Shown here: piece by piece, positions 1-64,000 of the stretch | Position numbering within the stretch: the stretch's first letter is position 1 | How the letters are laid out: every line of letters starts with the position of its first letter | NCBI GenBank assembly: GCA_016188545.1 | Contig: JACPHO010000001.1 | Span: forward strand, 483,324 to 547,323 | Source of the DNA: Candidatus Shapirobacteria bacterium | GTDB taxonomy: Bacteria > Patescibacteriota > Microgenomatia > UBA12405 | DNA: 64,000 nt | Direction: 5' to 3' | Notes under the pieces: model-generated | Seen by the model: the letters and a program-made list of their open reading frames with translations, nothing else | What the model was told of the DNA's origin: nothing | Databases searched by the model: none | Position numbers and translations under genes: made by a program

Positions 1-215
1 ATTAGGTCAACAAAATATGACAATTCATCGATCTTTTCAGCGATAGCATCTGCAAAATAGACTTTATTTTTCCGCTTTAGGGTAGTGACTACATTAAGTA
101 GATCTATTGGAGGCAGTACTACACCAGCTCCAGCGCTGTACCCCAAGCCACCAGCCATATCGCGATTAATCGACTTATCCATTGATGGTGGATTTAGTAC
201 TAATATCCGTTTCAT
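1..215 (-). CDS. B12-binding-domain radical SAM protein, N-terminal fragment (gene continues beyond window start)
   Basis: Reverse translation from ATG at 213-215 gives MKRILVLNPPSMDKSINRDMAGGLGYSAGAGVVLPPIDLLNVVTTLKRKNKVYFADAIAE. This resembles the N-terminal cobalamin-binding module of class B radical SAM enzymes. It is not in the ORF track because it is truncated by the window edge. Confidence 0.4.
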   Translation of the reverse strand, partial: MKRILVLNPPSMDKSINRDMAGGLGYSAGAGVVLPPIDLLNVVTTLKRKNKVYFADAIAEKIDELSYFVDL

Positions 216-1930
216 TATTTTGGTTGTCCTTTTAGCTGTACTAACGCCTCTTGTGCTTGACGATACTGTGGATAAGCTTTAACTAACCTTTCAAGTACAT
301 CTATCGCTTGTTGAGTCTCGTTACGTTGTGACAGTACTACGGCCAAGATATAGTGAGTGGTTGGATCATTCGGATTTACCTGCAGCGCAGTCTTGGCGTG
401 GTTAAGGGCACTATCTAAGTCTTTTTCAATCAAGTCGATATTTATCAAGCTTAAGTATGTCTGGTACAAACTAGGATTATAGTACAGTGCAGTGTTGTAG
501 CTTTGTCGAGCCAGATCATTTCTTCCTATTTTAAAGAAAATATTCGCTCGGTTATGATAGGCATCCGCATAGTTTGGTTTAATTACTGTAGATTGAGAAA
601 ACCCCTTCACTGCATCATCGTACTGCTTAAGCTTATCGTAGTCATCCCCGATATTGTTCCAAGCGTTATGTGAGTTCGGAGACACTTGGCAGGTGTTAAC
701 CCACAACTTGTGATTTGTCGTCCAATCAATGTTTCGCAGCATTAGTCTGACACTAAAAAGTGACAATATTACCACCATAATTCCGCCCGTCATCAGCTTT
801 ACTTTTGTAGACATCTCCTGAAGAATTAAAGCTAAGAATAGACAAAATCCCAAGGAACCAAGATAAGCATACCTTTCCGCCACCAACCAGCTAACTTTTA
901 CTGGCATCATCGAGGGCAGAATCGCTACAAATATAAACATTAGTGCAAAAGCATGTCGCTTATCTTTCCAGGCAAAATAACCTATTAGTGCTAAGTAAGT
1001 TAGCAGTATTGCCCAATTTAACCAAATCGGGAAAACATACATGGTGTGATATAGAGTCAAGTCAATCGGCACCCACAAAAGTTGTAAGTACTTTGCCACT
1101 CCGGTAGGGTACTGAAAAAACGGATTATAAAACAGACTATCTGAAGCGTTTACACCAGCGTTAACTACACCTACCCTGGTCATAATATGGGGCCAAACAA
1201 TCACCGCAATTATAGCCATCGGAATTAAGGTTAAAGGCCAATACTTCCACCACTTGTTTCTTCGGATATCAATTCCCGCTAACCACAGATACAAGGGGAT
1301 TATTAAAAACAAAGAAAAAGGTCTGGGATTGTCAGTTAGGAAACCCAACACAAATGATCCGAATGTCCCAACTAAGTACCAGATGTTTTCTGTCTCAACA
1401 AATTTAACAAACCAAATCATCGATAAAAGCACATACATCGCAATCAGTAGATAAGGCTTTCCCGATATCCAAGTCACTGCTTCCACATGAATTGGATGGA
1501 CTGCAAACAAGCTCAAAGTGATCCACGCTACACCACGACCAAACAAGTGATAAATAAAAACAAATGCCAAGTAGCAAGTAATCAAATACAAGAACAAACT
1601 ATTCAAATGAAAGGGGAGCGGCACCACCCCAAACATCTTTGCCACCACACTATTTATAAAATAGGTCGAGGCCCCGCCACGAAATGCATATGACCACTTA
1701 GTTATTTCCGGATTATTAAGAATTGTGGCATAGTCATCTGAGACAAAAGCTGCATTCATTCCATTGGCAAATACCGCCACAACAGCCACAGTTATCATTA
1801 CCAAAAATATCCAATTTTCTTTGATTATTTTAATTATCTGCAAAGGCTCACCCCCAAATGCTGGACTCAAATTTACTCCCACCTTCAACTCAGAAAGCTT
1901 ACGTATCTTTTTTAGCCTTTTTTGAGACAT
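215..1930 (-). CDS. Polytopic membrane protein with C-terminal TPR repeats (putative PMT/GT-C-like glycosyltransferase)
   Basis: 571 aa with about 10 hydrophobic helices in the N-terminal 400 aa. The C-terminal region has clear TPR-like repeats (AYHNRANIFFKIGRNDLARQSYNTALYYNP ... ALQVNPNDPTTHYILAVVL). Confidence 0.55.
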   Translation of the reverse strand: MSQKRLKKIRKLSELKVGVNLSPAFGGEPLQIIKIIKENWIFLVMITVAVVAVFANGMNAAFVSDDYATILNNPEITKWSYAFRGGASTYFINSVVAKMFGVVPLPFHLNSLFLYLITCYLAFVFIYHLFGRGVAWITLSLFAVHPIHVEAVTWISGKPYLLIAMYVLLSMIWFVKFVETENIWYLVGTFGSFVLGFLTDNPRPFSLFLIIPLYLWLAGIDIRRNKWWKYWPLTLIPMAIIAVIVWPHIMTRVGVVNAGVNASDSLFYNPFFQYPTGVAKYLQLLWVPIDLTLYHTMYVFPIWLNWAILLTYLALIGYFAWKDKRHAFALMFIFVAILPSMMPVKVSWLVAERYAYLGSLGFCLFLALILQEMSTKVKLMTGGIMVVILSLFSVRLMLRNIDWTTNHKLWVNTCQVSPNSHNAWNNIGDDYDKLKQYDDAVKGFSQSTVIKPNYADAYHNRANIFFKIGRNDLARQSYNTALYYNPSLYQTYLSLINIDLIEKDLDSALNHAKTALQVNPNDPTTHYILAVVLSQRNETQQAIDVLERLVKAYPQYRQAQEALVQLKGQPK

Positions 1931-2013
1931 ATATTCATTTATTCTATTAGATTTTTTAAACTTGTGGACAGTTTAATCTCACTATGACAAAGGCGCATGT
2001 TTTTTTCTTTGGG

Positions 2014-2913
2014 TCATAGTTTCCACTTAGGAGTATATCCTAAATATCTCTTTGCCTTTTCGTATGTAAAGTTCATGTTTACCACTTCACCAAGACCAAA
2101 CAATCTAAGGCAAAATCGGGGGATTCTGATCTTTAGATAACTCTTTCCGCACCTCTTGGACATTTCTTCAAGATAATCACCAGTGGTAATACTTTCTCCA
2201 GATAATATATATTCTTCACCTAGTTTTCCTTTTTCCAGTGCCAGAATTATCCCCTCGGCTACATCACGAACCTCCACAAAATTCATAATCCGACCCCGAT
2301 CCCCTACAGCCGCCATCAATCCACCAGGGATCCCACCTCCCACATTGTTCCATAGCCATTTTATTATTGGGTTAGTCGTCATAAACTGTTCTCTCCCAAA
2401 AATCTCATGGTCAATTACTGTACTTGGCATTACCGTGATTACTTTTCGTTTTGAGTTACGGGTTAACTTCAATGCCAGAAGTTTTGAACGAATATATTTA
2501 TCAACTCCACCGCTTTTTTTAAGATCCCACTTTTCGTCCCTAGCATCTTTTCCGGTATCACTGTAAACCACTACGCTAGAAGCGAGCAGTAGTCGGCTAG
2601 TTTTTGGTGCTAATTTTAGTATTGTCTTTACACTATCTATATTTACGTCCTTAAATGTTTTCCAGGGAAGGCTACTATCCATTTCTACGGCCAAGTGGAT
2701 TATCCCATAAGTATTGGTAAACAATTTATATAGAATTTTATTATCATTTATATCTCCTCGGATAATCTCCAGTTTCTCATCCATTTGCCAATGAAAACTT
2801 GATTCATTCCTCACAAATGCCCGAACAATACAACCTCTCTCCAAAAGCTTTTTAACCACCACTTTTCCGATCACTCCGGATGCTCCAGTTACTGCCACAA
2901 TTCTTTTTTCCAT
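2014..2913 (-). CDS. NAD-dependent epimerase/dehydratase family protein (SDR)
   Basis: N-terminal Rossmann motif VAVTGASGVIGKVVVKKLLERG. Length 299 aa. Confidence 0.7.
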   Translation of the reverse strand: MEKRIVAVTGASGVIGKVVVKKLLERGCIVRAFVRNESSFHWQMDEKLEIIRGDINDNKILYKLFTNTYGIIHLAVEMDSSLPWKTFKDVNIDSVKTILKLAPKTSRLLLASSVVVYSDTGKDARDEKWDLKKSGGVDKYIRSKLLALKLTRNSKRKVITVMPSTVIDHEIFGREQFMTTNPIIKWLWNNVGGGIPGGLMAAVGDRGRIMNFVEVRDVAEGIILALEKGKLGEEYILSGESITTGDYLEEMSKRCGKSYLKIRIPRFCLRLFGLGEVVNMNFTYEKAKRYLGYTPKWKL

Positions 2914-2952
2914 TCCGTTATTTTAACTTAATTTTTTAAATCCATCACTTAA

Positions 2953-3026
2953 TGTTCTATGGCACTGAGCACTAGAGTTCTATCTTTCAAAAGTTCTATA
3001 GCTCTAACGTTCTATCGTTCTAACAT
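2953..3026 (+). repeat. Degenerate array of 8-bp subunits (GTTCTATG/TTCTATAG/CTCTAACG...), about 9 units, upstream of wzm
   Basis: Direct reading: gttctatggcactgagcactagagttctatctttcaaaagttctatagctctaacgttctatcgttctaaca. It belongs to the same family as the elements at 29-33 kb. Confidence 0.6.
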
Positions 3027-3039
3027 ATATAATAGATTC

Positions 3040-3840
3040 GTGATGTCTCTACTCAAAGAAGTTCGTGCAGTCGTCAAATGGCGAGAGCTGTTGTGGCAGA
3101 TGGTCAGCCGCGAGGTCATAGCCCGATACAAGCAGTCCATTCTCGGATATTTTTGGGTTATCCTAAACCCCCTAGCTCAGATGTTGGTCATGTCCTTTGC
3201 CTTCTCTATCATCATGCGCATTCCTACCAGCGCCTCATCCAATATCCCTTATTCAATTTTCCTATTTGTTGGTTTACTTCCCTGGACATTGTTTTCAAAC
3301 TCTCTCAGTTCTTCCTGTGCCTCTTTGGTTGGATCGGCACCACTTATTACCAAAATCTATTTTCCTCGAACAATTTTAGTTATCGCCACTACTATTGCCA
3401 AAATAATTGACTTCTTATTTGCCCTGTCGATTCTTGTTTTCTACATGGTCGCATACCAAATACCAATATCATTCAATATACTTTGGGTAATTCCAATTTT
3501 TATTATCCAACAAATATTTACTTTGGGATTATCACTCTTCTTAGCAGCAGCAAACCTACTATATAGAGATATTCAATATCTTTTAACACTGATACTTACA
3601 CTTTGGATGTACCTTACCCCTATTTTTTATCCTATAGATATTGTTCCAGAAAACTATCGATTTATTTTTCAGTTCAATCCTTTGACTGTAATAGTTAACG
3701 CTTATAGGCAAACTATCTTGGGTAATGGTGCTCCAAACTTTACAAGTTTATCTATTGCCTTTATTCTTTCGATTATTTCACTTTTAATAGGACTTTCATA
3801 TTTCAAATCCAGGGAAAAAATATTTGCAGATAATATTTAG
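3040..3840 (+). CDS. ABC-2 type polysaccharide/teichoic acid export permease (Wzm/TagG/KpsM family)
   Basis: LLKEVRAVVKWRELLWQMVSREVIARYKQSILGYFWVILNPL is the classic ABC-2 permease N-terminus. Six TM helices. Start moved to the internal Met; the upstream part of the track ORF covers the repeat array. Confidence 0.8.
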   Translation: MMSLLKEVRAVVKWRELLWQMVSREVIARYKQSILGYFWVILNPLAQMLVMSFAFSIIMRIPTSASSNIPYSIFLFVGLLPWTLFSNSLSSSCASLVGSAPLITKIYFPRTILVIATTIAKIIDFLFALSILVFYMVAYQIPISFNILWVIPIFIIQQIFTLGLSLFLAAANLLYRDIQYLLTLILTLWMYLTPIFYPIDIVPENYRFIFQFNPLTVIVNAYRQTILGNGAPNFTSLSIAFILSIISLLIGLSYFKSREKIFADNI

Positions 3841-3905
3841 TCACGTCATTGCGAGCAAAGGAATGAGTGTGACAATCTTTGGACCTCTGCCCATTACTAC
3901 ACAAA

Positions 3906-4088
3906 TCACTTTCCAAACAATATCCCATATTCGACATTACCTTCGTCAACTCTTATCTGTGCAATATCAATAGCATCACCAATATTATTCCCTTTCCCAA
4001 GTTTAGCAATCACTCTACCGTCACTTGCACAACGCTCCACAACAGTGAATCGCTTTCTAGATATGTAAATATAGTTATCTGTACTCAT
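3906..4088 (-). CDS. Small hypothetical protein immediately downstream of the Fic/Doc gene (possible partner)
   Basis: 60-aa ORF whose start abuts the stop of the Fic/Doc gene. No recognisable motif. Confidence 0.2.
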   Translation of the reverse strand: MSTDNYIYISRKRFTVVERCASDGRVIAKLGKGNNIGDAIDIAQIRVDEGNVEYGILFGK

Positions 4089-4089
4089 A

Positions 4090-5064
4090 TTACTTTATTA
4101 AATTGACCACCAGTTTTACTAAAATATCTTTCTCTTTAGGTTCACTAGTGGCTATTAAGAGTGCCAACGCCACCAAAGCACGATCATTAATTTTCTTTTG
4201 GCCTACTGTATTCAACAATAATTTGTTTTGATTTAAGTAATATACAAACAACATTGAACCAATCCGTTTATTACCGTCAATAAACGGATGATCTTTAATT
4301 ACCAAATAAAGCAGGTTCGCAGCTTTTTCCTCTATGCTTTTATATAAATACTTACCACCAAATGTCTGATCAATTGTTCCGATAACAGATTTCAACTTAT
4401 CACCATTCATCTGACCAAAAAATTCCGTCAACTTACCCTCATAGTTCCGTTTGATGCTTTCGATGAATTTGATAGCCATTGTATACGACAGCTCAAATCC
4501 TGTCTTGTAGCTTAGTTCTCCTAGTGTCAGCTTACCCTCATCGTATTTTGTTAAAAGATATATAGAATTTGTGTAATCAGAAATCAGTTCCAACATCGAA
4601 TCGATTTCACCTTTTAGCTGAGGAAGTTTGGACTTTGATGTAATCAAACCAACACTTTGCTTAAGCATCTCTAGTTGGTGATTCTGCTCAAGCAATCTTT
4701 TCTTGTTAACAACATATCCTTTTACTAAGTAATTTTTCAGTATCTTTGTAGCCCATATCCTAAACTTTGTACCTTGTACTGAATTAACCCTGTATCCCAC
4801 AGAAATAACCACGTCTAGGTTATAAAAATTAGTCAAGTAGCTCTTTCCGTCACCAGCAGTTATCCGGTATTTCCGGATAACTGACTTTCTATCTAGTTCT
4901 TTGTCATCAAAAACTTTTAAAGTATGTTCATTTATGGTTCGAACATCCTTACCAAATAGTTCCGCCATTTGTTTCTGACTAAGCCAAACTGTTTTTCCAT
5001 CAAAACTAACTCTGAGATCAATGTTTCCATTTGGTGATTTATATAACACAATTTTGTTTTTCAT
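4090..5064 (-). CDS. RhuM-family / Fic-Doc domain protein
   Basis: N-terminus MKNKIVLYKSPNGNIDLRVSFDGKTVWLSQKQMAELFGKDVRTINEH is typical of the RhuM virulence protein family. C-terminal HPFIDGNKRIGSML matches the Fic/Doc active-site motif HxFx(D/E)(G/A)N(G/K)R. The NKR form is the Doc-type variant. Confidence 0.7.
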   Translation of the reverse strand: MKNKIVLYKSPNGNIDLRVSFDGKTVWLSQKQMAELFGKDVRTINEHTLKVFDDKELDRKSVIRKYRITAGDGKSYLTNFYNLDVVISVGYRVNSVQGTKFRIWATKILKNYLVKGYVVNKKRLLEQNHQLEMLKQSVGLITSKSKLPQLKGEIDSMLELISDYTNSIYLLTKYDEGKLTLGELSYKTGFELSYTMAIKFIESIKRNYEGKLTEFFGQMNGDKLKSVIGTIDQTFGGKYLYKSIEEKAANLLYLVIKDHPFIDGNKRIGSMLFVYYLNQNKLLLNTVGQKKINDRALVALALLIATSEPKEKDILVKLVVNLIK

Positions 5065-5224
5065 AACTAATACTAAACCGAAGAATACCCGAAGTCAATA
5101 AACCAAACCCGAATCCATACCGAACTTGTTAAGATGTTAAAATGTTATGAACAATAGATTTGCCACACAACACACGCTAAGTAACAACCCATGAAAAATC
5201 AAACAACAAATCCACATCCAAACA

Positions 5225-5260
5225 CAGAACTTTGGAACGTTAGTTCTATGGATCTTTAGA
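5225..5260 (-). repeat. About 32-bp four-subunit repeat element, reverse orientation, immediately upstream of the four-helix-bundle gene
   Basis: Reverse complement reads ttctaaag atccatag aactaacg ttccaaag. Same architecture as the element at 5615-5649. Confidence 0.6.
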
Positions 5261-5620
5261 ATGAAATTTATAGACTTAAAAATCTGGGAAAAAAGTCATA
5301 AGCTGACGATTGAAATCTACAAACTCTGTAAAAAATTACCAAATACCGAAACGTTCGGAATAATATCACAGATTCAAAGATCGTCTTCATCGATCCCTGC
5401 CAACATTGCCGAAGGATTTGGAAGAAAAGGCAAGAAAGAGTTTATTCAATTTTTATACCAGGCGAAAGGATCACTTACCGAAACAGAATATTTTTTAATA
5501 TTAATCAAAGATCTAAATTATGTTGATAATATTGGAATCGAGAAATTAATATTTGAATACGAAATATTAGCTAAAATGCTAAACTCCTTTATCACTCAAC
5601 TCAAAGCAAAAAATGTCTAA
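5261..5620 (+). CDS. Four-helix-bundle protein (23S rRNA intervening-sequence protein / Avd-like family)
   Basis: 119 aa. KSHKLTIEIYKLCKKLP...FGIISQIQRSSSSIPANIAEGFGR...EFIQFLYQAKGSLTETEYFLIL matches the conserved TIGR02436/PF05635 four-helix-bundle pattern. Confidence 0.65.
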   Translation: MKFIDLKIWEKSHKLTIEIYKLCKKLPNTETFGIISQIQRSSSSIPANIAEGFGRKGKKEFIQFLYQAKGSLTETEYFLILIKDLNYVDNIGIEKLIFEYEILAKMLNSFITQLKAKNV

Positions 5621-6368
5621 AGATCTAAAGCCCCAACTCTCTAAAGCTCATGATCAAACGGTTATATCGTTTGATCATGTCACCAAAGATTTTTCCCGAA
5701 ACAATCAAAAAACTTTCAAAGAATTCCTTCCCGCCCTTTTCTATGGTGAAAAAACAGTCGACAGATTCACGGTTTTTAGCGATATCTCTTTTGAGATCAA
5801 AAAAGGGGAGTGTGTTGGTATTATCGGTCCAAACGGAAGTGGCAAATCAACTATTCTCAAACTCATTGCCGGTGTCATGAGTCCCAATAAAGGCAAAGTC
5901 CGTGTCCACGGTAAAGTCTCCCCCCTTATCGAGCTAGGAGCCGGTATGCACCCCGAACTTACCGGCAGGGAGAATGTCTATCTCAATGGCGCAATTTTAG
6001 GACTTAGCGGTCAGCAGATTAACAATAATTTTCAAAGTATTTTAGACTTTTCCGAACTATCCGAATTTATCGACCAACCTGTCAAACACTATAGTTCCGG
6101 CATGTACATGCGACTTGCTTTTAGTATTGCCATCCACGTTGATCCCGAGATACTTATCGTCGACGAAATTCTCGCAGTAGGAGACTCTGCTTTTCAGGCA
6201 AAGTGTTTTGCCAAAATGGAAGAATTCAAGAAAAACGGTGTAACCATAATTTTTGTCTCCCACTCAATGGAACACATAAAATCTTTTTGCAGTCGAGCTA
6301 TTTATCTTAATCAACACCAGATCCAGCATGATGGTCCCCCTGAAGCTGTCATATCTAAGTACTGCTAA
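5613..6368 (+). CDS. ABC transporter ATP-binding protein (Wzt/TagH-like) of the polysaccharide exporter
   Basis: Walker A GIIGPNGSGKST, signature YSSGMYMRLAF, Walker B ILIVDEILAVGD. Partner of the ABC-2 permease at 3040. Confidence 0.85.
   Translation: MSKDLKPQLSKAHDQTVISFDHVTKDFSRNNQKTFKEFLPALFYGEKTVDRFTVFSDISFEIKKGECVGIIGPNGSGKSTILKLIAGVMSPNKGKVRVHGKVSPLIELGAGMHPELTGRENVYLNGAILGLSGQQINNNFQSILDFSELSEFIDQPVKHYSSGMYMRLAFSIAIHVDPEILIVDEILAVGDSAFQAKCFAKMEEFKKNGVTIIFVSHSMEHIKSFCSRAIYLNQHQIQHDGPPEAVISKYC
5615..5649 (+). repeat. About 32-bp four-subunit repeat element at the 5' end of wzt
   Basis: tctaaag atctaaag ccccaact ctctaaag, encoding MSKDLKPQLSKA. It forms an imperfect inverted pair with the element at 5225-5260, flanking the four-helix-bundle gene. 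Confidence 0.6.
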
Positions 6369-6376
6369 AATAAACT

Positions 6377-6598
6377 ATGTCACACGACCGGATACTTACA
6401 AATCAACTTGATCCCAAACAGGCAATCACCATCATTAGTAGACTAACCCAGACCATAAACAAGCAAAACAAACAGCTGTTAATGGAAATTAACAACATCC
6501 AGCTACAAATATCTTATTTCGAAAATAATATTAAACTAATAAAATCATCAAAATATTACCATTTTATAAACTTTATAAAATCAACCATTCTCAGTTAA
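6377..6598 (+). CDS. Small hypothetical protein
   Basis: 73-aa ORF in a different frame from the downstream GT2. Coiled-coil-like and Asn/Ile rich. Weak. Confidence 0.2.
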   Translation: MSHDRILTNQLDPKQAITIISRLTQTINKQNKQLLMEINNIQLQISYFENNIKLIKSSKYYHFINFIKSTILS

Positions 6599-7908
6599 TG
6601 AAAAAGACGTTCACCCAGGTGTATTCTCAATACATTACTCAAAAGAAACTAAACGCTAGCCTCAAAAAAAAAATATGGCGTCTACGTACCCACCGCTTTA
6701 TCGCTTGGAATGACTTTAACAAGCTAACCTCCGTCATATCATTCAGATTGTGGCAACAGTACAATCACTTCAAAAAGTATCTTGTAAAACCGGTTTTTCT
6801 ATTCCCCTTTAAATCAATTTTCATCGTAGTTTACCTAGCCATCACCATCTGTCTATATTTTATATATAAGATATTCCACTTCTCATCCTCTTTTTTCTCA
6901 AAACCATTACCACTTTCATCACTCCAGGCCGAAATTGATGGTGTCAGTTTCATAATACCTACCTGGAACAAGGCAAAGATGGTTACCGACTGTGTCAAGA
7001 AACTGTCTTCTATTCTCGAAATAGAGTCGCCAAAAGTAAAAAAAGAAATCATTATCGTCAACAACGGTTCAGCCGATAATACAATCAAATCAATTACCTC
7101 GATCAATAGCTCAATTTCAATTAGATTAATCAATCTTCCCAAAAATGTCGGATTTGCCTCCGCCATTAATCTTGGAGTCATTGAATCCATGTACAACTAT
7201 ATCTATCTGATGAATAACGACATGATTCCCACCCCCACTTTTCTTTCGTCAATCATCAATTTTGCCCAAGCCAAAATTAACCAAGGCTCAAAATTCTTTG
7301 GCATATCATCTCAAATATTCTTTTTTGATAAGAACAAAAGACGGGAGGAATCGGGTAAAACATATATATATCCCTATTTTGGAATTATCCGCGCTGGTCA
7401 CATCGTCAACTCCAGCAACCTCCAAGACCCCTCGCCCACTTGTTATCCCGGGGGTGGTTCATCACTTCTCAACAAGCATATTTTTCAAAAACTTGGCGGC
7501 TACAATTCCACTATTTACCGGCCTATGTATTGTGAAGATTTGGACCAGGGATTTCTAGCATGGCAATACGGTTTTCCTTCATATTTTGTTCCCCAGTCAC
7601 ACATCATCCACCATCATCGTTCTAGTTCCAAGAAGCTAACTACCGACCCATCACATTATTTGTTCAAAAACTTACTCACATTTAGCCTTAAAAACATTAC
7701 CAGCTTCTCCCTCTTTCTAAAACATATTTTTTACTTTCCGATTTTATCCATAATAGACGATCATCATTTTAACTATCTACTTGGAGTGTTACCTATAATA
7801 CCGTCAATTTATCTCTACAAAGTTCGCTCGCTAAAATACAAATACATGCATCAAGACACCAGTCTATTTGACTTTATAAAATTTGAAGTAAAAAATGATC
7901 AATTCTAA
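6598..7908 (+). CDS. Glycosyltransferase family 2 (GT-A) with N-terminal membrane region
   Basis: FIIPTWNKAKMVTDCVKKLSS...IIIVNNGSADNT is the GT2 motif. Confidence 0.7.
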   Translation: MKKTFTQVYSQYITQKKLNASLKKKIWRLRTHRFIAWNDFNKLTSVISFRLWQQYNHFKKYLVKPVFLFPFKSIFIVVYLAITICLYFIYKIFHFSSSFFSKPLPLSSLQAEIDGVSFIIPTWNKAKMVTDCVKKLSSILEIESPKVKKEIIIVNNGSADNTIKSITSINSSISIRLINLPKNVGFASAINLGVIESMYNYIYLMNNDMIPTPTFLSSIINFAQAKINQGSKFFGISSQIFFFDKNKRREESGKTYIYPYFGIIRAGHIVNSSNLQDPSPTCYPGGGSSLLNKHIFQKLGGYNSTIYRPMYCEDLDQGFLAWQYGFPSYFVPQSHIIHHHRSSSKKLTTDPSHYLFKNLLTFSLKNITSFSLFLKHIFYFPILSIIDDHHFNYLLGVLPIIPSIYLYKVRSLKYKYMHQDTSLFDFIKFEVKNDQF

Positions 7909-9103
7909 AAAAAACAAACTTTTTTTGGCGGGTGGGGTATTCCCTTTTCCCAAAAGTAGTGGAGGTGCCACCCGCTTTTACCACACCATAAAGAACTTAA
8001 GCAAATATTTTGATATTTACCTCTTACTTTTCAAACCAAGTTACTATCGTCTATCACCAGCCGATACCCGCTTTCTAAAAAAGCACACTCGATATTACGA
8101 AATCATTGTTACAACTGATCACCAATCCCAGGACTCATTTTTTTCCACTACCAAACCATATTGGTTTTCCCCTTGGTACCATCCCGACGCTCTGTTGGCT
8201 ACTCGTCGGATCATATTCCAGAACAAAATTAAATTTGCTCAAATTGATACAACCCAAATAGCTTATCTCATCGACTCCATCCCCCGAACTGTTTTTTCGA
8301 TATTCGTTGCTTACGATATCTGCACTACTTCATTTATCCGTCGCCTAGCCGAAGTCAAAAATCTGAAAACATATATAGTTCATTACATCCGCTACCTTGA
8401 AATATATTTTTATGAACAAAAATATTTAAAGTTGTTTAACAAAATTGTAGTTATGTCGCCTGTTGACAGAAAAGAAGTCCGTCGTCTTTTCGGTGTTACC
8501 AACAGTATAAGCGTCCCGAACGGTATAGAATCAATCAACTTCCTCAATAAATCAGTTGACCCATCTCCCCTCAAAATTGGCTTGCTCGGGTCATTCAGCC
8601 ATCCTCCCAATCGTTTTGCTTTTTCTTACTTTTTGGAAAATATCGCTCCGCTTTTAAATAGACAGAAAATTAACTTTAATTTATATTTAGTCGGTAATAA
8701 TTCCACCCCTGAGATACAGAGTATAGTCAACAATATCTATCCTCAGATTTATTCCAAAATACATAACCTAGGGTTTATAAAAAGTACCAAAAGTGTCTTT
8801 AAAGGATTTGATTGTCTTTTTGCCCCCATATTTTCAGGTTCCGGTACCCGAGTCAAAATTATTGAGGCCCTCAGTTTTGGTATACCAGTTATCACCAGTC
8901 CCATTGGTGCCGAAGGCATCAAAACGAGCAACCCGTTTTTGACAGTGGCACACACTCCCCAAGAATACGTCAATGCTACCAAAAAGCTTGCATCCATCAA
9001 CGTTCCCTCAAACCTTATAAAGTTAAAAACATTTCTAAAGCCATTTCTTTGGTCAAGTATTTTTGACAAATACTATCAACAAGTCCACCACCACTTTAAA
9101 TGA
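7895..9103 (+). CDS. Glycosyltransferase family 4 (GT-B)
   Basis: C-terminal FAPIFSGSGTRVKIIEALSFGIPVITSPIGAEGI matches the GT4 EX7E region. Confidence 0.7.
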   Translation: MINSKKNKLFLAGGVFPFPKSSGGATRFYHTIKNLSKYFDIYLLLFKPSYYRLSPADTRFLKKHTRYYEIIVTTDHQSQDSFFSTTKPYWFSPWYHPDALLATRRIIFQNKIKFAQIDTTQIAYLIDSIPRTVFSIFVAYDICTTSFIRRLAEVKNLKTYIVHYIRYLEIYFYEQKYLKLFNKIVVMSPVDRKEVRRLFGVTNSISVPNGIESINFLNKSVDPSPLKIGLLGSFSHPPNRFAFSYFLENIAPLLNRQKINFNLYLVGNNSTPEIQSIVNNIYPQIYSKIHNLGFIKSTKSVFKGFDCLFAPIFSGSGTRVKIIEALSFGIPVITSPIGAEGIKTSNPFLTVAHTPQEYVNATKKLASINVPSNLIKLKTFLKPFLWSSIFDKYYQQVHHHFK

Positions 9104-10164
9104 GACCGTTTCAAACCAACCCCATAATTACTTACTCAAAAAAAACATTTATGGGGTTGTGGGATTTTATATCTAATCATAAAAGAATAAAGTTTCTTTT
9201 CGCACCTTCAAACGACACCATGGTCTACTGGATGTATCCAATTTATAAGAATCTACCAAATAGTTCATTCATTGTTTTTCCAAAAATTAATGAAAATGCT
9301 GAAAAGGTATTGCAGGATCTAAAACTAGATTACTATAAATACGAGGTTGGCATCACCAAACAAATACGACCTCAGATTGTCATCGTCGGCAATGACTGGG
9401 GTTGGTCAGAGATGGATCTAATTAAAGAGTGTCATGAGACTAGGATTACCACTGTTGGGATCATGGAAGGACTGTGTAAAATCGAAGAAATAATTCCCTA
9501 CAAAACAGTCGACTATTTTTTCTCACTTGGTGTTATTCCATCAAAAGACCTTCACTATTTAAAAAATAAAGTCAATACCGGTAATCCAAAATTCGACAAA
9601 ATTAAAAAAACACCATTTCCAAAAACCCAACGAGTGTTGATAAACTCAAATTTTGCCTACGGTAACCAAAAAGATAAGAGTCACATCTGGATTGGTGATA
9701 CTACAACAGTATGCAAAAAAAATTCAATCGATTTTTTAATTGCCAAGCACCCCCGAGATGAAGCTAAAATTAACAAAAGTTTGCCATCAGTTTTATCTAA
9801 CGCCTCAAAAATTTCCAAGTTAATCCGTAACAGCACCATTGTAATATCCAGGAGCAGCACCATCATTTACGAAGCGATAAAGGCAGGCAGAATTGTAATT
9901 GTCTACAACCTCTTTAATGAAACAATTGGCCCACTCGAACATCAAAAAAACAGTCACCTATTTTTCAAAACAAATTCAAAAACTCAACTTAATAACACCT
10001 TAAAACATGTTCTCCACTCACTAAAAAACTACGATTACACCATAAATAATCAAGAATACAACCTATTTATTAAAAACCATCTAACTACAAAATCCTCATC
10101 TGCGAAGCTATGTGTAAAGTATTTAAAAAAAATACTACAAAAAAAACTTCTTCAGTCTGGTTAA
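9100..10164 (+). CDS. Putative GT-B-like glycosyl/glycerophosphotransferase or capsule-biosynthesis-like protein
   Basis: C-terminal NSTIVISRSSTIIYEAIKAGRIVIVYN resembles the nucleotide-sugar binding half of TagF/Kps-type GT-B enzymes. Weak. Confidence 0.3.
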   Translation: MRPFQTNPIITYSKKTFMGLWDFISNHKRIKFLFAPSNDTMVYWMYPIYKNLPNSSFIVFPKINENAEKVLQDLKLDYYKYEVGITKQIRPQIVIVGNDWGWSEMDLIKECHETRITTVGIMEGLCKIEEIIPYKTVDYFFSLGVIPSKDLHYLKNKVNTGNPKFDKIKKTPFPKTQRVLINSNFAYGNQKDKSHIWIGDTTTVCKKNSIDFLIAKHPRDEAKINKSLPSVLSNASKISKLIRNSTIVISRSSTIIYEAIKAGRIVIVYNLFNETIGPLEHQKNSHLFFKTNSKTQLNNTLKHVLHSLKNYDYTINNQEYNLFIKNHLTTKSSSAKLCVKYLKKILQKKLLQSG

Positions 10165-11025
10165 CGGAAATATTTTTGTGCTATATTTAATTATTCTCGG
10201 CACCCGTGATTCGCGAACAACACCACTGTCAACCAACTTTAACAAATTGGTCTTTAGACACAATCTGTCGTATTCTTTTTTTAGCTCACCTTTTTTATAC
10301 AACACGTACCATGCCTTCCAGTGCCAACCAATGTTTGGATCGCCAAGAGGATTTTTCTCGTAGGAAGAGCCTCCATTTATCACTTTTTTTTCAAAATGAG
10401 CATACGATCTAATCGGAAAGTGGTGGATAAACAAATTTCTTAAAATCTGTTTTTCACTCATTTCAACATCTTTTACAAAATGATTACCATATGAAATTTT
10501 GCAAAACTTATTTGAAGTCACCACTTTAGGTGAGTATTCGTAGAGCAAAAACTTACTGCTTTTCATATCGTATAGACTATCGGGATATTTTAAAGGACAA
10601 GAAACAATGTATTTGAAATTGTCAAAATTAAAATCCAGAATCGTTTTTGTTGGTGGAGGAAGATAGTTAATTACATTAACATATCCAACACTATCTACTT
10701 GACCTATCAGTGTTTTTAAACTAGCATCCCTGCCTGCTGTCCACAACTCATCTGCATCAGAATGTATTAAATAGTCTGCACCATTTTCTATTTCAAGTTT
10801 TGCCATCCTACTTACCCACTTATCTTGCTCATAGGTATGTTTACTCTCAATTGTGTAGTCCAAATACTTCATCCTTTTATATTTTTCCAGAATCTCAACG
10901 GTTCCATCTACAGATCCGTTATCAGTTACTCTAATCCAATCAACACCCTGATTTAAATGATGACATATATTCGCCTCAAGGATATCCTCTTCATCCCGCA
11001 CCAACAAAGTCATTACCAGTTTCAT
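10135..11025 (-). CDS. Glycosyltransferase, GT-A fold (family 2-like)
   Basis: MKLVMTLLVRDEEDILEANICHHLNQGVDWIRVTDNGSVDGT matches the GT2 DXD region (HSDADELW). Confidence 0.55.
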   Translation of the reverse strand: MKLVMTLLVRDEEDILEANICHHLNQGVDWIRVTDNGSVDGTVEILEKYKRMKYLDYTIESKHTYEQDKWVSRMAKLEIENGADYLIHSDADELWTAGRDASLKTLIGQVDSVGYVNVINYLPPPTKTILDFNFDNFKYIVSCPLKYPDSLYDMKSSKFLLYEYSPKVVTSNKFCKISYGNHFVKDVEMSEKQILRNLFIHHFPIRSYAHFEKKVINGGSSYEKNPLGDPNIGWHWKAWYVLYKKGELKKEYDRLCLKTNLLKLVDSGVVRESRVPRIIKYSTKIFPLTRLKKFFL

Positions 11026-11040
11026 CTTCTCATTATATTA

Positions 11041-11937
11041 CTAAATATTAACCTGATCCTTATATAAGTACTGTTTTTCATAAATCTGAAAACAGTTTTG
11101 ACACAATTTCGGTGGAGTTCTATTTTCAATTTTACTCCTTAAATCATTATATTTTGAGTTAGTCCATATTTTCTCTAAACTAGATTCTAAAATATTTCCC
11201 ATAACACTTTGGCTAGTCAAATCATAACAACAAGGGACGACATCTCCATTCCACCTAATTGTCAATGTACTAATAATGTGATCACAAAAATTTGCTATCA
11301 GCTTACTTTTTGTCTTGTTTCTTCCGGGATATTCAGGCCACATATATGAATAATATGACTTAATTTCTATTTCGTCAGTCCAATCAGCAAATTTTTCAAG
11401 TATATTATTAGGCGAATAAATAACCTTTAAGTCTGTATTCCGACTCGGGACTTGAATATTATGAATAACAACTTCAACCTTTGAACCGCATTCTTTCTTT
11501 CTCTTAAGCAATTTAATAATTTGATTTGAAATCTGCAAAAAATCACTACCTCTTCTTATATTATTATTTTCGACGACAGACGAGCCATCTAGTGAAAATT
11601 CAATTCGAGACAATGGTGATAATAATATTTTTTCGATGATTTCATCAGTCATCAACGAACCATTTGTATTTAATTTGACAAACTCAGAAATAGTTGCCAC
11701 TTTATCTATCATGTAAAACAGATCTTTTGAAATTAATGGTTCTCCACCATGATAGAGTACAGCCGACTTAAATCTATAAATATTTATTTTGCTAAAGACC
11801 AAATCGAAAATTTGTCTCGACATAATACCTGCGCTTTTATTTAAACCAATTCCCACAGTACAATGCTGGCAACGAAAGTTACATAATCCGCTTGGTTCTA
11901 TTCTTATAACTATTGGCAGTATAAATTTTTTTTTCAT
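11041..11937 (-). CDS. Radical SAM protein
   Basis: CNFRCQHC is the CX3CX2C motif near the N-terminus. C-terminal Cys pairs suggest an auxiliary cluster. Confidence 0.75.
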   Translation of the reverse strand: MKKKFILPIVIRIEPSGLCNFRCQHCTVGIGLNKSAGIMSRQIFDLVFSKINIYRFKSAVLYHGGEPLISKDLFYMIDKVATISEFVKLNTNGSLMTDEIIEKILLSPLSRIEFSLDGSSVVENNNIRRGSDFLQISNQIIKLLKRKKECGSKVEVVIHNIQVPSRNTDLKVIYSPNNILEKFADWTDEIEIKSYYSYMWPEYPGRNKTKSKLIANFCDHIISTLTIRWNGDVVPCCYDLTSQSVMGNILESSLEKIWTNSKYNDLRSKIENRTPPKLCQNCFQIYEKQYLYKDQVNI

Positions 11938-12641
11938 CTTAGATGCAAAACGTGTGTATACGCTATTCCGTGACCATAATTATCACCCACAAGACCCAAT
12001 CCTTTAGTTGACCTTATTATCTTAAAACCGGATTTTTTTATTTTATCTACAAGTTTTTTCGGGGTCAAACTAACAGGATGCATTGGATTAGTTTCCTTAT
12101 GAATGTCGACCGATAGTAAAAATTCACCATCATCCTGCAAATACTTGTAGCAATTTTCCAAAACCTTATCTACATCAAACATATGGTCAAATACATTAAT
12201 ACACATAATAAATTTAACTGCACCTTCCAACTCTTTTATTGTCTTCTCAGCTGGTGCTGAAAATACTTTATAAGCATCATTCAAGTCATTCCAGGGTACA
12301 GTCTTAATAAAATCACTTCCCAGTGGTTCAATTCCTACAATCAAGGCATCGGTAAAAAACTTACTACGTAATTTTGAACCACATCCCAAGTCTATTATTA
12401 CCTGGCCTTTAAACATTGTTCTTTTGTACCCAAAACCTTCCATTAACTTTATTGTTTGTTCCATAAAACCTGCTGTATTCCGCCATTCATTCGTTTGATG
12501 AAAGATCAGTTCTCCCGGCTGAGCCTCCTTTTTCCAAGCTGTTTTTGCGATATTTTTCATAAATAATTCTACAACATCTGTTACTTTATACACAAATACA
12601 AGACAGTATCGGCATATAAAGTCGGGCTTTGAAAATACCAT
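11934..12641 (-). CDS. Class I SAM-dependent methyltransferase
   Basis: VIIDLGCGSKL glycine-rich motif I. Confidence 0.6.
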   Translation of the reverse strand: MVFSKPDFICRYCLVFVYKVTDVVELFMKNIAKTAWKKEAQPGELIFHQTNEWRNTAGFMEQTIKLMEGFGYKRTMFKGQVIIDLGCGSKLRSKFFTDALIVGIEPLGSDFIKTVPWNDLNDAYKVFSAPAEKTIKELEGAVKFIMCINVFDHMFDVDKVLENCYKYLQDDGEFLLSVDIHKETNPMHPVSLTPKKLVDKIKKSGFKIIRSTKGLGLVGDNYGHGIAYTHVLHLR

Positions 12642-14311
12642 GCCGCCGGATTTATTTTTACCTGGTCACAGTTTCGATTTTTGGTCCAATAAATTGATTT
12701 TAAATTCAACCATTGTGTGTTGCCTATCACCAAAATCTCACTTTCCTCGTCAACCTTTTTTAACAATGATTTAAAATCATCCGAAATCTGATTACTATTT
12801 GTCAGTTCATTGTATTTAGCTGTGTCAACCGCTTGAACTACCGATGCTCCATTCACGCTAGCCAGATAAGCCAAAAATGACTCCTGCCCACGATAGGCAA
12901 TAATCACCGTTCTCTTTTTATCCAATATCGATTTATAGCTATTTTCGATATCCTCCAACCTATCTTTACCAATTAATCGCCAACCATCAACATAATGTTT
13001 TATGAAGTAAGGCCTGTCGGCCGAACTCTTCAACCACTGTAAGTCGGGTCTCCATCCAAAATCAGTCGACACCGAATTAAAACACAAACCCACAAATATC
13101 AGCAACCACCACCAATATTTTTTAAACTTAAAATCATATTTAACTTTAAGTTCATTTATCAGGTACAACCAGTAGACAGCCACAAAAGTCAACAAATATC
13201 GTGAATATCCCATCAATACCGACCATAATAAATAACTAAAAACGAAAATGGCATATTTCCATTTTCGTTTTACCAACAACATCCACCACGACCACAAATA
13301 GGGGACTGCCCAAAAACTGGCAAAAAAGTACTTGGCATTATCATTTACCAAACCTTCTCCATATCTTAACGTAAACTGCCCAACAATCGGCCACAACAAA
13401 ACTTCCCACCAGTTTTGAGGTCCCCATCTTGCATCCTTAAAACTCGTCAAAGAGTAAAGTGGGGACTTAAAAAAACCGTTGTACAAAAACGAAATCGGGT
13501 TACCGGTATTAATATATGATGCTCCAAAAAAGATAAATATCGGTATCAAAAACAAAAACACCCAAATCCATTTAATATCTTTTTTCTTTTGCCAAACCAA
13601 ATACAAAAACAATGGCATCAAGACTATTCCTGCCGATTGTTTAATAATCATGGACAACAAACCGACAATCACCCCCAAAGTTCGATTTCCTTTATTAGTC
13701 GCCAACTGATAAAACATCTCTACTCCCAGCACCAACGTCAAAAAATCTACCATGAACGTCGTGTGTGTCGCCATCAAGTGGGGTACAAAAAAGACGTATA
13801 AAAATATTAAATCCCAAGCAATTTTTTTATTTTTATTTTTTTCAACATGCTTTAATCTCAAATTTATGGATATGTACCATCCAATCAACAAAATACCATT
13901 AACCAACAAACTCAAACGAAAACCCAAGATATTCAATAAAAATGGATATATCAGCTGAGCTACAGGATAAACATATGAACCGTAATCCAGAGGTAAAAAA
14001 TTTGTCGCCTGCCATAGGTTTTTCGCATATCCACCGACCTCCAAATGGAACGCAAAATCGTCGTAGACTGGATAATAAATCGGAAAACGGCTCAATAACA
14101 CTATCCACAATGGCACTGTCCACCAAAGGTCAATTAATCTAATTCTTTTGTACTTGTCAATGCCACATTTCCTTAAAACTCTCCACAAAATTAACCACAA
14201 TAACACCAAACTCCAGTTAAAAATATCTTTATCAATATCCGGGAAAACCGAAGCCATAGCCAAACCTACAACCCCAGACATCAAAAAACTGATATATATA
14301 GATCTCATCAC
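12581..14311 (-). CDS. Polytopic membrane protein, putative GT-C fold glycosyltransferase
   Basis: 576 aa with more than 10 TM helices. Early loop motif YDDFAFHLEVGGY resembles the GT-C acidic loop. C-terminal soluble domain. Confidence 0.4.
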   Translation of the reverse strand: MMRSIYISFLMSGVVGLAMASVFPDIDKDIFNWSLVLLWLILWRVLRKCGIDKYKRIRLIDLWWTVPLWIVLLSRFPIYYPVYDDFAFHLEVGGYAKNLWQATNFLPLDYGSYVYPVAQLIYPFLLNILGFRLSLLVNGILLIGWYISINLRLKHVEKNKNKKIAWDLIFLYVFFVPHLMATHTTFMVDFLTLVLGVEMFYQLATNKGNRTLGVIVGLLSMIIKQSAGIVLMPLFLYLVWQKKKDIKWIWVFLFLIPIFIFFGASYINTGNPISFLYNGFFKSPLYSLTSFKDARWGPQNWWEVLLWPIVGQFTLRYGEGLVNDNAKYFFASFWAVPYLWSWWMLLVKRKWKYAIFVFSYLLWSVLMGYSRYLLTFVAVYWLYLINELKVKYDFKFKKYWWWLLIFVGLCFNSVSTDFGWRPDLQWLKSSADRPYFIKHYVDGWRLIGKDRLEDIENSYKSILDKKRTVIIAYRGQESFLAYLASVNGASVVQAVDTAKYNELTNSNQISDDFKSLLKKVDEESEILVIGNTQWLNLKSIYWTKNRNCDQVKINPAAWYFQSPTLYADTVLYLCIK

Positions 14312-14322
14312 AACTTGACTTC

Positions 14323-15729
14323 ATGATATCATCACATCAAATGCTTTTCAGTTCAAATATATTTTTATTTGTTTTTCTGCCCTTAGTCTTAATCTCATAC
14401 TACTGTCTTCAAAAAATAGTCAAGCTGCCAATTATTTTTCTAAATCTTTTTCTAGTTTTTTGCAGTCTTTCTTTCTTTTATTGGGGAAGTGGTAAGTTCA
14501 TCATCGTTTTCTTTGGCTCAATAATATTCAACTTTATCTTTGGCCAACTAATTGGGAAATTGAATGCACTCAAGAAAAGCCTCCTTGCAACTGCCATAAT
14601 TATCAACCTGTCTCTTCTCGTGTATTTCAAGTATTTCAGCTTTTTCTACCAGCAATCATCTATTATTTTCGATTTAAACTTACCTCAAATTAATCCTATT
14701 TTTCTTCCCATCGGCATTTCCTTTTATACTTTTATGGCCATTTCCTACCTCGTTGATATCTATCAACAAAAGCAAAAACCAGCCAACATCATTAATTTTG
14801 CACTTTATATCAGCTTATTTCCCCACCTTGTCGCCGGCCCCATTGTTCGTTATCAAGAAATTGCCGACAAAATCAAAAAAAGACAACCAAACATCGACCA
14901 ATTTTTCGATGGACTCTGGCGATTTTCGATAGGTTTGGGAAAAAAAGTTATCATTGCCAACTCAGTTGGACAGCTGGCCGATAAAGTTTTTTCTCTTCCA
15001 CAAAACGAAATTGGCTCTGTATTAGCCATCCTGGGAATTCTTGCTTATACAATCCAAATATATTTTGATTTTTCCGGCTATTCCGATATGGCAATTGGTT
15101 TGGCATCTTTTTTTGGTTTTAGCTTTCCAGAAAATTTTAATAACCCATATCAGGCTACCTCAATCACCGATTTTTGGCGTCGCTGGCACATGTCTCTTTC
15201 GCGATTTTTCCGCGATTATCTTTACATTCCCCTTGGTGGCAGTCGCCTAGGATCAATCAGGACCTATTTCAATTTACTAATTGTATTCATACTCTGCGGT
15301 CTCTGGCACGGTGCTGCCTGGACCTTTGTAGTTTGGGGCTTATATCACGGTCTATTACTGGCTATCGAACGAATTGCTAAAAACAAATTTGGATTTGTGC
15401 CTAGTGGTAAGATATTTCAGTTAATAACTTTCTTACTCGTTTCGTTGGGTTGGATAATTTTCCGCTCGCCCAATTTTTCCTTTGCCATTTCATATATCAA
15501 TAATATATTTGCATTCTCTACCGCCCTACCCCAATTTTATACCCTCCGATATTTTGTTCCCAACAACATCGCCTTCTTTTTAGTACTGGGATTAGTCTTT
15601 TCTTTTGTTCCTCTTTCCAAACCAAAAAATACAATTGTTTGCGGGTTAATTGCAATATTTATATTAATTACCTCTTTGGCTTTTCTTTCCAAGACCTCAT
15701 TTACCCCATTTATTTATTTTCAATTTTAA
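14323..15729 (+). CDS. MBOAT family O-acyltransferase (AlgI/DltB-like)
   Basis: WRRWHMSLSRFFRDYLYIPLGGSR is the MBOAT signature, with the conserved His at WHGAAW. Confidence 0.85.
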   Translation: MISSHQMLFSSNIFLFVFLPLVLISYYCLQKIVKLPIIFLNLFLVFCSLSFFYWGSGKFIIVFFGSIIFNFIFGQLIGKLNALKKSLLATAIIINLSLLVYFKYFSFFYQQSSIIFDLNLPQINPIFLPIGISFYTFMAISYLVDIYQQKQKPANIINFALYISLFPHLVAGPIVRYQEIADKIKKRQPNIDQFFDGLWRFSIGLGKKVIIANSVGQLADKVFSLPQNEIGSVLAILGILAYTIQIYFDFSGYSDMAIGLASFFGFSFPENFNNPYQATSITDFWRRWHMSLSRFFRDYLYIPLGGSRLGSIRTYFNLLIVFILCGLWHGAAWTFVVWGLYHGLLLAIERIAKNKFGFVPSGKIFQLITFLLVSLGWIIFRSPNFSFAISYINNIFAFSTALPQFYTLRYFVPNNIAFFLVLGLVFSFVPLSKPKNTIVCGLIAIFILITSLAFLSKTSFTPFIYFQF

Positions 15730-16916
15730 TGTCATCCGTCATGTTTTGGCATAATTTAAAATTAATTCTAATATCTACATTAATTGGGAGTGTTTCTGTT
15801 TTTATCTTTCGTAAAAAAATTAATCAAAAAGTCTTATTCATCGCTATCTTTTTGTTACTGCTGGTTTTTCCACATATTCAGACTAAAACTAATATAATTA
15901 GATATCGACCATTAGAGGAAAACAGGAAAAAACTGACTATTCCTCCAGGTAACTTTATTACCGAAATATATAACAATCAAAAAATTTATACCCTTGCTTA
16001 CGAAAAATATTTTAATGACAACTACGGTTTACGCGACCTATTTATCCGTCTCAAAAACCAAATTGACTATTCTCTCTTTGGAGTTTCCGATGAAGTATTA
16101 TTGGGCAAAGATAACTGGCTATTTTACAAAAGCGTTGTCGAACGTGAAGAAATCCTGCTAGAACAACAAAGCGATGTTGATTTTCAAAATATCCAAGACA
16201 AGATCTTGGCATTAAACAAGTATTTCCAAGATCGAGGCATCCTGCTTGTCATGATGCCAGTCCCTATGAAGAATTCGGTCTATCCCGAGTATTACATCAA
16301 TCCCACCACTCGTCGACCCACCGTCACTAAGTTCGACAAGTTTATGACCTACCTCAAATCTCATCCGAAGATAAATACCATCGATGTTCCGGAAATTCTG
16401 TCAAAAAATAAGAACCAATACCAATTATTCTACAAAACAGATTTCCATTGGAACGATACTGCTGCCTATTTGATCTCTCAGGAGACCATCAAATCAATTA
16501 ATAAGTGGACAAATAACTCGACACCATGGATGTATCAATTGAACACTCGGGTTGACACCAATTTTGTCGGCGGTCAAACCAATTACCTAGCCACCTTGAC
16601 ATCCCCCAAAGAGGATGCCGTTCATGTAGCCAACTCTCCCAAAGGCTCAGTTCCAGATCCCGCCACCCCTAAGCCTTTTCTCTACTATTTTAAGTCACCT
16701 GTTACTAATCAAAAACTATTACCAAAGACCTTGTTTATCGGTAATTCCTACTTTCTCAACTTTCTCAACACCGGCATTATTGACCACTTTTCTGAGACTC
16801 TGATGATTCATAGCAACGACATGGCCAAAATCCCCTCAGCAGTACCCAAAGATGTCAAAATAGTTATCTGGCAACTAATCGAAGTTGATCTCCTCAAAGG
16901 ATTTCTGTTCAAATAA
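15729..16916 (+). CDS. AlgX/AlgJ/DHHW-like partner of MBOAT (SGNH-like acyl relay protein)
   Basis: TAATG overlap with the MBOAT stop. N-terminal TM anchor. KTDFHWNDTAAYLISQ resembles the DHHW/AlgJ motif. Confidence 0.5.
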   Translation: MSSVMFWHNLKLILISTLIGSVSVFIFRKKINQKVLFIAIFLLLLVFPHIQTKTNIIRYRPLEENRKKLTIPPGNFITEIYNNQKIYTLAYEKYFNDNYGLRDLFIRLKNQIDYSLFGVSDEVLLGKDNWLFYKSVVEREEILLEQQSDVDFQNIQDKILALNKYFQDRGILLVMMPVPMKNSVYPEYYINPTTRRPTVTKFDKFMTYLKSHPKINTIDVPEILSKNKNQYQLFYKTDFHWNDTAAYLISQETIKSINKWTNNSTPWMYQLNTRVDTNFVGGQTNYLATLTSPKEDAVHVANSPKGSVPDPATPKPFLYYFKSPVTNQKLLPKTLFIGNSYFLNFLNTGIIDHFSETLMIHSNDMAKIPSAVPKDVKIVIWQLIEVDLLKGFLFK

Positions 16917-18497
16917 ATGAAAATATCAAAATTTGAGATACTAACTATTTCTCTGCTATTTCTAATTACTTTTATTTTTCTTGCCAAAGCACTAAGTATT
17001 AATTGGTACAATGGTATGGGTGATAATGCCACATATGCCGATATTACCCAGACCATAGCCAAAACTGGCAAAACCCAAAGCCAAGTACTCTCCACCACCA
17101 TCGACTATATATTTAACCAAAAACTAGTTACTATCACTCCAGCTGAAATTATCAACTTAAAGCTAGAAACACACCTGTACAATCAAAACATTTTTAGATT
17201 TCATTTTACTCCGATCCAATACTTGTTTGCTTTACTATCAAAAATATTTCCCCTTCATATCTTATGGGAAAGCCTAACCGCCCTTTTTTATTTATCACTA
17301 CTATTTTTAACATATTTCTTGCTAAGAACAAAACAAATACCTATAGTTAGTGCCCTCATTTTAATCATTTTTATTTCTTTACATCCTGCCTGGAACATAT
17401 CTATCTTTGGTCAAATATATGTTGATAAAGTATTCTTATTGACAGCCACCATATTGCTATTTGCTCTAAGTCAAAAAAAACAATCCTTACTGCTCATCAC
17501 AGTATCCAGTCTAATTTCAGCTCTGATAATTGAAAAAACCGCTATTATCACCGGCATTCTTCTGATCTCATATTCACGATTATTTTGGAACCGGAAAAAT
17601 ACATCCTCTCAATTCAAAATATTTTTGTTGGGCTCAATTATCGGATTATATGGTTTTGTTATTGTCAGATTTTTTCTTGACAATAGTTACTACTCATCGT
17701 TTTTATCTTTGTCCTCCATCACTGGATTTGCTGACTATCTTTCTACTTACCCCAACGCCTATCAAAATCTTGTAACATTTTTGTTGATCAACGCTCCGTT
17801 TTTATTATTAGGATTTTTTGAATGGCGTGCTCTATTAATTGCCATTTTAATGATAATCCCCAACATCTTTGGCAATTTAGGTGGAGCCGAAAAAGTCGGC
17901 TGGGTAACCCACTATCACCTCATTTACTTTCCATTTCTCGTTTGGGCAGGAGTATTGGGCTACATCAATCTCCAAAAAAAATGGCTAAACAAATTTGGTA
18001 GATTGCTGTTAAACATAATTCTGATATCAACAACTATCATTTATGGCAATGTTTATAACCTAAAAACGTTTAAATTAAACCAAGATTCAATTACTAAAAC
18101 AGTTTATAGTTCTTGGCCAATGACAACCAGGACCATTTTAAGAGATTCAATTAATCCCCAGGGTAAATATCAACAACAAAAGCAACTCGAAAAATTTATT
18201 GCTGACAATATTCCTCTAAACTCAAAAGTTTCGGTTCCCGAAAACTTAATGATATATCTTTTTCAAAAAAATAGAGTTTATTACTACCCACTTGGCATTG
18301 ATGATGCCGACTATGCGGTGCTTCATGTTAACAAAAACGTTTCTCCATTTACATACTACGGAATATATACATTTATTGGCTCAGATAATAACACCAAAAT
18401 CGACAATATTCTTTTTGATAGAATGGTTAAACTCAAATATGACTTTAATCAATCCCTAATTTATAATGATGTTGCCATTATTAAACGAATCAAATAA
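16917..18497 (+). CDS. Polytopic membrane protein of unknown function
   Basis: 526 aa, about 12 TM helices, C-terminal soluble domain. Confidence 0.4.
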   Translation: MKISKFEILTISLLFLITFIFLAKALSINWYNGMGDNATYADITQTIAKTGKTQSQVLSTTIDYIFNQKLVTITPAEIINLKLETHLYNQNIFRFHFTPIQYLFALLSKIFPLHILWESLTALFYLSLLFLTYFLLRTKQIPIVSALILIIFISLHPAWNISIFGQIYVDKVFLLTATILLFALSQKKQSLLLITVSSLISALIIEKTAIITGILLISYSRLFWNRKNTSSQFKIFLLGSIIGLYGFVIVRFFLDNSYYSSFLSLSSITGFADYLSTYPNAYQNLVTFLLINAPFLLLGFFEWRALLIAILMIIPNIFGNLGGAEKVGWVTHYHLIYFPFLVWAGVLGYINLQKKWLNKFGRLLLNIILISTTIIYGNVYNLKTFKLNQDSITKTVYSSWPMTTRTILRDSINPQGKYQQQKQLEKFIADNIPLNSKVSVPENLMIYLFQKNRVYYYPLGIDDADYAVLHVNKNVSPFTYYGIYTFIGSDNNTKIDNILFDRMVKLKYDFNQSLIYNDVAIIKRIK

Positions 18498-18504
18498 ATA
18501 ATAT

Positions 18505-19194
18505 ATGAAATACACTGGCGATAACGTGCTTGATACTATGGCCAATTGCGCTATAAACAGAAACAATTCGATTTATAACTTAATTGTCAAATATTTTAAT
18601 ATAAATAATTTATCAAAGCCAAAATCAATTCTCGAATTTGGCGCCGGTAGAGGCGAATTTATTAACCGATTTCTAAAATTTAAAAACCTGACTACTTTTG
18701 CCACCGAACTTGACAAATCATATCTAAAACTACTTCAACAAAAACACAAATCCTATATCGACTTAATACAGATAACCCAAAAAATAGACTATATTTTTGC
18801 CAATGATGTGCTAGAACACAACAAAAACGATACTGAAATTTTAATACAAATGTTTCAAAAATTAACAACTGGTGGACGACTCTTTATTTATGTTCCAGCC
18901 CGACCTGAACTATATTCGATATTTGATAAAAACATTGGACATTATCGTCGTTACACTATCAAGGACTTAAGATCAAAAGCAATAAAAGCTGGTTTTACTA
19001 TCCAAAAAATACAATATCATGACTTTTTGGGTTATTTTGCCGCAGTTTTTAACAAGTTTACTTCAAACGGTGAATTAAATCCCAGTGCGGTTCATTTTTA
19101 TGACAAACAACTTTTCCCCATATCTCAGTTTATCGAAAAACTTTTCCCAGTTCCAATTGGTAAGAGCATTATGATGGTAGCTATCAAAAAATGA
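18505..19194 (+). CDS. Class I SAM-dependent methyltransferase
   Basis: ILEFGAGRGEF motif I, DVLEH post-I. Confidence 0.6.
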   Translation: MKYTGDNVLDTMANCAINRNNSIYNLIVKYFNINNLSKPKSILEFGAGRGEFINRFLKFKNLTTFATELDKSYLKLLQQKHKSYIDLIQITQKIDYIFANDVLEHNKNDTEILIQMFQKLTTGGRLFIYVPARPELYSIFDKNIGHYRRYTIKDLRSKAIKAGFTIQKIQYHDFLGYFAAVFNKFTSNGELNPSAVHFYDKQLFPISQFIEKLFPVPIGKSIMMVAIKK

Positions 19195-20141
19195 AAAAAA
19201 TATATAAAAGAATAAGTATTGTTATTCCCGCTTATAACGAAAGCAAAATTATCCTTGATTCTGCAACAAAAGTAGTTAAAGAAATTGTCGAAATTCAGAA
19301 GGAATCATTAGTTGATAGTTATGAAATAATTTTTGTTAACGATGGCAGTGAAGACAATACTTGGAGTAGTATACAAAAACTCCACCAACAAAATCCCAAT
19401 ATTCTAGGTATTAGCTTATCGCGAAATTTCGGACTGCAAATAGCCCTTACTGCAGGATTAAATAAAGCAAAAGGGGACTACACTGTCATGCTCGAATGTG
19501 ACCTTCAAGAACCTCCAAAACTAATCAAAAAAATGTTAATTCAGTTAGTTAAAACCAACAGTGACGTTGTTTATGGTCGCCGTACCAGTCGTTCAGAATC
19601 ACTACCCAAACAACTTATATTCAAACTTTTTCATTATGTTTATCACCACTTGAGTAAAAACGGACCACCGCAAAATGTAGGTACCTTTTCAATTATGAAT
19701 CGGCGTGCTCTAAACGCCATTCTTTCCTTCAAGGAAAAAAACAAGTATCTTCCGGGTCTCAGACATCTTATCGGCTACAAACAATCTTTTATCGACTACA
19801 AACGCCTCGATCGACACGATGGTCCACCTAAAATGACCACCTCAAAGCTTCTTGAACTAGCTTTTAACGCTGTTTTTTCATTTACTGATCTACCACTAAA
19901 AATCTGTTTTTATTTAGGAATAGCCGGAACTGTTTTTTCAATATTGATCGGATTATACGCTCTAGTCACTAGACTACTAAACTACCATGTCACTGTCGGC
20001 TGGAGCTCAACTCTCCTTAGCATTTATTTTTTTGGCAGTATCCAACTAATATTTTTGGGAGTTATTGGCCAATATATCTACAAAATTTATACCGAAGTCC
20101 AAAACCGACCAAGCTATTTTATATCTGACGAAATTAATTAA
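19191..20141 (+). CDS. Polyprenol-phosphate glycosyltransferase (GT2; DPM1/GtrB/ArnC-like) with C-terminal TM helices
   Basis: ISIVIPAYNES...IIFVNDGSEDNT, plus two C-terminal TM helices typical of GtrB-like enzymes. Confidence 0.75.
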   Translation: MKKIYKRISIVIPAYNESKIILDSATKVVKEIVEIQKESLVDSYEIIFVNDGSEDNTWSSIQKLHQQNPNILGISLSRNFGLQIALTAGLNKAKGDYTVMLECDLQEPPKLIKKMLIQLVKTNSDVVYGRRTSRSESLPKQLIFKLFHYVYHHLSKNGPPQNVGTFSIMNRRALNAILSFKEKNKYLPGLRHLIGYKQSFIDYKRLDRHDGPPKMTTSKLLELAFNAVFSFTDLPLKICFYLGIAGTVFSILIGLYALVTRLLNYHVTVGWSSTLLSIYFFGSIQLIFLGVIGQYIYKIYTEVQNRPSYFISDEIN

Positions 20142-20182
20142 TTTCGACTTTAAGAAAAAACCCCTCCCTTTTCATATATTAG

Positions 20183-21439
20183 TCATATCTCATCAAAGTT
20201 AGTATTTATTATCTCAATTTTTATATGTTCTGTTGCATAACGGTAAACCATCAAATGTCCCATACCAACATACCAAACATCTGTTCTGTTTTTAACATAA
20301 TCCAGGTGGAGAGGAAAATCACCATCAGCTCTCCATGAAACATTTTGTGGATGAAGCCCAAGGTGATATATCTTTCCGGCAGCATGGTCGCTGTCAAACT
20401 GGGCGTTCATCGTTGCCAGACTCACCGATTCTGCAAATGCGTATCGATCCCAATGCTCGTATAATCCACTTATCTCATCCCAAACAGGAAAAATACCTTC
20501 ATAAACATAAGTCCCAAAACCTGCGACGTTGGTTAAATATTTATATTCTCCAACTTTTGCCTGCATTACCTCGCTGTATTTACTAAGAGGAGTAATCCAT
20601 GCAAAAAGATATTCTTTCGAGCCTTTTTTATTCAGTGGTGGCATCGTAAGGTTATCCAATATCGTCTGCCTTGATTCACCAACATTAAAATCGTCGGACA
20701 TAGGTAAGTGTGACATAGAGTGTGAAGCTGGTTCAATATATCCGTTATCGATTTTCGACTGAATATTTTCCCAAGTCTCGGCTGTAAAATCTCCCATGTG
20801 AAAAAATCCCGCGGTAACCCAAACACCCTTAGAGGCAAAAGTATCACTGGCCGTCTCAAAGTCAGACAATTGGACCACTCCGCAGTCGTCCATCGTAAAA
20901 ACAGCTGCAGAAACCCGATTGTCATAATATTGAGTGAAATTCAAAAAGGTCACACCAGTCAACCCGTCTCCATTATTTCTGATAAATTTAACATAAAAAG
21001 AGTCGGACGTTTGGGGAAAAAGAATTGAAACATAGGCATATCCAAGTGTATAATCAAATCTGACAGCTTCAATACCATTAAAGATATCCGGCGAAGTTTT
21101 TTCTGTAAGTTGTATATAAGAGCCTCCGGGACTATCTTTCTTCCAAACCTGAATACCACTCGACGAAAGGGGAATTTGGAATTTGTAGGTAAGTGGATAA
21201 GTAAGTCCATAGTCAAATCTGGCTGTAGCATCAGCAACAATTCTAAATGTGGAGCCACGACTTATTAAAGAAGTTCGTTTATTGAAAAAAAAATAATAAA
21301 AGCCGAGAGAAAACATAGTCAACAATATCAAAATCAAGAAAATATACCCGAATAATTTTCTCCCTTGCTTCAAGATAATTATGTAATTTGATAAACTAAC
21401 AACTCCAAAAAATCTAATTACATTTCCTAAATATAACAA
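20183..21439 (-). CDS. Membrane-anchored polysaccharide deacetylase-like (CE4/NodB) protein
   Basis: N-terminal TM helix. FTMDDCG resembles NodB motif 1 (TFDDG) and ASHSMSH resembles motif 2 (H[ST]xxH). Confidence 0.45.
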   Translation of the reverse strand: MLYLGNVIRFFGVVSLSNYIIILKQGRKLFGYIFLILILLTMFSLGFYYFFFNKRTSLISRGSTFRIVADATARFDYGLTYPLTYKFQIPLSSSGIQVWKKDSPGGSYIQLTEKTSPDIFNGIEAVRFDYTLGYAYVSILFPQTSDSFYVKFIRNNGDGLTGVTFLNFTQYYDNRVSAAVFTMDDCGVVQLSDFETASDTFASKGVWVTAGFFHMGDFTAETWENIQSKIDNGYIEPASHSMSHLPMSDDFNVGESRQTILDNLTMPPLNKKGSKEYLFAWITPLSKYSEVMQAKVGEYKYLTNVAGFGTYVYEGIFPVWDEISGLYEHWDRYAFAESVSLATMNAQFDSDHAAGKIYHLGLHPQNVSWRADGDFPLHLDYVKNRTDVWYVGMGHLMVYRYATEHIKIEIINTNFDEI

Positions 21440-21476
21440 ACAACTAATAAATTATAACTTTAGACTTAAAGCAAAT

Positions 21477-22055
21477 TTAACTTGATTGATTCATTTCCTT
21501 TTCCCTAATCTTAACTTTCCTCGCTGGCACTCCAACCACAACACTGTATGGCTCGGTTGATTTGGTTACTACCGCTCCTGCCCCCACCACTGTTCCCTCC
21601 GCTAGTGTTACCCCAGGCATGATCACTGCATTTGCCCCAATCCAGACACCATCTTCGATCACAATCTTCTTTGGCTCAATTGGTTGGAGTGTCACTGGAA
21701 TTCTTCCATTAGAATATTGGTGCTCTCCACTTGAAATAACAATATTTGGACCAAGCAAGACGTCATTTCCAATTTCCACACCACCAATCGCATTAATATA
21801 GGTGTTTGAATTTACAGCAAAGTTTTTTCCACAACGCAACCGTTTACAATACACAAAAAATACGTTTGGTTGCACTATACAAAAAGATTCCAACTTACCA
21901 AACATTAATTTGTATAAACCAAACCGCAGTCCATAGCCAACTATCCCCGGCAAACCCCGAACCAACCACAATAGGTAACTTTCCAATTCCATGGTGACCA
22001 ACCCCATAATTCCATAGCTTTTAATCTTTGCCAGAAAATATTTTTGATCAGTCAT
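21477..22055 (-). CDS. Hexapeptide-repeat (LbH) sugar O-acetyltransferase
   Basis: IGNDVLLGPNIVI...IEDGVWIGANAVIMPGVTLAEGTVVGAGAVV hexapeptide repeats. Confidence 0.75.
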   Translation of the reverse strand: MTDQKYFLAKIKSYGIMGLVTMELESYLLWLVRGLPGIVGYGLRFGLYKLMFGKLESFCIVQPNVFFVYCKRLRCGKNFAVNSNTYINAIGGVEIGNDVLLGPNIVISSGEHQYSNGRIPVTLQPIEPKKIVIEDGVWIGANAVIMPGVTLAEGTVVGAGAVVTKSTEPYSVVVGVPARKVKIREKEMNQSS

Positions 22056-22060
22056 GAAGT

Positions 22061-22627
22061 CTAAATACCTACAAAATGTACACCAGAACCATCCATAACC
22101 TTTCGGACATTATCTGATATCAATCGTAGGGGAGTATAGACCATCAATCCCTCTGGAAGTTTGGAAAACCCACTCAAAAAGCTCAGCATTCTTTCTGGGT
22201 TATTACTAATTAAGCCCGGCACAAATCCATATTTCTTGCTTAAATAGAAAAAGTTTAGTAAGACACTTTTATTACCAAAAGCCAATGCCATATCTACCAT
22301 CTGATAGTGGAACACAAAATGGTTTGTTTTTTCTTTCTCCAACTGTTTCAATATTTCTAGTTCACACAATACCTTTACCCCAGCTGCAAAGTTCATCTTC
22401 AAGATACTCACGGCAAAAGGTAAATTGTTTAGTCCAAACCGAATAATGTTTAGGGGATTCAATGACAATGTTCTTTTCACAATCAACATGATTTGCGAAC
22501 TGCTAGTCATCTGGCGGGCAATTGCCGCCACATTTGGCACAATATAAGGATTTATAATCGACGTATTACCAGACTCAAAGTCAACGTATTTATACTTTTG
22601 GATAACATTGCTATTTTCAGTAATCAT
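22061..22627 (-). CDS. Hypothetical protein
   Basis: 188-aa ORF in operon context. No motif recognised. Confidence 0.3.
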   Translation of the reverse strand: MITENSNVIQKYKYVDFESGNTSIINPYIVPNVAAIARQMTSSSQIMLIVKRTLSLNPLNIIRFGLNNLPFAVSILKMNFAAGVKVLCELEILKQLEKEKTNHFVFHYQMVDMALAFGNKSVLLNFFYLSKKYGFVPGLISNNPERMLSFLSGFSKLPEGLMVYTPLRLISDNVRKVMDGSGVHFVGI

Positions 22628-22630
22628 ATT

Positions 22631-24535
22631 TTAATTTTGACTAACTTTATAACTTTCATGAATCATTGCCTCCGTACCTATAACCCACTTCAGGTTGTTT
22701 GCCACAACCTTTGTCTTAGTATCTTTCACATCTCTTATTGAATTTATAAAGAGATAGTCCTCCGTTGAGTACGCCTCGCCGCTAGCATCAGGATTTAACT
22801 CAAACATCCCCGGAACAACAGCCGGAAGATCCTTTTCTAAATAAGTCACTGACTTACCATTAGAAGTTATCGTTAAGGATTTCCCGTCACTAGTCACCAT
22901 GGCTTTCTCAAATTGAATTTCAAAAAGCATTTTGGGGATATCCACTCCTTTTACAGACCAAGATAAAAACATTTCGCCTACATATTCACCATAATCAAGG
23001 GTCAAGTTTGCCTCGTCATCTATAGTGGTCGAAAAAATCTTATCTATTTTTCCACTAATTGACTTTGGAACACCTAAAAGAAATGATGTCACACTGAATA
23101 AATGTGGACCGGGATTCATCAACACCCCACCACCAGACTTTGATCTGTTAAACATCCAACCTTTTTTTACTCCAAATACTTCACCATGCTCATAACTCGC
23201 TTTAAAAGATTTAATTTTCCCATAACTTTTCTTGTCGATTATTCGCTTAAACTCATTAATAGATCGTTTAAATAATAATGTATATCCGACAAAAACTTTA
23301 CCTGAATATTTTGATTCCAAAACTTTTAACTTATCTAGTTCAATAGAATTCATAGCTAACGGTTTTTCCACAAACACTGACAAACCCTTTTTTAGACATT
23401 TTTTAAGCAAATTTAGATGTGTGAAAGTTGGTGTCAATATAAAAACACCATCTAGTTTTTCACTATCCAGTGCAGTATCTAAATTATCATAAAAATTACC
23501 ACTTACTCCCATACTCTTTATAACTGGCCACGACTTCGTGTTGCTGTCGACCAATGCGGCAATTCTCACTCCCTTTATTGCACTTAAGGCAGCCAAATGC
23601 ATCATTCCCATTTTTCCCAGTCCTACCACTCCTATTTTAATATCATCACTCGAAAATACTTTTTTAAGTCCATCGTCAAAATTCATCGGTACAAGTTTAT
23701 ATTTTTTTACTATTGCCGATGCGTCACAATTCGTTGGCTGGGTTGAACCAAGAACATTATCAACATAAAAAGGTGGTGTCTTCATCCCCAACAGTTTAAA
23801 AAAATTTCCCGCCATCAACCCTATCCACACCGGAATATGTAACAGGGGATTCTTCCTTCCCAAATAACCCAATATTTTTGTATACAACTGGTTGTAACTA
23901 ACGCCCTCAAGACAACCAATGTCATAAACCACTTTGTTTGCCGCTCTGTCATTAACCACCAACTCCAAATACTTGCTCAAATCGTCAACATGAACTGGGT
24001 TTACCAAAATCTCACCATTACCAAACACTGGAATAAAAGGCAACATATTAACCATTCCCTTAATTTTGTTAAACAAGCCCTTATCACCCCCACCATACAC
24101 CAAACTCGGCTTCAGTATTACCCACTCAAGTTTTGATTGACTTACGATCTCGTCACTTTCTCCTTTGGTGATCGAATAGACACCCTTGTTTTTAATTTTT
24201 GTCGCCTGACTACTTATTTGTATAAATTTACTAACTTTTTTTGACTCGCATATTTCAACAAACTTTTTTGTCCCATCCACATTAACAAGTCGACTTAATT
24301 TTGGATCGTAGGGATTGGCAGCCAGATTTATAACGGTCGCCCCAACAGGGACAATCTTTTGAAGCGATCTTGAGTCTTGCAAGTCTCCCCAAACTACATT
24401 TACATTTTGACTCAACTCGAATCCAGGTATCACCCCAAATCGCACCATGGCATATATTTCATAACCTTGCCTCGCCAAATAATTTACCAAGTGCTGACCA
24501 ATAAAACCATTGGCTCCTGTAATAAAGATTTTCAT
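22631..24535 (-). CDS. Fusion protein: N-terminal NAD-dependent epimerase/dehydratase plus C-terminal Gfo/Idh/MocA oxidoreductase
   Basis: MKIFITGANGFIGQHLVNYLARQGY (SDR Rossmann motif) at the N-terminus. A second Rossmann motif IKIGVVGLGKMGMMHLAAL is typical of Gfo/Idh/MocA, at about residue 300. Confidence 0.65.
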   Translation of the reverse strand: MKIFITGANGFIGQHLVNYLARQGYEIYAMVRFGVIPGFELSQNVNVVWGDLQDSRSLQKIVPVGATVINLAANPYDPKLSRLVNVDGTKKFVEICESKKVSKFIQISSQATKIKNKGVYSITKGESDEIVSQSKLEWVILKPSLVYGGGDKGLFNKIKGMVNMLPFIPVFGNGEILVNPVHVDDLSKYLELVVNDRAANKVVYDIGCLEGVSYNQLYTKILGYLGRKNPLLHIPVWIGLMAGNFFKLLGMKTPPFYVDNVLGSTQPTNCDASAIVKKYKLVPMNFDDGLKKVFSSDDIKIGVVGLGKMGMMHLAALSAIKGVRIAALVDSNTKSWPVIKSMGVSGNFYDNLDTALDSEKLDGVFILTPTFTHLNLLKKCLKKGLSVFVEKPLAMNSIELDKLKVLESKYSGKVFVGYTLLFKRSINEFKRIIDKKSYGKIKSFKASYEHGEVFGVKKGWMFNRSKSGGGVLMNPGPHLFSVTSFLLGVPKSISGKIDKIFSTTIDDEANLTLDYGEYVGEMFLSWSVKGVDIPKMLFEIQFEKAMVTSDGKSLTITSNGKSVTYLEKDLPAVVPGMFELNPDASGEAYSTEDYLFINSIRDVKDTKTKVVANNLKWVIGTEAMIHESYKVSQN

Positions 24536-24617
24536 TTTTGTCCTATAAAAAATATTAGTTAATTTATATAACGACTCATTGTATCAATTTTTACGTCTTA
24601 CAAATCATAGTCAATAT

Positions 24618-25325
24618 TTATAGGTTTATCAAAGAGCTTTTATTCCTCCATCTCCAATAGGGGATTAGTAGCAAAACCTTAATACCATCCACAGGTGTAA
24701 AACAGTCTCTTTTCCTCTCTTTTTTCTTTGCGTAAATTGTTTCAACCACAATTTTTCGATAGTTCAAGCCATATTTCCACATATTACAAATCATCTCAGT
24801 CTCCACTCCATACCTGTGACTTGTCCAGACTACTTTACTATATGCTCTCTTAGTCATAGCCCGATATCCACACAACATGTCCTCAATTGTCTGACCATAT
24901 AGAATTGCCAAAACGACTCTTATCATCCAATTTCCAAACTTCCTAATCATTGTCATCTGCCCCTTATTTATCCGAACCCCAATTACTACTTCATCGCCAC
25001 TTTTAAGTGAGTCAACGAACTTGGAAATAAGTTTTGGATCATGTTGTCCATCAGCATCTATAAATATCACCGCCTCTGCTCCATTCTTCCAGGCTACCTT
25101 TGCGCCTGTTTTCATGGCCATTCCCTTCCCTTGATTAATATCGTGTTTAACTAAAGTTACTCGCTTGTTTTTATCAAAAGCATCTTTCAAGAGTATGTCA
25201 CATCCATCACTCGAACCATCATCCACTACGACCACTTTATTCTTGGAGTTAGCCAACACCGACATTACAGTTGACACTACTCGACTTTTTTCATTATAAA
25301 CAGGAATAACTACAAAAATATCCAT
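24618..25325 (-). CDS. GT2 polyprenol-phosphate sugar synthase (DPM-synthase-like)
   Basis: MDIFVVIPVYNEKSRV...VVVVDDGSSDG. Confidence 0.75.
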   Translation of the reverse strand: MDIFVVIPVYNEKSRVVSTVMSVLANSKNKVVVVDDGSSDGCDILLKDAFDKNKRVTLVKHDINQGKGMAMKTGAKVAWKNGAEAVIFIDADGQHDPKLISKFVDSLKSGDEVVIGVRINKGQMTMIRKFGNWMIRVVLAILYGQTIEDMLCGYRAMTKRAYSKVVWTSHRYGVETEMICNMWKYGLNYRKIVVETIYAKKKERKRDCFTPVDGIKVLLLIPYWRWRNKSSLINL

Positions 25326-25368
25326 AGACTACTTATATCACAATCAGCCATTTGTACTAAAATAGCTT

Positions 25369-26778
25369 GTGTTAAAAAATATCCACCTGGTCGGCATTGT
25401 CATCCTCGCTGGACTTTTTATCTTTCTTCGATTTTACAGCCTCAACAATTCTTTTTTCTTCCTCAATGATATGGGGCGCGACATGCTCGTACTCCAAAAA
25501 TGGCACGATACAGGTAAACCACCACTTCTGGGGCCCCAAACCAGTGTCATGCCATTTAACCAAAGTGCAGTGTACTTCTACCTTCTCTACCCGGGATTTT
25601 TATTATCCGGCGGACATCCCATCTCCTCTGTTTACACCTCAGCCGTATTTTACTTATCATTTCTCTTAGCTGGCTACTATTTTCTTCATAAAGACAAACG
25701 ACTACTCTCTACATTTCTGATTTCATTCTTATTACTTTCAATCCACCCCCAATACATCTTGCAAGGTCGATTTGTTTGGAACCCATCCTTTGTCACTCCC
25801 TTAGTGATTACTTCCGTTTTTGCATTTTATTTATTAATCCAAAAGTTCACGTTAAAAAAGTTGCTAGTATTCTCTTCTAGTACTGCACTAGCCATATCAA
25901 TTTCCTATTCTGTCACTCCATTACTTCTCTGTTTTTTTATCCTTTGGTTAATTATTGACCGTCAGCATTTTCTAAAATATTTTATATTCCTAATTGGATC
26001 GCTAATCGTATTAAATTTACCCACCATTTTCTTTGAGATAAGACACAACTTTCTCCTCACCACTTCAATGTTTACCAAAAGTCCACCTACAATTAGCGAT
26101 GTTGTATTACAGCAAAGATATTACGATTTAGCTCGTTTCGTATTCCCTACAAATAGCCAAAATTTGAGTACTTTTCTTTTGATTTTGTCTATCTTGACCT
26201 GTCTATACCTAGTAATCAAACACCGAAAAAATACCCATTCTCTCGTGTTTATATCCTCAACCCTTTATCTTCTAAATGCCCTAATTACCATGGTCTTTCC
26301 CTTCCCGATTCACTCTCACTACATTTTTGGATTCACATCACTAATATTTCTGGTAATTAGCACACTCCCGACGATTACTTCTGCTCTCATCGTATTTTTA
26401 TTTTTATATAACTATCTTCAACCAGCCCAACTTGAAACTTATTTTCAACCAGCACCTCGTACCTACAGTCAAATGGTCTCTTGCTATACCAGCTATTGCC
26501 ACCAATTCAAAGAACCAACATTTGTCAGTGTTCAATCGGGAATTCTCCCATTTCACAATGGCCCAGATCACCGTTATGCACTTTCCCGATCTGGTTGCAA
26601 AATCCTCGACATCGAAACCCAAAATGGAGCCAGCAAATACATGTCAGTCATCGTCGAGTCAAGCAACTTTGATACTAAAACCAACTATTACGAACTTGAT
26701 TTATTTGGCAAACACAAAGAAATAAATAGACTTAACTGTCAACCAAATCTCGAAGTAGTTACTCTCGAAAAAATTTAA
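25369..26778 (+). CDS. Polytopic membrane protein, putative GT-C glycosyltransferase (ArnT/PMT-like acceptor-side enzyme)
   Basis: 469 aa, more than 10 TM helices. Divergently adjacent to the DPM-synthase-like GT2. Confidence 0.4.
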   Translation: MLKNIHLVGIVILAGLFIFLRFYSLNNSFFFLNDMGRDMLVLQKWHDTGKPPLLGPQTSVMPFNQSAVYFYLLYPGFLLSGGHPISSVYTSAVFYLSFLLAGYYFLHKDKRLLSTFLISFLLLSIHPQYILQGRFVWNPSFVTPLVITSVFAFYLLIQKFTLKKLLVFSSSTALAISISYSVTPLLLCFFILWLIIDRQHFLKYFIFLIGSLIVLNLPTIFFEIRHNFLLTTSMFTKSPPTISDVVLQQRYYDLARFVFPTNSQNLSTFLLILSILTCLYLVIKHRKNTHSLVFISSTLYLLNALITMVFPFPIHSHYIFGFTSLIFLVISTLPTITSALIVFLFLYNYLQPAQLETYFQPAPRTYSQMVSCYTSYCHQFKEPTFVSVQSGILPFHNGPDHRYALSRSGCKILDIETQNGASKYMSVIVESSNFDTKTNYYELDLFGKHKEINRLNCQPNLEVVTLEKI

Positions 26779-26791
26779 TATTCCTAATACC

Positions 26792-27427
26792 TTATATTCT
26801 GCTTCCGCTATTACCCAGAATTACTTGACACTTATAGTCGTGCCACAGCCATCTACCTACATCACTCTGATCATTGGCATCGTTTGCCAATACTCTTTTA
26901 AGGTTCTTCAATAGAAGTTCTTTTGATTTTGTATTTGATTCCTCTGCTGTGTGACCTTTCAATAACGACAGTACTATTTGATTTGACGGTCCCAGAAATA
27001 GTGCCGCCACTGGATCCATCCATGATCGGGTAAAGTAAAACCTTGAAGTCTTGATAATATAATCATCAACATATCCAATAAATGCACCCACCCCTTCGGT
27101 TACCAAACGCTTCCCCAACTCCGAACCACAGCGACAACTCCTGGCAACAAACACTCTTGAATCAATCCTAAACCAGTTTGAGCTTATATCCAATAAAACT
27201 TCTTTATCGTGACCTGTTACCAAACCATAATCCCCATGTCCATTCACCCAGATTAAACCTGGCTTCTCCCTTTCTATGTAACTTTTAAAATTTTTTCGAT
27301 TTGCTTTCTTTTCTGCTAGATCAATTATCTGGAATGATTTTTTCTTGGCCACATCAATCACTTCTCTTGACCAGTAGTACAGGTAATTCAAGCCGTTGTC
27401 ATCATTCGGTCTAGTCACCAGAATCAT
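26792..27427 (-). CDS. Hypothetical protein with possible His/Cys dyad
   Basis: WVNGHGDYG ... VFVARSCRCGSELG loosely resembles the catalytic dyad arrangement of clan CD peptidases. Speculative. Confidence 0.3.
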   Translation of the reverse strand: MILVTRPNDDNGLNYLYYWSREVIDVAKKKSFQIIDLAEKKANRKNFKSYIEREKPGLIWVNGHGDYGLVTGHDKEVLLDISSNWFRIDSRVFVARSCRCGSELGKRLVTEGVGAFIGYVDDYIIKTSRFYFTRSWMDPVAALFLGPSNQIVLSLLKGHTAEESNTKSKELLLKNLKRVLANDANDQSDVGRWLWHDYKCQVILGNSGSRI

Positions 27428-27654
27428 ACAGTCTCAAGAATTTTATATATTTCTCCATTCACCAAATCACGCATAAAATCAGATTGAATCGTCACGATTT
27501 TTTTTCCTATCTCAGTTTCATTCTTAACATTTATTACCAAATCCTCTTTATTCAACGGAGCCTCACCACCAATAACCAACTCATAATCATCGTCATACGC
27601 CATGATCTTAGCCAGAACAATATTTTTTAAATCAGGATCTATTTTATTTTTCAT
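27424..27654 (-). CDS. Small hypothetical protein
   Basis: 76-aa ORF overlapping the neighbouring small ORF by 11 nt. Confidence 0.25.
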   Translation of the reverse strand: MKNKIDPDLKNIVLAKIMAYDDDYELVIGGEAPLNKEDLVINVKNETEIGKKIVTIQSDFMRDLVNGEIYKILETV

Positions 27655-27910
27655 CTATCTTTAAAAAACCCAATCTATCTAATATTTCTAGTCCCAGCAT
27701 ACCAACTTTCGTTTCACTCTCCACTTCCAGTTTCAAAACATTCCAACTAATCGGCTGACCATCAACTACCACAGCCACCTCGTTCCTAACCGGTATGGGT
27801 AAGTTAGCAAAAGTACGGAAAAATCGTGTCTTCAGTGACATTAACAAGATTATAACTCTTTTTTGCTTTTTTCCCACTCCCGACTCCAGCAGTCCCAAAG
27901 ATTTCTTCAA
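27644..27910 (-). CDS. Small hypothetical protein
   Basis: 88-aa ORF. Pairs with the 76-aa ORF. Confidence 0.25.
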   Translation of the reverse strand: MKKSLGLLESGVGKKQKRVIILLMSLKTRFFRTFANLPIPVRNEVAVVVDGQPISWNVLKLEVESETKVGMLGLEILDRLGFLKIDEK

Positions 27911-27947
27911 TCATTTATCAATCGTTGCGTCGGTGATAAGATGTCGA

Positions 27948-28883
27948 TTATTTCTTTACAAATATTAATAGCCCGCCGATCAAACTATTTATAACCGCCA
28001 GCACACCACCAAAGGTTGATACAAGCAGTACCTTTTCCGGAGCATACCCAAGCGGTACCAGGAAAAACAAAAACAAGTTTTCTCGAGCACCGAAGCCAGC
28101 CACCGATATTGGCAACAACAATATTAGCGATATCACCGGAATAAATATATATACCTGCAACAGGCTAATTCCTGCCCCAAAAACATTGCTATAAAACCAC
28201 ATCGGCATCATCCAAATTGGCTCTGCCAACAGCGACAATAAAAAGCAATGCAAAATTCTCCGGCGATTACCTTTCTTTAAAATATCCATTACTTGAATGC
28301 CTCGTCGAATCAGTTCAAATTTCGGCAAATACCTCTTTGCAAAATTTTCAAAATCAAAGTAAAAAACTACTACCAAAAATAAAATAGTTCCGACAAACAA
28401 CCCACCAAATACCAGTAATAATATCGGCGGGAACACATAACCCAAAGATTTTCCCAATAGTAGCGCTCCAAATCCCACAATCACAAAAGCCATCAGTCCG
28501 ATAATCCGATCTATCAGCACCGATGCCGCAATTTTTGATTTTGACAAATCAGGGTACTTACCCAAAAGCGGCACCCATTTAATTGCATCAGCCGCCAGAC
28601 CAGTTGGGAAAAATAGTCCATAAAATCCACCCAAATATGCTGCTCTCGTAAAATTCCAGTAATCTCTCCAACTAGTCTTGTCAAACAACAACCAACTCCA
28701 TCTAATCCCACCGATCAATGTAGTCATTACAAAGTACACAACCATCACCACCACAAACCAAGTCGGTACCATGGTAAATTCCCTGAAAAGATGAAGCACG
28801 TCTACCTTTCTAAACGCAAAATATATTAGTGCTATTGAAAGCACCGCCCTAAGCAACTCTGAGGACAATACTTTTTTGAGCAT
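27948..28883 (-). CDS. Flippase-like membrane protein (lysylphosphatidylglycerol-synthase TM-region family)
   Basis: MLKKVLSSELLRAVLSIALIYFAFRKVD start and 8 TM helices. Typical neighbour of polyprenol-P GT2 genes. Confidence 0.55.
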   Translation of the reverse strand: MLKKVLSSELLRAVLSIALIYFAFRKVDVLHLFREFTMVPTWFVVVMVVYFVMTTLIGGIRWSWLLFDKTSWRDYWNFTRAAYLGGFYGLFFPTGLAADAIKWVPLLGKYPDLSKSKIAASVLIDRIIGLMAFVIVGFGALLLGKSLGYVFPPILLLVFGGLFVGTILFLVVVFYFDFENFAKRYLPKFELIRRGIQVMDILKKGNRRRILHCFLLSLLAEPIWMMPMWFYSNVFGAGISLLQVYIFIPVISLILLLPISVAGFGARENLFLFFLVPLGYAPEKVLLVSTFGGVLAVINSLIGGLLIFVKK

Positions 28884-28906
28884 AATCGTAATCTATACTA
28901 TATCAA

Positions 28907-30121
28907 ATGGCCCGAATATTACTAATCACTCACATTTCCCCACCTGCCGTTGATGGTGGATCTAGAGTTATCCACAAAGTAGGGGAGTATCTTGAACGCA
29001 GTGGACATGAAGTAGCCTCACTCAGTAGTGACGCCAGCTCCACTGATGACTTCTCCCACCCGTATTCTAAAGTTCCAAAGCTCCAAAGTTCTAAAGCTCT
29101 ATATTTTCGTCTTCCTGTCTACACAATTTTTCACCGCCCATTAAAATTACTCTCTCGACTCCTTCCTATTTTTAATGTCTTCGCCAAAGGTCCTGTCTTT
29201 AAAATTATTCCCTTTTTAAAATTTTTGACTTTTTACCTCCGATTTAAGCCTGACTATATTATTGCCGGACCACTCCCAACCACCATCGCCCTCTATGCCA
29301 ATTTTCTAAAATTTCTATCTAAAACTCTAACGTTCCACAGTACTAAAGTTCTAATAAACTCTTCCTTTCATCCTACCGACAAAGATTTCCACAACCCACT
29401 TTTAATTCAAGCTCTCAAATCCTTCGATTTTCTCTGGACTCTAACCGACTATGAAACAAATTATTTTCATCAGCATTTTGGAATACCATTGTCCAAAATG
29501 ATAAACGTGGGTAATGGCGTCGATAGTTCCCTTTTAACTAAAGCTCCAAAGCTCCATAGTTCTAAAGCTCCAAAGCTCATTTTCCTTGGTTCTTTCGCCT
29601 CCCACAAAGGCATCGAAACTATTATTGATGCCTTTATTGTTTTAACTAAAGATCTAAAGTTCAAAAGTTCTAAAGAACTAACACTGACTCTTGCCGGTCA
29701 ACCCACTCTATATTCCTCATTTATCGAAAGTAAGATCAAAAAACTTCCACAAAAGGTTCGTTCTCGAATTAATGTAGTTTATAAATTCAAAACTAAAGAT
29801 CTAAAGTTCCTCCTCGACCAGAGCTCTGTCTTAATTTCTGCTTCATCCCAAGAAAGTTTTGGCATAGTCCTACTTGAGGCCATGGCCAGAGGTGTCCCCG
29901 TTATTGGCTCGGACATCCCCGCCACTTCCGAACTGATTCGTCGATCAGGTGCCGGCCTAACCTTTAAAACAGGAGATCCTGTCGATTTGGTTAAAAAAAT
30001 TATTTTTCTAAATATTTCCAAAGATCTAAAGCTCTATAGTTCCAAAGGGCGAAGCTATGCTTCCAATCATACTTGGGATAGAATAGGAGAGTCACTATGG
30101 CAAAAAATATCATCCTCATAA
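28907..30121 (+). CDS. Glycosyltransferase family 4 carrying six in-frame copies of the 8-bp-subunit repeat element
   Basis: ARILLITHISPPAVDGGS (GT4 N-terminus) and ESFGIVLLEAMARGVPVIGS (EX7E). Repeat-encoded inserts are SKVPKLQSSKAL, LTKAPKLHSSKAPKL, KDLKFKSSKELTL, KDLKF and KDLKLYSSKG. Confidence 0.75.
   Translation: MARILLITHISPPAVDGGSRVIHKVGEYLERSGHEVASLSSDASSTDDFSHPYSKVPKLQSSKALYFRLPVYTIFHRPLKLLSRLLPIFNVFAKGPVFKIIPFLKFLTFYLRFKPDYIIAGPLPTTIALYANFLKFLSKTLTFHSTKVLINSSFHPTDKDFHNPLLIQALKSFDFLWTLTDYETNYFHQHFGIPLSKMINVGNGVDSSLLTKAPKLHSSKAPKLIFLGSFASHKGIETIIDAFIVLTKDLKFKSSKELTLTLAGQPTLYSSFIESKIKKLPQKVRSRINVVYKFKTKDLKFLLDQSSVLISASSQESFGIVLLEAMARGVPVIGSDIPATSELIRRSGAGLTFKTGDPVDLVKKIIFLNISKDLKLYSSKGRSYASNHTWDRIGESLWQKISSS
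29065..29104 (+). repeat. 8-bp-subunit repeat element (5 units)
   Basis: ttctaaag ttccaaag ctccaaag ttctaaag ctctatat. Confidence 0.7.
29304..29358 (+). repeat. Degenerate 8-bp-subunit repeat element
   Basis: ttctaaaa tttctatc taaaactc taacgttc ... taaagttc taataaac. Confidence 0.45.
29536..29578 (+). repeat. 8-bp-subunit repeat element (5 units)
   Basis: aactaaag ctccaaag ctccatag ttctaaag ctccaaag. Confidence 0.7.
29644..29683 (+). repeat. 8-bp-subunit repeat element (4-5 units)
   Basis: aactaaag atctaaag ttcaaaag ttctaaag aactaaca. Confidence 0.7.
29791..29806 (+). repeat. 8-bp-subunit repeat, 2 units
   Basis: aactaaag atctaaag. Confidence 0.4.
30016..30047 (+). repeat. 8-bp-subunit repeat element (4 units)
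   Basis: ttccaaag atctaaag ctctatag ttccaaag. Confidence 0.7.
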
Positions 30122-30558
30122 TCGCTCTTGGCATATTTTCGTTCATTATATATCGAACTTTTTTCGTAAATATTCCTCTTCAAAAAGCCAATGTAAATAT
30201 AAAAGGCCAAGAATATACACTGGAAATCGCTTCGACTATATCTCAAAAATCAAAAGGTCTAATGAAACGAAATTCACTATGTTCAAACTGTGGCATGATC
30301 TTCGTCTCCGAAGCTCCTAGCGAACAAATCTTTTGGATGAAAAATACCCTAATTCCCCTTGATATTATTTTCCTTGATCCTGATGGAAAAGTTATCAATA
30401 TCGAGAGTGCTGTACCCCAACCATCTGTTCCCGATCTACAACTTAAGCTGTACCGTAGCACCGCACCGTCACAATTTGTCATCGAACTAAACAGTGGCGA
30501 AGCTAAAAAACTAAACCTTGTTCCAGGTGATGTAATTAATGTACCTTCTGGAATGTGA
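30097..30558 (+). CDS. DUF192 domain protein
   Basis: N-terminal TM helix. GMKRNSLCSNCGMIFVS...WMKNTLIPLDIIFLDPDGKVINI matches the conserved DUF192 (COG1430) core. Confidence 0.55.
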   Translation: MAKNIILIIALGIFSFIIYRTFFVNIPLQKANVNIKGQEYTLEIASTISQKSKGLMKRNSLCSNCGMIFVSEAPSEQIFWMKNTLIPLDIIFLDPDGKVINIESAVPQPSVPDLQLKLYRSTAPSQFVIELNSGEAKKLNLVPGDVINVPSGM

Positions 30559-31484
30559 CCAACAAACCAAAAGCTCTAAAGCTCCAAAGTTCTAAAGTCC
30601 CATACTTTAGTATTGTTATTCCCAACTACAACGGTGCTGCCTTTATAGAACCGTGTTTATTGGCTCTTAAAAAAGCCATATCCCAATGCCCTAGTTCACT
30701 TTTTGAAATAATCCTGGTCGATAACGGCTCCACTGACACAAGCACAGATATTTTTATCAAAGTTCTTAGTTCATTGAAAATTGAAAATTCCTGCCTGCCG
30801 GCAGGCAGGGTAAATTTGAAAATTATTCGTCTCCAGACGAATCATGGTTTTGCCACCGCAGTCAACAAAGGCATCGTCGCCTCAAAATACGATTATGTCT
30901 GTGTACTCAATAACGATCTAAACCTTGAACCAAACTGGTTTGATCATATTTCCAAAGCGATAACAAATAATCCCAATTTCTCAACTTTCTGTGGCACTGT
31001 ACTATCCTATGACGGATCAAAGATTGAGTCTCAAGGACTTCGCTATTTTATGTCTGGTCGCTGCGAAAACATAAATAATGGAAAGCCCTTCTCAACTAAA
31101 GTTCTAAAGCTCAAAAGTTCTAAAGTTCCAGTCTGGGGTAGCTCTGCCGCTGTAGTTGTCTACCAAAAGTCAGCCATAACCAAAGTCGGCCTGTTTGACG
31201 AATCATTCTTTGCTTATATTGAAGACGTTGATTTGGCTTATCGCCTCCAAAAAAGTGGCTTCAAAAGCTTACTAATCCCCAAGGCAATTTCCTATCATAT
31301 GGGTGGTCGAACCAGCGACAGTATGGGTACACTCCGCCAATACTACACCCTACGCAATTGGATAAAGTTAATTACAAAAAATTATTCAAAGAGAGAATTA
31401 GTTACCAACTTACCATCAATCTCGATCGAAAGACTACGCAATCTATCGTATTTGATCCGATCTTCTCTTATAATTAAACAATAA
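30555..31484 (+). CDS. Glycosyltransferase family 2
   Basis: YFSIVIPNYNGAAFIEPCLLAL...ILVDNGSTDTS. Contains an internal repeat-encoded STKVLKLKSSKVP. Confidence 0.75.
   Translation: MTNKPKALKLQSSKVPYFSIVIPNYNGAAFIEPCLLALKKAISQCPSSLFEIILVDNGSTDTSTDIFIKVLSSLKIENSCLPAGRVNLKIIRLQTNHGFATAVNKGIVASKYDYVCVLNNDLNLEPNWFDHISKAITNNPNFSTFCGTVLSYDGSKIESQGLRYFMSGRCENINNGKPFSTKVLKLKSSKVPVWGSSAAVVVYQKSAITKVGLFDESFFAYIEDVDLAYRLQKSGFKSLLIPKAISYHMGGRTSDSMGTLRQYYTLRNWIKLITKNYSKRELVTNLPSISIERLRNLSYLIRSSLIIKQ
30566..30597 (+). repeat. 8-bp-subunit repeat element (4 units) spanning the start of the downstream GT2
   Basis: accaaaag ctctaaag ctccaaag ttctaaag. Encodes KPKALKLQSSKVP at the GT2 N-terminus. Confidence 0.7.
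31094..31125 (+). repeat. 8-bp-subunit repeat element (4 units) inside the GT2
   Basis: aactaaag ttctaaag ctcaaaag ttctaaag. Confidence 0.7.
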
Positions 31485-31487
31485 TAT

Positions 31488-32630
31488 ATGATTATCGGTA
31501 TTGACGTTTCCGCAATTCCCTATGGCACCGGAGTCAGTAATTACACTTCAAATCTGGTCCGTAACCTTGTTTTAATAGATCATAAAAATCAATACAAACT
31601 GTTTTTCTCCTCACTTCGCCAACCGCTACCTCTAGAAATTAGTGAGCTAATTAAATACAAAAACGTCACCATATACCATCATTACTTACCACCAACTCTT
31701 CTATCATATCTTTGGAATGATCTTCATATACTTCCAATTGAAATGTTTATTGGTCGCTGCGACGTGTTTCACACCTGGGACTGGACTCATCCTCCCACAA
31801 CCAAAGCTAAGACCATCACCACTGTCCACGACTTTGTACCTTTTCTATTTCCAGAAGATCAACACCCCCGTACAATTGCTACTTTTAAAAAGAAACTCTC
31901 ACATGCTGCCCGGGAATGTCTCCATTTTATCTGTGTTTCTCAAAGCACCAAAGATGACCTAACTCGGATTTTCCCAGGCATTAGTCTCGATAAAATATCT
32001 GTCATTTATGAAGCTGCTGAAAAAAAGTTTGACCAATTTCACAAACTGTCTCTAAAAGATCGTCAACAAAAAATTGCCAAAATTCACCAACAATACGGGT
32101 TATCTAACTTTATTCTAACCCAAGGCACTCGTGAGCCCCGTAAAAATTTGCACCGACTTATCAAAGCTTTTACTTTATTCAAAAAAGAGCATCCCACCTC
32201 AAAAGTCGAACTGGCCATCTCCGGAAAGTACGGCTGGGGAGAAGATGTCTCTCCACCGGGGGACAACTCCGTCAAAGTACTTGGCTATATTCCTGAAAAA
32301 GATTTGGTAGCCCTCCATGCCAGTGCCCTTTGCCTGGCATACCCCAGTACTTACGAAGGTTTTGGTTTGCCCATTATCAAATCGATGAAGGTTGGTACTC
32401 CGGTCATCACTAGTAACCTCTCCTCACTCGCTGAAGTCGCCGGACTGGCTGCTCTCCTTGTCAACCCCACTAGCACCAAGGAACTAACCGACGCTATTAC
32501 CAAAATCGTTAATTCACCCACACTTAGGAGAACCCTTATAAATCGAGGTTACCGCCAAGCAGCCAAATTTTCTTGGACTAAAACCGCTTCACAAACCCTG
32601 GCAATTTATGAAAAAGTCGCCTCACAATAA
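31488..32630 (+). CDS. Glycosyltransferase family 4
   Basis: MIIGIDVSAIPYGTGVSNYT N-terminus. EGFGLPIIKSMKVGTPVITSNLSSLAEV (EX7E). Confidence 0.8.
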   Translation: MIIGIDVSAIPYGTGVSNYTSNLVRNLVLIDHKNQYKLFFSSLRQPLPLEISELIKYKNVTIYHHYLPPTLLSYLWNDLHILPIEMFIGRCDVFHTWDWTHPPTTKAKTITTVHDFVPFLFPEDQHPRTIATFKKKLSHAARECLHFICVSQSTKDDLTRIFPGISLDKISVIYEAAEKKFDQFHKLSLKDRQQKIAKIHQQYGLSNFILTQGTREPRKNLHRLIKAFTLFKKEHPTSKVELAISGKYGWGEDVSPPGDNSVKVLGYIPEKDLVALHASALCLAYPSTYEGFGLPIIKSMKVGTPVITSNLSSLAEVAGLAALLVNPTSTKELTDAITKIVNSPTLRRTLINRGYRQAAKFSWTKTASQTLAIYEKVASQ

Positions 32631-32653
32631 TATGTTAAGCAAATAATTATTAT

Positions 32654-32685
32654 TTCTAAAGATCTATAGCACTAAAGCTCTAGAG
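32654..32685 (+). repeat. 8-bp-subunit repeat element (4 units), intergenic
   Basis: ttctaaag atctatag cactaaag ctctagag, just upstream of the GT4 start at 32695. Confidence 0.7.
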
Positions 32686-32694
32686 CACCAATCA

Positions 32695-33804
32695 ATGAAC
32701 ATTGGAATAGATGCCAACGAAGCCAACCTGACCGTCCGTGTCGGAGTCGGTCAGTATGCATTCAATGTCATTTGGGAACTTTACCGTCAGGACCAAAAAA
32801 ATACTTATCATGTTTACTTAAAACAACCACCCCTCTTAGATATGCCTGTGCAAAGGGAAAACTGGCACTATCACGTCTTTGGTCCGCAAAAGTTATGGAC
32901 TATTATCGGTCTACCTCTAAGGCTCTTCACTCAATCAATAAAACTGGATATCTTCTGGTCACCTAGTCATTATTCACCACGATTTTCCCCGGTTCCCACC
33001 ATTCCTACCATTCATGACTTGGGTTACCTCCAATCCCTTGATCAGTTTAATTCTAAAGATATCTATCAACTAGTAAATTGGACTAAGCATTCACTTTACA
33101 AAGCCCACCACATCGTGGCCGTCTCCGAATTTACCAAGAGTGAAATCAATCGTATCTATAATATTGATTTAAAAAAGATAACTGTAGTACCCAATGGAGT
33201 AGGGGAAATCCCGATTACTTCTGACAAAGATTTTAGTAATGTGAAGAAAAAATTCGGCATTGCCAATCCATACTTCCTCTATCTAGGAACCCTCAAACCA
33301 AACAAGAACATTCCATTCCTAATAAATTCCTTCTCTGAATTTCTAAAGCTCCAAAGCTCTAAAGTTCACCAGTACCAATTAGTTATCGCCGGTAAAAAAG
33401 GCTGGCAGTACGATTCTATTTTTTCTCAGGTAACCGCAAGAGAATTGGAAAAATCTGTCATCTTTACCGATTATATTAGTGAACTAGAAAAGTGGACACT
33501 CTATAAAAACGCCATCGCATCGGTACTTCCTAGCACCTACGAAGGTTTTGGTATTCCAGCCATAGAGAGCCAAAAGTCAAAAGTTCCCGTCATCGCCAGT
33601 GACATTCCCTCATACCGAGAAGTTCTTTTAGATTCTGCCATTATTATTGACCCGACTAGTACTTCTTCCCTAACCCAAGCCATGATCGATATCCAATCCC
33701 CGCCACTTCGCAAAAAACTAATAGTCCTGGGAACAATCCAAGCCAACCATTACACCTGGGCAGCTTCAGCCCAAAAGCTTATTAAGACGTTCAATAAGGT
33801 ATAA
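32695..33804 (+). CDS. Glycosyltransferase family 4
   Basis: MNIGIDANEANLTVRVGVGQYAF. EGFGIPAIESQKSKVPVIASDIPSYREV. Contains repeat-encoded EFLKLQSSKVH. Confidence 0.75.
   Translation: MNIGIDANEANLTVRVGVGQYAFNVIWELYRQDQKNTYHVYLKQPPLLDMPVQRENWHYHVFGPQKLWTIIGLPLRLFTQSIKLDIFWSPSHYSPRFSPVPTIPTIHDLGYLQSLDQFNSKDIYQLVNWTKHSLYKAHHIVAVSEFTKSEINRIYNIDLKKITVVPNGVGEIPITSDKDFSNVKKKFGIANPYFLYLGTLKPNKNIPFLINSFSEFLKLQSSKVHQYQLVIAGKKGWQYDSIFSQVTARELEKSVIFTDYISELEKWTLYKNAIASVLPSTYEGFGIPAIESQKSKVPVIASDIPSYREVLLDSAIIIDPTSTSSLTQAMIDIQSPPLRKKLIVLGTIQANHYTWAASAQKLIKTFNKV
33341..33364 (+). repeat. 8-bp-subunit repeat element (3 units) inside the GT4
   Basis: ttctaaag ctccaaag ctctaaag. Confidence 0.65.
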
Positions 33805-33811
33805 TTCAACT

Positions 33812-34405
33812 ATGAATGAGTACGTTGGTCAAAAAGTAAATTTGAGCAACATTATCCCCAAAACTATCAATCGTCTGATGACTATTGGATTAGAGTTTTG
33901 GCTCTACATCCTCCGCCTTGTTGGTTATATCCCTAGTCATCTTATTCGCAAATTTTTCTACAACCTCTCGGGAATGGATCTCCCCCTCGACTCCACCATT
34001 CACCTCGGAGCCAATTTTTTTAATCCTAGTGGTATTAAGATCGGTCATGATTCCATCATTGGTAGTCGTTGTTTTCTCGACGGCCGGGCAGCCCTCACTA
34101 TCGGCAACCACAGTAGTCTGGCATCTGAGGTCATGATCTACAACGACGAACACAACATCCACTCCAATACCTACGATAATTCATTCGGCCCAGTTACTAT
34201 CGGCGATTATGTCTTTGTCGGACCCCGTTCGATTATTTTACCTAACGTTACTATTGGTAACGGCGCAGTTATTGCTGCCGGAGCAGTGGTAACAAAAGAT
34301 GTCCCAGCTTTTGAAGTATGGGGCGGAGTCCCTGCCAAAAAGATCTCCGATCGTCGCATAAAAAAACCCAGTTACAACCTTGGACGAGTGATGCTCTTTC
34401 AATAA
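33812..34405 (+). CDS. Hexapeptide-repeat acyl/acetyltransferase
   Basis: IGHDSIIGSRCFLDGRAALTIGNHSSLASEVMI...IGDYVFVGPRSIILPNVTIGNGAVIAAGAVV. Confidence 0.75.
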   Translation: MNEYVGQKVNLSNIIPKTINRLMTIGLEFWLYILRLVGYIPSHLIRKFFYNLSGMDLPLDSTIHLGANFFNPSGIKIGHDSIIGSRCFLDGRAALTIGNHSSLASEVMIYNDEHNIHSNTYDNSFGPVTIGDYVFVGPRSIILPNVTIGNGAVIAAGAVVTKDVPAFEVWGGVPAKKISDRRIKKPSYNLGRVMLFQ

Positions 34406-34406
34406 C

Positions 34407-34946
34407 ATGAATAAAGTTCTGATAATCTTTTTGGTATTTTTCAATATATTAGCTGTCGCTTATTTGTCGGTTCCTCTTCCGCACATTCCTGAGCTCACTA
34501 ATTCAGTCCGCTCAACGCTCCCTGGTGACACTACTCAGCTAGTAAATGTCTCTGGTTTCTTTACCAACCTTTCTCGAACAGAAGTGATTACTTTCTACAA
34601 AGCCAACCTTAATGGCCCAATGCGAATTCAACTAAATCACCCTCCCGAAAAGTCTAAAGAAGTCATCACCGATACCATTCAAAGCTATTATCTCGAAGAA
34701 TTTGTCTTTCCTTTCAAAGGCTCAGTTTTTATCAATGGCTACGATTGGCAAAATGATGTCTTCACCAAACCGGAAAAGCGTATCGCCAACAAATTGATCT
34801 ATAACGGGGCAGAGTACCAATCAAAAATTACCGTCAAAACATACCCCACCACCCTCCCGCAGAGATTGATTGGATTTTTTGGAAGCGAACTATTATTACT
34901 CGCCATTTTTTGGTGTTATCGCAGTTTCCTCACAAAACATGAATAA
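34407..34946 (+). CDS. Hypothetical membrane-anchored protein
   Basis: N- and C-terminal hydrophobic helices. No motif. Confidence 0.3.
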   Translation: MNKVLIIFLVFFNILAVAYLSVPLPHIPELTNSVRSTLPGDTTQLVNVSGFFTNLSRTEVITFYKANLNGPMRIQLNHPPEKSKEVITDTIQSYYLEEFVFPFKGSVFINGYDWQNDVFTKPEKRIANKLIYNGAEYQSKITVKTYPTTLPQRLIGFFGSELLLLAIFWCYRSFLTKHE

Positions 34947-35829
34947 ACCCATCCTCTCAATCATCATCGTCAACTGGAATACTGCCGATATTACCGTCGA
35001 TTGTATCAAGTCTATATTTACCGATAAGGGTCTAAAAGAGACCCCTTACGAGATAATCATGGTCGACAATGCCAGCACCGATGATAGTGTTGCTAAGGTA
35101 AAAAAACTCAAAGGACCAATTAAAATAATAGTCAATAAAGAAAACATTGGTTTTGGTCGAGCCAACAACCAAGGTTTAGAAATCTCCCAAGGAAATTATA
35201 TTCTCCTCCTTAATACTGACACTCTCATTCTTCATAGTGCCATTAGCCAGTCGCTTGATTGGCTTAGTAGCCACCCCGAGAGTTATGGTTGCACCGCCCA
35301 GCTTCTCAATAAAGACAAAACCATCCAACCCAGCGGCGGTTACTTTCCCAACATTAGGAATATCTCTTCTCTGCTACTCCATCTGGACGACCTGCCTTTT
35401 GTTAATTCCCTAACTCCCCCTTACCACCCACATTCTCCCGACTTTTATACTCATGACAAATACTATCTCAAAGATCATCCCCAAGATTGGGTAACCGGTG
35501 CATTTATGTTGGTGCGTCGCGAAATGATTACCAAGGTCAGAGGTTTCAATCCGGACTTTTTTATGTACGGGGAAGAAATGGAAATGTGTTACCGCATCCA
35601 CCAACAGTTTCCCACCCTTCAACTTTGGTATCTAGTCAGTCCCCAAATAATTCACTTGGGCGGAGCCTCTTCTACCAGTAAACAAATTATTTATGACCGG
35701 GAATATGAAGGTATCATCATGTTTTTCCGAATGCATCGATCCCGTCTTGAACAGTGGCTTTTAAAATACCTCATATCCATCAATCGTTTTCTCCAGTTAC
35801 ATCTTTACAAATATTTACGCCGTGTTTAA
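34939..35829 (+). CDS. Glycosyltransferase family 2
   Basis: MNKPILSIIIVNWNTADITVDCIKSI...IIMVDNASTDDS. Start set at the internal ATG, which overlaps the upstream stop. Confidence 0.75.
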   Translation: MNKPILSIIIVNWNTADITVDCIKSIFTDKGLKETPYEIIMVDNASTDDSVAKVKKLKGPIKIIVNKENIGFGRANNQGLEISQGNYILLLNTDTLILHSAISQSLDWLSSHPESYGCTAQLLNKDKTIQPSGGYFPNIRNISSLLLHLDDLPFVNSLTPPYHPHSPDFYTHDKYYLKDHPQDWVTGAFMLVRREMITKVRGFNPDFFMYGEEMEMCYRIHQQFPTLQLWYLVSPQIIHLGGASSTSKQIIYDREYEGIIMFFRMHRSRLEQWLLKYLISINRFLQLHLYKYLRRV

Positions 35830-37204
35830 AAGATTCTCTATTCTACGCCCCATCTTAGCGGTACTGATTATTTTCATTCCTCTGTATCCAAAATTTCCTC
35901 TGGCCTCAGTCACCGGCACTTATGTTGCTATCCGTTTGGACGATATTATCGTCAGTGTGGCCCTTCTATTTTGGCTTATTTATCAAATTCGCCACAAATT
36001 TCCAGTATTACGCGAACCGGTTACCAAGCTTTTTGTCGCCTATCTTTTGGCCATAATTATAAGTTTTGTCAATGCCTATTTCATCAATCAAACCGAACCT
36101 ACCAATATTCTATTGTTCCATTTACTTCGCCGCTTTGAATACATCTCTTTGTTTTTCTTAACTATTTCTACCACCAAAGAATACCCTCACCTCAGAGAAT
36201 TCTATATATTCCTTGCCTTGGCCACAGCCGGTGTACTGGCTTACGGATTTGGTCAAAAATATTATAGTCTGCCAGTCATCTCCACCATGAATTCCGAGTT
36301 TAGTAAAGGTCAACTACTCCAAATGGACAACTGGACCAGAATTAGTTCGACATTTGCCGGACACTATGACCTGGCAGCTTTTTTAAGTATCGTTCTGGTC
36401 TTAATCGGGGGAGTTATCATTACTCAAAAGAACATATGGTTAAAGATTATCAATATAATTCTATGGCTTTTATCTTTCCAGGTTCTAACCCTAACTGCTT
36501 CCAGAGTCTCAATTTTTGCTTTCTACGGTGGCATGTGTTTGGCAATACTTTTACTTAAAAAATATTTTTGGATTGTCCCGGTTACCATTGTTTTTGCTTT
36601 TAGCCTCTCCAACTCCAAGGATCTCAATCAACGACTTCTCGCCACCATTCCTGCTCTAAAAAATCAATTCTTCCCACTCCCAAAACCAACCGCCACCCCC
36701 GTCCTCGTCGTCCTTCCAACCACTCCGCCAGTAGCTGTAGTCGTCACCCCTATTATCGTTAAGATAACTCCACTCCCAACTATTATCCGCAAAGGTCCGA
36801 TTGAAGAGCAAATCCCCATAGACACCGACGTTGGAGTTGCCCGTTCTGGTGAAATTCGTTTCAACGCCGAATGGCCCCGGGCAATTACTGCCTTTAAGAA
36901 GAACGTCCTCTTTGGTACCGGCCTTGGTTCCATCACTTTAGCTACTGACAATGATTATCTGCGCTTATTGGGTGAAAGCGGCTCAGTCGGGTTTATTACA
37001 TTTATGTTAATTTTTGTGTACTTTACCATCCGTACAATCAAAAACCGCTCCAGTCCTGCCATAATTTTCTTCGCTGCCATGATTACCTTTATGATCAATG
37101 CCACTCTAATTGACGTCTTTGAGGCATCAAAAGCCGCCTATTTATTTTGGATCATGATGGGTTTCTATTACCAGGTCTTAAACCAAAAAAAAGTTACTAA
37201 ATGA
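35822..37204 (+). CDS. O-antigen ligase / polymerase-like (Wzy_C family) membrane protein with Pro/Thr/Val-rich linker
   Basis: About 10 TM helices. Low-complexity linker PKPTATPVLVVLPTTPPVAVVVTPIIVKITPLPT. C-terminal TM helices. Confidence 0.5.
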   Translation: MFKRFSILRPILAVLIIFIPLYPKFPLASVTGTYVAIRLDDIIVSVALLFWLIYQIRHKFPVLREPVTKLFVAYLLAIIISFVNAYFINQTEPTNILLFHLLRRFEYISLFFLTISTTKEYPHLREFYIFLALATAGVLAYGFGQKYYSLPVISTMNSEFSKGQLLQMDNWTRISSTFAGHYDLAAFLSIVLVLIGGVIITQKNIWLKIINIILWLLSFQVLTLTASRVSIFAFYGGMCLAILLLKKYFWIVPVTIVFAFSLSNSKDLNQRLLATIPALKNQFFPLPKPTATPVLVVLPTTPPVAVVVTPIIVKITPLPTIIRKGPIEEQIPIDTDVGVARSGEIRFNAEWPRAITAFKKNVLFGTGLGSITLATDNDYLRLLGESGSVGFITFMLIFVYFTIRTIKNRSSPAIIFFAAMITFMINATLIDVFEASKAAYLFWIMMGFYYQVLNQKKVTK

Positions 37205-38658
37205 AAAAAGTATTAGTATCGTTTGTTCTACTTTTTGGCCTCCTTCTTCGTCTTTACAAAGTCAACGAACCCATCGCCGACTGGCACTCCCACCGCCAAA
37301 CCGATACAGTAGCAGTTACTCAAATTTTCGCTAATCATGGTTTTGATTTTCTCCACCCCCAATACTTTGACATTTCCTCTACCCAGTCTGGTAAAGAAAA
37401 TCCACAAGGGTATCGTATGGTTGAAGCCCCCATCTACAACTCCCTATCTCTTTGGCTTTCCAATCTTACGGGTATAAACGTCACCCTCGCTTCCAGACTC
37501 ATATCCATCATCCTGTCACTTGGCAGTGGTCTTCTAATATTCTTAATTGTGCACAGGTTCACTTCCCAGTACTTGGCAGCTCTGTTTAGTCTAGCCCTTT
37601 TTATGTTCTTGCCATTTAATGTTTTCTATTCGCGAGTCACCCTTCCCGAACCAACTGCTGTGTTTTTCATGCTCCTTTCTCTTTACTTATTTTCTGATCA
37701 CCTATTATTTTCGGGGGTAGCTCTGGCTATATCACTTCTAGTCAAGCCATACACCGGCATTATTCTATTCCCCACTTTACTTACCATTATTTTGACGCAT
37801 AAATCCAAATATTTTACTCACAAGCATTTACTGAATTTGGTTATCTTTTCTCTTATTGCCCTAATCCCTTTTGCTCTATGGCGTGGGTGGATATCTCAGT
37901 TTCCTGAAGGTATTCCCAGTAGTAATTGGCTACTAAACAATGGCGTCACTACCACCTTTCCCGCTTGGTTCCACGGATATAATCTTAGTTTTCTAAATAA
38001 ACTAATCGCCTTTCGACCTCACTGGTGGCAGTGGTTATTTCAAGAAAGACTAAGTATACTTATCCTCGGTAACTTCGGAGTAATTCCCATTTTCTTAGGT
38101 CTAGCATATCAGAAAAAATTTTCTCAGCCGATAGCTCTTAGCCTAGTCGCCGGAATATTACTTTATTTCATTTTTATTGCACAAGGTAATATTCAACACG
38201 ATTACTATCAAACCCTAATCATTCCGTCTCTGGCGATTCTTGGTGGCATAGGCTACTTTTATATTTCACAATATATTTTTAGTTCTATTCCGCTTAGGGT
38301 AATTGTTATTGGCGCGCTATTTATATTCTCCAGTTATTTTTCTCTTTATAAGGTAAAAGACTACTACCGTATCAACAATCCGACTATTATCACTGCTGGT
38401 AATGACGCTCAAAAACTTCTTCCGGTAGACAGTCTTTTAATTGCCCCAAACAACGGCGACACCACCCTTCTCTATCACACAGGTTTTTTTGGATGGCCTA
38501 CTGAGATCTATGATATCGATACTAAGGTCAAAGAATTTTCACCCCGGCCGGTCTTTCTTCTATCTCTCAATTATGATAAATATACCAATGCATTGATTGC
38601 CAAATATCCCGTAGTAGTCAAAAATGATAGTTATATTATTCTAAAACTCTCTCCATGA
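37201..38658 (+). CDS. GT-C fold glycosyltransferase (ArnT/PMT, GT39/83-like)
   Basis: N-terminal MKKVLVSFVLLFGLLLRLYKVNEPIADWHSHRQTDT pattern and more than 10 TM helices, typical of the ArnT/PMT_2 family. Confidence 0.55.
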   Translation: MKKVLVSFVLLFGLLLRLYKVNEPIADWHSHRQTDTVAVTQIFANHGFDFLHPQYFDISSTQSGKENPQGYRMVEAPIYNSLSLWLSNLTGINVTLASRLISIILSLGSGLLIFLIVHRFTSQYLAALFSLALFMFLPFNVFYSRVTLPEPTAVFFMLLSLYLFSDHLLFSGVALAISLLVKPYTGIILFPTLLTIILTHKSKYFTHKHLLNLVIFSLIALIPFALWRGWISQFPEGIPSSNWLLNNGVTTTFPAWFHGYNLSFLNKLIAFRPHWWQWLFQERLSILILGNFGVIPIFLGLAYQKKFSQPIALSLVAGILLYFIFIAQGNIQHDYYQTLIIPSLAILGGIGYFYISQYIFSSIPLRVIVIGALFIFSSYFSLYKVKDYYRINNPTIITAGNDAQKLLPVDSLLIAPNNGDTTLLYHTGFFGWPTEIYDIDTKVKEFSPRPVFLLSLNYDKYTNALIAKYPVVVKNDSYIILKLSP

Positions 38659-39869
38659 TCCGAAAAAAGCGAAATATCCTCGTGATCACTCCCTATATTC
38701 CCAGACTTAACCAAAGTGGTGGCCAACGTCATTCCTTTTTCACACTCAAATACTTATCTAAGACCAACAATATCACCCTTATCTGTTATAGCCGTAACGA
38801 TGAAGGTTTAAGCGATCTAAAACAATATTGTCAAAAAGTAATTCTAATCAAAAGAGGTCCTACTTGGAGTCTAAAAAACATCCTTATAACCGGGTTTAGC
38901 TGGTACCCATTTCTACTGGTCAATTACATAAATGCCGATCTAAAATCGGCCATTGAAAATGAAATTAACACCAAGAAATATGATGTTATTCACTGCGATT
39001 GTCTTTACCCAATTTTAAACATCCCTGAAGTAAAAATTCCTACCATTCTGGTTGACGTTACTATCGAGTACGCCATCTACGAACATTTTGTCCGTTCCCT
39101 TTCTGGCTGGAAAAAACTAGTAGCCCCACTACTTTGGATCGATGTCTTAAAACTAAAATACTGGGAAACCAGGTTTTGGAAACAGACTCATACAGTTATG
39201 ATGTTTAGCCAAGAAGATCGCGAGTTTGTCATCAAGGCTACCGGTCGCAAAGATATTCATGTCTTTGAAGACGGAGTCGATCCAGAACACTTTGACTTAC
39301 CCCAAAAGACACCTCGATCGAGTTATCCCTCGATTCTTTCCGGAGCTTCAAATATGAAGTGGATGCAAAACAGAGAATCAGCCGAAATTATTCTTCGTGA
39401 TTATTGGCCAAAAATCAAGGCAAAATACCCCACCGCCAAATTTTATATAGTCGGTCGTAACTCAGCCGACTTTTTTGGCCACCTCAACTCAAAAGATATT
39501 ATCGTCACCGAAGCAGATTCAGTTGGACCACACGATCTCCAGTACTATTATGAGCATTGTTGGCTTCTTCTCGCTCCCATGGGAAGCGGTGGAGGCACTC
39601 GTAACAAATTCCTCGAGGGGATGACTTTTAGAATCCCTGTTATAACCAATCCAGAAGGTGGCATGGGTAATATTAAAATAACCAATTACCAAGATGCTAT
39701 CGTCTGTGACAAAAAAGAAATTCTTAAAAATGTTTACAAATTATTCGACGATCATAAATATCGTCAACAAATGGGGGAGTCCGCTAGGAAATTGATAAAA
39801 ACAGATTATTCTTTTGAAACTAGTGTTAAAAAGCTCAACCAGATTTATGAAACCATTACCAAAAAATAA
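38655..39869 (+). CDS. Glycosyltransferase family 4
   Basis: RNILVITPYIPRLNQSGGQRHSF N-terminus. C-terminal GGGTRNKFLEGMTFRIPVITN. Confidence 0.7.
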   Translation: MIRKKRNILVITPYIPRLNQSGGQRHSFFTLKYLSKTNNITLICYSRNDEGLSDLKQYCQKVILIKRGPTWSLKNILITGFSWYPFLLVNYINADLKSAIENEINTKKYDVIHCDCLYPILNIPEVKIPTILVDVTIEYAIYEHFVRSLSGWKKLVAPLLWIDVLKLKYWETRFWKQTHTVMMFSQEDREFVIKATGRKDIHVFEDGVDPEHFDLPQKTPRSSYPSILSGASNMKWMQNRESAEIILRDYWPKIKAKYPTAKFYIVGRNSADFFGHLNSKDIIVTEADSVGPHDLQYYYEHCWLLLAPMGSGGGTRNKFLEGMTFRIPVITNPEGGMGNIKITNYQDAIVCDKKEILKNVYKLFDDHKYRQQMGESARKLIKTDYSFETSVKKLNQIYETITKK

Positions 39870-40791
39870 ACTACCAGTTTTATCTGTCATCATTCTCGAT
39901 TACAATGCTCTGACTTATCTTCAGAAATTGTTCGAATCGATATGCCGTTCCGTTTTAACCTCACAAATAGAAGTTATTTTGGTCGACAATGCCAGCGCTG
40001 ACAACTCACTGGAAATACTAAAAAAAACTAAGTACTCACATCCCAAAATTAACTTTAAATATCTCCAAAACGGCCACAATATTGGTTTTGCAGCAGGGAA
40101 TAATCGAGCAGTTGATATTACCGACCCAGCTTCCAAGTACATCCTTTTTCTAAACCCCGACACCTCAGTTGATCCAGATACTTTTCAAGGAATGATCGAT
40201 TATCTTGATAAACACCCCAAAATTGATACTGCCACTTGTCACGTAACTCTAGCGCTCACCGGACAACTCCAGCCAGAATGTCACCGTGGTTTTCCCACAC
40301 CTTGGAATTCGTTTTGTCATTTTTTCTTACCTTTTATGTCTCGACTTTTCCCTAAAGTAGCTATATTTAATGGCTACCTTCTCGGACATCAGGACTATTC
40401 CAAAGTCCAACCTATAGATTGCTGTGTTGGTGCTTTTTACATGCTTCGCCGACCAGTAGGTGATAAGATTGGTTGGTGGAATGAAAAGTATTTTATGTAT
40501 GGTGAAGATCTCGACATCTGTTATAAAGTCAAAAAAGCTGGATATAACTTATTCTTTATCCCGTTTTACAAAATAAACCATTACCAAGGCGTTTCCTCAG
40601 GTATAAAAAAAACCAAGTCAGCCGCTAGTCGCGAGACGCGTGTTCGTTCTACCAAAGCCACCACCAATGCTATGCGAGTTTTTTATCAGGAAAACCTCCT
40701 GGGCGACTATCCAGTATTTATGCACCCAACTATCAAGCTTGGAATCTCATTTTTAGAATTCTATCGGGTCTTTAAAGCCCGTTATTTATAA
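39847..40791 (+). CDS. Glycosyltransferase family 2
   Basis: LSVIILDYNALTYLQKLFESI...VILVDNASADNS. Confidence 0.75.
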   Translation: MKPLPKNKLPVLSVIILDYNALTYLQKLFESICRSVLTSQIEVILVDNASADNSLEILKKTKYSHPKINFKYLQNGHNIGFAAGNNRAVDITDPASKYILFLNPDTSVDPDTFQGMIDYLDKHPKIDTATCHVTLALTGQLQPECHRGFPTPWNSFCHFFLPFMSRLFPKVAIFNGYLLGHQDYSKVQPIDCCVGAFYMLRRPVGDKIGWWNEKYFMYGEDLDICYKVKKAGYNLFFIPFYKINHYQGVSSGIKKTKSAASRETRVRSTKATTNAMRVFYQENLLGDYPVFMHPTIKLGISFLEFYRVFKARYL

Positions 40792-40792
40792 A

Positions 40793-41923
40793 ATGCCTTC
40801 AAAGAATCATCCTCACATCGTTATCGACGCTCGTCTCTACGGACCACGACATACCGGTCTGGGCAGATATACAAAAAACCTACTAATTGCTCTGACCAAT
40901 CTTCCCGAATTTGATCGTTACCGCTTTACTCTGATTATCTACCCCGAACTAAAGACGGAAATCAAAAAAGATTTGGGTAACAAATTTGAATACCATGTCA
41001 CCCATATTCGTCACTATACTTTTGCAGAACAATTTTTCCTACCAGCTATTCTCTGGTCACTTCAACCATCACTTGTTCATTTCACTCACCTTGATAAACC
41101 CATTCTCTACTTCGGAAAATCAGTAGTTACTGTCCATGATCTTATCCGCCACTTTAGTAAGGGCTCAGACACCACTACTCGTTCACCGCTCCTATACTGG
41201 CCAAAATATTGGGGATATTTGCTAATGTCATCTTTTATAATCAGATTCAATCACCTTATAGTTCCCAGTGACTTTTGGAGAAACTATATTATCGACTATT
41301 ACAAAGTCACTCCATCACGTATTGTGACTACACACGAAGCCGTTGACCCATCCATTATTGCCCCACGTCAAAAGTTATCAACGCCACCTCAGAATTATCT
41401 ACTTTATACCGGCAATCTTTATCCTCATAAAAACATAGAGATTGTTTTTAAGGCACTCCAAAAATTACCCTCACTCAAACTAAAAATTATTTGTGCCCGT
41501 GATGTCTTTCATGAAAGAGCAGTCAAACTTACATCCAAACTAGGGCTGACAAAGCAAGTTGAATTTCTGGGTTATGTTCCTGATGAAGAGTTTATAAACG
41601 TCTATCAAAAAGCCCTGGCTCTGGTCCACCCTGCATTTCTTGAAGGCTTTTCCTTGACTGGGTTGGAAGCCATGTCTCTAGGTACTCCGGTTATTGCCGC
41701 TAACAGTAGCTGCCTTCCGGAAATATACGAAAAGTCAGTACTCTACTTTGACCCCAAAGACCCAGACGAACTAGTCAAGACTATCAAGCGACTTCAAAAA
41801 AGTCCCACTCTACGAAAAAAACTAATTAGTCTTGGGTACAGTCAAGTTGCCAAATATTCTTGGACCAAGACATCAACCAAAACCTTGAGTTTTTATCACC
41901 AAATTCTGACTAGTCGCCAATGA
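40793..41923 (+). CDS. Glycosyltransferase family 4
   Basis: HIVIDARLYGPRHTGLGRYTKNL. EGFSLTGLEAMSLGTPVIAANSSCLPEI. Confidence 0.8.
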   Translation: MPSKNHPHIVIDARLYGPRHTGLGRYTKNLLIALTNLPEFDRYRFTLIIYPELKTEIKKDLGNKFEYHVTHIRHYTFAEQFFLPAILWSLQPSLVHFTHLDKPILYFGKSVVTVHDLIRHFSKGSDTTTRSPLLYWPKYWGYLLMSSFIIRFNHLIVPSDFWRNYIIDYYKVTPSRIVTTHEAVDPSIIAPRQKLSTPPQNYLLYTGNLYPHKNIEIVFKALQKLPSLKLKIICARDVFHERAVKLTSKLGLTKQVEFLGYVPDEEFINVYQKALALVHPAFLEGFSLTGLEAMSLGTPVIAANSSCLPEIYEKSVLYFDPKDPDELVKTIKRLQKSPTLRKKLISLGYSQVAKYSWTKTSTKTLSFYHQILTSRQ

Positions 41924-41982
41924 CCGACATTCTACAACTGGTTAAATAAAAAATATAATATGACTTATTATTCTTTTTAACA

Positions 41983-43068
41983 TTGAACAAATTAAAAATT
42001 GCTATTTTTTATGATTGGTTAAATAACTGGGGAGGTGCCGAGCGTGTCCTTTTAAATCTATTAACTCTTTATCCACAAGCCGAAATATATACTCTAGTTC
42101 ACGATCCCAAGAAAACATCATGGCTACCGAGTCATTTTAAAATTCACACATCATTTTTAAACAAACTGCCCTTTTCTAAAACAAATCCAATTTTTTACAC
42201 ACCTCTATACAACTTTGCCATCGAACAATTTGATTTTTCATCATACGATATTGTCATCTCCACTACCACTACAGTCGGCCATGGCCTACTAACTTCTCCT
42301 CAGACTTTGTTTGTTTGTTACTTTCATAATATAAACCGTTATGTCTACTACACACCCGGAGTTTACCAACTCCTCATCCCACTTTTGGCTTTATATAAAA
42401 AAATTGATCAAGTCCTAATTCGTCGCCCAGATGCCTATTTTTGCAACTCTCAAACAGTCGCAAAAAGGCTCCAAAAGGCTTACGGTATCAATCCAATCAT
42501 CATCAATCCTGGCATCAATCTATCCCACTTTACCACTCCCTTGGTTAAGTCAAATTCAGAATCTTATTTTCTAATTGTCGGCCGCCAAGTACCCCATAAA
42601 AAAATTGATATCGCCATCAAGTGTTTTGAAAATAATCCGTCATTGAAACTTATCATCGCAGGTTCCGGACGTGATCATTCCCGACTGACAAAGCTAGCTT
42701 TGCGTTGTCGAAACATTCAATTTATAGACCAACCGTCAGACCAGGAACTCTTGAATTTGTATCAAAACGCTTCGGCCTTAATTTGTCCCCAATATGAAGA
42801 TTATGGTCTTACTCCTATCGAGGCTCAGGCCTGTGGCACACCTGTAATCGCTTACGGGAGGGGAGGCAATCTTGAAACAACTATTAAAAATAAAACCGCT
42901 GTCTATTTTTACCACCAAACCCCAGTATCGCTCCAAATTGCTATTAAAAAATTTCAACAAAAACGATTTGATCCCTTTGTCTGTCAACAGAACACACTTA
43001 GGTTCACCGATAATACATTTATGCTAAACTTTAGCGACCAACTACAAAAACTATGGACAAAAAAATGA
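41983..43068 (+). CDS. Glycosyltransferase family 4
   Basis: MNKLKIAIFYDWLNNWGGAERVLLNL. YGLTPIEAQACGTPVIAYGRGGNLET. Confidence 0.7.
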   Translation: MNKLKIAIFYDWLNNWGGAERVLLNLLTLYPQAEIYTLVHDPKKTSWLPSHFKIHTSFLNKLPFSKTNPIFYTPLYNFAIEQFDFSSYDIVISTTTTVGHGLLTSPQTLFVCYFHNINRYVYYTPGVYQLLIPLLALYKKIDQVLIRRPDAYFCNSQTVAKRLQKAYGINPIIINPGINLSHFTTPLVKSNSESYFLIVGRQVPHKKIDIAIKCFENNPSLKLIIAGSGRDHSRLTKLALRCRNIQFIDQPSDQELLNLYQNASALICPQYEDYGLTPIEAQACGTPVIAYGRGGNLETTIKNKTAVYFYHQTPVSLQIAIKKFQQKRFDPFVCQQNTLRFTDNTFMLNFSDQLQKLWTKK

Positions 43069-44150
43069 ACCATTACATTCTGATTATGTGTGGTGGTAGT
43101 GGCCCCAGGCTTTGGCCTCTCTCCCGCGCTACCCGTCCCAAACAATTCCTCCAACTTTTCGGTGATAACTCACTTATTAAAGATACCTACAACCGTTTTA
43201 AGAAATTTATTCCTGTCAAAAATATTTTTTTTATAAGTCATCAAAAATACCTCGAAGAACTCAAGCAAGAGTTTGGCAAGTCAGTCCCTAGTCAAAACTA
43301 TATTTCCGAGCCAGAGAAAAAGAATACTGCGATGGCAATACTTTATGGGACCACAATAATAAAAAAGCTCAATCCCAACGCAGTCATCTCAGCAGTACCC
43401 TCTGACCACTTCATTAAACAGGGGAGTAACTTTCAAAAAGACCTAAGTAAAGCAGCTAAAATCGCCACTGACACCGACAATATTGTCACTATCGGCATCC
43501 ACCCCACATATCCCAATCCTGGATTTGGTTATATTTTACATGGCTCCGGTAAAACCGAACTTCAAACAGTCAATCGTTTTGTCGAAAAACCATCTGTTAT
43601 AGATGCGCAGATTCTTATCCGCAAAGATGCTTTTTGGAATTCTGGTATGTACACTTTTAGACCAGATGTACTTATCCAGGAACTACACACTCACTCACCA
43701 GAATACCGACCGATTATTGATGCCCTAAACATTTCTACTTCAGTCGTTACCGCCCGAAAAATTTACAAACTCTCACCCACATTAGCTATCGACAAGGCAG
43801 TCTCAGAAAAGACCAAAAACCTAGTCATCTTCAAAGCATCTTTTGACTGGAGCGATGTTGGCGAGTGGAATGCCATCTGGCAACATCTCCAACCCCAACC
43901 AGAAGGCTTAAGCCTTCTAAACAATCAAGGAAATTATGTGTCAGTAAATAGTAAAAACTGCCTTGTCTACGGCGACAAGAAGAAATTAACGGGACTAGTT
44001 GGACTAAATAATTTAGCAATCATTGATACCCCGGACAGCCTGTTAGTTTGTAACCTCCATGATAGTTTTTCGGTACGTGAACTGGTTAAAAAAATTGTCG
44101 AGGACCCTAAGTTAAAAAAATATTTTTTGACAAATTATGACCGCAAATAA
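43053..44150 (+). CDS. manC: Mannose-1-phosphate guanylyltransferase (GDP-mannose pyrophosphorylase)
   Basis: ILIMCGGSGPRLWPLSRATRPKQFLQLFGDNSLIKDTYNRF matches the ManC/CpsB N-terminal nucleotidyltransferase signature. Confidence 0.8.
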   Translation: MDKKMNHYILIMCGGSGPRLWPLSRATRPKQFLQLFGDNSLIKDTYNRFKKFIPVKNIFFISHQKYLEELKQEFGKSVPSQNYISEPEKKNTAMAILYGTTIIKKLNPNAVISAVPSDHFIKQGSNFQKDLSKAAKIATDTDNIVTIGIHPTYPNPGFGYILHGSGKTELQTVNRFVEKPSVIDAQILIRKDAFWNSGMYTFRPDVLIQELHTHSPEYRPIIDALNISTSVVTARKIYKLSPTLAIDKAVSEKTKNLVIFKASFDWSDVGEWNAIWQHLQPQPEGLSLLNNQGNYVSVNSKNCLVYGDKKKLTGLVGLNNLAIIDTPDSLLVCNLHDSFSVRELVKKIVEDPKLKKYFLTNYDRK

Positions 44151-44823
44151 TCCCCAAAAACCATTCTATAAGACGAGAATATTTCTTTTTAACGTCGCCA
44201 AGAGAACCATCGACATTATCTCTTCCATCCTAGTACTCACTTTACTGTCTCCTATACTAATTGTCGTGGGAATACTTATTCGACTTACTTCAGAAGGGCC
44301 AGCACTACTTCGTCAAAGACGAGTCGGCAACAATGGTGAATTTATAATGTACAAATTCCGATCCATGTACAACGGCTCCAAATATAAAAATGATATGGAC
44401 GCTTTTCTAAGAGACAACTATCCCGTACTTTGGGAACAATATATCCGTGACGACTGGAAACTACCAATCAATATTGATCCACGGATTACACCTATCGGTA
44501 AGTTTATCCGTAAAACATCAATAGATGAAATGGCCCAATTCATCAATGTTCTAAAAGGCGAAATGAGCTTAGTCGGCCCCCGAGCTTACCGCAAAGAAGA
44601 ACTCGAACAATATGAGAAAAAATATCCAAATGCCAAAGCAAATATTGCCATAATTCGTACTGCCAAACCAGGCATAACTGGCCTCTGGCAAACGTCAGGT
44701 CGCAACGACATGAGCTTCGAACAACGAGCCCAACTCGATGCCAACTACATTAAGAATCGATCCATGCGACAGGAGATATTCATCATCTTCAAAACTCCCT
44801 TTAAAATGATCTCCAGCTGGTAA
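44137..44823 (+). CDS. Undecaprenyl-phosphate sugar-1-phosphate transferase (initiating bacterial sugar transferase, WbaP/PglC family)
   Basis: Single N-terminal TM helix, then EMSLVGPRAYRKEEL...KPGITGLWQTSGRNDMSFEQRAQLDANY. This is the conserved PHPT catalytic domain. Confidence 0.85.
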   Translation: MTANNPQKPFYKTRIFLFNVAKRTIDIISSILVLTLLSPILIVVGILIRLTSEGPALLRQRRVGNNGEFIMYKFRSMYNGSKYKNDMDAFLRDNYPVLWEQYIRDDWKLPINIDPRITPIGKFIRKTSIDEMAQFINVLKGEMSLVGPRAYRKEELEQYEKKYPNAKANIAIIRTAKPGITGLWQTSGRNDMSFEQRAQLDANYIKNRSMRQEIFIIFKTPFKMISSW

Positions 44824-44851
44824 AATCCTCTTTTTTTCTATAAACTAGACT

Positions 44852-46852
44852 ATGACTGATATTCCTCCCATCATTAAAAGCAGTGCTCCGGAAGCTAGAA
44901 TCCCAGCAACTACATCTACTGCTACACCTTATAGTTCACCATTGGACATGTCAAAGAATACCAAAAAAACGAACAAAGCTCTGAAGATTTTCATATCTGT
45001 CCTTTCTGTTCTTTTAATAGTGATCACCATAGCCGGTACTGCCGGGTTCTTTTTAGTTTATGTTCCTGGTAAAAAACTTTATTCCCAAGCCATGGACCTC
45101 AAAGAGGATGCCAAATTACTCCAAGATGCCGTAGCCCAAAAAGATTTAAAGAAAACCCAAACCGAAATCGACAATCTCAAAAACAAAATCAAATTACTCG
45201 ATGTTTCACTTAGTCGTTTTGCCTATCTTTCCGCTATTACTCGTGCCAAAGATTATTACGCCGATGCCAAGCGAATGATCTCAGTTAGCCTTGAAGGCCT
45301 TGATACTGGTACAGTACTTATTCAAACCATTGAGCCATACCAAGACTTTTTAGGTCTCAAAGGAACAGCCACTAGCAGTGCCAAAACCACCGAAGACCGG
45401 ATAACATTTCTGACCAACTCAATTGAAAGTTTGGTACCACATCTTGATACTATCGACAAGAAAATATCAAACATCACCACTACTTTAGAAGAAATTGATA
45501 TCAACCGCTATCCTACTGAGTACCAAGGAATTGCTATTCATGACAAGTTCAATCAGTTAACATCCACCTTAGAGCTAGTTAAAAAATATTTGGACAACGG
45601 AAAACCAATTCTTTCCAAGACCTCATGGCTCTTAGGTAAAGACAAGCCTCGTAGTTACTTAGTTATCTTCCAAAATGAGGGGGAGCTCCGACCTAGCGGT
45701 GGATTTTGGACTGCATACGCGACCATTAAAATGGACAAGGGTAAGGTTGTCCCAGGTCCAGCCAGTAACATCTACGATCTTGATGACAAGCTCCAATCTG
45801 TAGTCCCAGCCCCTCGTCTAATCAAGTCTTATCATATCAACGTACCTTACCTTAACCTTCGCGATAGCAACCTTTCCCCTGATTTTCCAGTCGATGCCAA
45901 GATATTCTTAGAGACGTACTACAAAACAATGGGTAAAAAGGACACCTTCGATGCTGTCGTCGCCCTTGACACCAATGTCTTAGTCGACCTAGTCAGTGTA
46001 CTTGGAAAACTTGATACTCGTGTCGGTACATTTACCACCGAACCTGATAAGCGTTGTGACGGCTGTCCTAAGATTATCTATGACCTTGAGTGGATTTCCG
46101 GAAGACCCCGTAACTATATCGAGAAAAACCGAAAAGACTTCTTAGCACCACTGATGCAAGCCTTACTTAGCAATGCGCTAGGTTCTGAGAAAACTAAAAT
46201 CCCACTTCTAGGCGAAGCATTTTTCAATAATGTCAATGAAAAACACATCCTCTTCTACTTCCCAGATGAAGAACTCCAAAAGTCAGCCTCTCTCATCAAT
46301 ATCACTGGTAATATCACTCAAAGTGATGCCAACACAGATTATTTCCATCTGAACGATGCCAACTTTGCCTCTGCTAAAAGTAATATTTTTATCAGACAGA
46401 AAATAAAACATGAGATTACTGTCACTGGTGACAAAGTCGAACACAAAGTAACTACGACTTACACCAACCCTAGCGCTGGCTCAAACTGCAATCTTGAAAA
46501 AGGTGACTTATGTCTTAACGCTCCCAAGTACCGCGACCTCTTCCGTTTCTATGTACCCAAAGGTAGTGAGCTGATTAAGATGACCGGATCTGAAGTGGAA
46601 CCACTAGTCTACGAAGAACTTGGCAAAACAGTCTTTGAAGGCTTTTATGGAGACAAATATCCTCTCTATGCCAAGTCGAGTAGCAAGACGACAGTAAACT
46701 ACAAAAGTAGTGTCAAGATGTCACCTAGTTACAGTCTATTGCTCCAAAAACAACCAGGCACAAAACCCATCGACTATGAAGTCTGGGTCAACGGCAAACA
46801 AAAGGATACTTTTGTGTGGAACAGTGACAAGACACTCAAAATTACTCCCTAA
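44852..46852 (+). CDS. Large membrane-anchored extracytoplasmic protein of unknown function (DUF4012-like)
   Basis: 666 aa. N-terminal TM helix at residues 50-75, coiled-coil segment, large soluble domain. The DUF4012 assignment is from memory of the architecture only. Confidence 0.35.
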   Translation: MTDIPPIIKSSAPEARIPATTSTATPYSSPLDMSKNTKKTNKALKIFISVLSVLLIVITIAGTAGFFLVYVPGKKLYSQAMDLKEDAKLLQDAVAQKDLKKTQTEIDNLKNKIKLLDVSLSRFAYLSAITRAKDYYADAKRMISVSLEGLDTGTVLIQTIEPYQDFLGLKGTATSSAKTTEDRITFLTNSIESLVPHLDTIDKKISNITTTLEEIDINRYPTEYQGIAIHDKFNQLTSTLELVKKYLDNGKPILSKTSWLLGKDKPRSYLVIFQNEGELRPSGGFWTAYATIKMDKGKVVPGPASNIYDLDDKLQSVVPAPRLIKSYHINVPYLNLRDSNLSPDFPVDAKIFLETYYKTMGKKDTFDAVVALDTNVLVDLVSVLGKLDTRVGTFTTEPDKRCDGCPKIIYDLEWISGRPRNYIEKNRKDFLAPLMQALLSNALGSEKTKIPLLGEAFFNNVNEKHILFYFPDEELQKSASLINITGNITQSDANTDYFHLNDANFASAKSNIFIRQKIKHEITVTGDKVEHKVTTTYTNPSAGSNCNLEKGDLCLNAPKYRDLFRFYVPKGSELIKMTGSEVEPLVYEELGKTVFEGFYGDKYPLYAKSSSKTTVNYKSSVKMSPSYSLLLQKQPGTKPIDYEVWVNGKQKDTFVWNSDKTLKITP

Positions 46853-47412
46853 TGCCTCGCTATCTCACTACCAAGGCCATAGTAGTTAACCACCGACGGT
46901 CACTTGAGTCAGATGAAGTCATTACTCTTTTAACCGAATCTCTGGGAAAAGTGGTGGTGAATGCCAAAGGTGTTAAGTCCAATAAAAGCCATCGGCAGGG
47001 GAGTCTAGAACTAGGGAACCTTATTAAAACTCAACTGTATGAAAAAAACGACCGCTATTGGCTCGCCGATACTGTCGTTTTAAAACACACCCTTTTGTTG
47101 ACCAAAAGTCTGACTCAACTGAATTTGATTTTTTATTTTTTAGAAATAACCAATCATTTTATTGCCGAAAATCAGCACCTTGATAATGTCTTTTCTATAA
47201 CCTGCGCTCTACTCGAGTCAGTCAACAAAAACGATTTTGCAACACTAATTCGACATGAGATCCAGCTTTTGGAAGCATTAGGTTTTGGCGTCCCAGAACC
47301 AATTACTCTTAGCTATCAAAAACAGGACTATCCTGAAAGTCAAAAACAAATTAAATTATTTTTAGAATCGATCATCGAGCGACCGCTTCACAGTAGCAAG
47401 CTCTTTAAATAA
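46852..47412 (+). CDS. recO: DNA repair protein RecO (short form)
   Basis: N-terminal OB-fold pattern TKAIVVNHRRSLESDEVITLLTESLGKVVVNAKGVKS. Firmicute-like recO-glyQS synteny. Confidence 0.5.
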   Translation: MPRYLTTKAIVVNHRRSLESDEVITLLTESLGKVVVNAKGVKSNKSHRQGSLELGNLIKTQLYEKNDRYWLADTVVLKHTLLLTKSLTQLNLIFYFLEITNHFIAENQHLDNVFSITCALLESVNKNDFATLIRHEIQLLEALGFGVPEPITLSYQKQDYPESQKQIKLFLESIIERPLHSSKLFK

Positions 47413-47578
47413 GCACTCCTTTCGAGTTCTGCTATAATTCAATATCAAAGTAGGGGATTGGCTCCCTATTTAACAACCAAGATTAAGTGGTTCAGTGAAT
47501 ACTGAACAATTAGGGTGGAACCCCTCCGAAAGCTTTCGGAGGCCCTAAATTATATTTATCATTTATAATTTAGGCACT
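47413..47578 (+). promoter_or_regulatory. T-box riboswitch leader (glyQS-type) with putative -10 box and terminator/sequestering hairpin
   Basis: Conserved T-box sequence AATTAGGGTGGAACC at 47508-47522. Immediately followed by perfect palindrome CCTCCGAAAG/CTTTCGGAGG (47523-47542). Upstream stem TAGGG-GATTGGCT-CCCTA carries a GGC (Gly) codon in the loop. TATAAT at 47436-47441. Confidence 0.55.
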
Positions 47579-48910
47579 ATGAGCACAAACCAAAACGATC
47601 TGACCGCCAACATTGTTTCACTTTGTAAACGCCGAGGGATTATCTTTCAAAACTCTGAAATCTATGGAGGAGTCCAGGGTTTCTATGACTATGGTCCCAT
47701 AGGTTCTATCATGAAAAAGAATTGGAAAGACCTTTGGATCCGTTCAAATGTCACCACTCGCCCGGATGTTGTTATGATTGACGGGACTATCATTACCCAC
47801 CCTCGTGTTTGGGAAGCTTCCGGTCATGTCAAAAATTTCGGTGACGAGTTAGTGGAGTGTAAATCATGCCACAAACGATTTCGACCAGACCTAATCGATA
47901 ATGCACCAAAGTGTCCCGAGTGTGGTGGAGAATTTACTACACCTAGAAAATACAATATTCTTTTCCACACTGAAATAGGGGTTATAGAAGGTGAAAAGAT
48001 GGCAGCCTATCTCCGTGGAGAGGCTTGTCAAACTATCTATCTCGATTTTAAAAACGTTGTTAACTCTTGTCGCGTCAAAATTCCTTTTGGCATAGCCCAG
48101 ATCGGAAAAGCCTTCCGCAATGAGATAACTCCCAAAAACTTTCTCTATCGCACCCGCGAATTCGAACAATGGGACATCCAATATTTCACCCACCCTTCTG
48201 AAATGGATAAATGGTACGAGTATTGGAAACAAGACAGAATGGATTGGTATCTCAAACTGTTTAATAAAAAAGATAGTTTGCGTTTCCGTGCTCATGGGGA
48301 TGATGAACTAATCTTTTATGCCAAAAAAGCATTTGACATTGAGTACAACGCTCCATGGGGATGGGCCGAAATGGAGGGAATTCACTGGCGTTCAGATTAT
48401 GATTTGACTCAACACAGCAAATTTAGTGGTCAGGACCTCACCTATCTCGATCCAGTCACTCACGAAAAGTATTTGCCACACATTGTTGAAACATCTGGAG
48501 GAGTCGACCGCTCATTATTCTTCCTACTCCTCGATGCCTATCAGGAAGAAAAACTCGAGAGTGGTGACATCCGTACAGTATTAAAAATCAATCCGCTAGT
48601 TTCCGCCTATAAAGTGGCAATTTTCCCACTAGCATCCAACAAACCAGAACTAGTCAGCAAAGCCCAAGATCTGTGGAAAACACTTTCTAAAAAATACTCT
48701 GTCGATTTCGATGATAGCAGTAATATTGGTAAAAAATATCGCCGACAAGACGAGATTGGAACACCATGGTGTGCAGTGGTCGACTTCCAAACCTTGGAAG
48801 ATAATACCGTCTCTATCCGCAATCGGGATACCATGATCCAATCCAGAATAAAGTTAGACGAAGTTGACAAGTGGTTATCAACCCAACTAAACTCCATATA
48901 TGAGAAATAA
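47579..48910 (+). CDS. glyQS: Glycine--tRNA ligase, homodimeric class II type
   Basis: VSLCKRRGIIFQNSEIYGGVQGFYDYGPIGSIMKKNW and the zinc-knuckle CKSCHKRFRPD...CPECGG are characteristic of GlyQS. Confidence 0.9.
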   Translation: MSTNQNDLTANIVSLCKRRGIIFQNSEIYGGVQGFYDYGPIGSIMKKNWKDLWIRSNVTTRPDVVMIDGTIITHPRVWEASGHVKNFGDELVECKSCHKRFRPDLIDNAPKCPECGGEFTTPRKYNILFHTEIGVIEGEKMAAYLRGEACQTIYLDFKNVVNSCRVKIPFGIAQIGKAFRNEITPKNFLYRTREFEQWDIQYFTHPSEMDKWYEYWKQDRMDWYLKLFNKKDSLRFRAHGDDELIFYAKKAFDIEYNAPWGWAEMEGIHWRSDYDLTQHSKFSGQDLTYLDPVTHEKYLPHIVETSGGVDRSLFFLLLDAYQEEKLESGDIRTVLKINPLVSAYKVAIFPLASNKPELVSKAQDLWKTLSKKYSVDFDDSSNIGKKYRRQDEIGTPWCAVVDFQTLEDNTVSIRNRDTMIQSRIKLDEVDKWLSTQLNSIYEK

Positions 48911-49538
48911 AATTACCTACTATTCCCTTATCTTAGCGTCAGCACTTCTGCTGTCTGCTTGTACTCCAAAAAATAAAGCCCCGGTCGTCGTTCCGACTCC
49001 AACACCTAAGCTAATTGAAATACCTGTAAGTGAAAGACCAATAATCAATCTCACACCAAGGGAAGATGGCCATATGCTTTTCTTAAAGATCTCTGAAATT
49101 CCCAAAAGTGTAGCTTCCATCGAGTACGAGCTGATCTATTCAGCAAAGGACGAATCAGTCGAAATCGAAAAAGGGCTCGGTGACACGATTAAAGATGTTA
49201 GTGGAAGTATTGAGCGTAAATTATTACTAGGTACAGAAAGTTGTACCAATGGTTGTAAGTACAAATATGATGAGGGTGTTGGTGGTGGCACAATTTCGCT
49301 AAAATTTTTTAACAGTAATGGACAGATGTCCACCTACGAATCTTCATTCAACCTAAAATCTACTGCTCAACTGAAGAAAGATCAGGTATTCAAACTAACT
49401 ACTGATAGTTTTGAAGTTCCACTTCCAGCCAAACTTACCGGTAGCAACTACTTCACACTTATCAAACAGTTCCGCGGGGGTTACTCTGTTTTTAGTAGTG
49501 GTACCAGTCCACTCGCAGGTGACTACCCCAAGCCCTAA
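48900..49538 (+). CDS. Lipoprotein of unknown function
   Basis: Signal peptide with lipobox MRNKITYYSLILASALLLSAC-TPK. Confidence 0.5.
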   Translation: MRNKITYYSLILASALLLSACTPKNKAPVVVPTPTPKLIEIPVSERPIINLTPREDGHMLFLKISEIPKSVASIEYELIYSAKDESVEIEKGLGDTIKDVSGSIERKLLLGTESCTNGCKYKYDEGVGGGTISLKFFNSNGQMSTYESSFNLKSTAQLKKDQVFKLTTDSFEVPLPAKLTGSNYFTLIKQFRGGYSVFSSGTSPLAGDYPKP

Positions 49539-50425
49539 TGGAATATCACGTCCCAGTGTTGCTCAACGAAGTTTTAGACCTGCTTTCTGTAAAGCTGGGT
49601 AACATTTATATTGACGGTACTCTAGGTAACGGCGGTCATACTCTAGAAATTCTCAAGAAAGGCGGTGAAGTATATGGAATTGACAGTGACCAAAATAATC
49701 TTGACTTAGCCACGTCAAGGATAGTCGACTCAGGCTATGCGGTTCATTTCCACCCTATCAAGGGTAACTTTACTGACCTTAAACAGATAATTAGTAAAAA
49801 TATCAGTTCCCCAATACACGGAATACTTCTAGATCTGGGATTAAGTTCAAATCAGCAAAAGGCATCTGGTCGCGGTTTCTCTTTTAATGACGAGCAGTCG
49901 CTTGATATGAGACTTGACCCAGCCACACAAGAACTAACAGCAGAGAAAATAATCAATACCTATTCTTTTGAGCAACTTTTCAACATATTTTCTAAGATTG
50001 CTCAAGAGAAATTAAGTAAACCTCTCGCTCAAAAAATCATCACCAAAAGAAAGTCATCTCCCATCAAAGATGGCGCTACCTTAGCCAAAATTATCCGCGA
50101 TGCTTATCTTGCAAAAGGTATCCGAACCAAGATCGATCCTAGTACCAAAATATTTATGGCTCTCAGAATAGTCGTCAATCAAGAATTTGAAAACCTCAAA
50201 CAATTTTTGGATTCAACACTCCACACTCCTTCCTTAAATAATGCCACTGTTTGCATAATCTCTTTTCATTCTGGAGAAGACCGAATTGTTAAGCAGTTCA
50301 TCCGAGAACACCATCCGAGTCTCATTACTTCCCATTCGTCAAAAGCCATTACTGCTACCCACAAAGAAACGGCGGTAAACCCACTCAGTAGGTCAGCCGT
50401 CCTCAGATCATATAGAATAAATTAA
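49538..50425 (+). CDS. rsmH: 16S rRNA (cytosine1402-N4)-methyltransferase RsmH (MraW)
   Basis: MEYHVPVLLNEVLDLL...YIDGTLGNGGHT. First gene of the dcw cluster. Confidence 0.9.
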   Translation: MEYHVPVLLNEVLDLLSVKLGNIYIDGTLGNGGHTLEILKKGGEVYGIDSDQNNLDLATSRIVDSGYAVHFHPIKGNFTDLKQIISKNISSPIHGILLDLGLSSNQQKASGRGFSFNDEQSLDMRLDPATQELTAEKIINTYSFEQLFNIFSKIAQEKLSKPLAQKIITKRKSSPIKDGATLAKIIRDAYLAKGIRTKIDPSTKIFMALRIVVNQEFENLKQFLDSTLHTPSLNNATVCIISFHSGEDRIVKQFIREHHPSLITSHSSKAITATHKETAVNPLSRSAVLRSYRIN

Positions 50426-50682
50426 TGTATAACATTGTTCTTTTAGTTTTTACGATAATCTGTTTTCTCCTCCAAGTCGGCTTTTCTATTTTTTACTCGA
50501 TTAATATCGTTGATATTAGCAATGAGGCCAACCAAGTCCAAAAAAAACTTGAAACTAGCCAAATTGAATTGCAGTTATTAAAAGCCAAATACTTGGAACA
50601 AAGTTCCCTCATGGTTATTCAAAAAGACCCCTCTACTAAGAGTCTTCTACCAATTACCAAAACCGTTACTATTAATCCATGA
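50425..50682 (+). CDS. ftsL: Cell division protein FtsL-like (small bitopic membrane protein)
   Basis: 85 aa with TM helix plus coiled coil. Positioned between rsmH and ftsI. Confidence 0.5.
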   Translation: MYNIVLLVFTIICFLLQVGFSIFYSINIVDISNEANQVQKKLETSQIELQLLKAKYLEQSSLMVIQKDPSTKSLLPITKTVTINP

Positions 50683-52295
50683 TTCCTGATCGCCAAAAAA
50701 CAGTAGTCCTGACTTTAGCCCTCTGCTATCTGGCGGTTGTAGTGAAACTTTTTTACATCCAGATCATAAAATATCCAGAATTATCACGACAGTTATTATC
50801 ACAAAATTTTAAAACGACCACTATCAAGCCAGAAATGGGCAGTATTCTGGACAGTCAAGGTAAGCCGCTCGTTTCTTATCAAACATTTTTCCAAGCCAGT
50901 ATTTACAAACCAGATCTCAAAACAAAAACTGACGCCCTTACTCCACTGCTGGTATCTAAAAACCCACAACTGCCCCAGTCCGACATAGACAAGCTAACTA
51001 AGTTTGTCCAAAACGACAAACAAAAATGGCTGAGTCTCTCTGGATTGTTTGACCTGCGTCAATCCAAAGAGGTTGATGATCCCGGTATAGTCTTTACAAA
51101 AGTAAGTCAACCAATATTTACAGAAAAAAATCTTGGCGACATTTTTTTGGGATCTAGTGGACTCGCCGGCTACTACAAAAGACAACTCTCCGGGAAGGTA
51201 GGATTTTCATGGGAAACCAAAGACGCTGTCGGTAACACTATTCTTACTCATCCAGGCTGGATAATTGACCCCGTTAAAGGTAGCGACATCCCCACTTATG
51301 TCAATCGACAAATTCAATACCTGACAGAAACTACTCTGGCGGAAGGGATCAAACAGTTTTCCGCCGATTCCGGAGAAATACTTATAATAGATCCCAGTAC
51401 TGGCGGTATTATCGCCATGAGTGCTCAAACAGCATCTAGTAGTACAGAAGCGACCTCGAGTGCAGAGGCCACCGCCAGTGCCACCATTTTACATTCAAAC
51501 CCCATCATTGCCAATTTATTTGAACCAGGATCAATTGTCAAACCTTTAATCATGACTCTGGCACTTGATTCGGACTCTATAAAACCTGATTTTATCTGTA
51601 CTAAGTGCGATCGTCCCCACCAAATCGGCCAATATGCCGTTAGTAACTGGGACAGTAATTTTCATGCCAACTCGGATTTAAAGGATATTATCAAGAACTC
51701 TGACAACATCGGAATGAGTTATATCATCAAAGATGTGGGGCTCGAAAAATTTCAAAAATATTTCAAACTGTTAGGACTCGATCGAAAAACCGGTATCGAT
51801 CTACCAGGAGAAGCTAGGCCACTCCTGAAAAGCTATTGGCCTGAAATAGACTTAGCTACGGCTTCTTTTGGACAAGGTTTTGCGGTCACTCAAGTCCAAA
51901 TGCTGACTGCCTTTAACACCATCGCCAATAACGGGGTTCGAGTCGGTCCCCACTTTAGACAGGACCAAAAAACTATTTCCACCAAGGTGTACGAAGCCAA
52001 GTCTGTCGAGCTCATAAAAGACATTCTCCGTTATGGAGTTGAGAACGGGGCAGTCGCAAAGTTTAAACCAGATTCTCTTGAAGTTTGTGGAAAAAGTGGA
52101 ACTTCACAAGTTGCAGTAAAGGGAGGATATTCTGACACATCAACCATCGCTTCCTACATTGGATTTAGCCCCTGTAAAAATCCCGAATTTACAATGATCG
52201 TCACAATCCACAACCCAAGAACATCACCTTGGGGCTCCAGCACTGCAGCTCCAATCTGGTATAAAATAGCGGGAAAACTACCGTCTCTGTTATAA
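50679..52295 (+). CDS. ftsI: Penicillin-binding protein / peptidoglycan D,D-transpeptidase FtsI
   Basis: SxxK (GSIVKPL), SxN (KNSDNIG) and KTG (CGKSGTS) motifs. N-terminal TM. Confidence 0.85.
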   Translation: MIPDRQKTVVLTLALCYLAVVVKLFYIQIIKYPELSRQLLSQNFKTTTIKPEMGSILDSQGKPLVSYQTFFQASIYKPDLKTKTDALTPLLVSKNPQLPQSDIDKLTKFVQNDKQKWLSLSGLFDLRQSKEVDDPGIVFTKVSQPIFTEKNLGDIFLGSSGLAGYYKRQLSGKVGFSWETKDAVGNTILTHPGWIIDPVKGSDIPTYVNRQIQYLTETTLAEGIKQFSADSGEILIIDPSTGGIIAMSAQTASSSTEATSSAEATASATILHSNPIIANLFEPGSIVKPLIMTLALDSDSIKPDFICTKCDRPHQIGQYAVSNWDSNFHANSDLKDIIKNSDNIGMSYIIKDVGLEKFQKYFKLLGLDRKTGIDLPGEARPLLKSYWPEIDLATASFGQGFAVTQVQMLTAFNTIANNGVRVGPHFRQDQKTISTKVYEAKSVELIKDILRYGVENGAVAKFKPDSLEVCGKSGTSQVAVKGGYSDTSTIASYIGFSPCKNPEFTMIVTIHNPRTSPWGSSTAAPIWYKIAGKLPSLL

Positions 52296-52309
52296 TTCCT
52301 ATGCACTAA

Positions 52310-53587
52310 ATGACCCCTCAAACTGTAAAGATCTATATTCAAAAACTCAAAAATATTTTTTGGCATTTACCTAAAAGTATTTTTTTTAATTTTTACTATG
52401 GTTTTCCTTCCCGGAAACTCACTTTAGTTGCTGTAACCGGAACCGACGGAAAGACCACTACAGTCAACCTCCTTCATGAACTTCTACTCCAGTCCGGTGT
52501 AAAGGTGGGTTCTATATCTACCCTAGGCGCCAAGATTGGCGAAAAAAATACTAGCGTCGGTCTTCACACCACCTCTCCCGATTCCAAAGTTGTCCAAGAG
52601 ATGTTTAAGAAAATGGTGGAGCAGGGCATTACTCATGCAGTTATTGAAGTCACTGCGCACGCCATCGACCAATATCGTTTTTGGGGGTGTCACTTTGAAG
52701 TTGCTCTTATAACCAATACTTCACACGAACACTTAGACGACTTTTTTGATATGGCTCATTACATTAGTACTAAAGCTAAACTGTTTACCCAAGCTACTCA
52801 CAACATCCTCAACAAGGACGACCCATCATACAAAGTAGTTACCGACCTAAATCCTAAAAATCTAACAACTTATAGTACAAAGGAAAAAGCAGACTATAGA
52901 GCTGCAGAAATAAAGCTAACTCCCACCAAATTAAGTTTTTATATCAACAAAACCCTAATCAATACTGATAGTAACTATCTTTACCAGGTATCAAATATCC
53001 TGGCCGCCTTCGCAGCCGCAAATATTTTAAATATATCCGTAGAAATATTTAAAAAAGTAGTCCGTCAATTTCCGTCAATGCAAGGCCGTCGTGAAGAAGT
53101 TAAAAACGATCTTGGTATCCGTTGTATAGTTGACTTTGCCCACACCCCTGCAGCCATCTCATCTACTCTTGAAACTATCCGAGCCACTTCTAAGGGTAAA
53201 AATATAATTATATTCGGAGCTACTGGTGGACGAGACCAAAGTAAGCGGCCGATTATGGGAAAAATTGTCTCCGAACTTGCCGATATTGCCATTATAACCG
53301 CCGACGACACTCGTCATGAAAAGATAGAAGTAATCAACAAGCAAATTATTAGCGGTATCGATCAATCTCGTGTAAAAAGTAAGAAATTCAGTTACCACAA
53401 CATTCCTGGACGTCAGGACGCATTTAACTACGCCCTAAAGATAGCTCAACCAGGTGATACTGTCATTGCCTGTGGCAAGGGACATGAAAACACCATTCTT
53501 CACGGCAATACTGAGTACCCCTGGTCCGAGTCCGAAGCTTTTAGAACTGCCCTACGTCATCGCAATCAAAATAATGGCAACATATAA
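52310..53587 (+). CDS. murE: UDP-N-acetylmuramoyl-L-alanyl-D-glutamate--diamino acid ligase MurE with atypical specificity motif
   Basis: LVAVTGTDGKTTT P-loop. Position after ftsI. The DNPR/DDPx specificity motif region reads ITADDTRHE. Confidence 0.7.
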   Translation: MTPQTVKIYIQKLKNIFWHLPKSIFFNFYYGFPSRKLTLVAVTGTDGKTTTVNLLHELLLQSGVKVGSISTLGAKIGEKNTSVGLHTTSPDSKVVQEMFKKMVEQGITHAVIEVTAHAIDQYRFWGCHFEVALITNTSHEHLDDFFDMAHYISTKAKLFTQATHNILNKDDPSYKVVTDLNPKNLTTYSTKEKADYRAAEIKLTPTKLSFYINKTLINTDSNYLYQVSNILAAFAAANILNISVEIFKKVVRQFPSMQGRREEVKNDLGIRCIVDFAHTPAAISSTLETIRATSKGKNIIIFGATGGRDQSKRPIMGKIVSELADIAIITADDTRHEKIEVINKQIISGIDQSRVKSKKFSYHNIPGRQDAFNYALKIAQPGDTVIACGKGHENTILHGNTEYPWSESEAFRTALRHRNQNNGNI

Positions 53588-54167
53588 CCTCGACCAACTT
53601 CCAACCATCGACCAATCTTATGAGCAAGGGATGCTTCCCCAAAGAAATGATAAAACAAAATTCTATAAAGACACCAGTGGGCGCTGCAATCTAGCCAACT
53701 ATTCACTAAGTTCAGAAAACCGGCGTATTCTTCGCAAAACCGATCAATATACCTGCCGCTCTCTTCCGCTTTGCGAGTTTGAATATACCCCTTTAATACA
53801 AAAACAAATTTATAATTGGATAAAATTACTCGGCTGGGATTTTCCCATAAGCTCAGTCAAGACTATTTTTAACTCTCATATCTTTAATCATCTGGACATT
53901 TGGCAAGATGGCGAAAAAGTTATCGCCTACTCTATTTGCTACACTTCACCTCACATCTCTCACATTGCCTATGTCTTCTACGACCCACAATACTCCCACG
54001 GGGACTTACCAATCAGACTAGTCCTCCAATTCGTCATCAATAGTTACGAACAACATCGTAAGTACTGCTATTTAGGAAGATTTTCAGGCGAGGTCGGTTA
54101 CTATAAAAGGAACATGCCCGGATTCGAACACTTTCAAGACGGTGTTTGGGTAAAGTTTAAAAAATAA
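53574..54167 (+). CDS. Arginyl/leucyl-tRNA--protein transferase-like (ATE/Bpt C-terminal domain) protein
   Basis: HISHIAYVFYDPQYSHGDLPIRLVLQFVINSYEQHRKYCYLGRF matches the ATE_C consensus (...YxFYDP...LG...L..I.....YLYLGY). Start set at MATYNL, overlapping the murE end. Confidence 0.45.
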   Translation: MATYNLDQLPTIDQSYEQGMLPQRNDKTKFYKDTSGRCNLANYSLSSENRRILRKTDQYTCRSLPLCEFEYTPLIQKQIYNWIKLLGWDFPISSVKTIFNSHIFNHLDIWQDGEKVIAYSICYTSPHISHIAYVFYDPQYSHGDLPIRLVLQFVINSYEQHRKYCYLGRFSGEVGYYKRNMPGFEHFQDGVWVKFKK

Positions 54168-54168
54168 T

Positions 54169-55476
54169 ATGAGAATTCACATACTGGCTATTGTCGGAAA
54201 AATGACAACACCGTTGGCTGTCGAACTTCAGAGATTGGGTCACACTGTCACCGGTTCTGATCAAGATAAAATATATCCACCAGCTAGTACCACTCTAGAA
54301 AAAAACTCCATATCAGTAAACACCAGGACTATCGATAAAAATATAGATCTTGTTATAGTCGGTTCTTCTTATACTCACTTTACAAGATGCGTCCAAGAGT
54401 TAGCGCAAGCCAAAAAACTTGGTATTCCTTTTATTCCAGCAACTGAATATTTAGCGAATATGCTAGTCAAACAAAATTCAATTGTCGTGGCCGGGTCTTT
54501 CGGCAAGACGACCATAACAGCACTCCTAGCTTTTCTTTTTGACAAACTAGGACTCGATCCAAGCTATTGTTTTGGCGAAAAAATAATCAACAACCTTCCC
54601 TCAGTTCACTCCTCAAATTCAGACTGGTCAATTATTGAAGGCGACGAGTCTATCAACGGTCTCGACACAAAAGCAAAATTCTTTTCATACGGTCCAAAAT
54701 ATCTCATTCTCACTTCAGTTGGTTGGGAGCACAAAGATTCTTATCCGACCCAGGAAGCCAACCAGCAGGCATTTTCAGACCTACTAAGTTTAGTCCCTCC
54801 TGATGGGATAGTTGTCTACAACCCAGAGGATAGTGGCATAAATCAGATTTTTTCTTCCACAAAAGCTACTACGGTTCCGTACGAAAATTTTAGTTTCGAT
54901 ACTTCACTTATTGGTATGCACAATAATCAAAACATTCGTGCCGCCCTTACCCTTATTAAGGCATTAAAACTTGACCTCCAAAGGGCAATCGAATTAATAC
55001 CCACCTTTTTGGGAGTAGAACGACGACTCCAAATTATTTCCAAAACTTCAAACATAACAATAATAGATGACTACGCTCAGTCTGCCATCAGAGTTAACAC
55101 AGCCATAAATTCCATTCGCGAAACTTTTCCATCAGCTGCTATAAAAGTTTTTTTTGAACCTCACGCCTCATTTCTCCAAAGTGTTTCCGGTTTGAATGGT
55201 TTCAAAGATGCTTTTTCTACATGTTCAGAAGTTATACTTTCCCAAATTAATTATCGCAAATCCATAAAAGGTGACCGAGTTACTGCACGTAGTTTTACTG
55301 ATGAGATAGGGGATTCACTCAAATACATTCCCATCTACGAGGACATATTCCAGCATTTTAAGAATTCACTAAAACCAGGTGATATTTTAATTCATTTTAG
55401 TTCAGGAGGTCTTGATGGACTCAATACGCTAAAGCGTCTAGTCTCCCACTTCAACCCTGAAATACCATATACTTAA
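54169..55476 (+). CDS. Mur ligase, Mpl/MurC-like (UDP-N-acetylmuramate--L-Ala or --tripeptide ligase)
   Basis: MRIHILAIVGKMTTPLAVELQRLGHTVTGSDQDKIYPPASTTLEK is close to the E. coli Mpl N-terminus (MRIHILGICGTFMGG...GHEVTGSD...YPPMSTLLEK). P-loop VVAGSFGKTTIT. Confidence 0.7.
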   Translation: MRIHILAIVGKMTTPLAVELQRLGHTVTGSDQDKIYPPASTTLEKNSISVNTRTIDKNIDLVIVGSSYTHFTRCVQELAQAKKLGIPFIPATEYLANMLVKQNSIVVAGSFGKTTITALLAFLFDKLGLDPSYCFGEKIINNLPSVHSSNSDWSIIEGDESINGLDTKAKFFSYGPKYLILTSVGWEHKDSYPTQEANQQAFSDLLSLVPPDGIVVYNPEDSGINQIFSSTKATTVPYENFSFDTSLIGMHNNQNIRAALTLIKALKLDLQRAIELIPTFLGVERRLQIISKTSNITIIDDYAQSAIRVNTAINSIRETFPSAAIKVFFEPHASFLQSVSGLNGFKDAFSTCSEVILSQINYRKSIKGDRVTARSFTDEIGDSLKYIPIYEDIFQHFKNSLKPGDILIHFSSGGLDGLNTLKRLVSHFNPEIPYT

Positions 55477-55484
55477 GTGTCTTT

Positions 55485-56519
55485 ATGATTCATCTTTACC
55501 TAGGACTTCTCTTATTCTCTTTCCTCACCAACAGCATTTTGGTGATTCCTTTCATCAACCTTCTATATAAACTAAAATTTCAACGACAAGAACAAACCAC
55601 TCTTGATTTTCAAAACAAGCACACCACAGTCTTTGACAAATACCACAGCCAGAAGTCAGGCACTCCCGTTGGAGGAGGACTGTTAATTATTTTTACAGTA
55701 TCTGTCCTATTCGCGTTCCTATTCCCAATTCTCAAGTTTTCCAACATTTATATTTCCAGTAACTACAAAATAGACAACGAAATTCTGATCATTTTTTTTA
55801 CTTTTGTCAGTTTCGCTGTTCTAGGTTTATACGATGATGTTCTAAAATTTTTTAACTTCGAAAAAACGGGATTCTTTGGGCTAAAAATGTTACACAAGTT
55901 GATACTCCAAATACTTCTTGCCTTCTCGATTTCTGTCTACCTTTATCTTAACTTGGGCATAAGTTTTGTATATATCCCCTTTGTTGGAGCAGTTGCTCTG
56001 GGTTGGTTTTCTGTACCGCTCTATACAATAATTATTGCCGGATTCGCCAACTTTTTCAATATTAGTGATGGACTCGACGGTCTTTCCTGCGGTCTACTAA
56101 TGATTGCCCTTTTTGCCTTCTGGTTTCTTTCCAATGCCTCCCTTGATACACCCATCTCTTTATTTTTAGCTCTATGGCTTGGCGCGCTTATCGCTTTTTT
56201 ATATTTCAATATTTATCCAGCCCGCATCTGGTTAGGAGATGTTGGCTCACTTTCATTTGGTGCCACATTTGCCCTCATCGCAATTATTCTGGGTAAACTC
56301 GTCCCTCTAATGATTGTCGGCGCCCCTTTTATTATTGAAGGCTTAAGCAGTGCCGTTCAGATAATTAGTAAAAGCTACTTTCATAAAAAGATTTTTCCAG
56401 CAGCGCCCATCCACCTAACACTTCAGAAAAACGGCTGGGAAGAGCCAAAAATTGTTTTTAGAGCTTGGCTTGCCGGTATAATATTAGCTATTTTTGGTCT
56501 ATGGCTGGGGATAAATTAG
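55485..56519 (+). CDS. mraY: Phospho-N-acetylmuramoyl-pentapeptide transferase MraY
   Basis: NFFNISDGLDGLSCG (NxxNxxDGxDGL), DDVLKF, about 10 TM helices. Confidence 0.9.
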   Translation: MIHLYLGLLLFSFLTNSILVIPFINLLYKLKFQRQEQTTLDFQNKHTTVFDKYHSQKSGTPVGGGLLIIFTVSVLFAFLFPILKFSNIYISSNYKIDNEILIIFFTFVSFAVLGLYDDVLKFFNFEKTGFFGLKMLHKLILQILLAFSISVYLYLNLGISFVYIPFVGAVALGWFSVPLYTIIIAGFANFFNISDGLDGLSCGLLMIALFAFWFLSNASLDTPISLFLALWLGALIAFLYFNIYPARIWLGDVGSLSFGATFALIAIILGKLVPLMIVGAPFIIEGLSSAVQIISKSYFHKKIFPAAPIHLTLQKNGWEEPKIVFRAWLAGIILAIFGLWLGIN

Positions 56520-57043
56520 CGCTTCTAAAACTGGAAATCCAAAAATATCTTGGTATTCCTTATTTCACCAATAAGGGTAAATTTAAAACAACTGGTTCTA
56601 ATGTTTTTGTTGGTAAAGGCACAGCCAAAGAAATTGCTCTGGAAACAATCAATTTAGCCAATCAACAAAATATTAAACTATTGGAACTATCCGCCGACCG
56701 CATCTATAATTTTCAGAAAAAAAACCACCTTGGCATCGATTGTTCTGGTTTAGCGTGCCATTTGCTCAATTTTTATTTCGATACCAAATTAGACCCACGC
56801 CGCACATCTGCACAGATGCTGACCTCATCGCCACTTTCACAAGAAATTGAAGACCCCACAACCGGCGACCTAGTCCAACAAAAGAACGGTAAGCATCTAT
56901 TGTTTATCGTCGAAAAAGACGGCAATATAATCAACTATATCGATAGTAGTTTCGAAGGCAGAGGAGTTCGTTACGGGAGTTTCAATATCAACAACCCAGT
57001 TTTCAAACACGACGGTTTTTTCCGTCTACTTCTCCTCAATTAG
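56501..57043 (+). CDS. NlpC/P60 family peptidoglycan endopeptidase
   Basis: LGIPYFTNKGKF and GIDCSGLACHLLNFYF match the catalytic Cys motif GxDCSGL. Downstream His in GKHLLF. Start uncertain: the first in-frame Met after mraY is used. Confidence 0.55.
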   Translation: MAGDKLALLKLEIQKYLGIPYFTNKGKFKTTGSNVFVGKGTAKEIALETINLANQQNIKLLELSADRIYNFQKKNHLGIDCSGLACHLLNFYFDTKLDPRRTSAQMLTSSPLSQEIEDPTTGDLVQQKNGKHLLFIVEKDGNIINYIDSSFEGRGVRYGSFNINNPVFKHDGFFRLLLLN

Positions 57044-57193
57044 TTCGCGATAAGTCAAGGGTTCTAAAGATTGTATTTCTACTTCAGTTCCACACTCACT
57101 ACATTCCAAAATATCACCAACTACCATTCCCTCAATTTGAGGTATTTCACTATTACAATCCGGACAAGTAATTTTTAAGTTCGCATCAGCCAT
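57029..57193 (-). CDS. LysW-like zinc-ribbon amino-group carrier protein (55 aa)
   Basis: Reverse-strand translation: MADANLKITCPDCNSEIPQIEGMVVGDILECSECGTEVEIQSLEPLTYRELIEEK. Matches the LysW core CPxC...GE(L/I)(V/L)xCxxCGxE(L/V)E(V/I)xxL(D/E)PL. Below the 60-aa threshold of the ORF track. Confidence 0.55.
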
Positions 57194-57226
57194 AATTATT
57201 GGTTAAAATATAACTAAACCTATTAT

Positions 57227-58027
57227 ATGACACCACTCAATTGTTTTGACGATATCTATTTTAAACGTGAAGACGAGTCAGTTACTGGCTCCGCCAAAGA
57301 TAGAGCCATTCCTTATCAGATCGACAACTTAATCGCCCAAGGGTTCTCATCTGCAGTAATTTCTTCCACTGGAAATGCTGCTATTGCTGCACAATATTAT
57401 TGCAATCTAAAAAAGATTCCCTTAACCGTGTTTGTTTCTCCTCACACACCCCAGTCCAAACTCTCCCTTATTAATAATTACCAAACAACACTTAAACCAG
57501 TTTCCGATGCCATTAAGTACTCCAAGGCTAATAAAAGCTACTTACTACGCCAGTCAACTGACGAGTCGGCACTAATAGGGTATAGCTATCTTGGTAGTGA
57601 AATTATTGAACAAGTACCCGATGTTACCAGTATCTTTTTCCCCGTGGGAAGTGGGGCCACTTTAGTTGGAGTATCTTCTGCAATACCTAAAAATGTCAAA
57701 ATATTTGCCATCCAATCTGCTTACAACTGTCCCATTACTAAAGAACTTGACCCTGGCTTTATCCAAGAACCTATTAATATAACCGACGCCCTAACCGCCA
57801 AATATGTCCCACTCAAACCACGTGTACATAATGTTCTGAAAGCCACTGGTGGAACGGGACAAGTTGTATCAAATCAAGAAATCATGGATGCTCAAAATAA
57901 GCTAGAAAGTTTTGGGGTGCGCTGTTCTTATGAAGGGGGACTAACCTTAGCTGGGCTATTCAAAGCAAAATCCTTATTTGATATCGGACCAAAACCACTA
58001 GTTATTATCACTGGCACCAAAAGATGA
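57227..58027 (+). CDS. PLP-dependent fold-type II enzyme, cysteine synthase (CysK/CysM)/threonine synthase-like
   Basis: YFKREDESVTGSAKDRAI matches the PLP-lysine motif of CysM (NPAGSVKDRAA). Gly-rich loop FFPVGSGATLVG. At 266 aa it is shorter than typical members. Confidence 0.6.
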   Translation: MTPLNCFDDIYFKREDESVTGSAKDRAIPYQIDNLIAQGFSSAVISSTGNAAIAAQYYCNLKKIPLTVFVSPHTPQSKLSLINNYQTTLKPVSDAIKYSKANKSYLLRQSTDESALIGYSYLGSEIIEQVPDVTSIFFPVGSGATLVGVSSAIPKNVKIFAIQSAYNCPITKELDPGFIQEPINITDALTAKYVPLKPRVHNVLKATGGTGQVVSNQEIMDAQNKLESFGVRCSYEGGLTLAGLFKAKSLFDIGPKPLVIITGTKR

Positions 58028-59151
58028 CCAAGATTGAAAATTATTTAAATACCCTCCCTTACCACTTTTATTTTTTGGTGGTCGATAACTTTCTAGATAT
58101 CAATCTACCAAATCTAACTAACTTCGTCTCGATATCGCCAAAAACACTTGGCATCCAGCTTGAACAAAAAAATTCTGGCAGATTGCTTTCCCATCCCGAG
58201 TGCATCAGTTTCATAAAAACTCACACCCCCAAAGGACTTACCCCAGCAATTATTCCATTTAAACCATCACCAAAGATTGATCTGGTCTGTCAACAGAACG
58301 GTTGGGTTAACATCAGCAATCCCAGCAAATTAAATCGTTTTTTCGAAGACAAGATCCTGTTTTCAAAACTATTAGACGAACACTTCCTCCCCCAAATACC
58401 TCACACTATCACCACTTTTACAAAAGACAATTTCGCGGTCGCACAGGAGCAGTATGGCTCCTTGTTAGTAGTCCAGACCCATTTTGGTTGGGCGGGCAAT
58501 AGCTCCCACCTCTCCGATGACTTTAGTAGCTTATCGACCAAAATTGCTATTGATACTCCTATAAAAATATCTCCATTCCTCACCGGCACTTCTCTAATAA
58601 ATAACTGCTGTCTTACTCCACAAGGTCTTGTCCAAAGCCCTCCAGGACTTCAGTACACCGGTATCTCTGCTTTATCTAAAAATCCACTTGCTACCACCGG
58701 CCGACAATGGCCTTCGCACTCGGGCTCTAATATTAATGACCAGATTAAAAAAATAACCATCAATTTTAGTGAAGTTCTAAAATCCAAAGGCTACTTAGGT
58801 TTTTTTGGGTTAGATTTTTTTGTTAATGAAGACAAAGTTTTTTTGTTGGAATGTAACCCAAGGCTAACTGCTTCTTTTTCCTTCTATACTGCAATAGAAA
58901 AAAATAGTAACTATGAACCCCTATTTTTTTATCACCTGCTTTCATTTTTACCCAGCACTTATCCCATAAACCAAATTGAACAAAACCGACGGTTCACAGA
59001 CTCTACTATTGTTGGTTCTGAAATAACCCTCAAGAGTGAAGAGGGGAATACCATCAAAAAATACAACGCCTTTATAGACTTTGCACCTGAAGGTGACCCT
59101 ACAAAAATTGATCAAATAGTTTTGAGTGAGGTACTAAATGAAGTCATCTAA
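58024..59151 (+). CDS. ATP-grasp superfamily ligase of unknown specificity
   Basis: GFFGLDFFVNEDKVFLLECNPRLTASF is the ATP-grasp C-terminal catalytic motif (ExNxR). The central SLLVVQTHFGWAGNSSHL is a probable ATP-binding loop. No Ddl N-terminal motif. Confidence 0.6.
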   Translation: MTKIENYLNTLPYHFYFLVVDNFLDINLPNLTNFVSISPKTLGIQLEQKNSGRLLSHPECISFIKTHTPKGLTPAIIPFKPSPKIDLVCQQNGWVNISNPSKLNRFFEDKILFSKLLDEHFLPQIPHTITTFTKDNFAVAQEQYGSLLVVQTHFGWAGNSSHLSDDFSSLSTKIAIDTPIKISPFLTGTSLINNCCLTPQGLVQSPPGLQYTGISALSKNPLATTGRQWPSHSGSNINDQIKKITINFSEVLKSKGYLGFFGLDFFVNEDKVFLLECNPRLTASFSFYTAIEKNSNYEPLFFYHLLSFLPSTYPINQIEQNRRFTDSTIVGSEITLKSEEGNTIKKYNAFIDFAPEGDPTKIDQIVLSEVLNEVI

Positions 59152-60262
59152 GTTCATTTTTTTAGTATCCATATTATTAACAATTGGGCTGGTTTTTATT
59201 TCAATCTCTTCCATAACTGAAGCCAGTAATACTGTTGGAGACAAATTCTTTTTTATAAAAAAACAGCTCCTTTGGTCACTCGTTGGGGTTGCCTCTTTTA
59301 GCCTTGCCTCCACCATTCCCTTGTCCCTCATCAAAAAATTTGCCACGCCTTTATATATAATCTCCACTGCCTTGCTTGCAATTATCTTAATACCCAGTCT
59401 GAGTAACAGCGCTTTAGGTGCGAGGCGGTGGTTGGATCTGGGAATAGTTGGCATACAACCATCTGAAATATTTAAGCTTGCTGCTATTATTTTCTTCGCC
59501 AACGTTTTTTCTCAAGAAAAATACCGCCATCTAAAATATCTAGTTTTATTTTTAACCGTTCCACTTTCATTAGTTGTTCTCGAGCCAAATATGAGCACTG
59601 CTATTCTTATAGCTGCCATTACCATTACTATTTTCTATTTAGCCAATGGCAACCTCACTAGCATTATTGCGATTTGTTCTGTAGCCATGATGATCAGCAC
59701 TCTGCTAATCGTTATTTCTCCATACCGCAAAGCCCGTTTTGACCAAACTTCGTATCATTCAAATCAGATGACTCTCACTCTCACTTCAGGTCAGTTGGCC
59801 GGTAAGGGCTTTGCAAACTCAGATCAAAAATATCGTTATCTACCCAAAATATCTACTGATTCAATTCTTGCTGTTATCGGCGAAGAAACCGGCTTCATAG
59901 GAGTTAGTTTGATAGTAGGTTTGTATTACATCTTAGTTAGTGACATTTTTACTCTCAGTACTTTTCAGGTCAAATATAGTTTTAAGTACCTACTGATACT
60001 GGGCATTGGCTGTTGGATTGCCTACCAAAGTCTTATCAATATGGCCACAGTAGTTTCTCTCATTCCACTCACCGGAGTCACCTTACCACTTATTTCATAT
60101 GGAGGATCATCCCTGATAACTATTCTTTTTGGGCTTGGTCTCATCAACAACTTGATATACTCAACTAGATATGAAGATCAGCAAGACCATCATCATAACC
60201 GGAACTCATCACACACCAGCTATCGAGCTCATAAACCATCTCAAAAAAGATCCGGAAGTTAA
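59138..60262 (+). CDS. ftsW: SEDS family peptidoglycan glycosyltransferase FtsW
   Basis: About 10 TM helices. KQLLWSLVG...GARRWLDLG...ISTDSILAVIGEETGFIG. Confidence 0.85.
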   Translation: MKSSKFIFLVSILLTIGLVFISISSITEASNTVGDKFFFIKKQLLWSLVGVASFSLASTIPLSLIKKFATPLYIISTALLAIILIPSLSNSALGARRWLDLGIVGIQPSEIFKLAAIIFFANVFSQEKYRHLKYLVLFLTVPLSLVVLEPNMSTAILIAAITITIFYLANGNLTSIIAICSVAMMISTLLIVISPYRKARFDQTSYHSNQMTLTLTSGQLAGKGFANSDQKYRYLPKISTDSILAVIGEETGFIGVSLIVGLYYILVSDIFTLSTFQVKYSFKYLLILGIGCWIAYQSLINMATVVSLIPLTGVTLPLISYGGSSLITILFGLGLINNLIYSTRYEDQQDHHHNRNSSHTSYRAHKPSQKRSGS

Positions 60263-61244
60263 CTGGAAAATAGTCTATGTCGCTCATCAGTATAAGACCG
60301 AAACACACCTTCTTCACACCATAATTCCCAAACTAAAAGTGGAATTCTTTAATCTTGACTGTGGTAAGTTTGATCGCAAAAATCTGGACATAACCTTGAT
60401 GGGTATTCCTAAGATCATTAAAGCGTTTTTTACATCCCTCTCTCTTCTAAAAAATCTCCAGCCTCAAATAGTCGTTTCTTTTGGTGGTTATGTTTCTGTC
60501 CCAGTTGTTATTGCTACATATTTCAATAAGATTCCCTCGATTACTCACGAACAGACAGTTACCAATAGTCTAGCAACCAAAATCAACAGTTACTTTGCCA
60601 CAAAAGTAGCCCTTTCATTTGATAATGTCACTCAAAAAAAACAATTACCTGTCAAAAAAACTGTCGTCACCGGTAATCTTTTAAGACAGGAAATCTTTAA
60701 CACTACATCAACAAATTATAAGAATACCACCCATCCAATAATTTATTTTACTGGCGGCAACCAAGGATCAATTTTTCTAAACGAGTTAATATATCAACTC
60801 GTCCCACTGTTAGGTAACAAATATACAGTCATTCACCAAACTGGGAAAAATAATAATCAAGTACTTCAAGACGAGTTGACCAAAAAATACAAATACATTT
60901 CATCTGAGTTTATCGAGAGTGAAGATATTGGCTGGGTTCTAAGCAACGCCGACGTTATTGTCAGTCGATCTGGTGCCAATATTTGCCAAGAAATAGATAC
61001 CCTCGACAAAAAAGCACTATTGATTCCCCATCCCTTCACCCAACAAAACGAGCAGCAGCTAAATGCACTCTGGTTACAAAACCATCACCCTAAGTCGATT
61101 AAGATAGTTTCACAACCAAACGCCAGTCCATCAACGATACTCGAAACCATCAACGAACTTGTAACCACTATTCACACCTCACACCCCAAAAAGTTACCCC
61201 TTATTCACCCATTATATAAACTAGTTCATGAAATATCTCTCTAA
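60171..61244 (+). CDS. murG: Undecaprenyldiphospho-muramoylpentapeptide beta-N-acetylglucosaminyltransferase MurG
   Basis: IIITGTHHTPAIEL (the GGTGGH-like G-loop), FGGYVSVPVVIA, C-terminal HQTGK. The 92-nt overlap with ftsW is unresolved. Confidence 0.8.
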   Translation: MKISKTIIITGTHHTPAIELINHLKKDPEVNWKIVYVAHQYKTETHLLHTIIPKLKVEFFNLDCGKFDRKNLDITLMGIPKIIKAFFTSLSLLKNLQPQIVVSFGGYVSVPVVIATYFNKIPSITHEQTVTNSLATKINSYFATKVALSFDNVTQKKQLPVKKTVVTGNLLRQEIFNTTSTNYKNTTHPIIYFTGGNQGSIFLNELIYQLVPLLGNKYTVIHQTGKNNNQVLQDELTKKYKYISSEFIESEDIGWVLSNADVIVSRSGANICQEIDTLDKKALLIPHPFTQQNEQQLNALWLQNHHPKSIKIVSQPNASPSTILETINELVTTIHTSHPKKLPLIHPLYKLVHEISL

Positions 61245-61605
61245 ATATTTCTTCACCATTCCCATTATATTTCTAACATTTCAGCTAATTTATCTACTCG
61301 GGATTACCCTAAAACCTCAGATAACGCCCTATTCAGACAACAACCGTTATCTGACAGATCTCACCAACACTCTTCGGCTAAGCAAGTTGCAATACCAACA
61401 ACTAAATTTTTTTGATCACCGTAACGAAGTCGAAATGATTATCATCGACCAGCCCAACCACAGCTTTAAAACCATAATTTCAACCCAACTCCCCCCCCTT
61501 TCCCAAGTTGCTGCCTTACAAAAACTCATAAAAATCGCTAATATTGAGGGTAAGGAGTTATCATTCGTTGATCTAAGCTCCCGCCGTCCATATGCAACAT
61601 TCTAA
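61228..61605 (+). CDS. FtsQ/DivIB-like small membrane protein (reduced)
   Basis: 125 aa with N-terminal TM. Position between murG and ftsA. Confidence 0.35.
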   Translation: MKYLSKYFFTIPIIFLTFQLIYLLGITLKPQITPYSDNNRYLTDLTNTLRLSKLQYQQLNFFDHRNEVEMIIIDQPNHSFKTIISTQLPPLSQVAALQKLIKIANIEGKELSFVDLSSRRPYATF

Positions 61606-62839
61606 AATCATTTGTGGAATAGATATCGGAACTTCAAAAGTTACCACCATTGTTGGGCAATTTTTTGAGGTCGAAGATCGTTTTAATGTTATCGCAGTAG
61701 CTTCCACTCCAGCTTCAGGTTTTCGCAAAGGTCAGATAATAAATCTCGATCAAGCCACTCAAACAATTACTCAAAGTATAGAATCAGCTGAAAGAATGGC
61801 TGGTTTTCAGTTAAAAAGTGCTCATGTTTCTATCTCTGCACCTCATATTGAATCAGTAAATTCACAAGGTGTTGTGGCTGTTAGTACGCCGAATGGCGAG
61901 ATCACTCATGGTGATATTACTCGAGTCATTGAAGCAGCGCAAGCCGTCACTCTACCCGCAGGCAAAGAACTTATCCACACCATACCCCGACGTTACACCG
62001 TTGATGGCCAGGAAGGAGTTATCGACCCCATCGGTATGAATGGCGTTCGACTCGAGCTAGAATCACATCTTATTTTGGCATCGAGCCCCAGTCTAAAAAA
62101 TCTTTACAAATGTCTCGAAGAGGTTGGTATTGATACCGACTCTTTGGTTTTCTCTGGTTTAGCCACTGCTAAAGCAGCTTTGACCAACACCGAAAAAGAA
62201 CTAGGTGTCGCCCTAATTGATATTGGCGGCAGTGTTACTTCACTAACTATCTACACCGAAGGCTCGCCAGTCTACTCTTCTGTAATTCCGGTCGGGGCCA
62301 ACAACGTCACCAACGACCTGGCTATCGGTCTTCGACTTTCCATCGAAGATGCTGACAAAATAAAACTCAAAATTAATAAAATCGTCGAAGCCAAAAAGCT
62401 CGAAGATGATGTTGATCTTTCTGTGTTTGGCATACTTTCCGAGGAAAAACACAAAATCTCTCTTCAAACCGCAGTAAATGGGATCATTAAGCCTCGACTT
62501 GAAGAGCTGTTTACCCTTATCTATGACCAAATCGAAACAAGTGGTTTCTCAGCATTGATTCCTGCAGGTGTCGTCATTACCGGTGGTGGAGCTCAAACAA
62601 TTAACGCCAAAGATATCTGTTCCAAAGTTATCCCACTTCCTCTGAGAGTAGCTTCTCCTCCAAAGCTTGGAGGGATTGTCGATGATATACTTAACCCGAG
62701 TTATACAAGTTCTATTGGTTTACTTATGTATGGCTTAGAACAAACCACTCAATCAGGTAACTCCAATAAAAAAAATAAAACCAATGTTAGTGGTTTGTTC
62801 AATAAAATTAAAAGCCTGATCGAACCTCTCTTACCTTAA
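61592..62839 (+). CDS. ftsA: Cell division protein FtsA
   Basis: ICGIDIGTSKVTTIVGQ (actin-fold phosphate-1), DIGGSVTSL, VITGGGAQ. Confidence 0.9.
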   Translation: MQHSKIICGIDIGTSKVTTIVGQFFEVEDRFNVIAVASTPASGFRKGQIINLDQATQTITQSIESAERMAGFQLKSAHVSISAPHIESVNSQGVVAVSTPNGEITHGDITRVIEAAQAVTLPAGKELIHTIPRRYTVDGQEGVIDPIGMNGVRLELESHLILASSPSLKNLYKCLEEVGIDTDSLVFSGLATAKAALTNTEKELGVALIDIGGSVTSLTIYTEGSPVYSSVIPVGANNVTNDLAIGLRLSIEDADKIKLKINKIVEAKKLEDDVDLSVFGILSEEKHKISLQTAVNGIIKPRLEELFTLIYDQIETSGFSALIPAGVVITGGGAQTINAKDICSKVIPLPLRVASPPKLGGIVDDILNPSYTSSIGLLMYGLEQTTQSGNSNKKNKTNVSGLFNKIKSLIEPLLP

Positions 62840-62846
62840 CAACATC

Positions 62847-63146
62847 CTAAATACTCACTTCCGCTTTTTTTGACAAACCGCTTAACATATTATCCAAGTC
62901 AGCTCTTTTTCCAACTGCCAAAACACCTCTGTTTCCACCTACTTCCAGACTCTCAAGAAACATCGTTCCACCACCACTCTGAATCGCAACATCCGATAAC
63001 ATATCAACAAGTTTTTCCAACCTCATTCCGCCCCTGACAACTACAAACTCATGACAAGCAGTTACTTGTTCCCCAGCTGGTAATTGAGAAACTAGTTTTT
63101 GTTTTAGAAGCCATGCTTCTTCAGCATTCATGAGTTTAACAGCCAT
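62847..63146 (-). CDS. Hypothetical small protein on opposite strand between ftsA and ftsZ
   Basis: 99-aa ORF with genome-typical codon usage (A/T-rich third positions). FVVVRGGMRLEKLVDMLSD...GVLAVGKRADL. No family recognised. Confidence 0.3.
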   Translation of the reverse strand: MAVKLMNAEEAWLLKQKLVSQLPAGEQVTACHEFVVVRGGMRLEKLVDMLSDVAIQSGGGTMFLESLEVGGNRGVLAVGKRADLDNMLSGLSKKAEVSI

Positions 63147-63227
63147 AGATAATTATACCCCATAATAATTAAAAGTAAATTCATTAGGTTTTTATCTGCT
63201 CCCCGATTAATTTAGTATAATGAACCC

Positions 63228-64000
63228 ATGGCTCTTATTAAAAATCTCGCAGGTCAATTTGCCCGTCTCAAAGTAATCGGAATCGGTGGTGGTGGTAACA
63301 ATGCCATCAACTCCATGATCGCCGAAGATAATATCAAAGGTGTTGATTTTATTGCCGTAAATACTGATTCCCAAGCACTCCTCAACTCACTGGCTCCCAT
63401 CAAAATCCAAATTGGTGAAAAACTTACCAAAGGTTTGGGAGCAGGGGGCAATCCTTCCGTTGGGTCAGAAGCAGCCAAGGAATCACATGATCGCATTAAA
63501 GACGCCCTAGAGGGCACTGACATGGTTTTTATAACTGGTGGTATGGGTGGTGGTACTTGTACTGGAGCCGCCCCAGTCATCGCTGAAATTGCCAAAAAGG
63601 AAATTGGCGCCTTGACCATAGCAGTTGTCACCAAGCCATTCCTTTTTGAAGGTACAAGGCGCATGACCAACGCCGAAGAAGGAATCTCTCACCTCAAACA
63701 AAACGTCGATACTCTGATCGTCATTCCCAACCAAAAAGTCATGGAGGTAGTCAACGATAAAGCCACCCTACTAGAAGCATTCAAGATCGCTGATTCAGTA
63801 CTCAACAAAGGTACTAAGGCAATAGCCGATCTCATCACTACACCCGGACTTATCAATCTTGATTTTGCTGATATCAAAACCATCATGAGTAATGCCGGTT
63901 CTGCGCTCATGGGAGTCGGAGAGGCAGAGGGAGTTGATCGCGCTCGGGCAGCAGTTAGTGCCGCTGTTGATTCACCCTTAGTTGAGGTAAATATTGATGG
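63228..64000 (+). CDS. ftsZ: Cell division GTPase FtsZ (3' partial, runs off window)
   Basis: MALIKNLAGQFARLKVIGIGGGGNNAINSMI...AVNTDSQAL...GLGAGGNP...ITGGMGGGTGTGAAPVIAEIAK. Not in the ORF track because there is no stop within the window. Confidence 0.9.
   Translation, partial: MALIKNLAGQFARLKVIGIGGGGNNAINSMIAEDNIKGVDFIAVNTDSQALLNSLAPIKIQIGEKLTKGLGAGGNPSVGSEAAKESHDRIKDALEGTDMVFITGGMGGGTCTGAAPVIAEIAKKEIGALTIAVVTKPFLFEGTRRMTNAEEGISHLKQNVDTLIVIPNQKVMEVVNDKATLLEAFKIADSVLNKGTKAIADLITTPGLINLDFADIKTIMSNAGSALMGVGEAEGVDRARAAVSAAVDSPLVEVNID

What the first reader, a model, noticed from the sequence alone, without database searches (positions are those of the whole stretch)
2953..33364. Dispersed roughly 32-bp element made of four 8-bp subunits (YTCYAAAG), at least 14 copies, many in-frame inside glycosyltransferase genes
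Copies lie at 2953-3026, 5225-5260 (reverse), 5615-5649, 29065, 29304, 29536, 29644, 29791, 30016, 30566, 31094, 32654 and 33341. Each is a tandem run of imperfect 8-mers (ttctaaag/ttccaaag/ctccaaag/atctaaag). Inside GT4/GT2 genes they translate into K/L/S-rich inserts (KAPKLHSSKAPKL, KDLKFKSSKEL, LKLQSSKV) without breaking the frame. Others sit exactly at start codons or in intergenic spacers. An 8-bp unit is not a multiple of three, so gain or loss of one unit by slipped-strand mispairing would frameshift the host glycosyltransferase. This is the classic architecture of phase-variable surface-glycan loci. Alternatively it is a REP/MITE-like recombination or regulator-binding element specific to this island. 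One GT4 (28907-30121) carries six copies.
Basis: seen in the sequence. Interest (0 to 1): 0.8.

Follow-up and report, generated by a model that had tools for sequence, protein, structure and literature searches.

The report
Conserved in-frame octamer arrays in glycan genes
A candidate-phylum bacterium carries 13 short runs of an 8-base repeat (ideal unit NTCTAAAG) in its surface-sugar genes, many translated in frame; selection keeps the DNA letters rather than the peptide, and the same repeat brackets a conserved gene of unknown function, so these are not on/off phase-variation switches.

Summary
There are 13 arrays of 2-5 imperfect 8-bp units at the stated coordinates (18 two-unit matches against 0.14 expected). 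All lie in two blocks of a glycan-biosynthesis island of a Candidatus Shapirobacteria genome.

The phase-variation reading is not supported:
- No two adjacent units are identical.
- The host operon is syntenic in relatives.
- Orthologous GT4 genes at 72-74% amino-acid identity keep arrays at the same sites, mostly with the same unit number.
- More distant orthologues (58-59%) keep the 8-nt periodicity with a drifted unit (NTCTAACG/ATCG) and a different peptide.

Window against the 74% orthologue: the six core bases are 87-100% identical, the two degenerate bases 43-61%, and neutral four-fold sites 41%. Position 4 is T except where TAA would be in frame.

The same unit forms the two inverted arms that enclose a PF05635 (23S-rRNA-IVS/Avd-like) gene. 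This gene sits between wzm and wzt in the window and in 5 of 5 related loci. Across phyla, every PF05635 gene examined is bracketed by 7-8-bp tandem arrays.

Best reading: STRR-like, dual-coded nucleic-acid elements tied to the IVP module.

The parts
2953..3026 (+). Array A: about 6-9 degenerate octamer units (core TTCAAAAG TTCTATAG CTCTAACG TTCTATCG TTCTAACA). It lies in the divergent spacer between the epimerase (2014-2913, -) and the likely real start of wzm (ATG 3044).
   Evidence: An equivalent array lies upstream of wzm in relative L182. It pairs with the IVP 5' arm at dG -34 kcal/mol.
3044..3840 (+). wzm-like ABC-2 membrane permease (host operon).
   Evidence: PF01061. The start codon is inferred from the sequence.
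5225..5261 (-). 5' arm of the IVP module. Four octamer units in inverted orientation (on the - strand: TTCTAAAG ATCCATAG AACTAACG TTCCAAAG), ending at the IVP start codon.
   Evidence: It pairs with 5616-5650 in both the MFE and the centroid fold.
5261..5620 (+). PF05635 gene (23S rRNA intervening-sequence protein / four-helix-bundle, Avd-like), enclosed by the two arms.
   Evidence: Pfam E 5.5e-39. PDB relatives 2gsc and 2rld each hold 5 chains in the entry. Homologues at 58-86% identity lie between wzm and wzt in 5 of 5 related loci.
5615..5649 (+). 3' arm of the IVP module (GTCTAAAG ATCTAAAG CCCCAACT CTCTAAAG). It contains the IVP stop codon (5618-5620) and encodes the N-terminal extension of wzt (MSKDLKPQLSKAHDQ).
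5613..6368 (+). wzt-like ABC ATPase (host operon). Its start overlaps the IVP stop.
   Evidence: PF00005. The same overlap occurs in L183, L184 and L186.
28907..30121 (+). GT4 glycosyltransferase that carries six in-frame arrays.
29065..29104 (+). GT4a site 1: TTCTAAAG TTCCAAAG CTCCAAAG TTCTAAAG (SKVPKLQSSKA), in a coil of low model confidence.
   Evidence: L121 is +15 nt here. L178 carries a different small element at this site.
29304..29356 (+). GT4a site 2: degenerate array (ATCTAAAA CTCTAACG TTCCACAG TACTAAAG TTCTAATA).
   Evidence: Conserved unit by unit in L121, L178 and L180.
29536..29578 (+). GT4a site 3: five units (TKAPKLHSSKAPKL) in the interdomain linker.
   Evidence: This is the lowest pLDDT block of the model. 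L181 is +24 nt (3 units) here.
29644..29681 (+). GT4a site 4: four units (TKDLKFKSSKEL).
   Evidence: L120 lacks exactly 24 nt here. L180 and L181 have NTCTAACG/ATCG units here.
29791..29809 (+). GT4a site 5: two units (AACTAAAG ATCTAAAG), within a helix.
   Evidence: Identical in L121.
30016..30050 (+). GT4a site 6: four units (SKDLKLYSSK).
   Evidence: The odd unit CTCTATAG is conserved in L121 and L178.
30566..30600 (+). Array J: three to four units between the DUF192 stop and the conserved start of GT2. It reads as a 9-codon N-terminal extension from GTG 30555.
31094..31128 (+). Array K: four units inside GT2 30555-31484 (TKVLKLKSSKV).
   Evidence: L181 has an array at about the same site. 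L120 has a TCATTGCGAG...GACAATCT element there instead.
32654..32688 (+). Array L: four units in the 64-bp spacer between GT4b and GT4c, 10 nt before ATG 32695.
   Evidence: It is absent from L120 (2-bp spacer), and L124 is about 70 nt shorter here.
33341..33367 (+). Array M: three units inside GT4c 32695-33804 (LKLQSSKV). The loop is equivalent to GT4a site 4.
   Evidence: The same 24 nt are identical in L124, a contig only about 65% identical overall.

Best explanation
The copies are one lineage-specific family of short tandem-octamer arrays. The ideal unit is NTCTAAAG, usually four units long. They belong to the same repeat family as the two inverted arms that enclose the PF05635 (23S-rRNA-IVS protein / Avd-like) gene at 5261-5620. 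That gene is a conserved resident between wzm and wzt in this CPR clade.

Shown:
(1) Inside glycosyltransferase genes the arrays are translated and dual-coded. Only the one unit in three whose TAA would be in frame deviates (to CAA, AAA or TAT).
(2) They are old and vertically inherited, with the same sites in orthologues down to 58% identity.
(3) What is conserved is the nucleotide pattern, not the peptide. Six of the eight positions are conserved, out of phase with codons.
(4) Every copy outside the 5' arm is on the sense strand of its host or downstream gene.
(5) The arms form a long-range stem around the IVP ORF. This stem also covers the IVP and wzt start regions.

Inferred: the arrays act at the nucleic-acid level as cis-elements of the glycan operons. 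A multimeric factor could read them. One candidate is the IVP protein itself, because its solved relatives are pentameric rings and arrays have 4-5 units. The complementary 5'-arm RNA could also pair with them, which would give double-stranded RNA that RNase III could cleave. Either way the marked genes would be tied to the wzm-IVP-wzt module. The arrays are not slipped-strand on/off switches.
For: - The repeat is real and clustered.
- Codon test, window against L121: among identical amino acids the same codon is used in 42 of 53 cases inside arrays. The expectation from per-amino-acid rates outside arrays is 29.0 +/- 3.3 (P about 5e-5). Amino-acid identity is lower inside arrays, 65% against 77%.
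- Per-position identity of orthologous units (N T C Y A A A G) is .43 .87 .96 .61 1.0 .91 .91 .91. Neutral four-fold sites are at .41.
- Orthologous units are more alike than neighbouring units of the same array (Hamming distance 1.39 against 2.03-2.46, permutation P = 0.0007). This indicates descent rather than recent homogenisation.
- Dual coding: position 4 is T in 43 of 52 out-of-frame units but in 2 of 15 in-frame units (P = 1.5e-6), and in 10 of 13 intergenic units.
- L180 and L181 (58-59% identity) keep 8-nt arrays at the same sites. Their unit is NTCTAACG/ATCG and their peptide is ALTLQRSNAL instead of KDLKFKSSKEL.
- L120 and L179 have lost the pattern (core identity .57).
- The IVP arms pair in both the MFE and the centroid fold. 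IVP lies between wzm and wzt in 5 of 5 related loci and always has inverted octamer arms. In L186 both arms have changed together to CYAGCG/CGCTAG.
- Further sense-strand solo arrays with the arm's unit occur in radical-SAM and GT2 genes of L183 and L184.
- The 5' arm pairs with every solo array at dG -19 to -34 kcal/mol. Control windows give -10 +/- 3.
- PF05635 genes in 10 plasmid loci and 9 other loci from many phyla are bracketed by 7-8-bp arrays.
- The Coxiella IVS has tandem heptamers next to the S23p start, a 28-bp stem and RNase III cleavage. The Xanthomonas S23p is a homopentameric ring (PMC4990558).
Against: - No reader has been identified, and nothing here measures binding, RNA processing or expression.
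- IVP protein similarity does not track the unit sequence across phyla. This argues against a simple 'each IVP reads its own unit' model.
- The constraint statistics rest mainly on one gene compared in a few lineages.
- Ectopic gene conversion from other arrays could also restore core bases while scrambling the degenerate ones.
- The sense-strand bias inside genes may partly be a protein filter. The reverse orientation would encode F/W/L-rich or stop-containing peptides.
- Only 64 kb of a 564-kb genome was visible, so restriction to the glycan island is shown only for this window.
- TCYAAAG arrays in other phyla show no link to glycan genes and no orientation rule.
Confidence: 0.5

Rival explanations
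1. The arrays are selfish or neutral minisatellite-like DNA. They were seeded from the IVS/IVP arms or by slippage, are tolerated only in permissive protein loops and spacers, and are kept periodic by slippage, repair or ectopic gene conversion. They have no host function.
For: Three of the six GT4a sites coincide with the three lowest-confidence coil segments of the model and with indel-rich alignment columns. The same loops host unrelated small repeats in other lineages: a TCATTGCGAG element in L120 and L178, and NYELRIK-type sequence in P0011. Some lineages have lost the arrays without visible harm (L120, L179). Similar arrays are widespread in intergenic DNA of many phyla, with no context rule. 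The function of cyanobacterial STRRs is still unknown (PMC2670836).
Against: Orthologous units keep idiosyncratic variants and are more alike than neighbouring units. This argues against recent homogenisation. Core bases are 87-100% conserved while four-fold sites are saturated at 41%. Imperfect 24-40-bp arrays are poor substrates for homologous conversion; this last point is inference. Three sites lie in structured helices.
Confidence: 0.27
2. The arrays are phase-variation switches. Gain or loss of one 8-bp unit by slipped-strand mispairing frameshifts the glycosyltransferase and turns a glycan step on or off.
For: An 8-bp unit is not a multiple of three. The arrays sit in surface-glycan genes. 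Unit-number changes do occur over evolutionary time. The heptamer number differs between Coxiella strains in the IVS (PMC4990558).
Against: No adjacent units are identical. Unit number is conserved at five of six sites at 74% identity and is identical in two samples. All observed length changes preserve the frame. The operon is a conserved syntenic core. Several arrays are intergenic or consist of only two units.
Confidence: 0.05
3. The peptide is what is selected. The K/S/L-rich inserts would be functional loops, for example basic membrane-association patches of the GT-B enzymes.
For: The inserts are Lys-rich and lie on surface loops of membrane-associated GT4 enzymes.
Against: Amino-acid identity is lower inside arrays than outside, while codon identity is higher. 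L180 and L181 keep the nucleotide period but encode N/T/R/S-rich peptides. The same unit occurs in non-coding spacers and as the IVP arms.
Confidence: 0.04
4. The arrays are recombination linkers. Shared tracts of about 32 bp at domain boundaries of paralogous glycosyltransferases would promote domain shuffling or cassette exchange within the island.
For: Arrays lie at the GT4 interdomain linker (site 3). They also lie in the equivalent loop of two paralogues, GT4a site 4 and GT4c array M. Their length is close to the minimum needed for homologous recombination; this point rests on general knowledge.
Against: Gene order and orthology are conserved across relatives, and no chimeras were seen. 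The arrays are imperfect. This reading does not explain the arrays in spacers or the IVP arms.
Confidence: 0.04

Closest known systems
23S rRNA intervening sequences that encode S23p/PF05635 (Coxiella, Leptospira, Xanthomonas-type)
   Same: A PF05635 ORF is enclosed by terminal inverted repeats that form a stem. Tandem 7-8-nt repeats abut the start codon. A true 23S IVS on an Azospirillum plasmid (L176) shows the same inverted heptamer/octamer arms (PMC4990558).
   Different: The module here is not in rRNA. It lies inside a wzm-wzt exporter operon, and that position is conserved across a CPR clade. The arm repeat also occurs as solo copies inside protein-coding genes. RNase III excision was not tested.
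Cyanobacterial STRR (short tandemly repeated repetitive) sequences
   Same: Both are dispersed short arrays of tandem 7-8-nt units with no known function, and they sometimes form hairpins between genes (PMC2670836). The cyanobacterial PF05635 genes sampled here are flanked by such heptamer arrays.
   Different: The unit here is 8 nt. The organism is a CPR bacterium. Many copies are translated in frame and show measurable purifying selection on the nucleotides. No STRR-IVP link came up in the few literature searches run here.
Rickettsia palindromic elements (RPEs) and other MITEs inserted in frame
   Same: A repeat family is found in frame inside unrelated enzymes, at positions compatible with the fold (PMC10969869).
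   Different: RPEs are palindromic elements of about 150 bp. The arrays here are 16-40 bp, non-palindromic, made of tandem octamers and without target-site duplications. They are orthologously conserved rather than scattered recent insertions.
Simple-sequence-repeat contingency loci (Haemophilus, Neisseria, Campylobacter glycosyltransferases)
   Same: Both are tandem repeats within surface-glycan genes whose unit length is not a multiple of three (PMC2651432, listed).
   Different: Contingency tracts are perfect and hypervariable, and they lie in accessory genes. The tracts here are imperfect, stable in length across deep orthologues, and located in a conserved operon.
Arrays of short tandem boxes read by oligomeric proteins (MetJ 8-bp metboxes, omega-repressor heptads, TRAP triplet repeats). 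This is a resemblance in how it might work, recalled from general knowledge.
   Same: There are 2-5 tandem copies of an 8-nt box with a conserved core and degenerate positions. The candidate partner (S23p/IVP) is a homopentameric ring (PMC4990558).
   Different: No binding has been shown. The arrays lie inside coding regions and on one strand only. IVP sequence does not co-vary with the unit across phyla.

Membership tests
SSR contingency locus (slipped-strand phase variation) | Perfect or near-perfect tandem tract long enough to slip | tested here: not met
   No two adjacent units are identical in any of the 13 arrays. Neighbouring units differ at about 2 of 8 positions.
SSR contingency locus (slipped-strand phase variation) | Unit number differs between closely related genomes or within a population | tested here: inconclusive
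   L121 and L122 (two samples) are identical, and five of six sites keep their unit number at 74% identity. Raw reads and near-identical strains were not available.
SSR contingency locus (slipped-strand phase variation) | A change of one unit shifts the reading frame of the host gene | tested here: met
   The unit is 8 bp and the arrays lie inside ORFs. However, the only indels seen between lineages are +15, +24 and +27 nt.
SSR contingency locus (slipped-strand phase variation) | The host gene is an accessory, variably present surface determinant | tested here: not met
   The block LPG_synthase-GT4-DUF192-GT2-GT4(-GT4)-hexapeptide transferase is syntenic in L120, L179, L180, L181 and the P0010 contig.
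IVS-type PF05635 element | ORF of the PF05635 / S23p family | tested here: met
   Pfam E 5.5e-39. PDB relatives are 2gsc and 2rld.
IVS-type PF05635 element | Terminal inverted repeats that form a stem around the ORF | tested here: met
   5227-5260 pairs with 5616-5650 in the MFE and centroid folds, including a perfect 10-bp core GATCTTTAGA/TCTAAAGATC. The whole-region z-score is only -1.16.
IVS-type PF05635 element | Location in helix 25 or 45 of 23S rRNA | tested here: not met
   The gene lies between ABC2_membrane and ABC_tran genes. There is no rRNA or other Rfam match in the window.
IVS-type PF05635 element | Excision of the stem by RNase III | not testable with these tools
   This needs RNA-end mapping. 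It has been shown for Coxiella (PMC4990558).
STRR-type dispersed short tandem repeats | Dispersed arrays of tandem units of about 7 nt, many copies per genome | tested here: met
   There are 13 arrays of 8-nt units in 64 kb. The same unit recurs in relatives and in at least 119 loci of other phyla. The unit is 8 nt, not 7.
STRR-type dispersed short tandem repeats | Occurrence in heterocystous cyanobacteria, mostly between genes | tested here: not met
   The organism is Candidatus Shapirobacteria, and 9 of the 13 arrays are translated.
RPE / MITE | Terminal inverted repeats or a palindromic body, and target-site duplication | tested here: not met
   The solo arrays are unidirectional tandem units. 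No inverted partner or duplication is visible at their edges.
RPE / MITE | In-frame presence inside unrelated ORFs at structurally permissive positions | tested here: met
   Sites 1, 3 and 4 match the lowest-pLDDT coils and the indel columns. The frames stay open.
Diversity-generating retroelement | Reverse transcriptase next to the Avd-like gene, and a TR/VR pair that differs at adenines | tested here: not met
   No RT domain was found in any ORF of the window scanned with Pfam. The adenines of the unit are its most conserved positions.

The most novel reading that the evidence does not exclude
PF05635 proteins (the enigmatic '23S rRNA IVS protein', Avd-like pentameric rings) and tandem 7-8-nt arrays would form a previously unrecognised cis/trans system. 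In this CPR clade it would be built into the wzm-wzt exporter operon and would mark a set of glycan-synthesis mRNAs or genes through dual-coded octamer arrays. The arrays would be read either by ring binding to 4-5 units or by arm-RNA pairing followed by RNase III cleavage. If so, it would also give a function to cyanobacterial STRRs and to IVP genes wedged into operons across bacteria.
Probability: 0.2. Interest if true: 0.85.

Novelty: new variant of a known kind. Interest (0 to 1): 0.66.

Why it matters
This is a clean natural case of overlapping codes. An 8-nt nucleic-acid motif is maintained through protein-coding sequence in all three codon phases, and the only deviations are those needed to avoid stop codons. 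It links three poorly understood things: dispersed short tandem repeats (STRR-like), the widespread but functionless-looking PF05635/IVS proteins, and in-frame repeat insertions in CPR proteins. It also yields concrete, testable hypotheses about IVP binding, arm pairing and RNase III processing. Finally, it warns against calling phase variation from repeat arithmetic alone.

Tried and rejected
(1) Does IVP protein similarity track the repeat unit? No. Cyanobacterial IVPs with other units are 40-46% identical to the window IVP. IVPs with TTCTAAAG arms are 37% identical or undetectable.

(2) Are TCYAAAG arrays in other phyla near glycan genes? No. Only 13 of 164 loci have such genes nearby, mostly generic ABC ATPases.

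(3) Is there an orientation or position rule for arrays in other phyla? None is clear. Most are intergenic.

(4) Is there a higher-order 32-bp consensus, that is, a discrete four-unit element? No convincing non-equivalence of unit positions was found.

(5) Is this a DGR? There is no reverse transcriptase in the window and no adenine-specific variation.

(6) Known RNA families: no Rfam match at gathering threshold.

(7) Is IVP a defence gene? There is no PADLOC hit for IVP.

(8) Is IVP present in the held parts of GT4 relatives (L120, L178-L181)? None was found, but those stretches do not reach wzm/wzt. The test 'array retention goes with IVP presence' could therefore not be made.

(9) Literature: searches for PF05635 plus repeats, and for STRR, found no general description of the IVP-array link. 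Only the Coxiella heptamers came up.

(10) The metagenome pattern scan returned mostly homogeneous CTCCAAAG arrays from unrelated organisms. Only L124 was syntenic.

Full report
OBSERVATION

The repeat is real. The two-unit pattern YTCYAAAGNTCYAAAG (up to 1 mismatch) occurs 18 times against 0.14 expected. Tandem Repeats Finder reports period-8/16 arrays at the same coordinates. A register-aware scan gives 13 arrays of 2-5 units, most often four:
- 2953-3026 (+)
- 5225-5261 (-)
- 5615-5649 (+)
- ten on the + strand between 29065 and 33367

None lies in 6-28.9 kb or 33.4-64 kb. The window is 38% G+C. The 100% database match of GT4 28907-30121 names the organism as Candidatus Shapirobacteria, on a 563,806-bp contig.

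CONTEXT

Nearly the whole stretch from 0 to 46.8 kb is a glycan-biosynthesis island. It holds epimerases, wzm/wzt, many GT2/GT4 genes, radical-SAM and methyltransferase genes, MBOAT/AlgX, Wzy-like, ManC and a sugar transferase. RecO, an aminoacyl-tRNA synthetase and the dcw cluster follow. Arrays occur only in two sub-blocks: around wzm/wzt, and in the operon GT4a-DUF192-GT2-GT4b-GT4c. Other GT genes and all housekeeping genes in the window lack them.

NOT INSERTIONS OF THE MOMENT, NOT SWITCHES

The GT4a operon is syntenic in relatives (L120, L179, L180, L181 and the P0010 contig). Codon alignments give the following picture.
- The 74% orthologue (L121, and the identical L122 from a second sample) has arrays at all six GT4a sites.
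- The 72% orthologue (L178) has them at four of the six sites.
- Unit number is unchanged at five of the six sites in L121. Site 1 differs by +15 nt.
- The 69% orthologue L120 has no arrays. At five sites it has degenerate sequence of the same length, and at site 4 it lacks exactly 24 nt (three units).
- Array L (32654) is an insertion of about 60 bp relative to L120.
- Array J adds 9 codons to the GT2 N-terminus.
- Array M is identical over 24 nt in L124, a contig only about 65% identical overall.
- The 58-59% orthologues L180 and L181 still have 8-nt periodic arrays at sites 2-4, and L181 also at site 1. Their units are NTCTAACG, NTCTATCG or CNCCAACG, and their peptides are different (ALTLQRSNAL against KDLKFKSSKEL). 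L181 site 3 is +24 nt.

All length changes preserve the frame. No adjacent units in the window are identical. This is the opposite of a contingency locus. Reads were not available, so rare slippage is not excluded.

NUCLEOTIDE-LEVEL CONSTRAINT

Window against L121:
- Amino-acid identity is lower inside arrays (65% against 77%).
- Among identical residues, the same codon is used in 42 of 53 cases inside arrays. Per-amino-acid rates outside arrays predict 29.0 +/- 3.3 (P about 5e-5).
- Because 8 is out of phase with 3, each unit position falls on all three codon positions. Even so, identity by unit position (N T C Y A A A G) is .43 .87 .96 .61 1.0 .91 .91 .91. Four-fold sites outside arrays are at .41.
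- Against L120, the core positions are at .57 and the N/Y positions at .53.
- Orthologous units are more alike (Hamming distance 1.39) than neighbouring units of the same array (2.03-2.46; permutation P = 0.0007). The pattern therefore reflects descent under purifying selection rather than recent intra-array homogenisation.

DUAL CODING

Position 4 of the unit is T in 22 of 27 units where positions 4-6 are out of frame. It is T in only 1 of 8 units where they form a codon. There it is C or A, or the codon is TAT (Fisher P = 8e-4). L121 plus L178 give 21 of 25 against 1 of 7. The combined P is 1.5e-6. Intergenic units have T in 10 of 13 cases. The preferred unit is thus NTCTAAAG.

An AlphaFold model of GT4a (pLDDT 89) shows that the three least confident segments are the coils at sites 3, 4 and 1. 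Sites 2, 5 and 6 overlap helices.

LINK TO THE PF05635 GENE

The ORF at 5261-5620 is a PF05635 protein. The array at 5225-5261 is inverted and ends at its ATG. The array at 5615-5649 contains its stop codon and encodes the N-terminus of wzt. The two pair in both the MFE and the centroid folds, with a perfect 10-bp core. This is the architecture of ORF-bearing 23S rRNA intervening sequences. For Coxiella, a 28-bp terminal stem, tandem heptamers next to the S23p start (2 or 3 copies depending on the strain) and RNase III cleavage are documented. The Xanthomonas S23p is a homopentameric ring (PMC4990558). The PDB relatives 2gsc and 2rld each hold five chains.

The window IVP has 286 homologues at E below 1e-10, many of them 73-86% identical. 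In all five related loci fetched (L182-L186, IVP 58-86% identical), the gene lies between ABC2_membrane and ABC_tran. Its stop overlaps the wzt start wherever the two genes are adjacent. It is always bracketed by inverted octamer arrays. In L186 both arms have changed together to CYAGCG / CGCTAG.

Extra sense-strand arrays with the arm's unit lie in radical-SAM and GT2 genes of L183 and L184, and upstream of wzm in L182.

The 5'-arm RNA is complementary to every solo array at dG -19 to -34 kcal/mol, against -10 +/- 3 for control windows. It pairs better with arrays A and L than with its own 3' arm.

GENERALITY

The exact three-unit pattern occurs in at least 119 stretches of reference genomes from many phyla, often several per genome. 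Those arrays are usually homogeneous and abut arrays of other 7-8-nt units.

Every PF05635 ORF in those loci is directly flanked by 7-8-nt tandem arrays. So are 9-10 of 10 PF05635 genes sampled independently from plasmids of cyanobacteria, Riemerella, Gemmatirosa and Azospirillum; the Azospirillum case is a true 23S IVS. The two sides are usually reverse complements of each other. The units differ from copy to copy. Several of these genes are wedged inside operons (cas6|cas4, cas10|cmr3).

IVP similarity does not predict the unit. In other phyla the arrays show no association with glycan genes and no orientation rule.

The literature held here says that STRRs are mostly 7-bp repeats of unknown function that can form hairpins (PMC2670836). 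It lists '23S rRNA IVP' among CRISPR-array-linked proteins (PMC10910872). That link may simply reflect these flanking arrays; this is my inference. The few searches I ran found no general description of the IVP-array link.

MECHANISM

Shown: the arrays are an old, vertically inherited, dual-coded nucleotide motif on the sense strand of glycan-operon genes. They share their unit with the stem arms of a conserved wzm-IVP-wzt module.

Inferred: they are cis-elements read at the RNA or DNA level. Two concrete versions follow.
(a) An oligomeric reader contacts the core TC.AAAG of 4-5 successive units. IVP is the obvious candidate, since its solved relatives are pentameric rings, but weakens a strict protein-unit specificity.
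(b) The 5'-arm RNA pairs with sense arrays in trans and gives double-stranded RNA that RNase III could cleave. Version (b) fits less well with the two degenerate positions.

The arm stem itself covers the IVP and wzt start regions. It could therefore gate wzt translation, or split the transcript.

The main rival is that these are selfish, self-perpetuating repeats tolerated in loops. Loss in some lineages and the promiscuity of the same loops for other small repeats support that view. The site-by-site conservation argues against it.

VERDICT

Phase variation is not supported. The arrays are an STRR-like, IVS-arm-related repeat family with clear nucleotide-level constraint, embedded in frame in glycosyltransferases. 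This is a new variant of known kinds, and it gives a testable link to the unexplained PF05635 family.

Noticed in passing
window 3841-5612: wzm (3044-3840) and wzt (5613-6368) are separated by a 1.8-kb insert. It holds a short palindromic element, a 60-aa ORF (3906-4088, -), a RhuM/Fic protein (4090-5064, -) and the IVP gene. The RhuM/Fic protein matches the PADLOC candidate defence family PDC-S23 over its full length (E 4e-118). The same RhuM/Fic-IVP-wzt arrangement is in L185. Simpler relatives have only wzm-IVP-wzt.
   Followed up: partly
window 3841-3885; L120 about 12180-12240 (inside GT2); L178 about 600-650 (inside GT4): This is a second small repeat family with termini GTCATTGCGAG...G(T/C)(G/A)ACAATCT, flanked by GTCAC/GTGAC in the window. 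In relatives it is inserted in frame into the same protein loops that carry octamer arrays in the window. L120 GT2 has 'SSLRESLPRAKSRGDNL' where the window has array K. L178 GT4 has 'RHCEECNDKAIL' at site 1. There is only one copy in the window.
   Followed up: partly
L026, L045, L048, L081, L083, L088, L105; L168-L177: Every PF05635 gene examined, from Ignavibacteria, Bacteroidota, Verrucomicrobiota, Lentisphaerota, Cyanobacteriota, Gemmatimonadota and an Azospirillum 23S rRNA IVS, is bracketed by 7-8-nt tandem arrays. These are usually inverted with respect to each other, and the unit differs from copy to copy, even within one genome (L083). Several of the genes are wedged inside operons (cas6|cas4, cas10|cmr3, toxin ABC exporter).
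   Followed up: partly
L001-L119 (genome contigs), L123-L167 (metagenome contigs): Arrays of TTCTAAAG, GTCTAAAG, TTCCAAAG or CTCCAAAG (3-22 units) are dispersed in MAGs of many phyla, often several per genome. They often abut arrays of other units (TGCTAAAG, TGCGGGAG, TTCTGAGG, TTCCAGAG, TGACCAA and others). In Lentisphaeria they are interleaved with a GGTCCCGC-NNNN-GCGGGA hairpin.
   Followed up: partly
P0011 and P0003 (GT4 orthologues), alignment A1 columns about 240-255: At GT4a site 3 these orthologues read 'IRNYELRIKKSK' and 'IEDCSLKIKDS'. The first looks like the translation of a different short tandem repeat. The DNA of P0011 was not fetched.
   Followed up: no
window 2977-3024 against 5225-5260: The IVP 5' arm pairs better with array A upstream of wzm (dG -34.0) and with array L (-32.3) than with its own 3' arm (-24.3). 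This raises the possibility of alternative long-range pairings in the wzm-IVP-wzt transcript.
   Followed up: no
window 1-64000: No Rfam family reaches its gathering threshold anywhere in the 64 kb. Most gene starts in the array region have no obvious Shine-Dalgarno sequence upstream (read by eye).
   Followed up: no

What the first reader, a model, noticed from the sequence alone, without database searches (positions are those of the whole stretch)
3841..5660. wzm and wzt split by an insertion carrying a RhuM-Fic/Doc gene and a four-helix-bundle (Avd-like) gene flanked by inverted repeat elements
The ABC-2 permease (3040-3840) and its ATPase (5613-6368) are normally adjacent. Here 1.8 kb intervenes. 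It holds a minus-strand Fic/Doc protein with the Doc-type HxFxDGNKR motif plus a small downstream ORF, and a plus-strand 119-aa four-helix-bundle protein of the 23S-IVS/Avd family. The four-helix-bundle gene is bracketed by an inverted pair of the 32-bp repeat element (5225-5260 reverse, 5615-5649 forward). This looks like a small cassette inserted into the exporter operon, possibly a toxin-type addiction or defence module riding in a surface-glycan locus.
Basis: partly seen in the sequence, partly recalled or inferred. Interest (0 to 1): 0.6.

Follow-up and report, generated by a model that had tools for sequence, protein, structure and literature searches.

The report
Selfish gene inserts split sugar exporter
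In a Candidatus Shapirobacteria genome, the two genes of a surface-sugar exporter are separated by independent small insertions: a toxin-like Fic/Doc gene, and a four-helix-bundle gene enclosed by inverted runs of an 8-base repeat, a layout known from ribosomal-RNA intervening sequences that proved typical of this gene family in the genomes sampled.

Summary
Between them are a RhuM-Fic gene with the Doc-type motif HPFIDGNKR, a conserved 60-aa ORF, and a PF05635 four-helix-bundle (4HB) gene bracketed by an imperfect inverted repeat.

It is an insertion. 23 Shapirobacteria relatives, including the closest, have wzm and wzt adjacent. About 20 others carry different small genes at the same junction: NYN, AbiE, GNAT, Fic or 4HB.

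It is not one cassette. Fic with the small ORF, and 4HB, each occur alone in relatives. Only the 4HB gene lies inside the repeats.

The 4HB is not Avd. It scores 19 bits against a cut-off of 80, and no reverse transcriptase lies within 10 kb.

The repeat arms are arrays of about four octamers (AAAGYTCY). The predicted RNA stem encloses the ORF from ATG to stop, as in 23S rRNA intervening sequences.

In 14/14 related elements the downstream gene's ATG lies inside the 4HB 3' end, and the array is translated as its N-terminal extension.

Across 78 4HB genes, 73% have tandem 7-9-nt arrays in a flank, against 3% of control genes. This includes Nostoc and Riemerella.

Solo arrays of the same octamer sit in frame inside glycosyltransferase genes. 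What the element does is inferred, not shown.

The parts
2959..3840 (+). wzm-like ABC-2 permease. The conserved protein starts at ATG 3043. An upstream in-frame ATG at 2959 adds an extension that contains an octamer array.
   Evidence: PF01061 E 1.9e-15. 68-84% identical to Wzm of Ca. Shapirobacteria MAGs.
2974..3021 (+). Forward octamer array (GTTCTAWN units) in the 5' extension of wzm.
3844..3878 (+). Copy of a second short dispersed element (cGTCATTGCGAG...GACAATCT) directly after the wzm stop codon.
   Evidence: The same motif sits at the same spot in L041, is fused in frame to the wzt N-terminus in L034, and also occurs in L021 (twice), L087 and L107.
3906..4088 (-). 60-aa conserved ORF immediately downstream of RhuM-Fic. 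Function unknown; a possible partner or antitoxin.
   Evidence: Homologues in L034, L085 and L029. dN/dS 0.09-0.15. Model pLDDT 84.7 with strand-strand-strand-helix-strand topology and no PDB fold match. No Pfam, NCBIfam or PADLOC hit. Family of about 60 cluster representatives.
4090..5064 (-). RhuM N-terminal domain fused to a Fic/Doc domain with motif HPFIDGNKR.
   Evidence: PF13310 85 bits, PF02661 44.5 bits. PADLOC PDC-S23 E 3.8e-118 over residues 1-324. DOC_P1 33.2 bits, below its cut-off of 38.65.
5070..5098 (-). Promoter-like site (TTGACT-17-TAGTAT) upstream of the Fic ATG.
   Evidence: This is a consensus match only; the total for the region is not above that of shuffled sequence.
5226..5260 (-). 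5' arm of the 4HB element: a reverse-oriented octamer array that ends 1 nt before the 4HB ATG.
5261..5620 (+). Four-helix-bundle protein gene (23S rRNA IVS protein / S23p family).
   Evidence: PF05635 E 5.5e-39. TIGR02436 E 2.9e-38, Avd model 19 bits against a cut-off of 80. PDB 2GSC and 2RLD, each deposited with five chains. dN/dS about 0.09-0.10.
5611..5650 (+). 3' arm: forward octamer array. It overlaps the 4HB stop, contains the wzt ATG (5613), and is translated as wzt residues 1-13.
5613..6368 (+). wzt-like ABC ATPase. Its start overlaps the 4HB stop (ATGTCTAA).
   Evidence: PF00005 E 9e-23. TagH / Wzt-like NCBIfam hits, all below equivalog cut-offs. Overlap shown.
5647..5681 (+). Hairpin (CATGATCAAACG / CGTTTGATCATG) at the boundary between the array and the native wzt coding sequence.
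   Evidence: I17.: -17.4 kcal/mol here. 4HB-filled sites average -9.0 kcal/mol against -1.8 for empty sites, p = 3.6e-5.

Best explanation
The junction between wzm and wzt is a recurrent landing site for small selfish genes in Candidatus Shapirobacteria. This genome carries three independent insertions there.

**1. A roughly 35-nt copy of a short dispersed element** directly after the wzm stop.

**2. An opposite-strand module: RhuM-Fic(Doc-type) plus a 60-aa ORF.**
- It has its own promoter-like site.
- It is most likely a growth-arresting toxin or defence-type effector, and the small ORF may be its partner. This is inferred.

**3. An IVS-type element: a four-helix-bundle (S23p family) ORF that exactly fills the loop between two inverted arrays of about four octamers (AAAGYTCY).**
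- Shown: the arms start at the ATG and at the stop codon.
- Shown: the 3' arm carries the start codon of the downstream gene inside the last codons of the 4HB ORF, and is translated as an N-terminal extension.
- Shown: in relatives that carry only the 4HB element (4HB-only relatives), the 5' arm supplies TAG stops in all three frames, including the stop codon of wzm.
- The element therefore fits between two cistrons without destroying either.
- Inferred: in the transcript the arms pair into a stem of about 35 pairs, like the RNase III-processed stem of 23S rRNA intervening sequences. Translation through the 4HB ORF would open the 3' arm and so couple wzt translation to it.

The 4HB protein is under purifying selection. 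Its molecular role is unknown. The association is with the tandem arrays themselves, since a second class of 4HB genes has direct rather than inverted arrays.
For: **Insertion and hot spot**
- 23 relatives have wzm and wzt adjacent, with no arrays at the junction.
- About 20 relatives have the junction interrupted by NYN, AbiEi/AbiEii, GNAT, DUF5674, CofD, a Wzx-like gene, Fic or 4HB.
- The window's sister locus L009 is empty. Carriers are scattered across the Wzm+Wzt tree.

**Independent modules**
- Fic plus small ORF occurs alone in L034, and Fic alone in L054.
- 4HB occurs alone in 9 or more loci.
- Both occur together only in the window and L085.

**IVS-type architecture**
- Inverted arrays bracket the 4HB ORF in L015, L018, L026, L082-L087 and other loci, although the octamer sequence differs between genomes.
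- Flank duplex z-scores are -2.7 to -9 in 14 of 15 elements.
- The MFE and centroid folds of 5215-5665 both close the ORF with the terminal stem.
- In 33 inverted-class elements, the median gap is 7 nt from 5' arm to ATG and 4 nt from stop to 3' arm, with a median of 35 pairs.
- The Coxiella IVS has a 28-bp terminal-repeat stem cut by RNase III and tandem heptamers directly before the S23p ATG (PMC4990558).

**Start-codon donation:** 14 of 14 elements.

**Generality**
- 57/78 4HB genes have a periodic array in a flank, and 23/78 in both flanks.
- Among 700 control genes the figures are 23 and 0 (Fisher p = 1e-49 and 4e-25).
- The same layout is seen in Nostoc punctiforme pNPUN01 and a Riemerella plasmid.

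**Selection:** dN/dS about 0.1 for 4HB and for the small ORF.

**Fic module**
- PADLOC PDC-S23 match at E 4e-118.
- Doc-type motif.
- RhuM-Doc fusions proposed as toxins.
- The L085 copy has a stop codon just after the catalytic motif.
Against: - There is no position-specific compensatory covariation between the two arms within one octamer family (own-own -23.2 against cross -22.1 kcal/mol). Complementarity could simply reflect two copies of one repeat family in opposite orientation.
- The whole-region fold is not better than shuffles (z = -1.4).
- About 17-21 of the 78 4HB genes have direct, not inverted, flanking arrays, mostly of period 9. A stem therefore cannot be the universal requirement.
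- Whether this organism has RNase III, and whether the RNA is processed, was not tested.
- No promoter-like site was found for 4HB and wzt downstream of the opposite-strand Fic module. How wzt is transcribed here is open.
- 4HB identity tracks host identity (Spearman 0.71). Most copies look vertically inherited, and mobility rests on the patchy distribution plus one incongruent locus (L018). The tree has no support values.
- Fic toxicity and any role of the small ORF are untested. The small ORF is missing next to Fic in L036 and L054.
Confidence: 0.6

Rival explanations
1. The 4HB protein and the tandem arrays form a two-part system analogous to RAYT and REP. The pentameric protein would recognise the repeat unit on DNA or RNA and spread, maintain or regulate the arrays. 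The gene sits between two arrays because they are its own sites.
For: - The same octamer occurs as 11 solo arrays in the window.
- Solo arrays with the unit of the local 4HB flanks are about 36 times denser in the same locus than in other loci (0.25 against 0.007 per kb).
- In L018 the array type follows the 4HB clade, not the host clade.
- Both direct and inverted flank classes exist, which suits binding sites better than a stem.
- Arrays have about 4-6 units, and the solved homologues 2GSC and 2RLD are each deposited with five chains; PMC4990558 describes the Xanthomonas protein as a homopentamer.
- The protein is under purifying selection.
Against: - The 4HB fold has no known catalytic or recombinase motif.
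- No binding data exist.
- Arrays also occur in loci with no 4HB gene in view (L029, L056, L022).
- The enrichment is driven by a few loci (L121, L092, L098).
- Co-inheritance alone would also make array type and 4HB type correlate.
Confidence: 0.18
2. The octamer arrays are ordinary simple-sequence repeats of a hypervariable glycan locus (slippage-prone contingency repeats or recombination scars). Their position around the 4HB gene is a by-product of both accumulating at permissive junctions.
For: - Arrays sit in or before glycan genes (wzm, wzt, GT4, GT2).
- They behave as in-frame indels of 6-8 codons relative to homologues.
- An 8-nt unit would shift the reading frame when one unit is gained or lost.
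Against: - Units are imperfect, with 2 of 8 positions variable, which disfavours slippage.
- The bracket is precise: arms abut the ATG and the stop.
- The bracket is repeated in 73% of 78 4HB genes from many lineages, against 3% of control genes.
- The orientation rule (reverse arm 5', forward arm 3') holds in the Shapirobacteria elements.
Confidence: 0.08
3. The 4HB gene with its inverted arms is a DNA transposon or MITE-like element. The arms are terminal inverted repeats used by a transposase encoded elsewhere.
For: - Inverted termini are present.
- Distribution among relatives is patchy.
- One host/element incongruence exists.
- IVSs have been proposed as transposition remnants (PMC4990558).
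Against: - No transposase lies within +/-10 kb.
- No target-site duplication is seen at the boundaries.
- The arms are degenerate tandem arrays rather than defined termini.
- A direct-repeat class exists.
- No close relatives were found in viral contigs.
Confidence: 0.07
4. Fic, the small ORF and 4HB form one functional cassette, an addiction or defence module moved as a unit.
For: The same composite order is found in the window and in L085.
Against: - Each part occurs alone at the same junction in other relatives.
- The repeats enclose only 4HB.
- The genes are on opposite strands.
- In L085 both fic and 4HB are disrupted.
- PADLOC has no hit for the 4HB protein.
Confidence: 0.04
5. The arrangement is ancestral: wzm and wzt were always separated in this lineage. 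Alternatively, the 4HB gene is the Avd of a diversity-generating retroelement.
For: - 4HB identity correlates with host identity.
- PF05635 is the family to which Avd-like proteins are assigned (PMC10053308).
Against: - The closest relative and 22 others have adjacent genes.
- The Avd model scores 19 bits against a cut-off of 80.
- No reverse transcriptase or template/variable repeat lies within +/-10 kb.
Confidence: 0.02

Closest known systems
23S rRNA intervening sequences that encode an S23p / PF05635 protein (Leptospira, Coxiella burnetii)
   Same: - Same protein family.
- The ORF fills the loop of a stem formed by terminal inverted repeats of about 28-35 bp.
- Short tandem repeats lie directly before the ATG (heptamer GACAGAT in Coxiella, octamers here).
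- The element sits inside a transcribed unit without destroying it (PMC4990558).
   Different: - It lies between two protein-coding cistrons, not in helix 25 or 45 of 23S rRNA.
- The arms are degenerate tandem arrays.
- The 3' arm is translated and donates the downstream start codon.
- The ORF is under purifying selection, whereas the Coxiella ORF is decaying.
- RNase III processing is untested.
Avd, the accessory variability determinant of diversity-generating retroelements
   Same: Four-helix-bundle fold family; the literature assigns Avd-like proteins to PF05635.
   Different: - Fails the Avd-specific model (19 against 80 bits).
- No reverse transcriptase and no TR/VR pair nearby.
REP sequences and their RAYT genes
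   Same: - A single gene is flanked by inverted copies of a genome-specific short repeat.
- The same repeat is also dispersed as many solo copies.
   Different: - The protein is a small helical bundle, not a Y1 transposase.
- The repeats are tandem arrays, not palindromes.
- Many copies lie inside ORFs.
Rickettsia palindromic elements (own knowledge, not checked here), cyanobacterial short tandemly repeated repetitive sequences (STRR), and Xanthomonas/Nostoc heptamer repeats (PMC4692102)
   Same: - Short repeats that insert in frame into genes or lie between co-directional genes.
- Genome-specific unit.
- Function unknown.
- Convergent pairs are noted in Xanthomonas.
- Nostoc punctiforme 4HB gene NPUN_RS33770 is flanked by inverted heptamer arrays.
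   Different: No paper in the library searched links these repeats to PF05635 genes. The unit here is 8 nt.
Doc toxin of the Phd-Doc system, and RhuM-Doc fusion proteins / PADLOC candidate PDC-S23
   Same: - Doc-type motif HxFxDGNKR.
- RhuM N-terminal domain.
- Full-length match to PDC-S23.
- RhuM-Doc fusions are proposed as toxins in defence contexts (PMC3710099).
   Different: - 324 aa, against about 125 aa for Doc.
- No upstream Phd/YefM gene; instead a downstream 60-aa ORF of an uncharacterised family.
- Below the DOC_P1 cut-off.
- No activity data.

Membership tests
S23p-encoding intervening sequence (IVS) of 23S rRNA | ORF of the PF05635 / TIGR02436 family | tested here: met
   133 bits against a cut-off of 33.8; 130 bits against 24.
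S23p-encoding intervening sequence (IVS) of 23S rRNA | ORF enclosed by terminal inverted repeats able to form a stem | tested here: met
   34-nt arms, 74% complementary. Duplex -22.9 kcal/mol, z = -3.1. The stem is present in both the MFE and the centroid fold.
S23p-encoding intervening sequence (IVS) of 23S rRNA | Inserted in a 23S rRNA gene (helix 25 or 45) | tested here: not met
   It lies between wzm and wzt. No Rfam family matches 2800-6600.
S23p-encoding intervening sequence (IVS) of 23S rRNA | Excised from the transcript by RNase III | not testable with these tools
   Needs transcript mapping or an in-vitro cleavage assay.
DGR accessory protein Avd | Reaches the Avd-specific model NF033474 | tested here: not met
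   19 bits against a cut-off of 80.
DGR accessory protein Avd | Adjacent reverse transcriptase and template/variable repeats | tested here: not met
   No RVT family among the called genes within +/-10 kb. No long direct repeat pair nearby.
Doc toxin (Phd-Doc type II toxin-antitoxin) | Fic fold with Doc-type motif HxFx(D/N)(A/G)NKR | tested here: met
   HPFIDGNKR in the translation. PF02661 44.5 bits against a cut-off of 24.
Doc toxin (Phd-Doc type II toxin-antitoxin) | Reaches TIGR01550 DOC_P1 | tested here: not met
   33.2 bits against a cut-off of 38.65.
Doc toxin (Phd-Doc type II toxin-antitoxin) | Upstream Phd/YefM-type antitoxin gene | tested here: not met
   No gene lies upstream of fic on its strand. 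The downstream 60-aa ORF has no Pfam, NCBIfam, PADLOC or PDB match.
Doc toxin (Phd-Doc type II toxin-antitoxin) | Toxicity neutralised by the partner | not testable with these tools
   Needs expression in a host.
RhuM family / PADLOC PDC-S23 | RhuM domain and a full-length match to the PDC-S23 profile | tested here: met
   PF13310 85 bits against a cut-off of 33.7. PDLC04965 E 3.8e-118, residues 1-324 of 327.
RhuM family / PADLOC PDC-S23 | Protects against phage | not testable with these tools
   PDC systems are candidates only.
Wzm/Wzt (TagG/TagH-type) ABC-2 glycan exporter | ABC-2 permease plus ABC ATPase, both intact | tested here: met
   Pfam hits. Full-length alignment to relatives. NCBIfam equivalog cut-offs are not reached, so the substrate is unknown.
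Wzm/Wzt (TagG/TagH-type) ABC-2 glycan exporter | The two genes adjacent or overlapping | tested here: not met
   1,772 bp apart here; adjacent in 23 relatives.
REP-RAYT system | Gene flanked by inverted copies of a genome-specific dispersed repeat | tested here: met
REP-RAYT system | The gene encodes a Y1 (IS200-like) transposase | tested here: not met
   The protein is PF05635 only.
Simple-sequence contingency (phase-variation) repeat | Perfect tandem units whose number varies between close strains | tested here: inconclusive
   Units are imperfect. Arrays differ from homologues by 6-8 codons. No near-identical strains were available for comparison.
IS / MITE with terminal inverted repeats | Transposase gene (or a known parent IS) and a target-site duplication | tested here: not met
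   No transposase within +/-10 kb. No duplication at the boundaries when compared with empty sites.

The most novel reading that the evidence does not exclude
PF05635 four-helix-bundle proteins (S23p / '23S rRNA IVS proteins') and short tandem-repeat arrays of 7-9-nt units may be two halves of one widespread system.

- Each genome would carry a 4HB type matched to its own repeat unit.
- The 4HB gene sits between two arrays.
- Solo arrays of the same unit are seeded in frame into genes (in blocks of three octamers, 8 aa) and between cistrons.
- The pentameric protein would recognise the arrays, with about one unit per protomer, to spread, maintain or regulate them.

The classical 23S rRNA IVS would then be one special case. 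The unexplained heptamer repeats (STRR) of Nostoc, and those of Xanthomonas, would be the same phenomenon.
Probability: 0.15. Interest if true: 0.85.

Novelty: new variant of a known kind. Interest (0 to 1): 0.62.

Why it matters
- The function of S23p / IVS proteins has been open since the early 1990s. The over-representation of 7-9-nt tandem repeats in several bacterial groups is also unexplained (PMC4990558, PMC4692102).
- This locus, and the 78-gene survey it prompted, tie the two together. 4HB genes are embedded in such arrays far more often than other genes. This holds in candidate phyla radiation (CPR) bacteria such as Shapirobacteria, in cyanobacteria and in Bacteroidota.
- In Shapirobacteria the element slots between cistrons. 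It donates a stop codon to the upstream gene and a start codon to the downstream gene.
- This gives concrete experiments: array binding by the protein, RNase III cleavage of the stem, and translational coupling.
- It is also a warning for annotation. N-terminal extensions and 8-aa loops in CPR glycan enzymes can be repeat-derived.
- The wzm|wzt junction is a defined hot spot where toxin and defence-like genes (Fic, AbiE, NYN) accumulate in very small genomes.

Tried and rejected
- **Avd / DGR reading:** rejected. The Avd model fails and there is no reverse transcriptase.
- **Known RNA family over the region:** none. The only Rfam hit is a chance-level LhrC match at E 0.11.
- **Phage origin:** no relatives of the 4HB protein among viral contigs.
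- **Other 4HB, Fic or small-ORF copies in the window:** none.
- **Fold of the small ORF:** confident model but no PDB fold match (best E 0.08, TM below 0.5). No sequence match in PDB. No Pfam hit for ten family members. The word-indexed search found only 3 homologues; the exhaustive search found 62.
- **RhuM-Fic against PDB by sequence:** nothing.
- **Fine-scale compensatory covariation between the two arms:** not found within an octamer family.
- **First periodicity detector (80% self-match):** too strict, so it was relaxed.
- **First duplex-energy comparison against all ORFs:** only weakly discriminating (p = 0.017), because of composition differences and the direct-repeat class. It was replaced by periodicity and orientation-specific tests.
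- **Promoter for 4HB and wzt:** none found by consensus scan.
- **Literature:** seven searches found no paper linking PF05635 genes to flanking tandem arrays in general. This covers only the library searched.
- **TAG stop codon of wzm as a mark of 4HB insertion:** holds in most carriers but not all. L083 and L085 have TAA.

Full report
**What is there**

- The window comes from an 89.5-kb metagenome contig.
- The same proteins are on record on an NCBI MAG contig of 563,806 bp named Candidatus Shapirobacteria bacterium.
- Wzm relatives at 68-84% identity are almost all Ca. Shapirobacteria / Microgenomates MAGs.
  - an ABC-2 permease, 2959/3043-3840;
  - a minus-strand 60-aa ORF, 3906-4088;
  - a minus-strand RhuM-Fic protein, 4090-5064, with the Doc-type motif HPFIDGNKR;
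  - a plus-strand PF05635 four-helix-bundle (4HB) gene, 5261-5620, E 5.5e-39;
  - an ABC ATPase, 5613-6368.
- The inverted pair is 5227-5260 / 5616-5649, 34 nt and 74% complementary.

**Is it an insertion?**

- I fetched 79 loci around Wzm relatives and mapped the window's proteins onto them.
- In 23 Shapirobacteria relatives, wzt starts 1-5 nt after the wzm stop or overlaps it, and no repeat is present. This includes the closest relative, L009.
- In about 20 others the same junction holds something else:
  - NYN-domain genes in seven loci, with relics in L005 and L059;
  - an AbiEi/AbiEii pair;
  - a GNAT plus DUF4230;
  - DUF5674 pairs;
  - CofD-like and Wzx-like genes on the other strand.
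- The junction also holds RhuM-Fic in L034 and L054, and 4HB genes in L015, L018, L026 and L031, plus L082-L091 from metagenomes.
- On a Wzm+Wzt neighbour-joining tree the carriers are scattered, and the window's sister locus is empty.
- The junction is therefore a hot spot, and the arrangement is not ancestral.

**One cassette or several?**

- Fic plus the small ORF occurs without 4HB in L034.
- 4HB occurs without Fic in at least nine loci.
- The small ORF occurs alone in L029. Fic occurs upstream of wzm in L036.
- Only the window and L085 have both. In L085 fic carries a stop right after its catalytic motif, and 4HB has a 1-nt frameshift.
- Directly after the wzm stop the window also carries a copy of another short dispersed element (GTCATTGCGAG...CAATCT). 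The same element is found at the same spot in L041 and is fused to the wzt N-terminus in L034.
- The 1.8 kb is therefore a nest of independent insertions.

**The 4HB element**

- The two 'inverted repeats' are arrays of about four octamers, AAAGYTCY.
- Twelve such arrays occur in the window, eleven forward and one reverse. None occurred in 20 shuffles.
- The reverse array ends 1 nt before the 4HB ATG. The forward array starts at the 4HB stop.
- The same layout recurs around every Shapirobacteria 4HB gene examined, but with a different octamer in different genomes: TCTAACGN, CCAGCGAA / CTAGAGNN, CCAAAGNG / CTAATGNN, TCTATATG.
- Flank-to-flank duplexes beat shuffles in 14 of 15 elements, with z from -2.7 to -9.
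- The MFE and centroid folds of 5215-5665 close the whole ORF with this stem.
- In 33 inverted-class elements, the arms end a median 7 nt before the ATG and begin a median 4 nt after the stop, with about 35 pairs.
- This is the anatomy of the S23p-encoding IVS of 23S rRNA. In Coxiella that IVS has a 28-bp terminal stem cut by RNase III and tandem heptamers directly before the ORF (PMC4990558).
- Here it sits in an mRNA operon. No Rfam family matches.

**How it fits between two cistrons**

- In 14 of 14 elements the first in-frame ATG of the downstream gene lies inside the last codons of the 4HB ORF. This gene is wzt, or NYN in L015. The overlaps include ATGA and ATGTCTAA.
- The forward array is translated as a 10-30-aa N-terminal extension.
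- Empty sites have short native N-termini and no array.
- The reverse array carries TAG every 8 nt, and so in all three frames. In 4HB-only loci the wzm stop is the first of these TAG codons.
- A hairpin follows the 3' array at the start of native wzt coding sequence (5647-5681, -17.4 kcal/mol).
  - 4HB-filled sites average -9.0 kcal/mol against -1.8 for empty sites (p = 3.6e-5).
  - Both sides of the stem change between genomes.
- From this I infer a chain of translational coupling, and possibly RNA processing. Neither is shown.

**Is the stem under selection?**

- Across octamer families, an element's own arms pair much better than arms from other elements (-27.4 against -12.4 kcal/mol).
- Within one family they do not (-23.2 against -22.1 kcal/mol).
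- The complementarity could therefore come simply from both arms being built from the genome's own repeat unit.
- About 17-21 of 78 4HB genes, mostly with 9-nt units, have direct rather than inverted arrays.
- The robust rule is that 4HB genes sit in tandem arrays, not that they sit in a stem.

**Generality**

- A metagenome scan with a 4HB alignment gave 80 loci.
- Of 78 distinct 4HB ORFs, 57 have a period 6-9 array in at least one flank and 23 have one in both.
- Among 700 control genes of 150 aa or more, the figures are 23 and 0.
- Neighbouring genes are co-directional in 76 of 82 cases. They are often glycan genes, but also sdhA/B and MacB/FtsX pairs.
- 4HB also lies between wzm and wzt in two distant organisms, L104 and L133.
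- In cultured organisms:
  - the N. punctiforme pNPUN01 4HB gene is flanked by inverted heptamers (CAGGAGT / ACTCCTG);
  - a Riemerella plasmid copy is flanked by inverted octamers (AAGGTTCA / TGAACCTT).
- Plasmid hits are dominated by heterocystous cyanobacteria. From my own knowledge, this is the group known for STRR repeats.
- I found no paper in the library searched that states this association.

**Solo arrays**

- The same octamer occurs in frame inside GT4 (28907-30121, five arrays), GT2 (30555-31484, two) and GT4 (32695-33804, one). It also occurs in the wzm leader and in one intergenic spacer.
- Against array-free homologues these are insertions of 6-13 residues, and three of them are exactly 8 aa, i.e. 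three octamers. The 29790 match is native sequence.
- In GT2 orthologues, an array in L029 is a 7-aa insertion relative to the window.
- The window array at 31090-31137 and the L056 array occupy the same alignment position, but each is in its own genome's unit.
- Solo arrays with the unit of the local 4HB flanks are about 36 times denser in the same locus than elsewhere.
- In L018 the array type follows the 4HB clade rather than the host clade.
- These points motivate the more novel reading, a protein-plus-repeat system. They do not prove it.

**The Fic module**

- RhuM-Fic matches PADLOC candidate PDC-S23 end to end (E 4e-118). It falls below the DOC_P1 cut-off.
- RhuM-Doc fusions have been proposed as toxins in restriction-modification and defence neighbourhoods (PMC3710099).
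- A promoter-like site precedes it.
- The 60-aa ORF is conserved, with dN/dS about 0.1. It models confidently as strand-strand-strand-helix-strand, but has no fold or family match. It is not always present next to Fic.
- Toxicity and any antitoxin role are inference.

**Verdict**

It is partly wrong: it is not one cassette, the 4HB gene is not Avd, and the repeats belong to 4HB alone.
- The genes are members of known families.
- The 4HB element is a new variant of the IVS kind, placed in an operon with stop- and start-codon donation.
- The general link between 4HB genes and tandem arrays is the part that deserves follow-up.

Noticed in passing
window 29061-29108, 29321-29352, 29540-29579, 29640-29687, 30012-30051, 30562-30609, 31090-31137, 33337-33376 (plus intergenic 32650-32689): Solo forward arrays of the same octamer lie in frame inside three glycosyltransferase genes, giving peptides such as SKVPKLQSSKAL. 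Against array-free homologues they are insertions of 6-13 residues, and three are exactly 8 aa, i.e. three octamers. The unit that would read TAA in frame is always changed (CAA, CAT, AAA or TAT).
   Followed up: yes
window 31090-31137 compared with L056 8878-8928 and L029 8270-8320: Orthologous GT2 genes carry an array at the same alignment position and of the same length, but each in its own genome's unit (AAAGTTCT against ACCAGCGC). This suggests either within-genome homogenisation of arrays or repeated insertion at one permissive loop.
   Followed up: partly
window 3844-3878; L041 about 1040-1090; L034 3695-3745; L021 1597 and 2799; L087 1365; L107 5392: A second short dispersed element (cGTCATTGCGAG - variable core - GAAGCAATCTC) sits at gene boundaries. 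In the window and in L041 it directly follows the wzm stop. In L034 it is read in frame as part of the wzt N-terminus.
   Followed up: partly
window 5647-5681: A perfect 12-bp hairpin (14 pairs in the fold) lies at the boundary between the array and native wzt coding sequence. Equivalent hairpins with different stem sequences, changed on both sides, occur in other 4HB-filled junctions (L085, L026, L083) and are absent from empty ones. wzt residues differ accordingly (SFDH, RFGH, RFEN).
   Followed up: partly
L005-L059, at the wzm|wzt junction: NYN-domain genes (PF01936) are the commonest other insert at this junction, found in seven loci with decayed relics in L005 and L059. AbiEi/AbiEii, GNAT plus DUF4230, and DUF5674 pairs also occur. 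The junction behaves like a miniature defence or toxin island.
   Followed up: partly
L085 278-1249 and 1446-1804: The only other locus with the same composite order has a stop codon in fic just after DGNKRIG and a 1-nt deletion in an A-run of the 4HB gene. This is either decay of both inserts or errors in a low-coverage assembly.
   Followed up: partly
L123, L125, L132, L144, L161 and others: A second class of 4HB genes is flanked by direct, not inverted, arrays of 9-nt units such as AATAAACCC or CAATAAACG. These arms cannot form a stem.
   Followed up: partly
L163 (Nostoc punctiforme pNPUN01, NPUN_RS33770) and L165 (Riemerella anatipestifer plasmid, K6T44_RS09915): Annotated 'four helix bundle protein' genes in cultured bacteria show the same bracket: inverted heptamers CAGGAGT / ACTCCTG in Nostoc and inverted octamers AAGGTTCA / TGAACCTT in Riemerella. 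This links the family to cyanobacterial short tandemly repeated repetitive (STRR) sequences.
   Followed up: partly
L018 2497-2535 and L026 1577-1616: An array in reverse orientation relative to the gene lies directly upstream of the TPR/glycosyltransferase gene start in two relatives. This mirrors the 5' arm of the 4HB gene. No such array precedes the window's TPR gene (215-1930).
   Followed up: no
L041 144-237: A long array of about 11 units of ATCTAYTY lies upstream of wzm in one relative. It is a different unit and much longer than the usual 4-6 units.
   Followed up: no
window 5098-5126 and 21914-21942: A 29-nt direct repeat (83% identical, ATAAACCAAACC...) links the spacer upstream of fic with a distant site in the window.
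   Followed up: no
window 1-20000 and L001: The surrounding glycan locus is unusual. It holds several radical-SAM / SPASM and B12-binding radical-SAM genes, methyltransferases, and an MBOAT plus AlgX-like pair next to the exporter.
   Followed up: no

What the first reader, a model, noticed from the sequence alone, without database searches (positions are those of the whole stretch)
53574..54167. Aminoacyl-tRNA--protein transferase (ATE/Bpt)-like gene between murE and the next Mur ligase
The ORF carries the ATE_C-like core (YVFYDP...YCYLGRF) and overlaps the end of murE. ATE/Bpt, L/F-transferase and FemXAB share a GNAT-like fold and all use aminoacyl-tRNA as donor. FemX-type enzymes add amino acids to UDP-MurNAc-pentapeptide or lipid II. 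Its position inside the precursor-synthesis operon suggests tRNA-dependent aminoacylation of a peptidoglycan precursor by an ATE-family rather than a Fem-family enzyme. This would be novel.
Basis: partly seen in the sequence, partly recalled or inferred. Interest (0 to 1): 0.7.

Follow-up and report, generated by a model that had tools for sequence, protein, structure and literature searches.

The report
tRNA-dependent transferase in cell-wall operon
A small, strongly conserved gene of the arginyl/leucyl-tRNA-protein transferase family sits inside the cell-wall precursor operon of many ultra-small (CPR/Patescibacteria) bacteria, always next to, and in one group fused to, the first peptide ligase of that pathway, so these bacteria probably build part of their cell-wall peptide from a charged tRNA in a way not yet described.

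Summary
Window 53574-54167 (+) encodes a 197-aa protein. It overlaps murE by 14 nt and ends 1 nt before the next ligase.

More than 550 homologues exist, in at least 511 species genomes, and every labelled one is Patescibacteria. In 86 of 90 loci a MurC/Mpl-type ligase follows directly, even where the dcw cluster is rearranged. In one clade the two proteins are fused through a Pro/Ser linker.

A role in peptidoglycan-precursor synthesis is well supported (about 0.8). The exact step is not. The tie to the MurC/Mpl ligase and decayed MurD-like proteins in one lineage slightly favour formation of the residue-1-D-Glu bond (about 0.35).

No paper found describes this. I rate it a new variant of a known kind, and it can be tested in vitro.

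The parts
53574..54167 (+). ATE/Bpt-like aminoacyl-tRNA transferase, 197 aa. It is a minimal form with no Cys4 site. Catalytic Tyr177-Lys178. SSENRR motif at aa 46-51.
52310..53587 (+). MurE, 425 aa, lacking the N-terminal UDP-binding domain 1. Its stop overlaps the ATE-like start by 14 nt. Carries a DDTR motif where E. coli MurE has DNPR.
   Evidence: Residue 28 aligns to about residue 94-138 of every solved MurE.
54169..55476 (+). MurC/Mpl-type UDP-MurNAc ligase, 435 aa, the invariant downstream partner. It has an Mpl-type insertion after E-x-DE. The MurC L-Ala-binding Arg377 and Arg380 are not conserved.
   Evidence: PMC3060825
55485..56519 (+). MraY
56465..57043 (+). NlpC/P60-like protein with a DCSG cysteine motif. 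I saw no obvious N-terminal signal peptide by eye. The true start is uncertain.
   Evidence: PF00877, E 8.7e-4, below cut-off; conserved in synteny
57026..57193 (-). LysW-like zinc-ribbon protein, 55 aa, with a conserved C-terminus ...EEK
   Evidence: Pfam Zn_ribbon_LysW in relatives
57227..58027 (+). PLP-dependent (PALP) enzyme, 266 aa. Best solved relatives are serine racemases.
58024..59151 (+). ATP-grasp ligase, 375 aa, at the place where murD sits in canonical dcw clusters
47579..48910 (+). Glycine-tRNA ligase, conserved two genes upstream of rsmH. It is a possible donor supplier, but the adjacency may be coincidental.
   Evidence: NF003211, 552.6 bits, cut-off 312, where I had mislabelled it ProS
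49538..52295 (+). rsmH, ftsL and ftsI, the upstream dcw genes on the same strand
59138..62839 (+). ftsW, murG, an ftsQ-like gene and ftsA, the downstream dcw genes

Best explanation
What it is (shown): a real gene for a stripped-down member of the ATE/Bpt superfamily of aminoacyl-tRNA transferases. It is one GNAT-type core plus a cysteine-free remnant of ATE_N.

How it works (inferred from the family):
- It binds the 3' end of a charged tRNA.
- Lys178 and Tyr177 stabilise the tetrahedral intermediate.
- A substrate amine that sits near a carboxylate attacks the aminoacyl ester, making a peptide bond without ATP.
- The donor is a small or hydrophobic amino acid or glycine, not arginine.

Where it works (strongly supported by context, about 0.8): cytoplasmic peptidoglycan-precursor synthesis, as the partner of the MurC/Mpl-type ligase that is always encoded next to it and is fused to it in one clade.

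Which bond it makes (my favoured reading, about 0.35-0.4, wholly inferred): it joins residue 1 (L-Ala or Gly from tRNA) to the alpha-amine of D-Glu. D-Glu would be free, part of a small peptide, or tethered to a carrier. The Mpl-like ligase then loads the preformed peptide onto UDP-MurNAc. MurD chemistry would then be dispensable, and MurE and MurF would continue as usual.
For: Fold and motifs:
- Y177-K178 is invariant and aligns to the YK of human ATE1. That YK is the Tyr303-Lys304 essential in klAte1 (PMC9351520).
- SSENRRILRKT aligns to SKSHKKVLKKM of ATE1. I take this to be the basic tRNA-binding helix described in PMC9351520. That equivalence is my inference.

Donor is not Arg: the residues aligned to the klAte1 Arg pocket, Ser255, Ser273 and Glu277, are I131, L149 and F153 (F, V, T or I across the family).

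Pathway link:
- 86 of 90 loci have the MurC/Mpl-type ligase directly downstream. 75 have MurE directly upstream.
- The pair persists in rearranged contexts: MraY-ATE-ligase-PALP in L082-L086 and L089-L092, and as an isolated pair beside peptidoglycan peptidase genes in L075.
- Fusion protein P0122: 7 cluster members of 630-654 aa from ENA, JGI and NCBI, on contigs up to 234 kb, joined by a Pro/Ser linker.

For the early step:
- The ligase's best solved relative is Psychrobacter Mpl 3hn7 (122 bits against 87 for the best MurC).
- It carries the Mpl-only insertion and lacks the MurC Arg377 and Arg380 that bind the L-Ala carboxylate.
- ATE/Bpt acceptors are alpha-amines of acidic N-terminal residues (PMC9351520).
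- No MurD lies within +-9 kb in any Microgenomates-type locus, nor in the 64-kb window.
- L076-type clusters hold MurE, the ligase, MurB, MurA, Ddl, MurF and MraY, with no MurD in the 18.5 kb held. The sister locus L078, which extends further, adds ATP-grasp after PALP.
- In the second lineage the adjacent MurD-like protein has lost the Mg-binding Glu, the conserved His and the carbamylated Lys in nearly all of 120 sampled members.
Against: - No biochemical data exist. Donor, acceptor and stereochemistry are all inferred.
- I could not search whole genomes, so an intact MurD may lie elsewhere in Microgenomates-type genomes, as MurF and Ddl must.
- One member of the second lineage (P0331, L091) keeps an apparently intact MurD together with the ATE-like gene.
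- NCBIfam scores the ligase slightly higher as MurC than as Mpl in 4 of 5 cases, all below cut-off.
- Mur fusions are known between enzymes of non-consecutive steps (PMC10214165). The fusion therefore proves a shared pathway, not adjacent steps.
- In most loci the gene also follows murE, which fits a Fem-like role.
- The ATP-grasp gene in the murD slot could be what replaces MurD.
- The equivalence of klAte1 Arg80 (acceptor site) with R24 or R37 could not be fixed without a residue-level structural alignment.
Confidence: 0.38

Rival explanations
1. Fem-like branch or bridge addition. The enzyme transfers Gly or an L-amino acid from tRNA to the free amine of the position-3 diamino acid of UDP-MurNAc-tri/pentapeptide or lipid II. 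It would do the job of FemX or MurM with an ATE-family scaffold.
For: - The gene follows murE directly in 75 of 90 loci and overlaps its stop.
- MurE keeps the Arg of the DNPR-type motif (DDTR). A DAP-type residue would offer an amine next to a carboxylate, as ATE-type pockets prefer.
- In Southlakia epibionticum there is no ATE-like gene next to murC and no PF04377 hit. Two FemA/FemB-family genes flank murE there, one scored essential in all three Tn-seq calls and the other in two of three.
- Glycine-tRNA ligase is conserved just upstream of the cluster.
- tRNA-dependent cross-bridge synthesis by GNAT-fold enzymes is established chemistry (PMC2922099).
Against: - When the cluster is rearranged the gene stays with the MurC/Mpl-type ligase, not with MurE or MurF (L075, L077, L082-L092). 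It is fused to that ligase.
- This reading does not explain the Mpl-like traits of the ligase or the decay of MurD-like proteins.
- recO-glyS adjacency also occurs in Firmicutes (my own knowledge), so it may be coincidence.
Confidence: 0.25
2. It has another peptidoglycan-linked role with a different acceptor. Examples: aminoacylation of the C-terminal lysine of the LysW-like carrier, of another protein of the Mur complex, or of a salvaged host muropeptide fragment such as gamma-D-Glu-DAP before religation by the Mpl-like enzyme.
For: - The set ATE-like, MurC/Mpl-like, LysW-like, PALP and ATP-grasp recurs in two very distant lineages with different gene order.
- The LysW-like protein always ends in ...EEK or ...DEGK.
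- CPR bacteria are host-dependent scavengers, and Mpl is a recycling ligase (PMC3060825).
Against: - Nothing singles out any one of these acceptors.
- The LysW-like gene is not adjacent to the ATE-like gene in the Microgenomates arrangement.
Confidence: 0.2
3. It is an ordinary Bpt-type N-degron enzyme. It would add Leu or a similar residue to N-terminal Asp/Glu of proteins for ClpS/ClpAP degradation, and it merely happens to lie in the dcw cluster.
For: - The closest named families are bacterial arginyl/leucyl-transferases (NCBIfam PRK01305 models).
- The donor pocket is hydrophobic, as described for Bpt.
- JGI annotates several homologues this way.
Against: - All scores are far below family cut-offs (33 bits against 170).
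- The Cys4 motif is absent.
- Pairing with the ligase holds in 86 of 90 loci and there is a fusion with it.
- No ClpS protein appears in the annotation table of the one cultured CPR genome I could check. That genome has no ATE-like gene next to murC either.
Confidence: 0.05

Closest known systems
Bpt (bacterial Leu-tRNA-protein transferase, e.g. Vibrio vulnificus) and eukaryotic ATE1
   Same: - The FYDP strand, the YLG motif and the catalytic Tyr-Lys are shared.
- The basic S-x-S-x-R/K-R/K helix motif is shared.
- NCBIfam arginyltransferase models align across aa 35-196.
- The donor pocket is hydrophobic, as described for Bpt.
   Different: - Only 197 aa.
- No Cys4 metal site and no ATE_N hit.
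- Scores fall below every curated cut-off.
- No acidic residue at the Arg-selecting position.
- Embedded in and fused to peptidoglycan-synthesis genes rather than linked to proteolysis.
- Every homologue that carries an organism name is Patescibacteria.
FemX / FemABX / MurM transferases
   Same: - They use aa-tRNA to make a peptide bond on a peptidoglycan precursor.
- They share the GNAT-type catalytic domain with an equivalent catalytic Lys (FemX Lys305, per PMC9351520).
- In a related CPR lineage, Fem genes flank murE.
   Different: - No PF02388 hit.
- One GNAT core instead of two, and no coiled-coil.
- The partner gene is the MurC/Mpl-type ligase.
Mpl (murein peptide ligase), compared with the partner ligase
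   Same: - The partner ligase shares the Mpl-only insertion after E-x-DE.
- It shares the Mpl-like GSD..YPP.S..L N-terminal motif.
- Its best solved relative is Mpl 3hn7.
- Mpl attaches preformed peptides to UDP-MurNAc.
   Different: - It is below the NCBIfam mpl cut-off (154-265 bits against 388.7).
- It scores as high or higher against murC.
- It appears to be the only MurC-type enzyme of a biosynthetic cluster, not a recycling accessory.
MprF / aminoacyl-phosphatidylglycerol synthase catalytic domain
   Different: - MprF transfers to a lipid hydroxyl.
- It has two GNAT domains and a membrane flippase domain.
- No Pfam hit here.
LysW/LysX amino-group carrier system, compared with the neighbouring genes
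   Same: A small zinc-ribbon protein with a LysW-type Pfam/NCBIfam hit lies next to an ATP-grasp ligase.
   Different: - The C-terminus is ...EEK or ...DEGK (terminal Lys). LysW ends in EDWGE with a terminal Glu (my own knowledge).
- It is accompanied only by a PLP enzyme and an NlpC/P60-like protein.
- It lies inside a dcw cluster.

Membership tests
ATE/Bpt aminoacyl-tRNA-protein transferases (Pfam ATE_C PF04377 + ATE_N PF04376; NCBIfam PRK01305) | ATE_C profile match at the curated threshold | tested here: inconclusive
   The window protein scores 22.9 bits against a gathering score of 25. Many close homologues carry a precomputed PF04377 hit. Wider relatives score 24-41 bits. NCBIfam gives 33 bits against a cut-off of 170.
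ATE/Bpt aminoacyl-tRNA-protein transferases | ATE-type fold: a GNAT core packed against the N-terminal element | tested here: met
   [not shown]
ATE/Bpt aminoacyl-tRNA-protein transferases | Catalytic Tyr-Lys (klAte1 Tyr303-Lys304, FemX Lys305) | tested here: met
   Y177-K178 is invariant in 32 close sequences. K178 is invariant and Y177 at least 90% conserved in 87 wide sequences. It aligns to the YK of human and yeast ATE1. Functional data are in PMC9351520.
ATE/Bpt aminoacyl-tRNA-protein transferases | Basic helix that binds the tRNA acceptor end | tested here: met
   SSENRRILRKT (S47, E48, N49, R51, K55, T56 invariant) aligns to SKSHKKVLKKM of human ATE1. The HMMER segment is weak. Helix at aa 47-55 in the model. 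Matching this segment to the klAte1 alpha-3 helix is my inference.
ATE/Bpt aminoacyl-tRNA-protein transferases | Cys4 metal site of ATE_N (klAte1 Cys23, Cys26, Cys95, Cys96) | tested here: not met
   No cysteine is conserved in the N-terminal 60 residues. The vicinal Cys pair aligns to F30-Y31. No PF04376 hit.
Arginyltransferase (R-transferase) subtype | Acidic residue that selects arginine (klAte1 Glu277) | tested here: not met
   The aligned position is F153, and F, V, T or I across the family. The neighbouring pocket residues are I131 and L149.
ATE/Bpt aminoacyl-tRNA-protein transferases | Acts on N-terminal Asp/Glu of proteins and feeds an N-degron pathway | not testable with these tools
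   This needs an assay and whole-genome data on ClpS/ClpA. The context argues for a different substrate.
FemABX family (PF02388) | FemAB profile match and a two-GNAT-domain architecture | tested here: not met
   [not shown]
FemABX family (function) | Transfers an amino acid from tRNA to a peptidoglycan precursor | not testable with these tools
   Only gene context is available.
L/F-transferase Aat (PF03588) | Profile match and fold | tested here: not met
   [not shown]
MurC (TIGR01082), for the partner ligase | Equivalog score, and the L-Ala-binding His376, Arg377 and Arg380 | tested here: not met
   204 bits against a cut-off of 335.1. The sequence EPHASFLQ keeps the His but lacks both Arg residues (residues from PMC3060825).
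Mpl (TIGR01081), for the partner ligase | Equivalog score, and the Mpl-specific (S/T)AFFDKRSK-type insertion | tested here: inconclusive
   154 bits against a cut-off of 388.7. An insertion of the same length and position is present: DESING-LDTKAKFFSY in the window and DEYKSARWDNGAKFFHY in L083. The best PDB hit is Mpl 3hn7.

The most novel reading that the evidence does not exclude
A carrier-protein and tRNA route to the first two residues of the stem peptide, replacing MurD. The six extra genes shared by these dcw clusters would form one pathway:
1. The ATP-grasp enzyme tethers L-Glu through its gamma-carboxyl to the epsilon-amine of the conserved C-terminal lysine of the LysW-like protein.
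2. The serine-racemase-like PLP enzyme inverts it to D-Glu.
3. The ATE-like enzyme adds L-Ala or Gly from tRNA to the free alpha-amine. This substrate would mimic the N-terminal Glu on a protein that is the classic ATE/Bpt substrate.
4. The NlpC/P60-like enzyme cuts the gamma-D-Glu-Lys bond. Cutting such bonds is what I understand its family to be known for (my own knowledge).
5. The Mpl-like ligase loads the released dipeptide onto UDP-MurNAc.

MurD catalysis then becomes unnecessary. That would explain why MurD-like proteins in one large CPR lineage have lost their Mg-binding residues.
Probability: 0.12. Interest if true: 0.92.

Novelty: new variant of a known kind. Interest (0 to 1): 0.72.

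Why it matters
Peptidoglycan stem-peptide synthesis by MurC-F is usually treated as near-universal, with tRNA used only for Fem-type side branches.

Here an enzyme family known only from protein N-end-rule tagging is hard-wired into the cell-wall operon of a very large uncultured radiation, and in one clade fused to the first Mur ligase. There are two possible outcomes, and both would be new:
- A second, independent recruitment of an aa-tRNA transferase family to peptidoglycan synthesis.
- A tRNA-dependent bypass of a core Mur ligase step.

It also gives a concrete, clonable pair of small soluble proteins with which to ask what the CPR cell wall is made of and where these organisms get D-Glu.

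Tried and rejected
- **Spurious overlapping frame.** Rejected: there are 552 homologues with 51 invariant columns in the sample, and a confident fold.
- **Truncated MurE as a sign that the peptide is assembled off the nucleotide.** The window MurE lacks its UDP-binding domain. I dropped this as evidence because MurE and MurF of Southlakia also start directly with the central domain, and that genome has no ATE-like gene next to murC. It looks like a general CPR trait.
- **Upstream aaRS.** I first labelled it ProS. NCBIfam shows it is glycine-tRNA ligase. I do not count its adjacency as evidence, because recO-glyS linkage is common elsewhere (my own knowledge).
- **ATE-like occurs only where MurD is degenerate.** Rejected: L091 has an apparently intact MurD plus the ATE-like gene.
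- **Narrow family profile against PDB sequences.** It found nothing relevant. The wide profile found ATE1 only at E about 0.02-0.09. Structure comparison was needed.
- **afdb50 fold library.** Unavailable.
- **tRNA genes.** None in the window.
- **Promoter and terminator scans.** At background level, so uninformative.
- **Literature.** Seven full-text searches found no description of this gene or pairing. The dcw-cluster survey of Megrian et al. 2022 is not held.
- **MurD, MurI, Fem and ClpS across whole genomes.** A profile search with MurD-like proteins returned only the second lineage.
Full report
**1. The observation.**

Window 53574-54167 (+) is an ORF of 197 codons. It starts at an ATG that overlaps the last 14 nt of murE (stop at 53585-53587). 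It ends in TAA one base before the ATG of the next gene at 54169. The tight spacing on both sides indicates co-translation with its neighbours. Promoter and terminator consensus scans of the region are at background level and say nothing either way.

**2. Is it a gene?**

Yes. A search of 5.8 billion proteins returned 552 hits at E<=1e-3. The best 120 are all 183-221 aa and 55-96% identical. Thirty-two sampled sequences share 51 invariant columns.

Named records are Shapirobacteria, Woesebacteria, Microgenomates, Dojkabacteria, 'Parcubacteria' and 'Patescibacteria group'. Many ENA bins are titled 'uncultured Gammaproteobacteria', but they carry the same CPR gene order and so look mislabelled.

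**3. What family?**

Sequence evidence is weak but consistent.
- Pfam ATE_C gives 22.9 bits, just under the gathering score of 25.
- NCBIfam arginyltransferase models reach E 3.4e-8 across aa 35-196 but score far below their cut-offs.
- There are no ATE_N, FemAB or L/F-transferase hits.

Structure is decisive.
- An AF2 model built on the family alignment has pLDDT 94.7 and pTM 0.91.
- Foldseek ranks ATE1 structures first (E 5e-9).

A profile search of 1.84 billion representatives shows a wider family of about 210-270-aa relatives. These align over their whole length, starting near their residue 27.

**4. Functional residues.**

I compared the protein with the klAte1 mutagenesis data (PMC9351520).
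- The essential Tyr303-Lys304 corresponds to Y177-K178. This pair is invariant in the close family, and K178 is invariant across 87 distant members.
- SSENRRILRKT aligns with SKSHKKVLKKM of human ATE1. I take this to be the basic tRNA-binding helix.
- The four zinc-binding cysteines are gone. The vicinal pair aligns with F30-Y31.
- The arginine-selecting pocket (Ser255, Ser273, Glu277) is I131, L149 and F/V/T/I153. The enzyme is therefore not an arginyltransferase. Its donor is probably a small or hydrophobic residue or glycine, as argued for Bpt in that paper.
- An invariant Arg (R24) and Tyr (Y31) lie in the segment that holds the acceptor-site Arg80 and Tyr87 of klAte1. I could not fix the equivalence without a residue-level structural alignment.

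In short, it works like an ATE/Bpt enzyme. It fails two family-defining features, the Cys4 site and the curated score thresholds, so I file it as a divergent branch of the superfamily.

**5. Context.**

Three distant near-complete genomes show the same order: RecO, aaRS, lipoprotein, RsmH, FtsL, FtsI, MurE, ATE-like, ligase, (MurA), MraY, P60-like, LysW-like (minus strand), PALP, ATP-grasp, FtsW, MurG, FtsQ-like, FtsA.

Across the 90 loci I hold (a few are duplicates of the same contig region):
- The ligase lies directly downstream of the ATE-like gene in 86.
- Two loci end too early to tell.
- Two are exceptions, one of them interrupted by inserted genes.
- MurE lies directly upstream in 75.

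The pairing survives rearrangement.
- In a second, very distant lineage (29-36% identity) the order is ATP-grasp, x, MraY, ATE-like, ligase, LysW-like, PALP, MurD-like.
- In L075 the pair stands alone beside a beta-lactamase-fold protein, an M15 peptidase and DUF218.
- In one clade the two proteins are fused: ATE-like, then a linker LPSPSVPSPSVPSPSTPSISLTPP, then the ligase. Seven cluster members of 630-654 aa come from three data sources, on contigs up to 234 kb.

Natural Mur fusions include non-consecutive enzymes (PMC10214165). The fusion therefore proves a shared pathway or complex, not the order of steps.

**6. The partner ligase.**

It belongs to the MurC/Mpl branch but to neither equivalog. 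The window protein scores murC 204 against a cut-off of 335 and mpl 154 against 389. Relatives score 242-288 against murC and 186-265 against mpl. Its best solved relative is 3hn7, the Psychrobacter Mpl of PMC3060825.

It shares several Mpl traits.
- It has the insertion after E-x-DE that the Mpl paper calls Mpl-specific.
- It has the Mpl-like N-terminal GSD..YPP.S..L motif.
- Of the MurC residues that hold L-Ala (His376, Arg377, Arg380) it keeps only the His.

In L076-type clusters it sits with MurE, MurB, MurA, Ddl, MurF and MraY, so it appears to be the cluster's UDP-MurNAc ligase.

**7. MurD.**

No MurD homologue lies within +-9 kb of the gene in any Microgenomates-type locus, nor anywhere in the 64-kb window. 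The slot between mraY and ftsW, where murD normally sits (E. coli reference), is filled by P60-like, LysW-like, PALP and ATP-grasp.

In the second lineage a MurD-like gene is adjacent, and it belongs to a large family of 3862 hits. In nearly all of the 120 sampled members:
- The Mg-binding Glu is Arg.
- About 25-33 residues carrying the conserved His and the carbamylated Lys are deleted.
- The P-loop is kept.

One member (P0331) keeps all three elements and still has the ATE-like neighbour. MurD catalysis therefore seems to have become dispensable after the ATE-like gene was already present. What replaced it is not shown. I could not check whether Microgenomates-type genomes carry an intact MurD elsewhere.

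**8. Comparison with a cultured CPR bacterium.**

The annotation and Tn-seq tables of Southlakia epibionticum (PMC10633639 supplement) show the following.
- There is no ATE-like gene beside murC and no PF04377 hit anywhere in the table.
- MurE and MurF also lack the N-terminal domain. That removes the truncated MurE as an argument specific to this system.
- Two FemA/FemB-family genes flank murE. One is scored essential in all three Tn-seq calls and the other in two of three.
- No ClpS protein and no glutamate racemase is annotated.

**9. Weighing the mechanisms.**

That the protein is an aa-tRNA transferase working in peptidoglycan-precursor synthesis I put at about 0.8. For the specific bond there are two serious candidates.

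(a) Fem-like addition to the residue-3 amine. This is known chemistry. It fits the position after murE and the Saccharibacteria analogy.

(b) Formation of the bond between residue 1 and D-Glu, with the Mpl-like ligase loading the product. This fits several observations:
- the invariant pairing and fusion with that ligase rather than with MurE or MurF;
- the ligase's Mpl-like traits and lost L-Ala-binding arginines;
- the ATE-family preference for the alpha-amine of an acidic residue;
- the absent or decayed MurD.

I slightly favour (b) at about 0.35-0.4, against about 0.25 for (a). About 0.2 goes to other peptidoglycan-linked acceptors and about 0.05 to an ordinary N-degron role. All steps beyond fold, motifs and gene context are inference.

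**10. Novelty.**

Full-text searches found no paper describing an ATE/Bpt-like gene in CPR dcw clusters or its pairing with a Mur ligase. JGI annotates some homologues automatically as arginyltransferase, and NCBI calls them hypothetical. I rate it a new variant of a known kind. If reading (b) or the carrier-protein version of it is right, it would be a new route for a core step of cell-wall synthesis.

Noticed in passing
window 56465-59151 (P60-like 56465-57043 +; LysW-like 57026-57193 -; PALP 57227-58027 +; ATP-grasp 58024-59151 +); also L089-L092: Four extra genes sit exactly where murD lies in canonical dcw clusters. The same set recurs in a very distant CPR lineage with a different gene order. 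The LysW-like zinc-ribbon protein was found in 65 loci and always ends in ...EEK or ...DEGK, a terminal Lys rather than the terminal Glu of LysW. The best solved relatives of the PALP enzyme are serine racemases (E 6e-9). It looks like a carrier-protein module of unknown product inside the cell-wall operon.
   Followed up: partly
L085:12211-13578 (-), L082:8285-9670 (-), L086:12187-13485 (-); proteins P0277-P0396: There is a large CPR family of MurD-like proteins (3862 hits). Most keep the P-loop. They have Arg in place of the Mg-binding Glu and have deleted the segment holding the conserved His and the carbamylated Lys. One member (P0331, 510 aa) is intact. They look like pseudo-ligases that are nevertheless well conserved.
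   Followed up: partly
window 52310-53587 (+): MurE lacks the whole N-terminal UDP-binding domain. Its residue 28 aligns to about residue 94-138 of every solved MurE. Pfam and ECOD domain ranges in the Southlakia annotation table show that MurE and MurF there also start directly with the central domain, so this seems general in CPR.
   Followed up: partly
window 47579-48910 (+): Glycine-tRNA ligase (552 bits, cut-off 312) is conserved two genes upstream of rsmH in about 70 loci, after recO. It could supply Gly-tRNA to the transferase, or it could be an inherited recO-glyS pair.
   Followed up: partly
protein P0168 (809 aa): A distant member of the same ATE-like family is fused to PPDK_N and PEP-utilizer domains. 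This suggests other, non-cell-wall uses of the scaffold.
   Followed up: no
window 1-46852: About 45 kb upstream of the dcw cluster is one long glycan-synthesis island.
- About 17 glycosyltransferase genes (GT2, GT4 and one PMT-type).
- An ABC-2 exporter pair.
- An MBOAT + AlgX-like pair (14323-16916).
- Radical SAM/SPASM (11041-11937, -).
- Two hexapeptide acyltransferases.
- A stand-alone LPG_synthase_TM protein (27948-28883, -).
- A Fic/RhuM protein (4090-5064, -).
- DUF4012 (44852-46852).

   Followed up: no
window 48900-49538 (+): A conserved predicted lipoprotein (LLLSAC lipobox, no family hit) sits between the glycine-tRNA ligase and rsmH, where mraZ would be in E. coli. No mraZ was seen.
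   Followed up: no
loci L008-L086 (record titles): Many ENA MAG contigs titled 'uncultured Gammaproteobacteria bacterium' or 'uncultured Candidatus Saccharibacteria' carry the Microgenomates-type gene order, so the titles look like placeholder taxonomy. The cultured Saccharibacterium Southlakia has no ATE-like gene next to murC.
   Followed up: no
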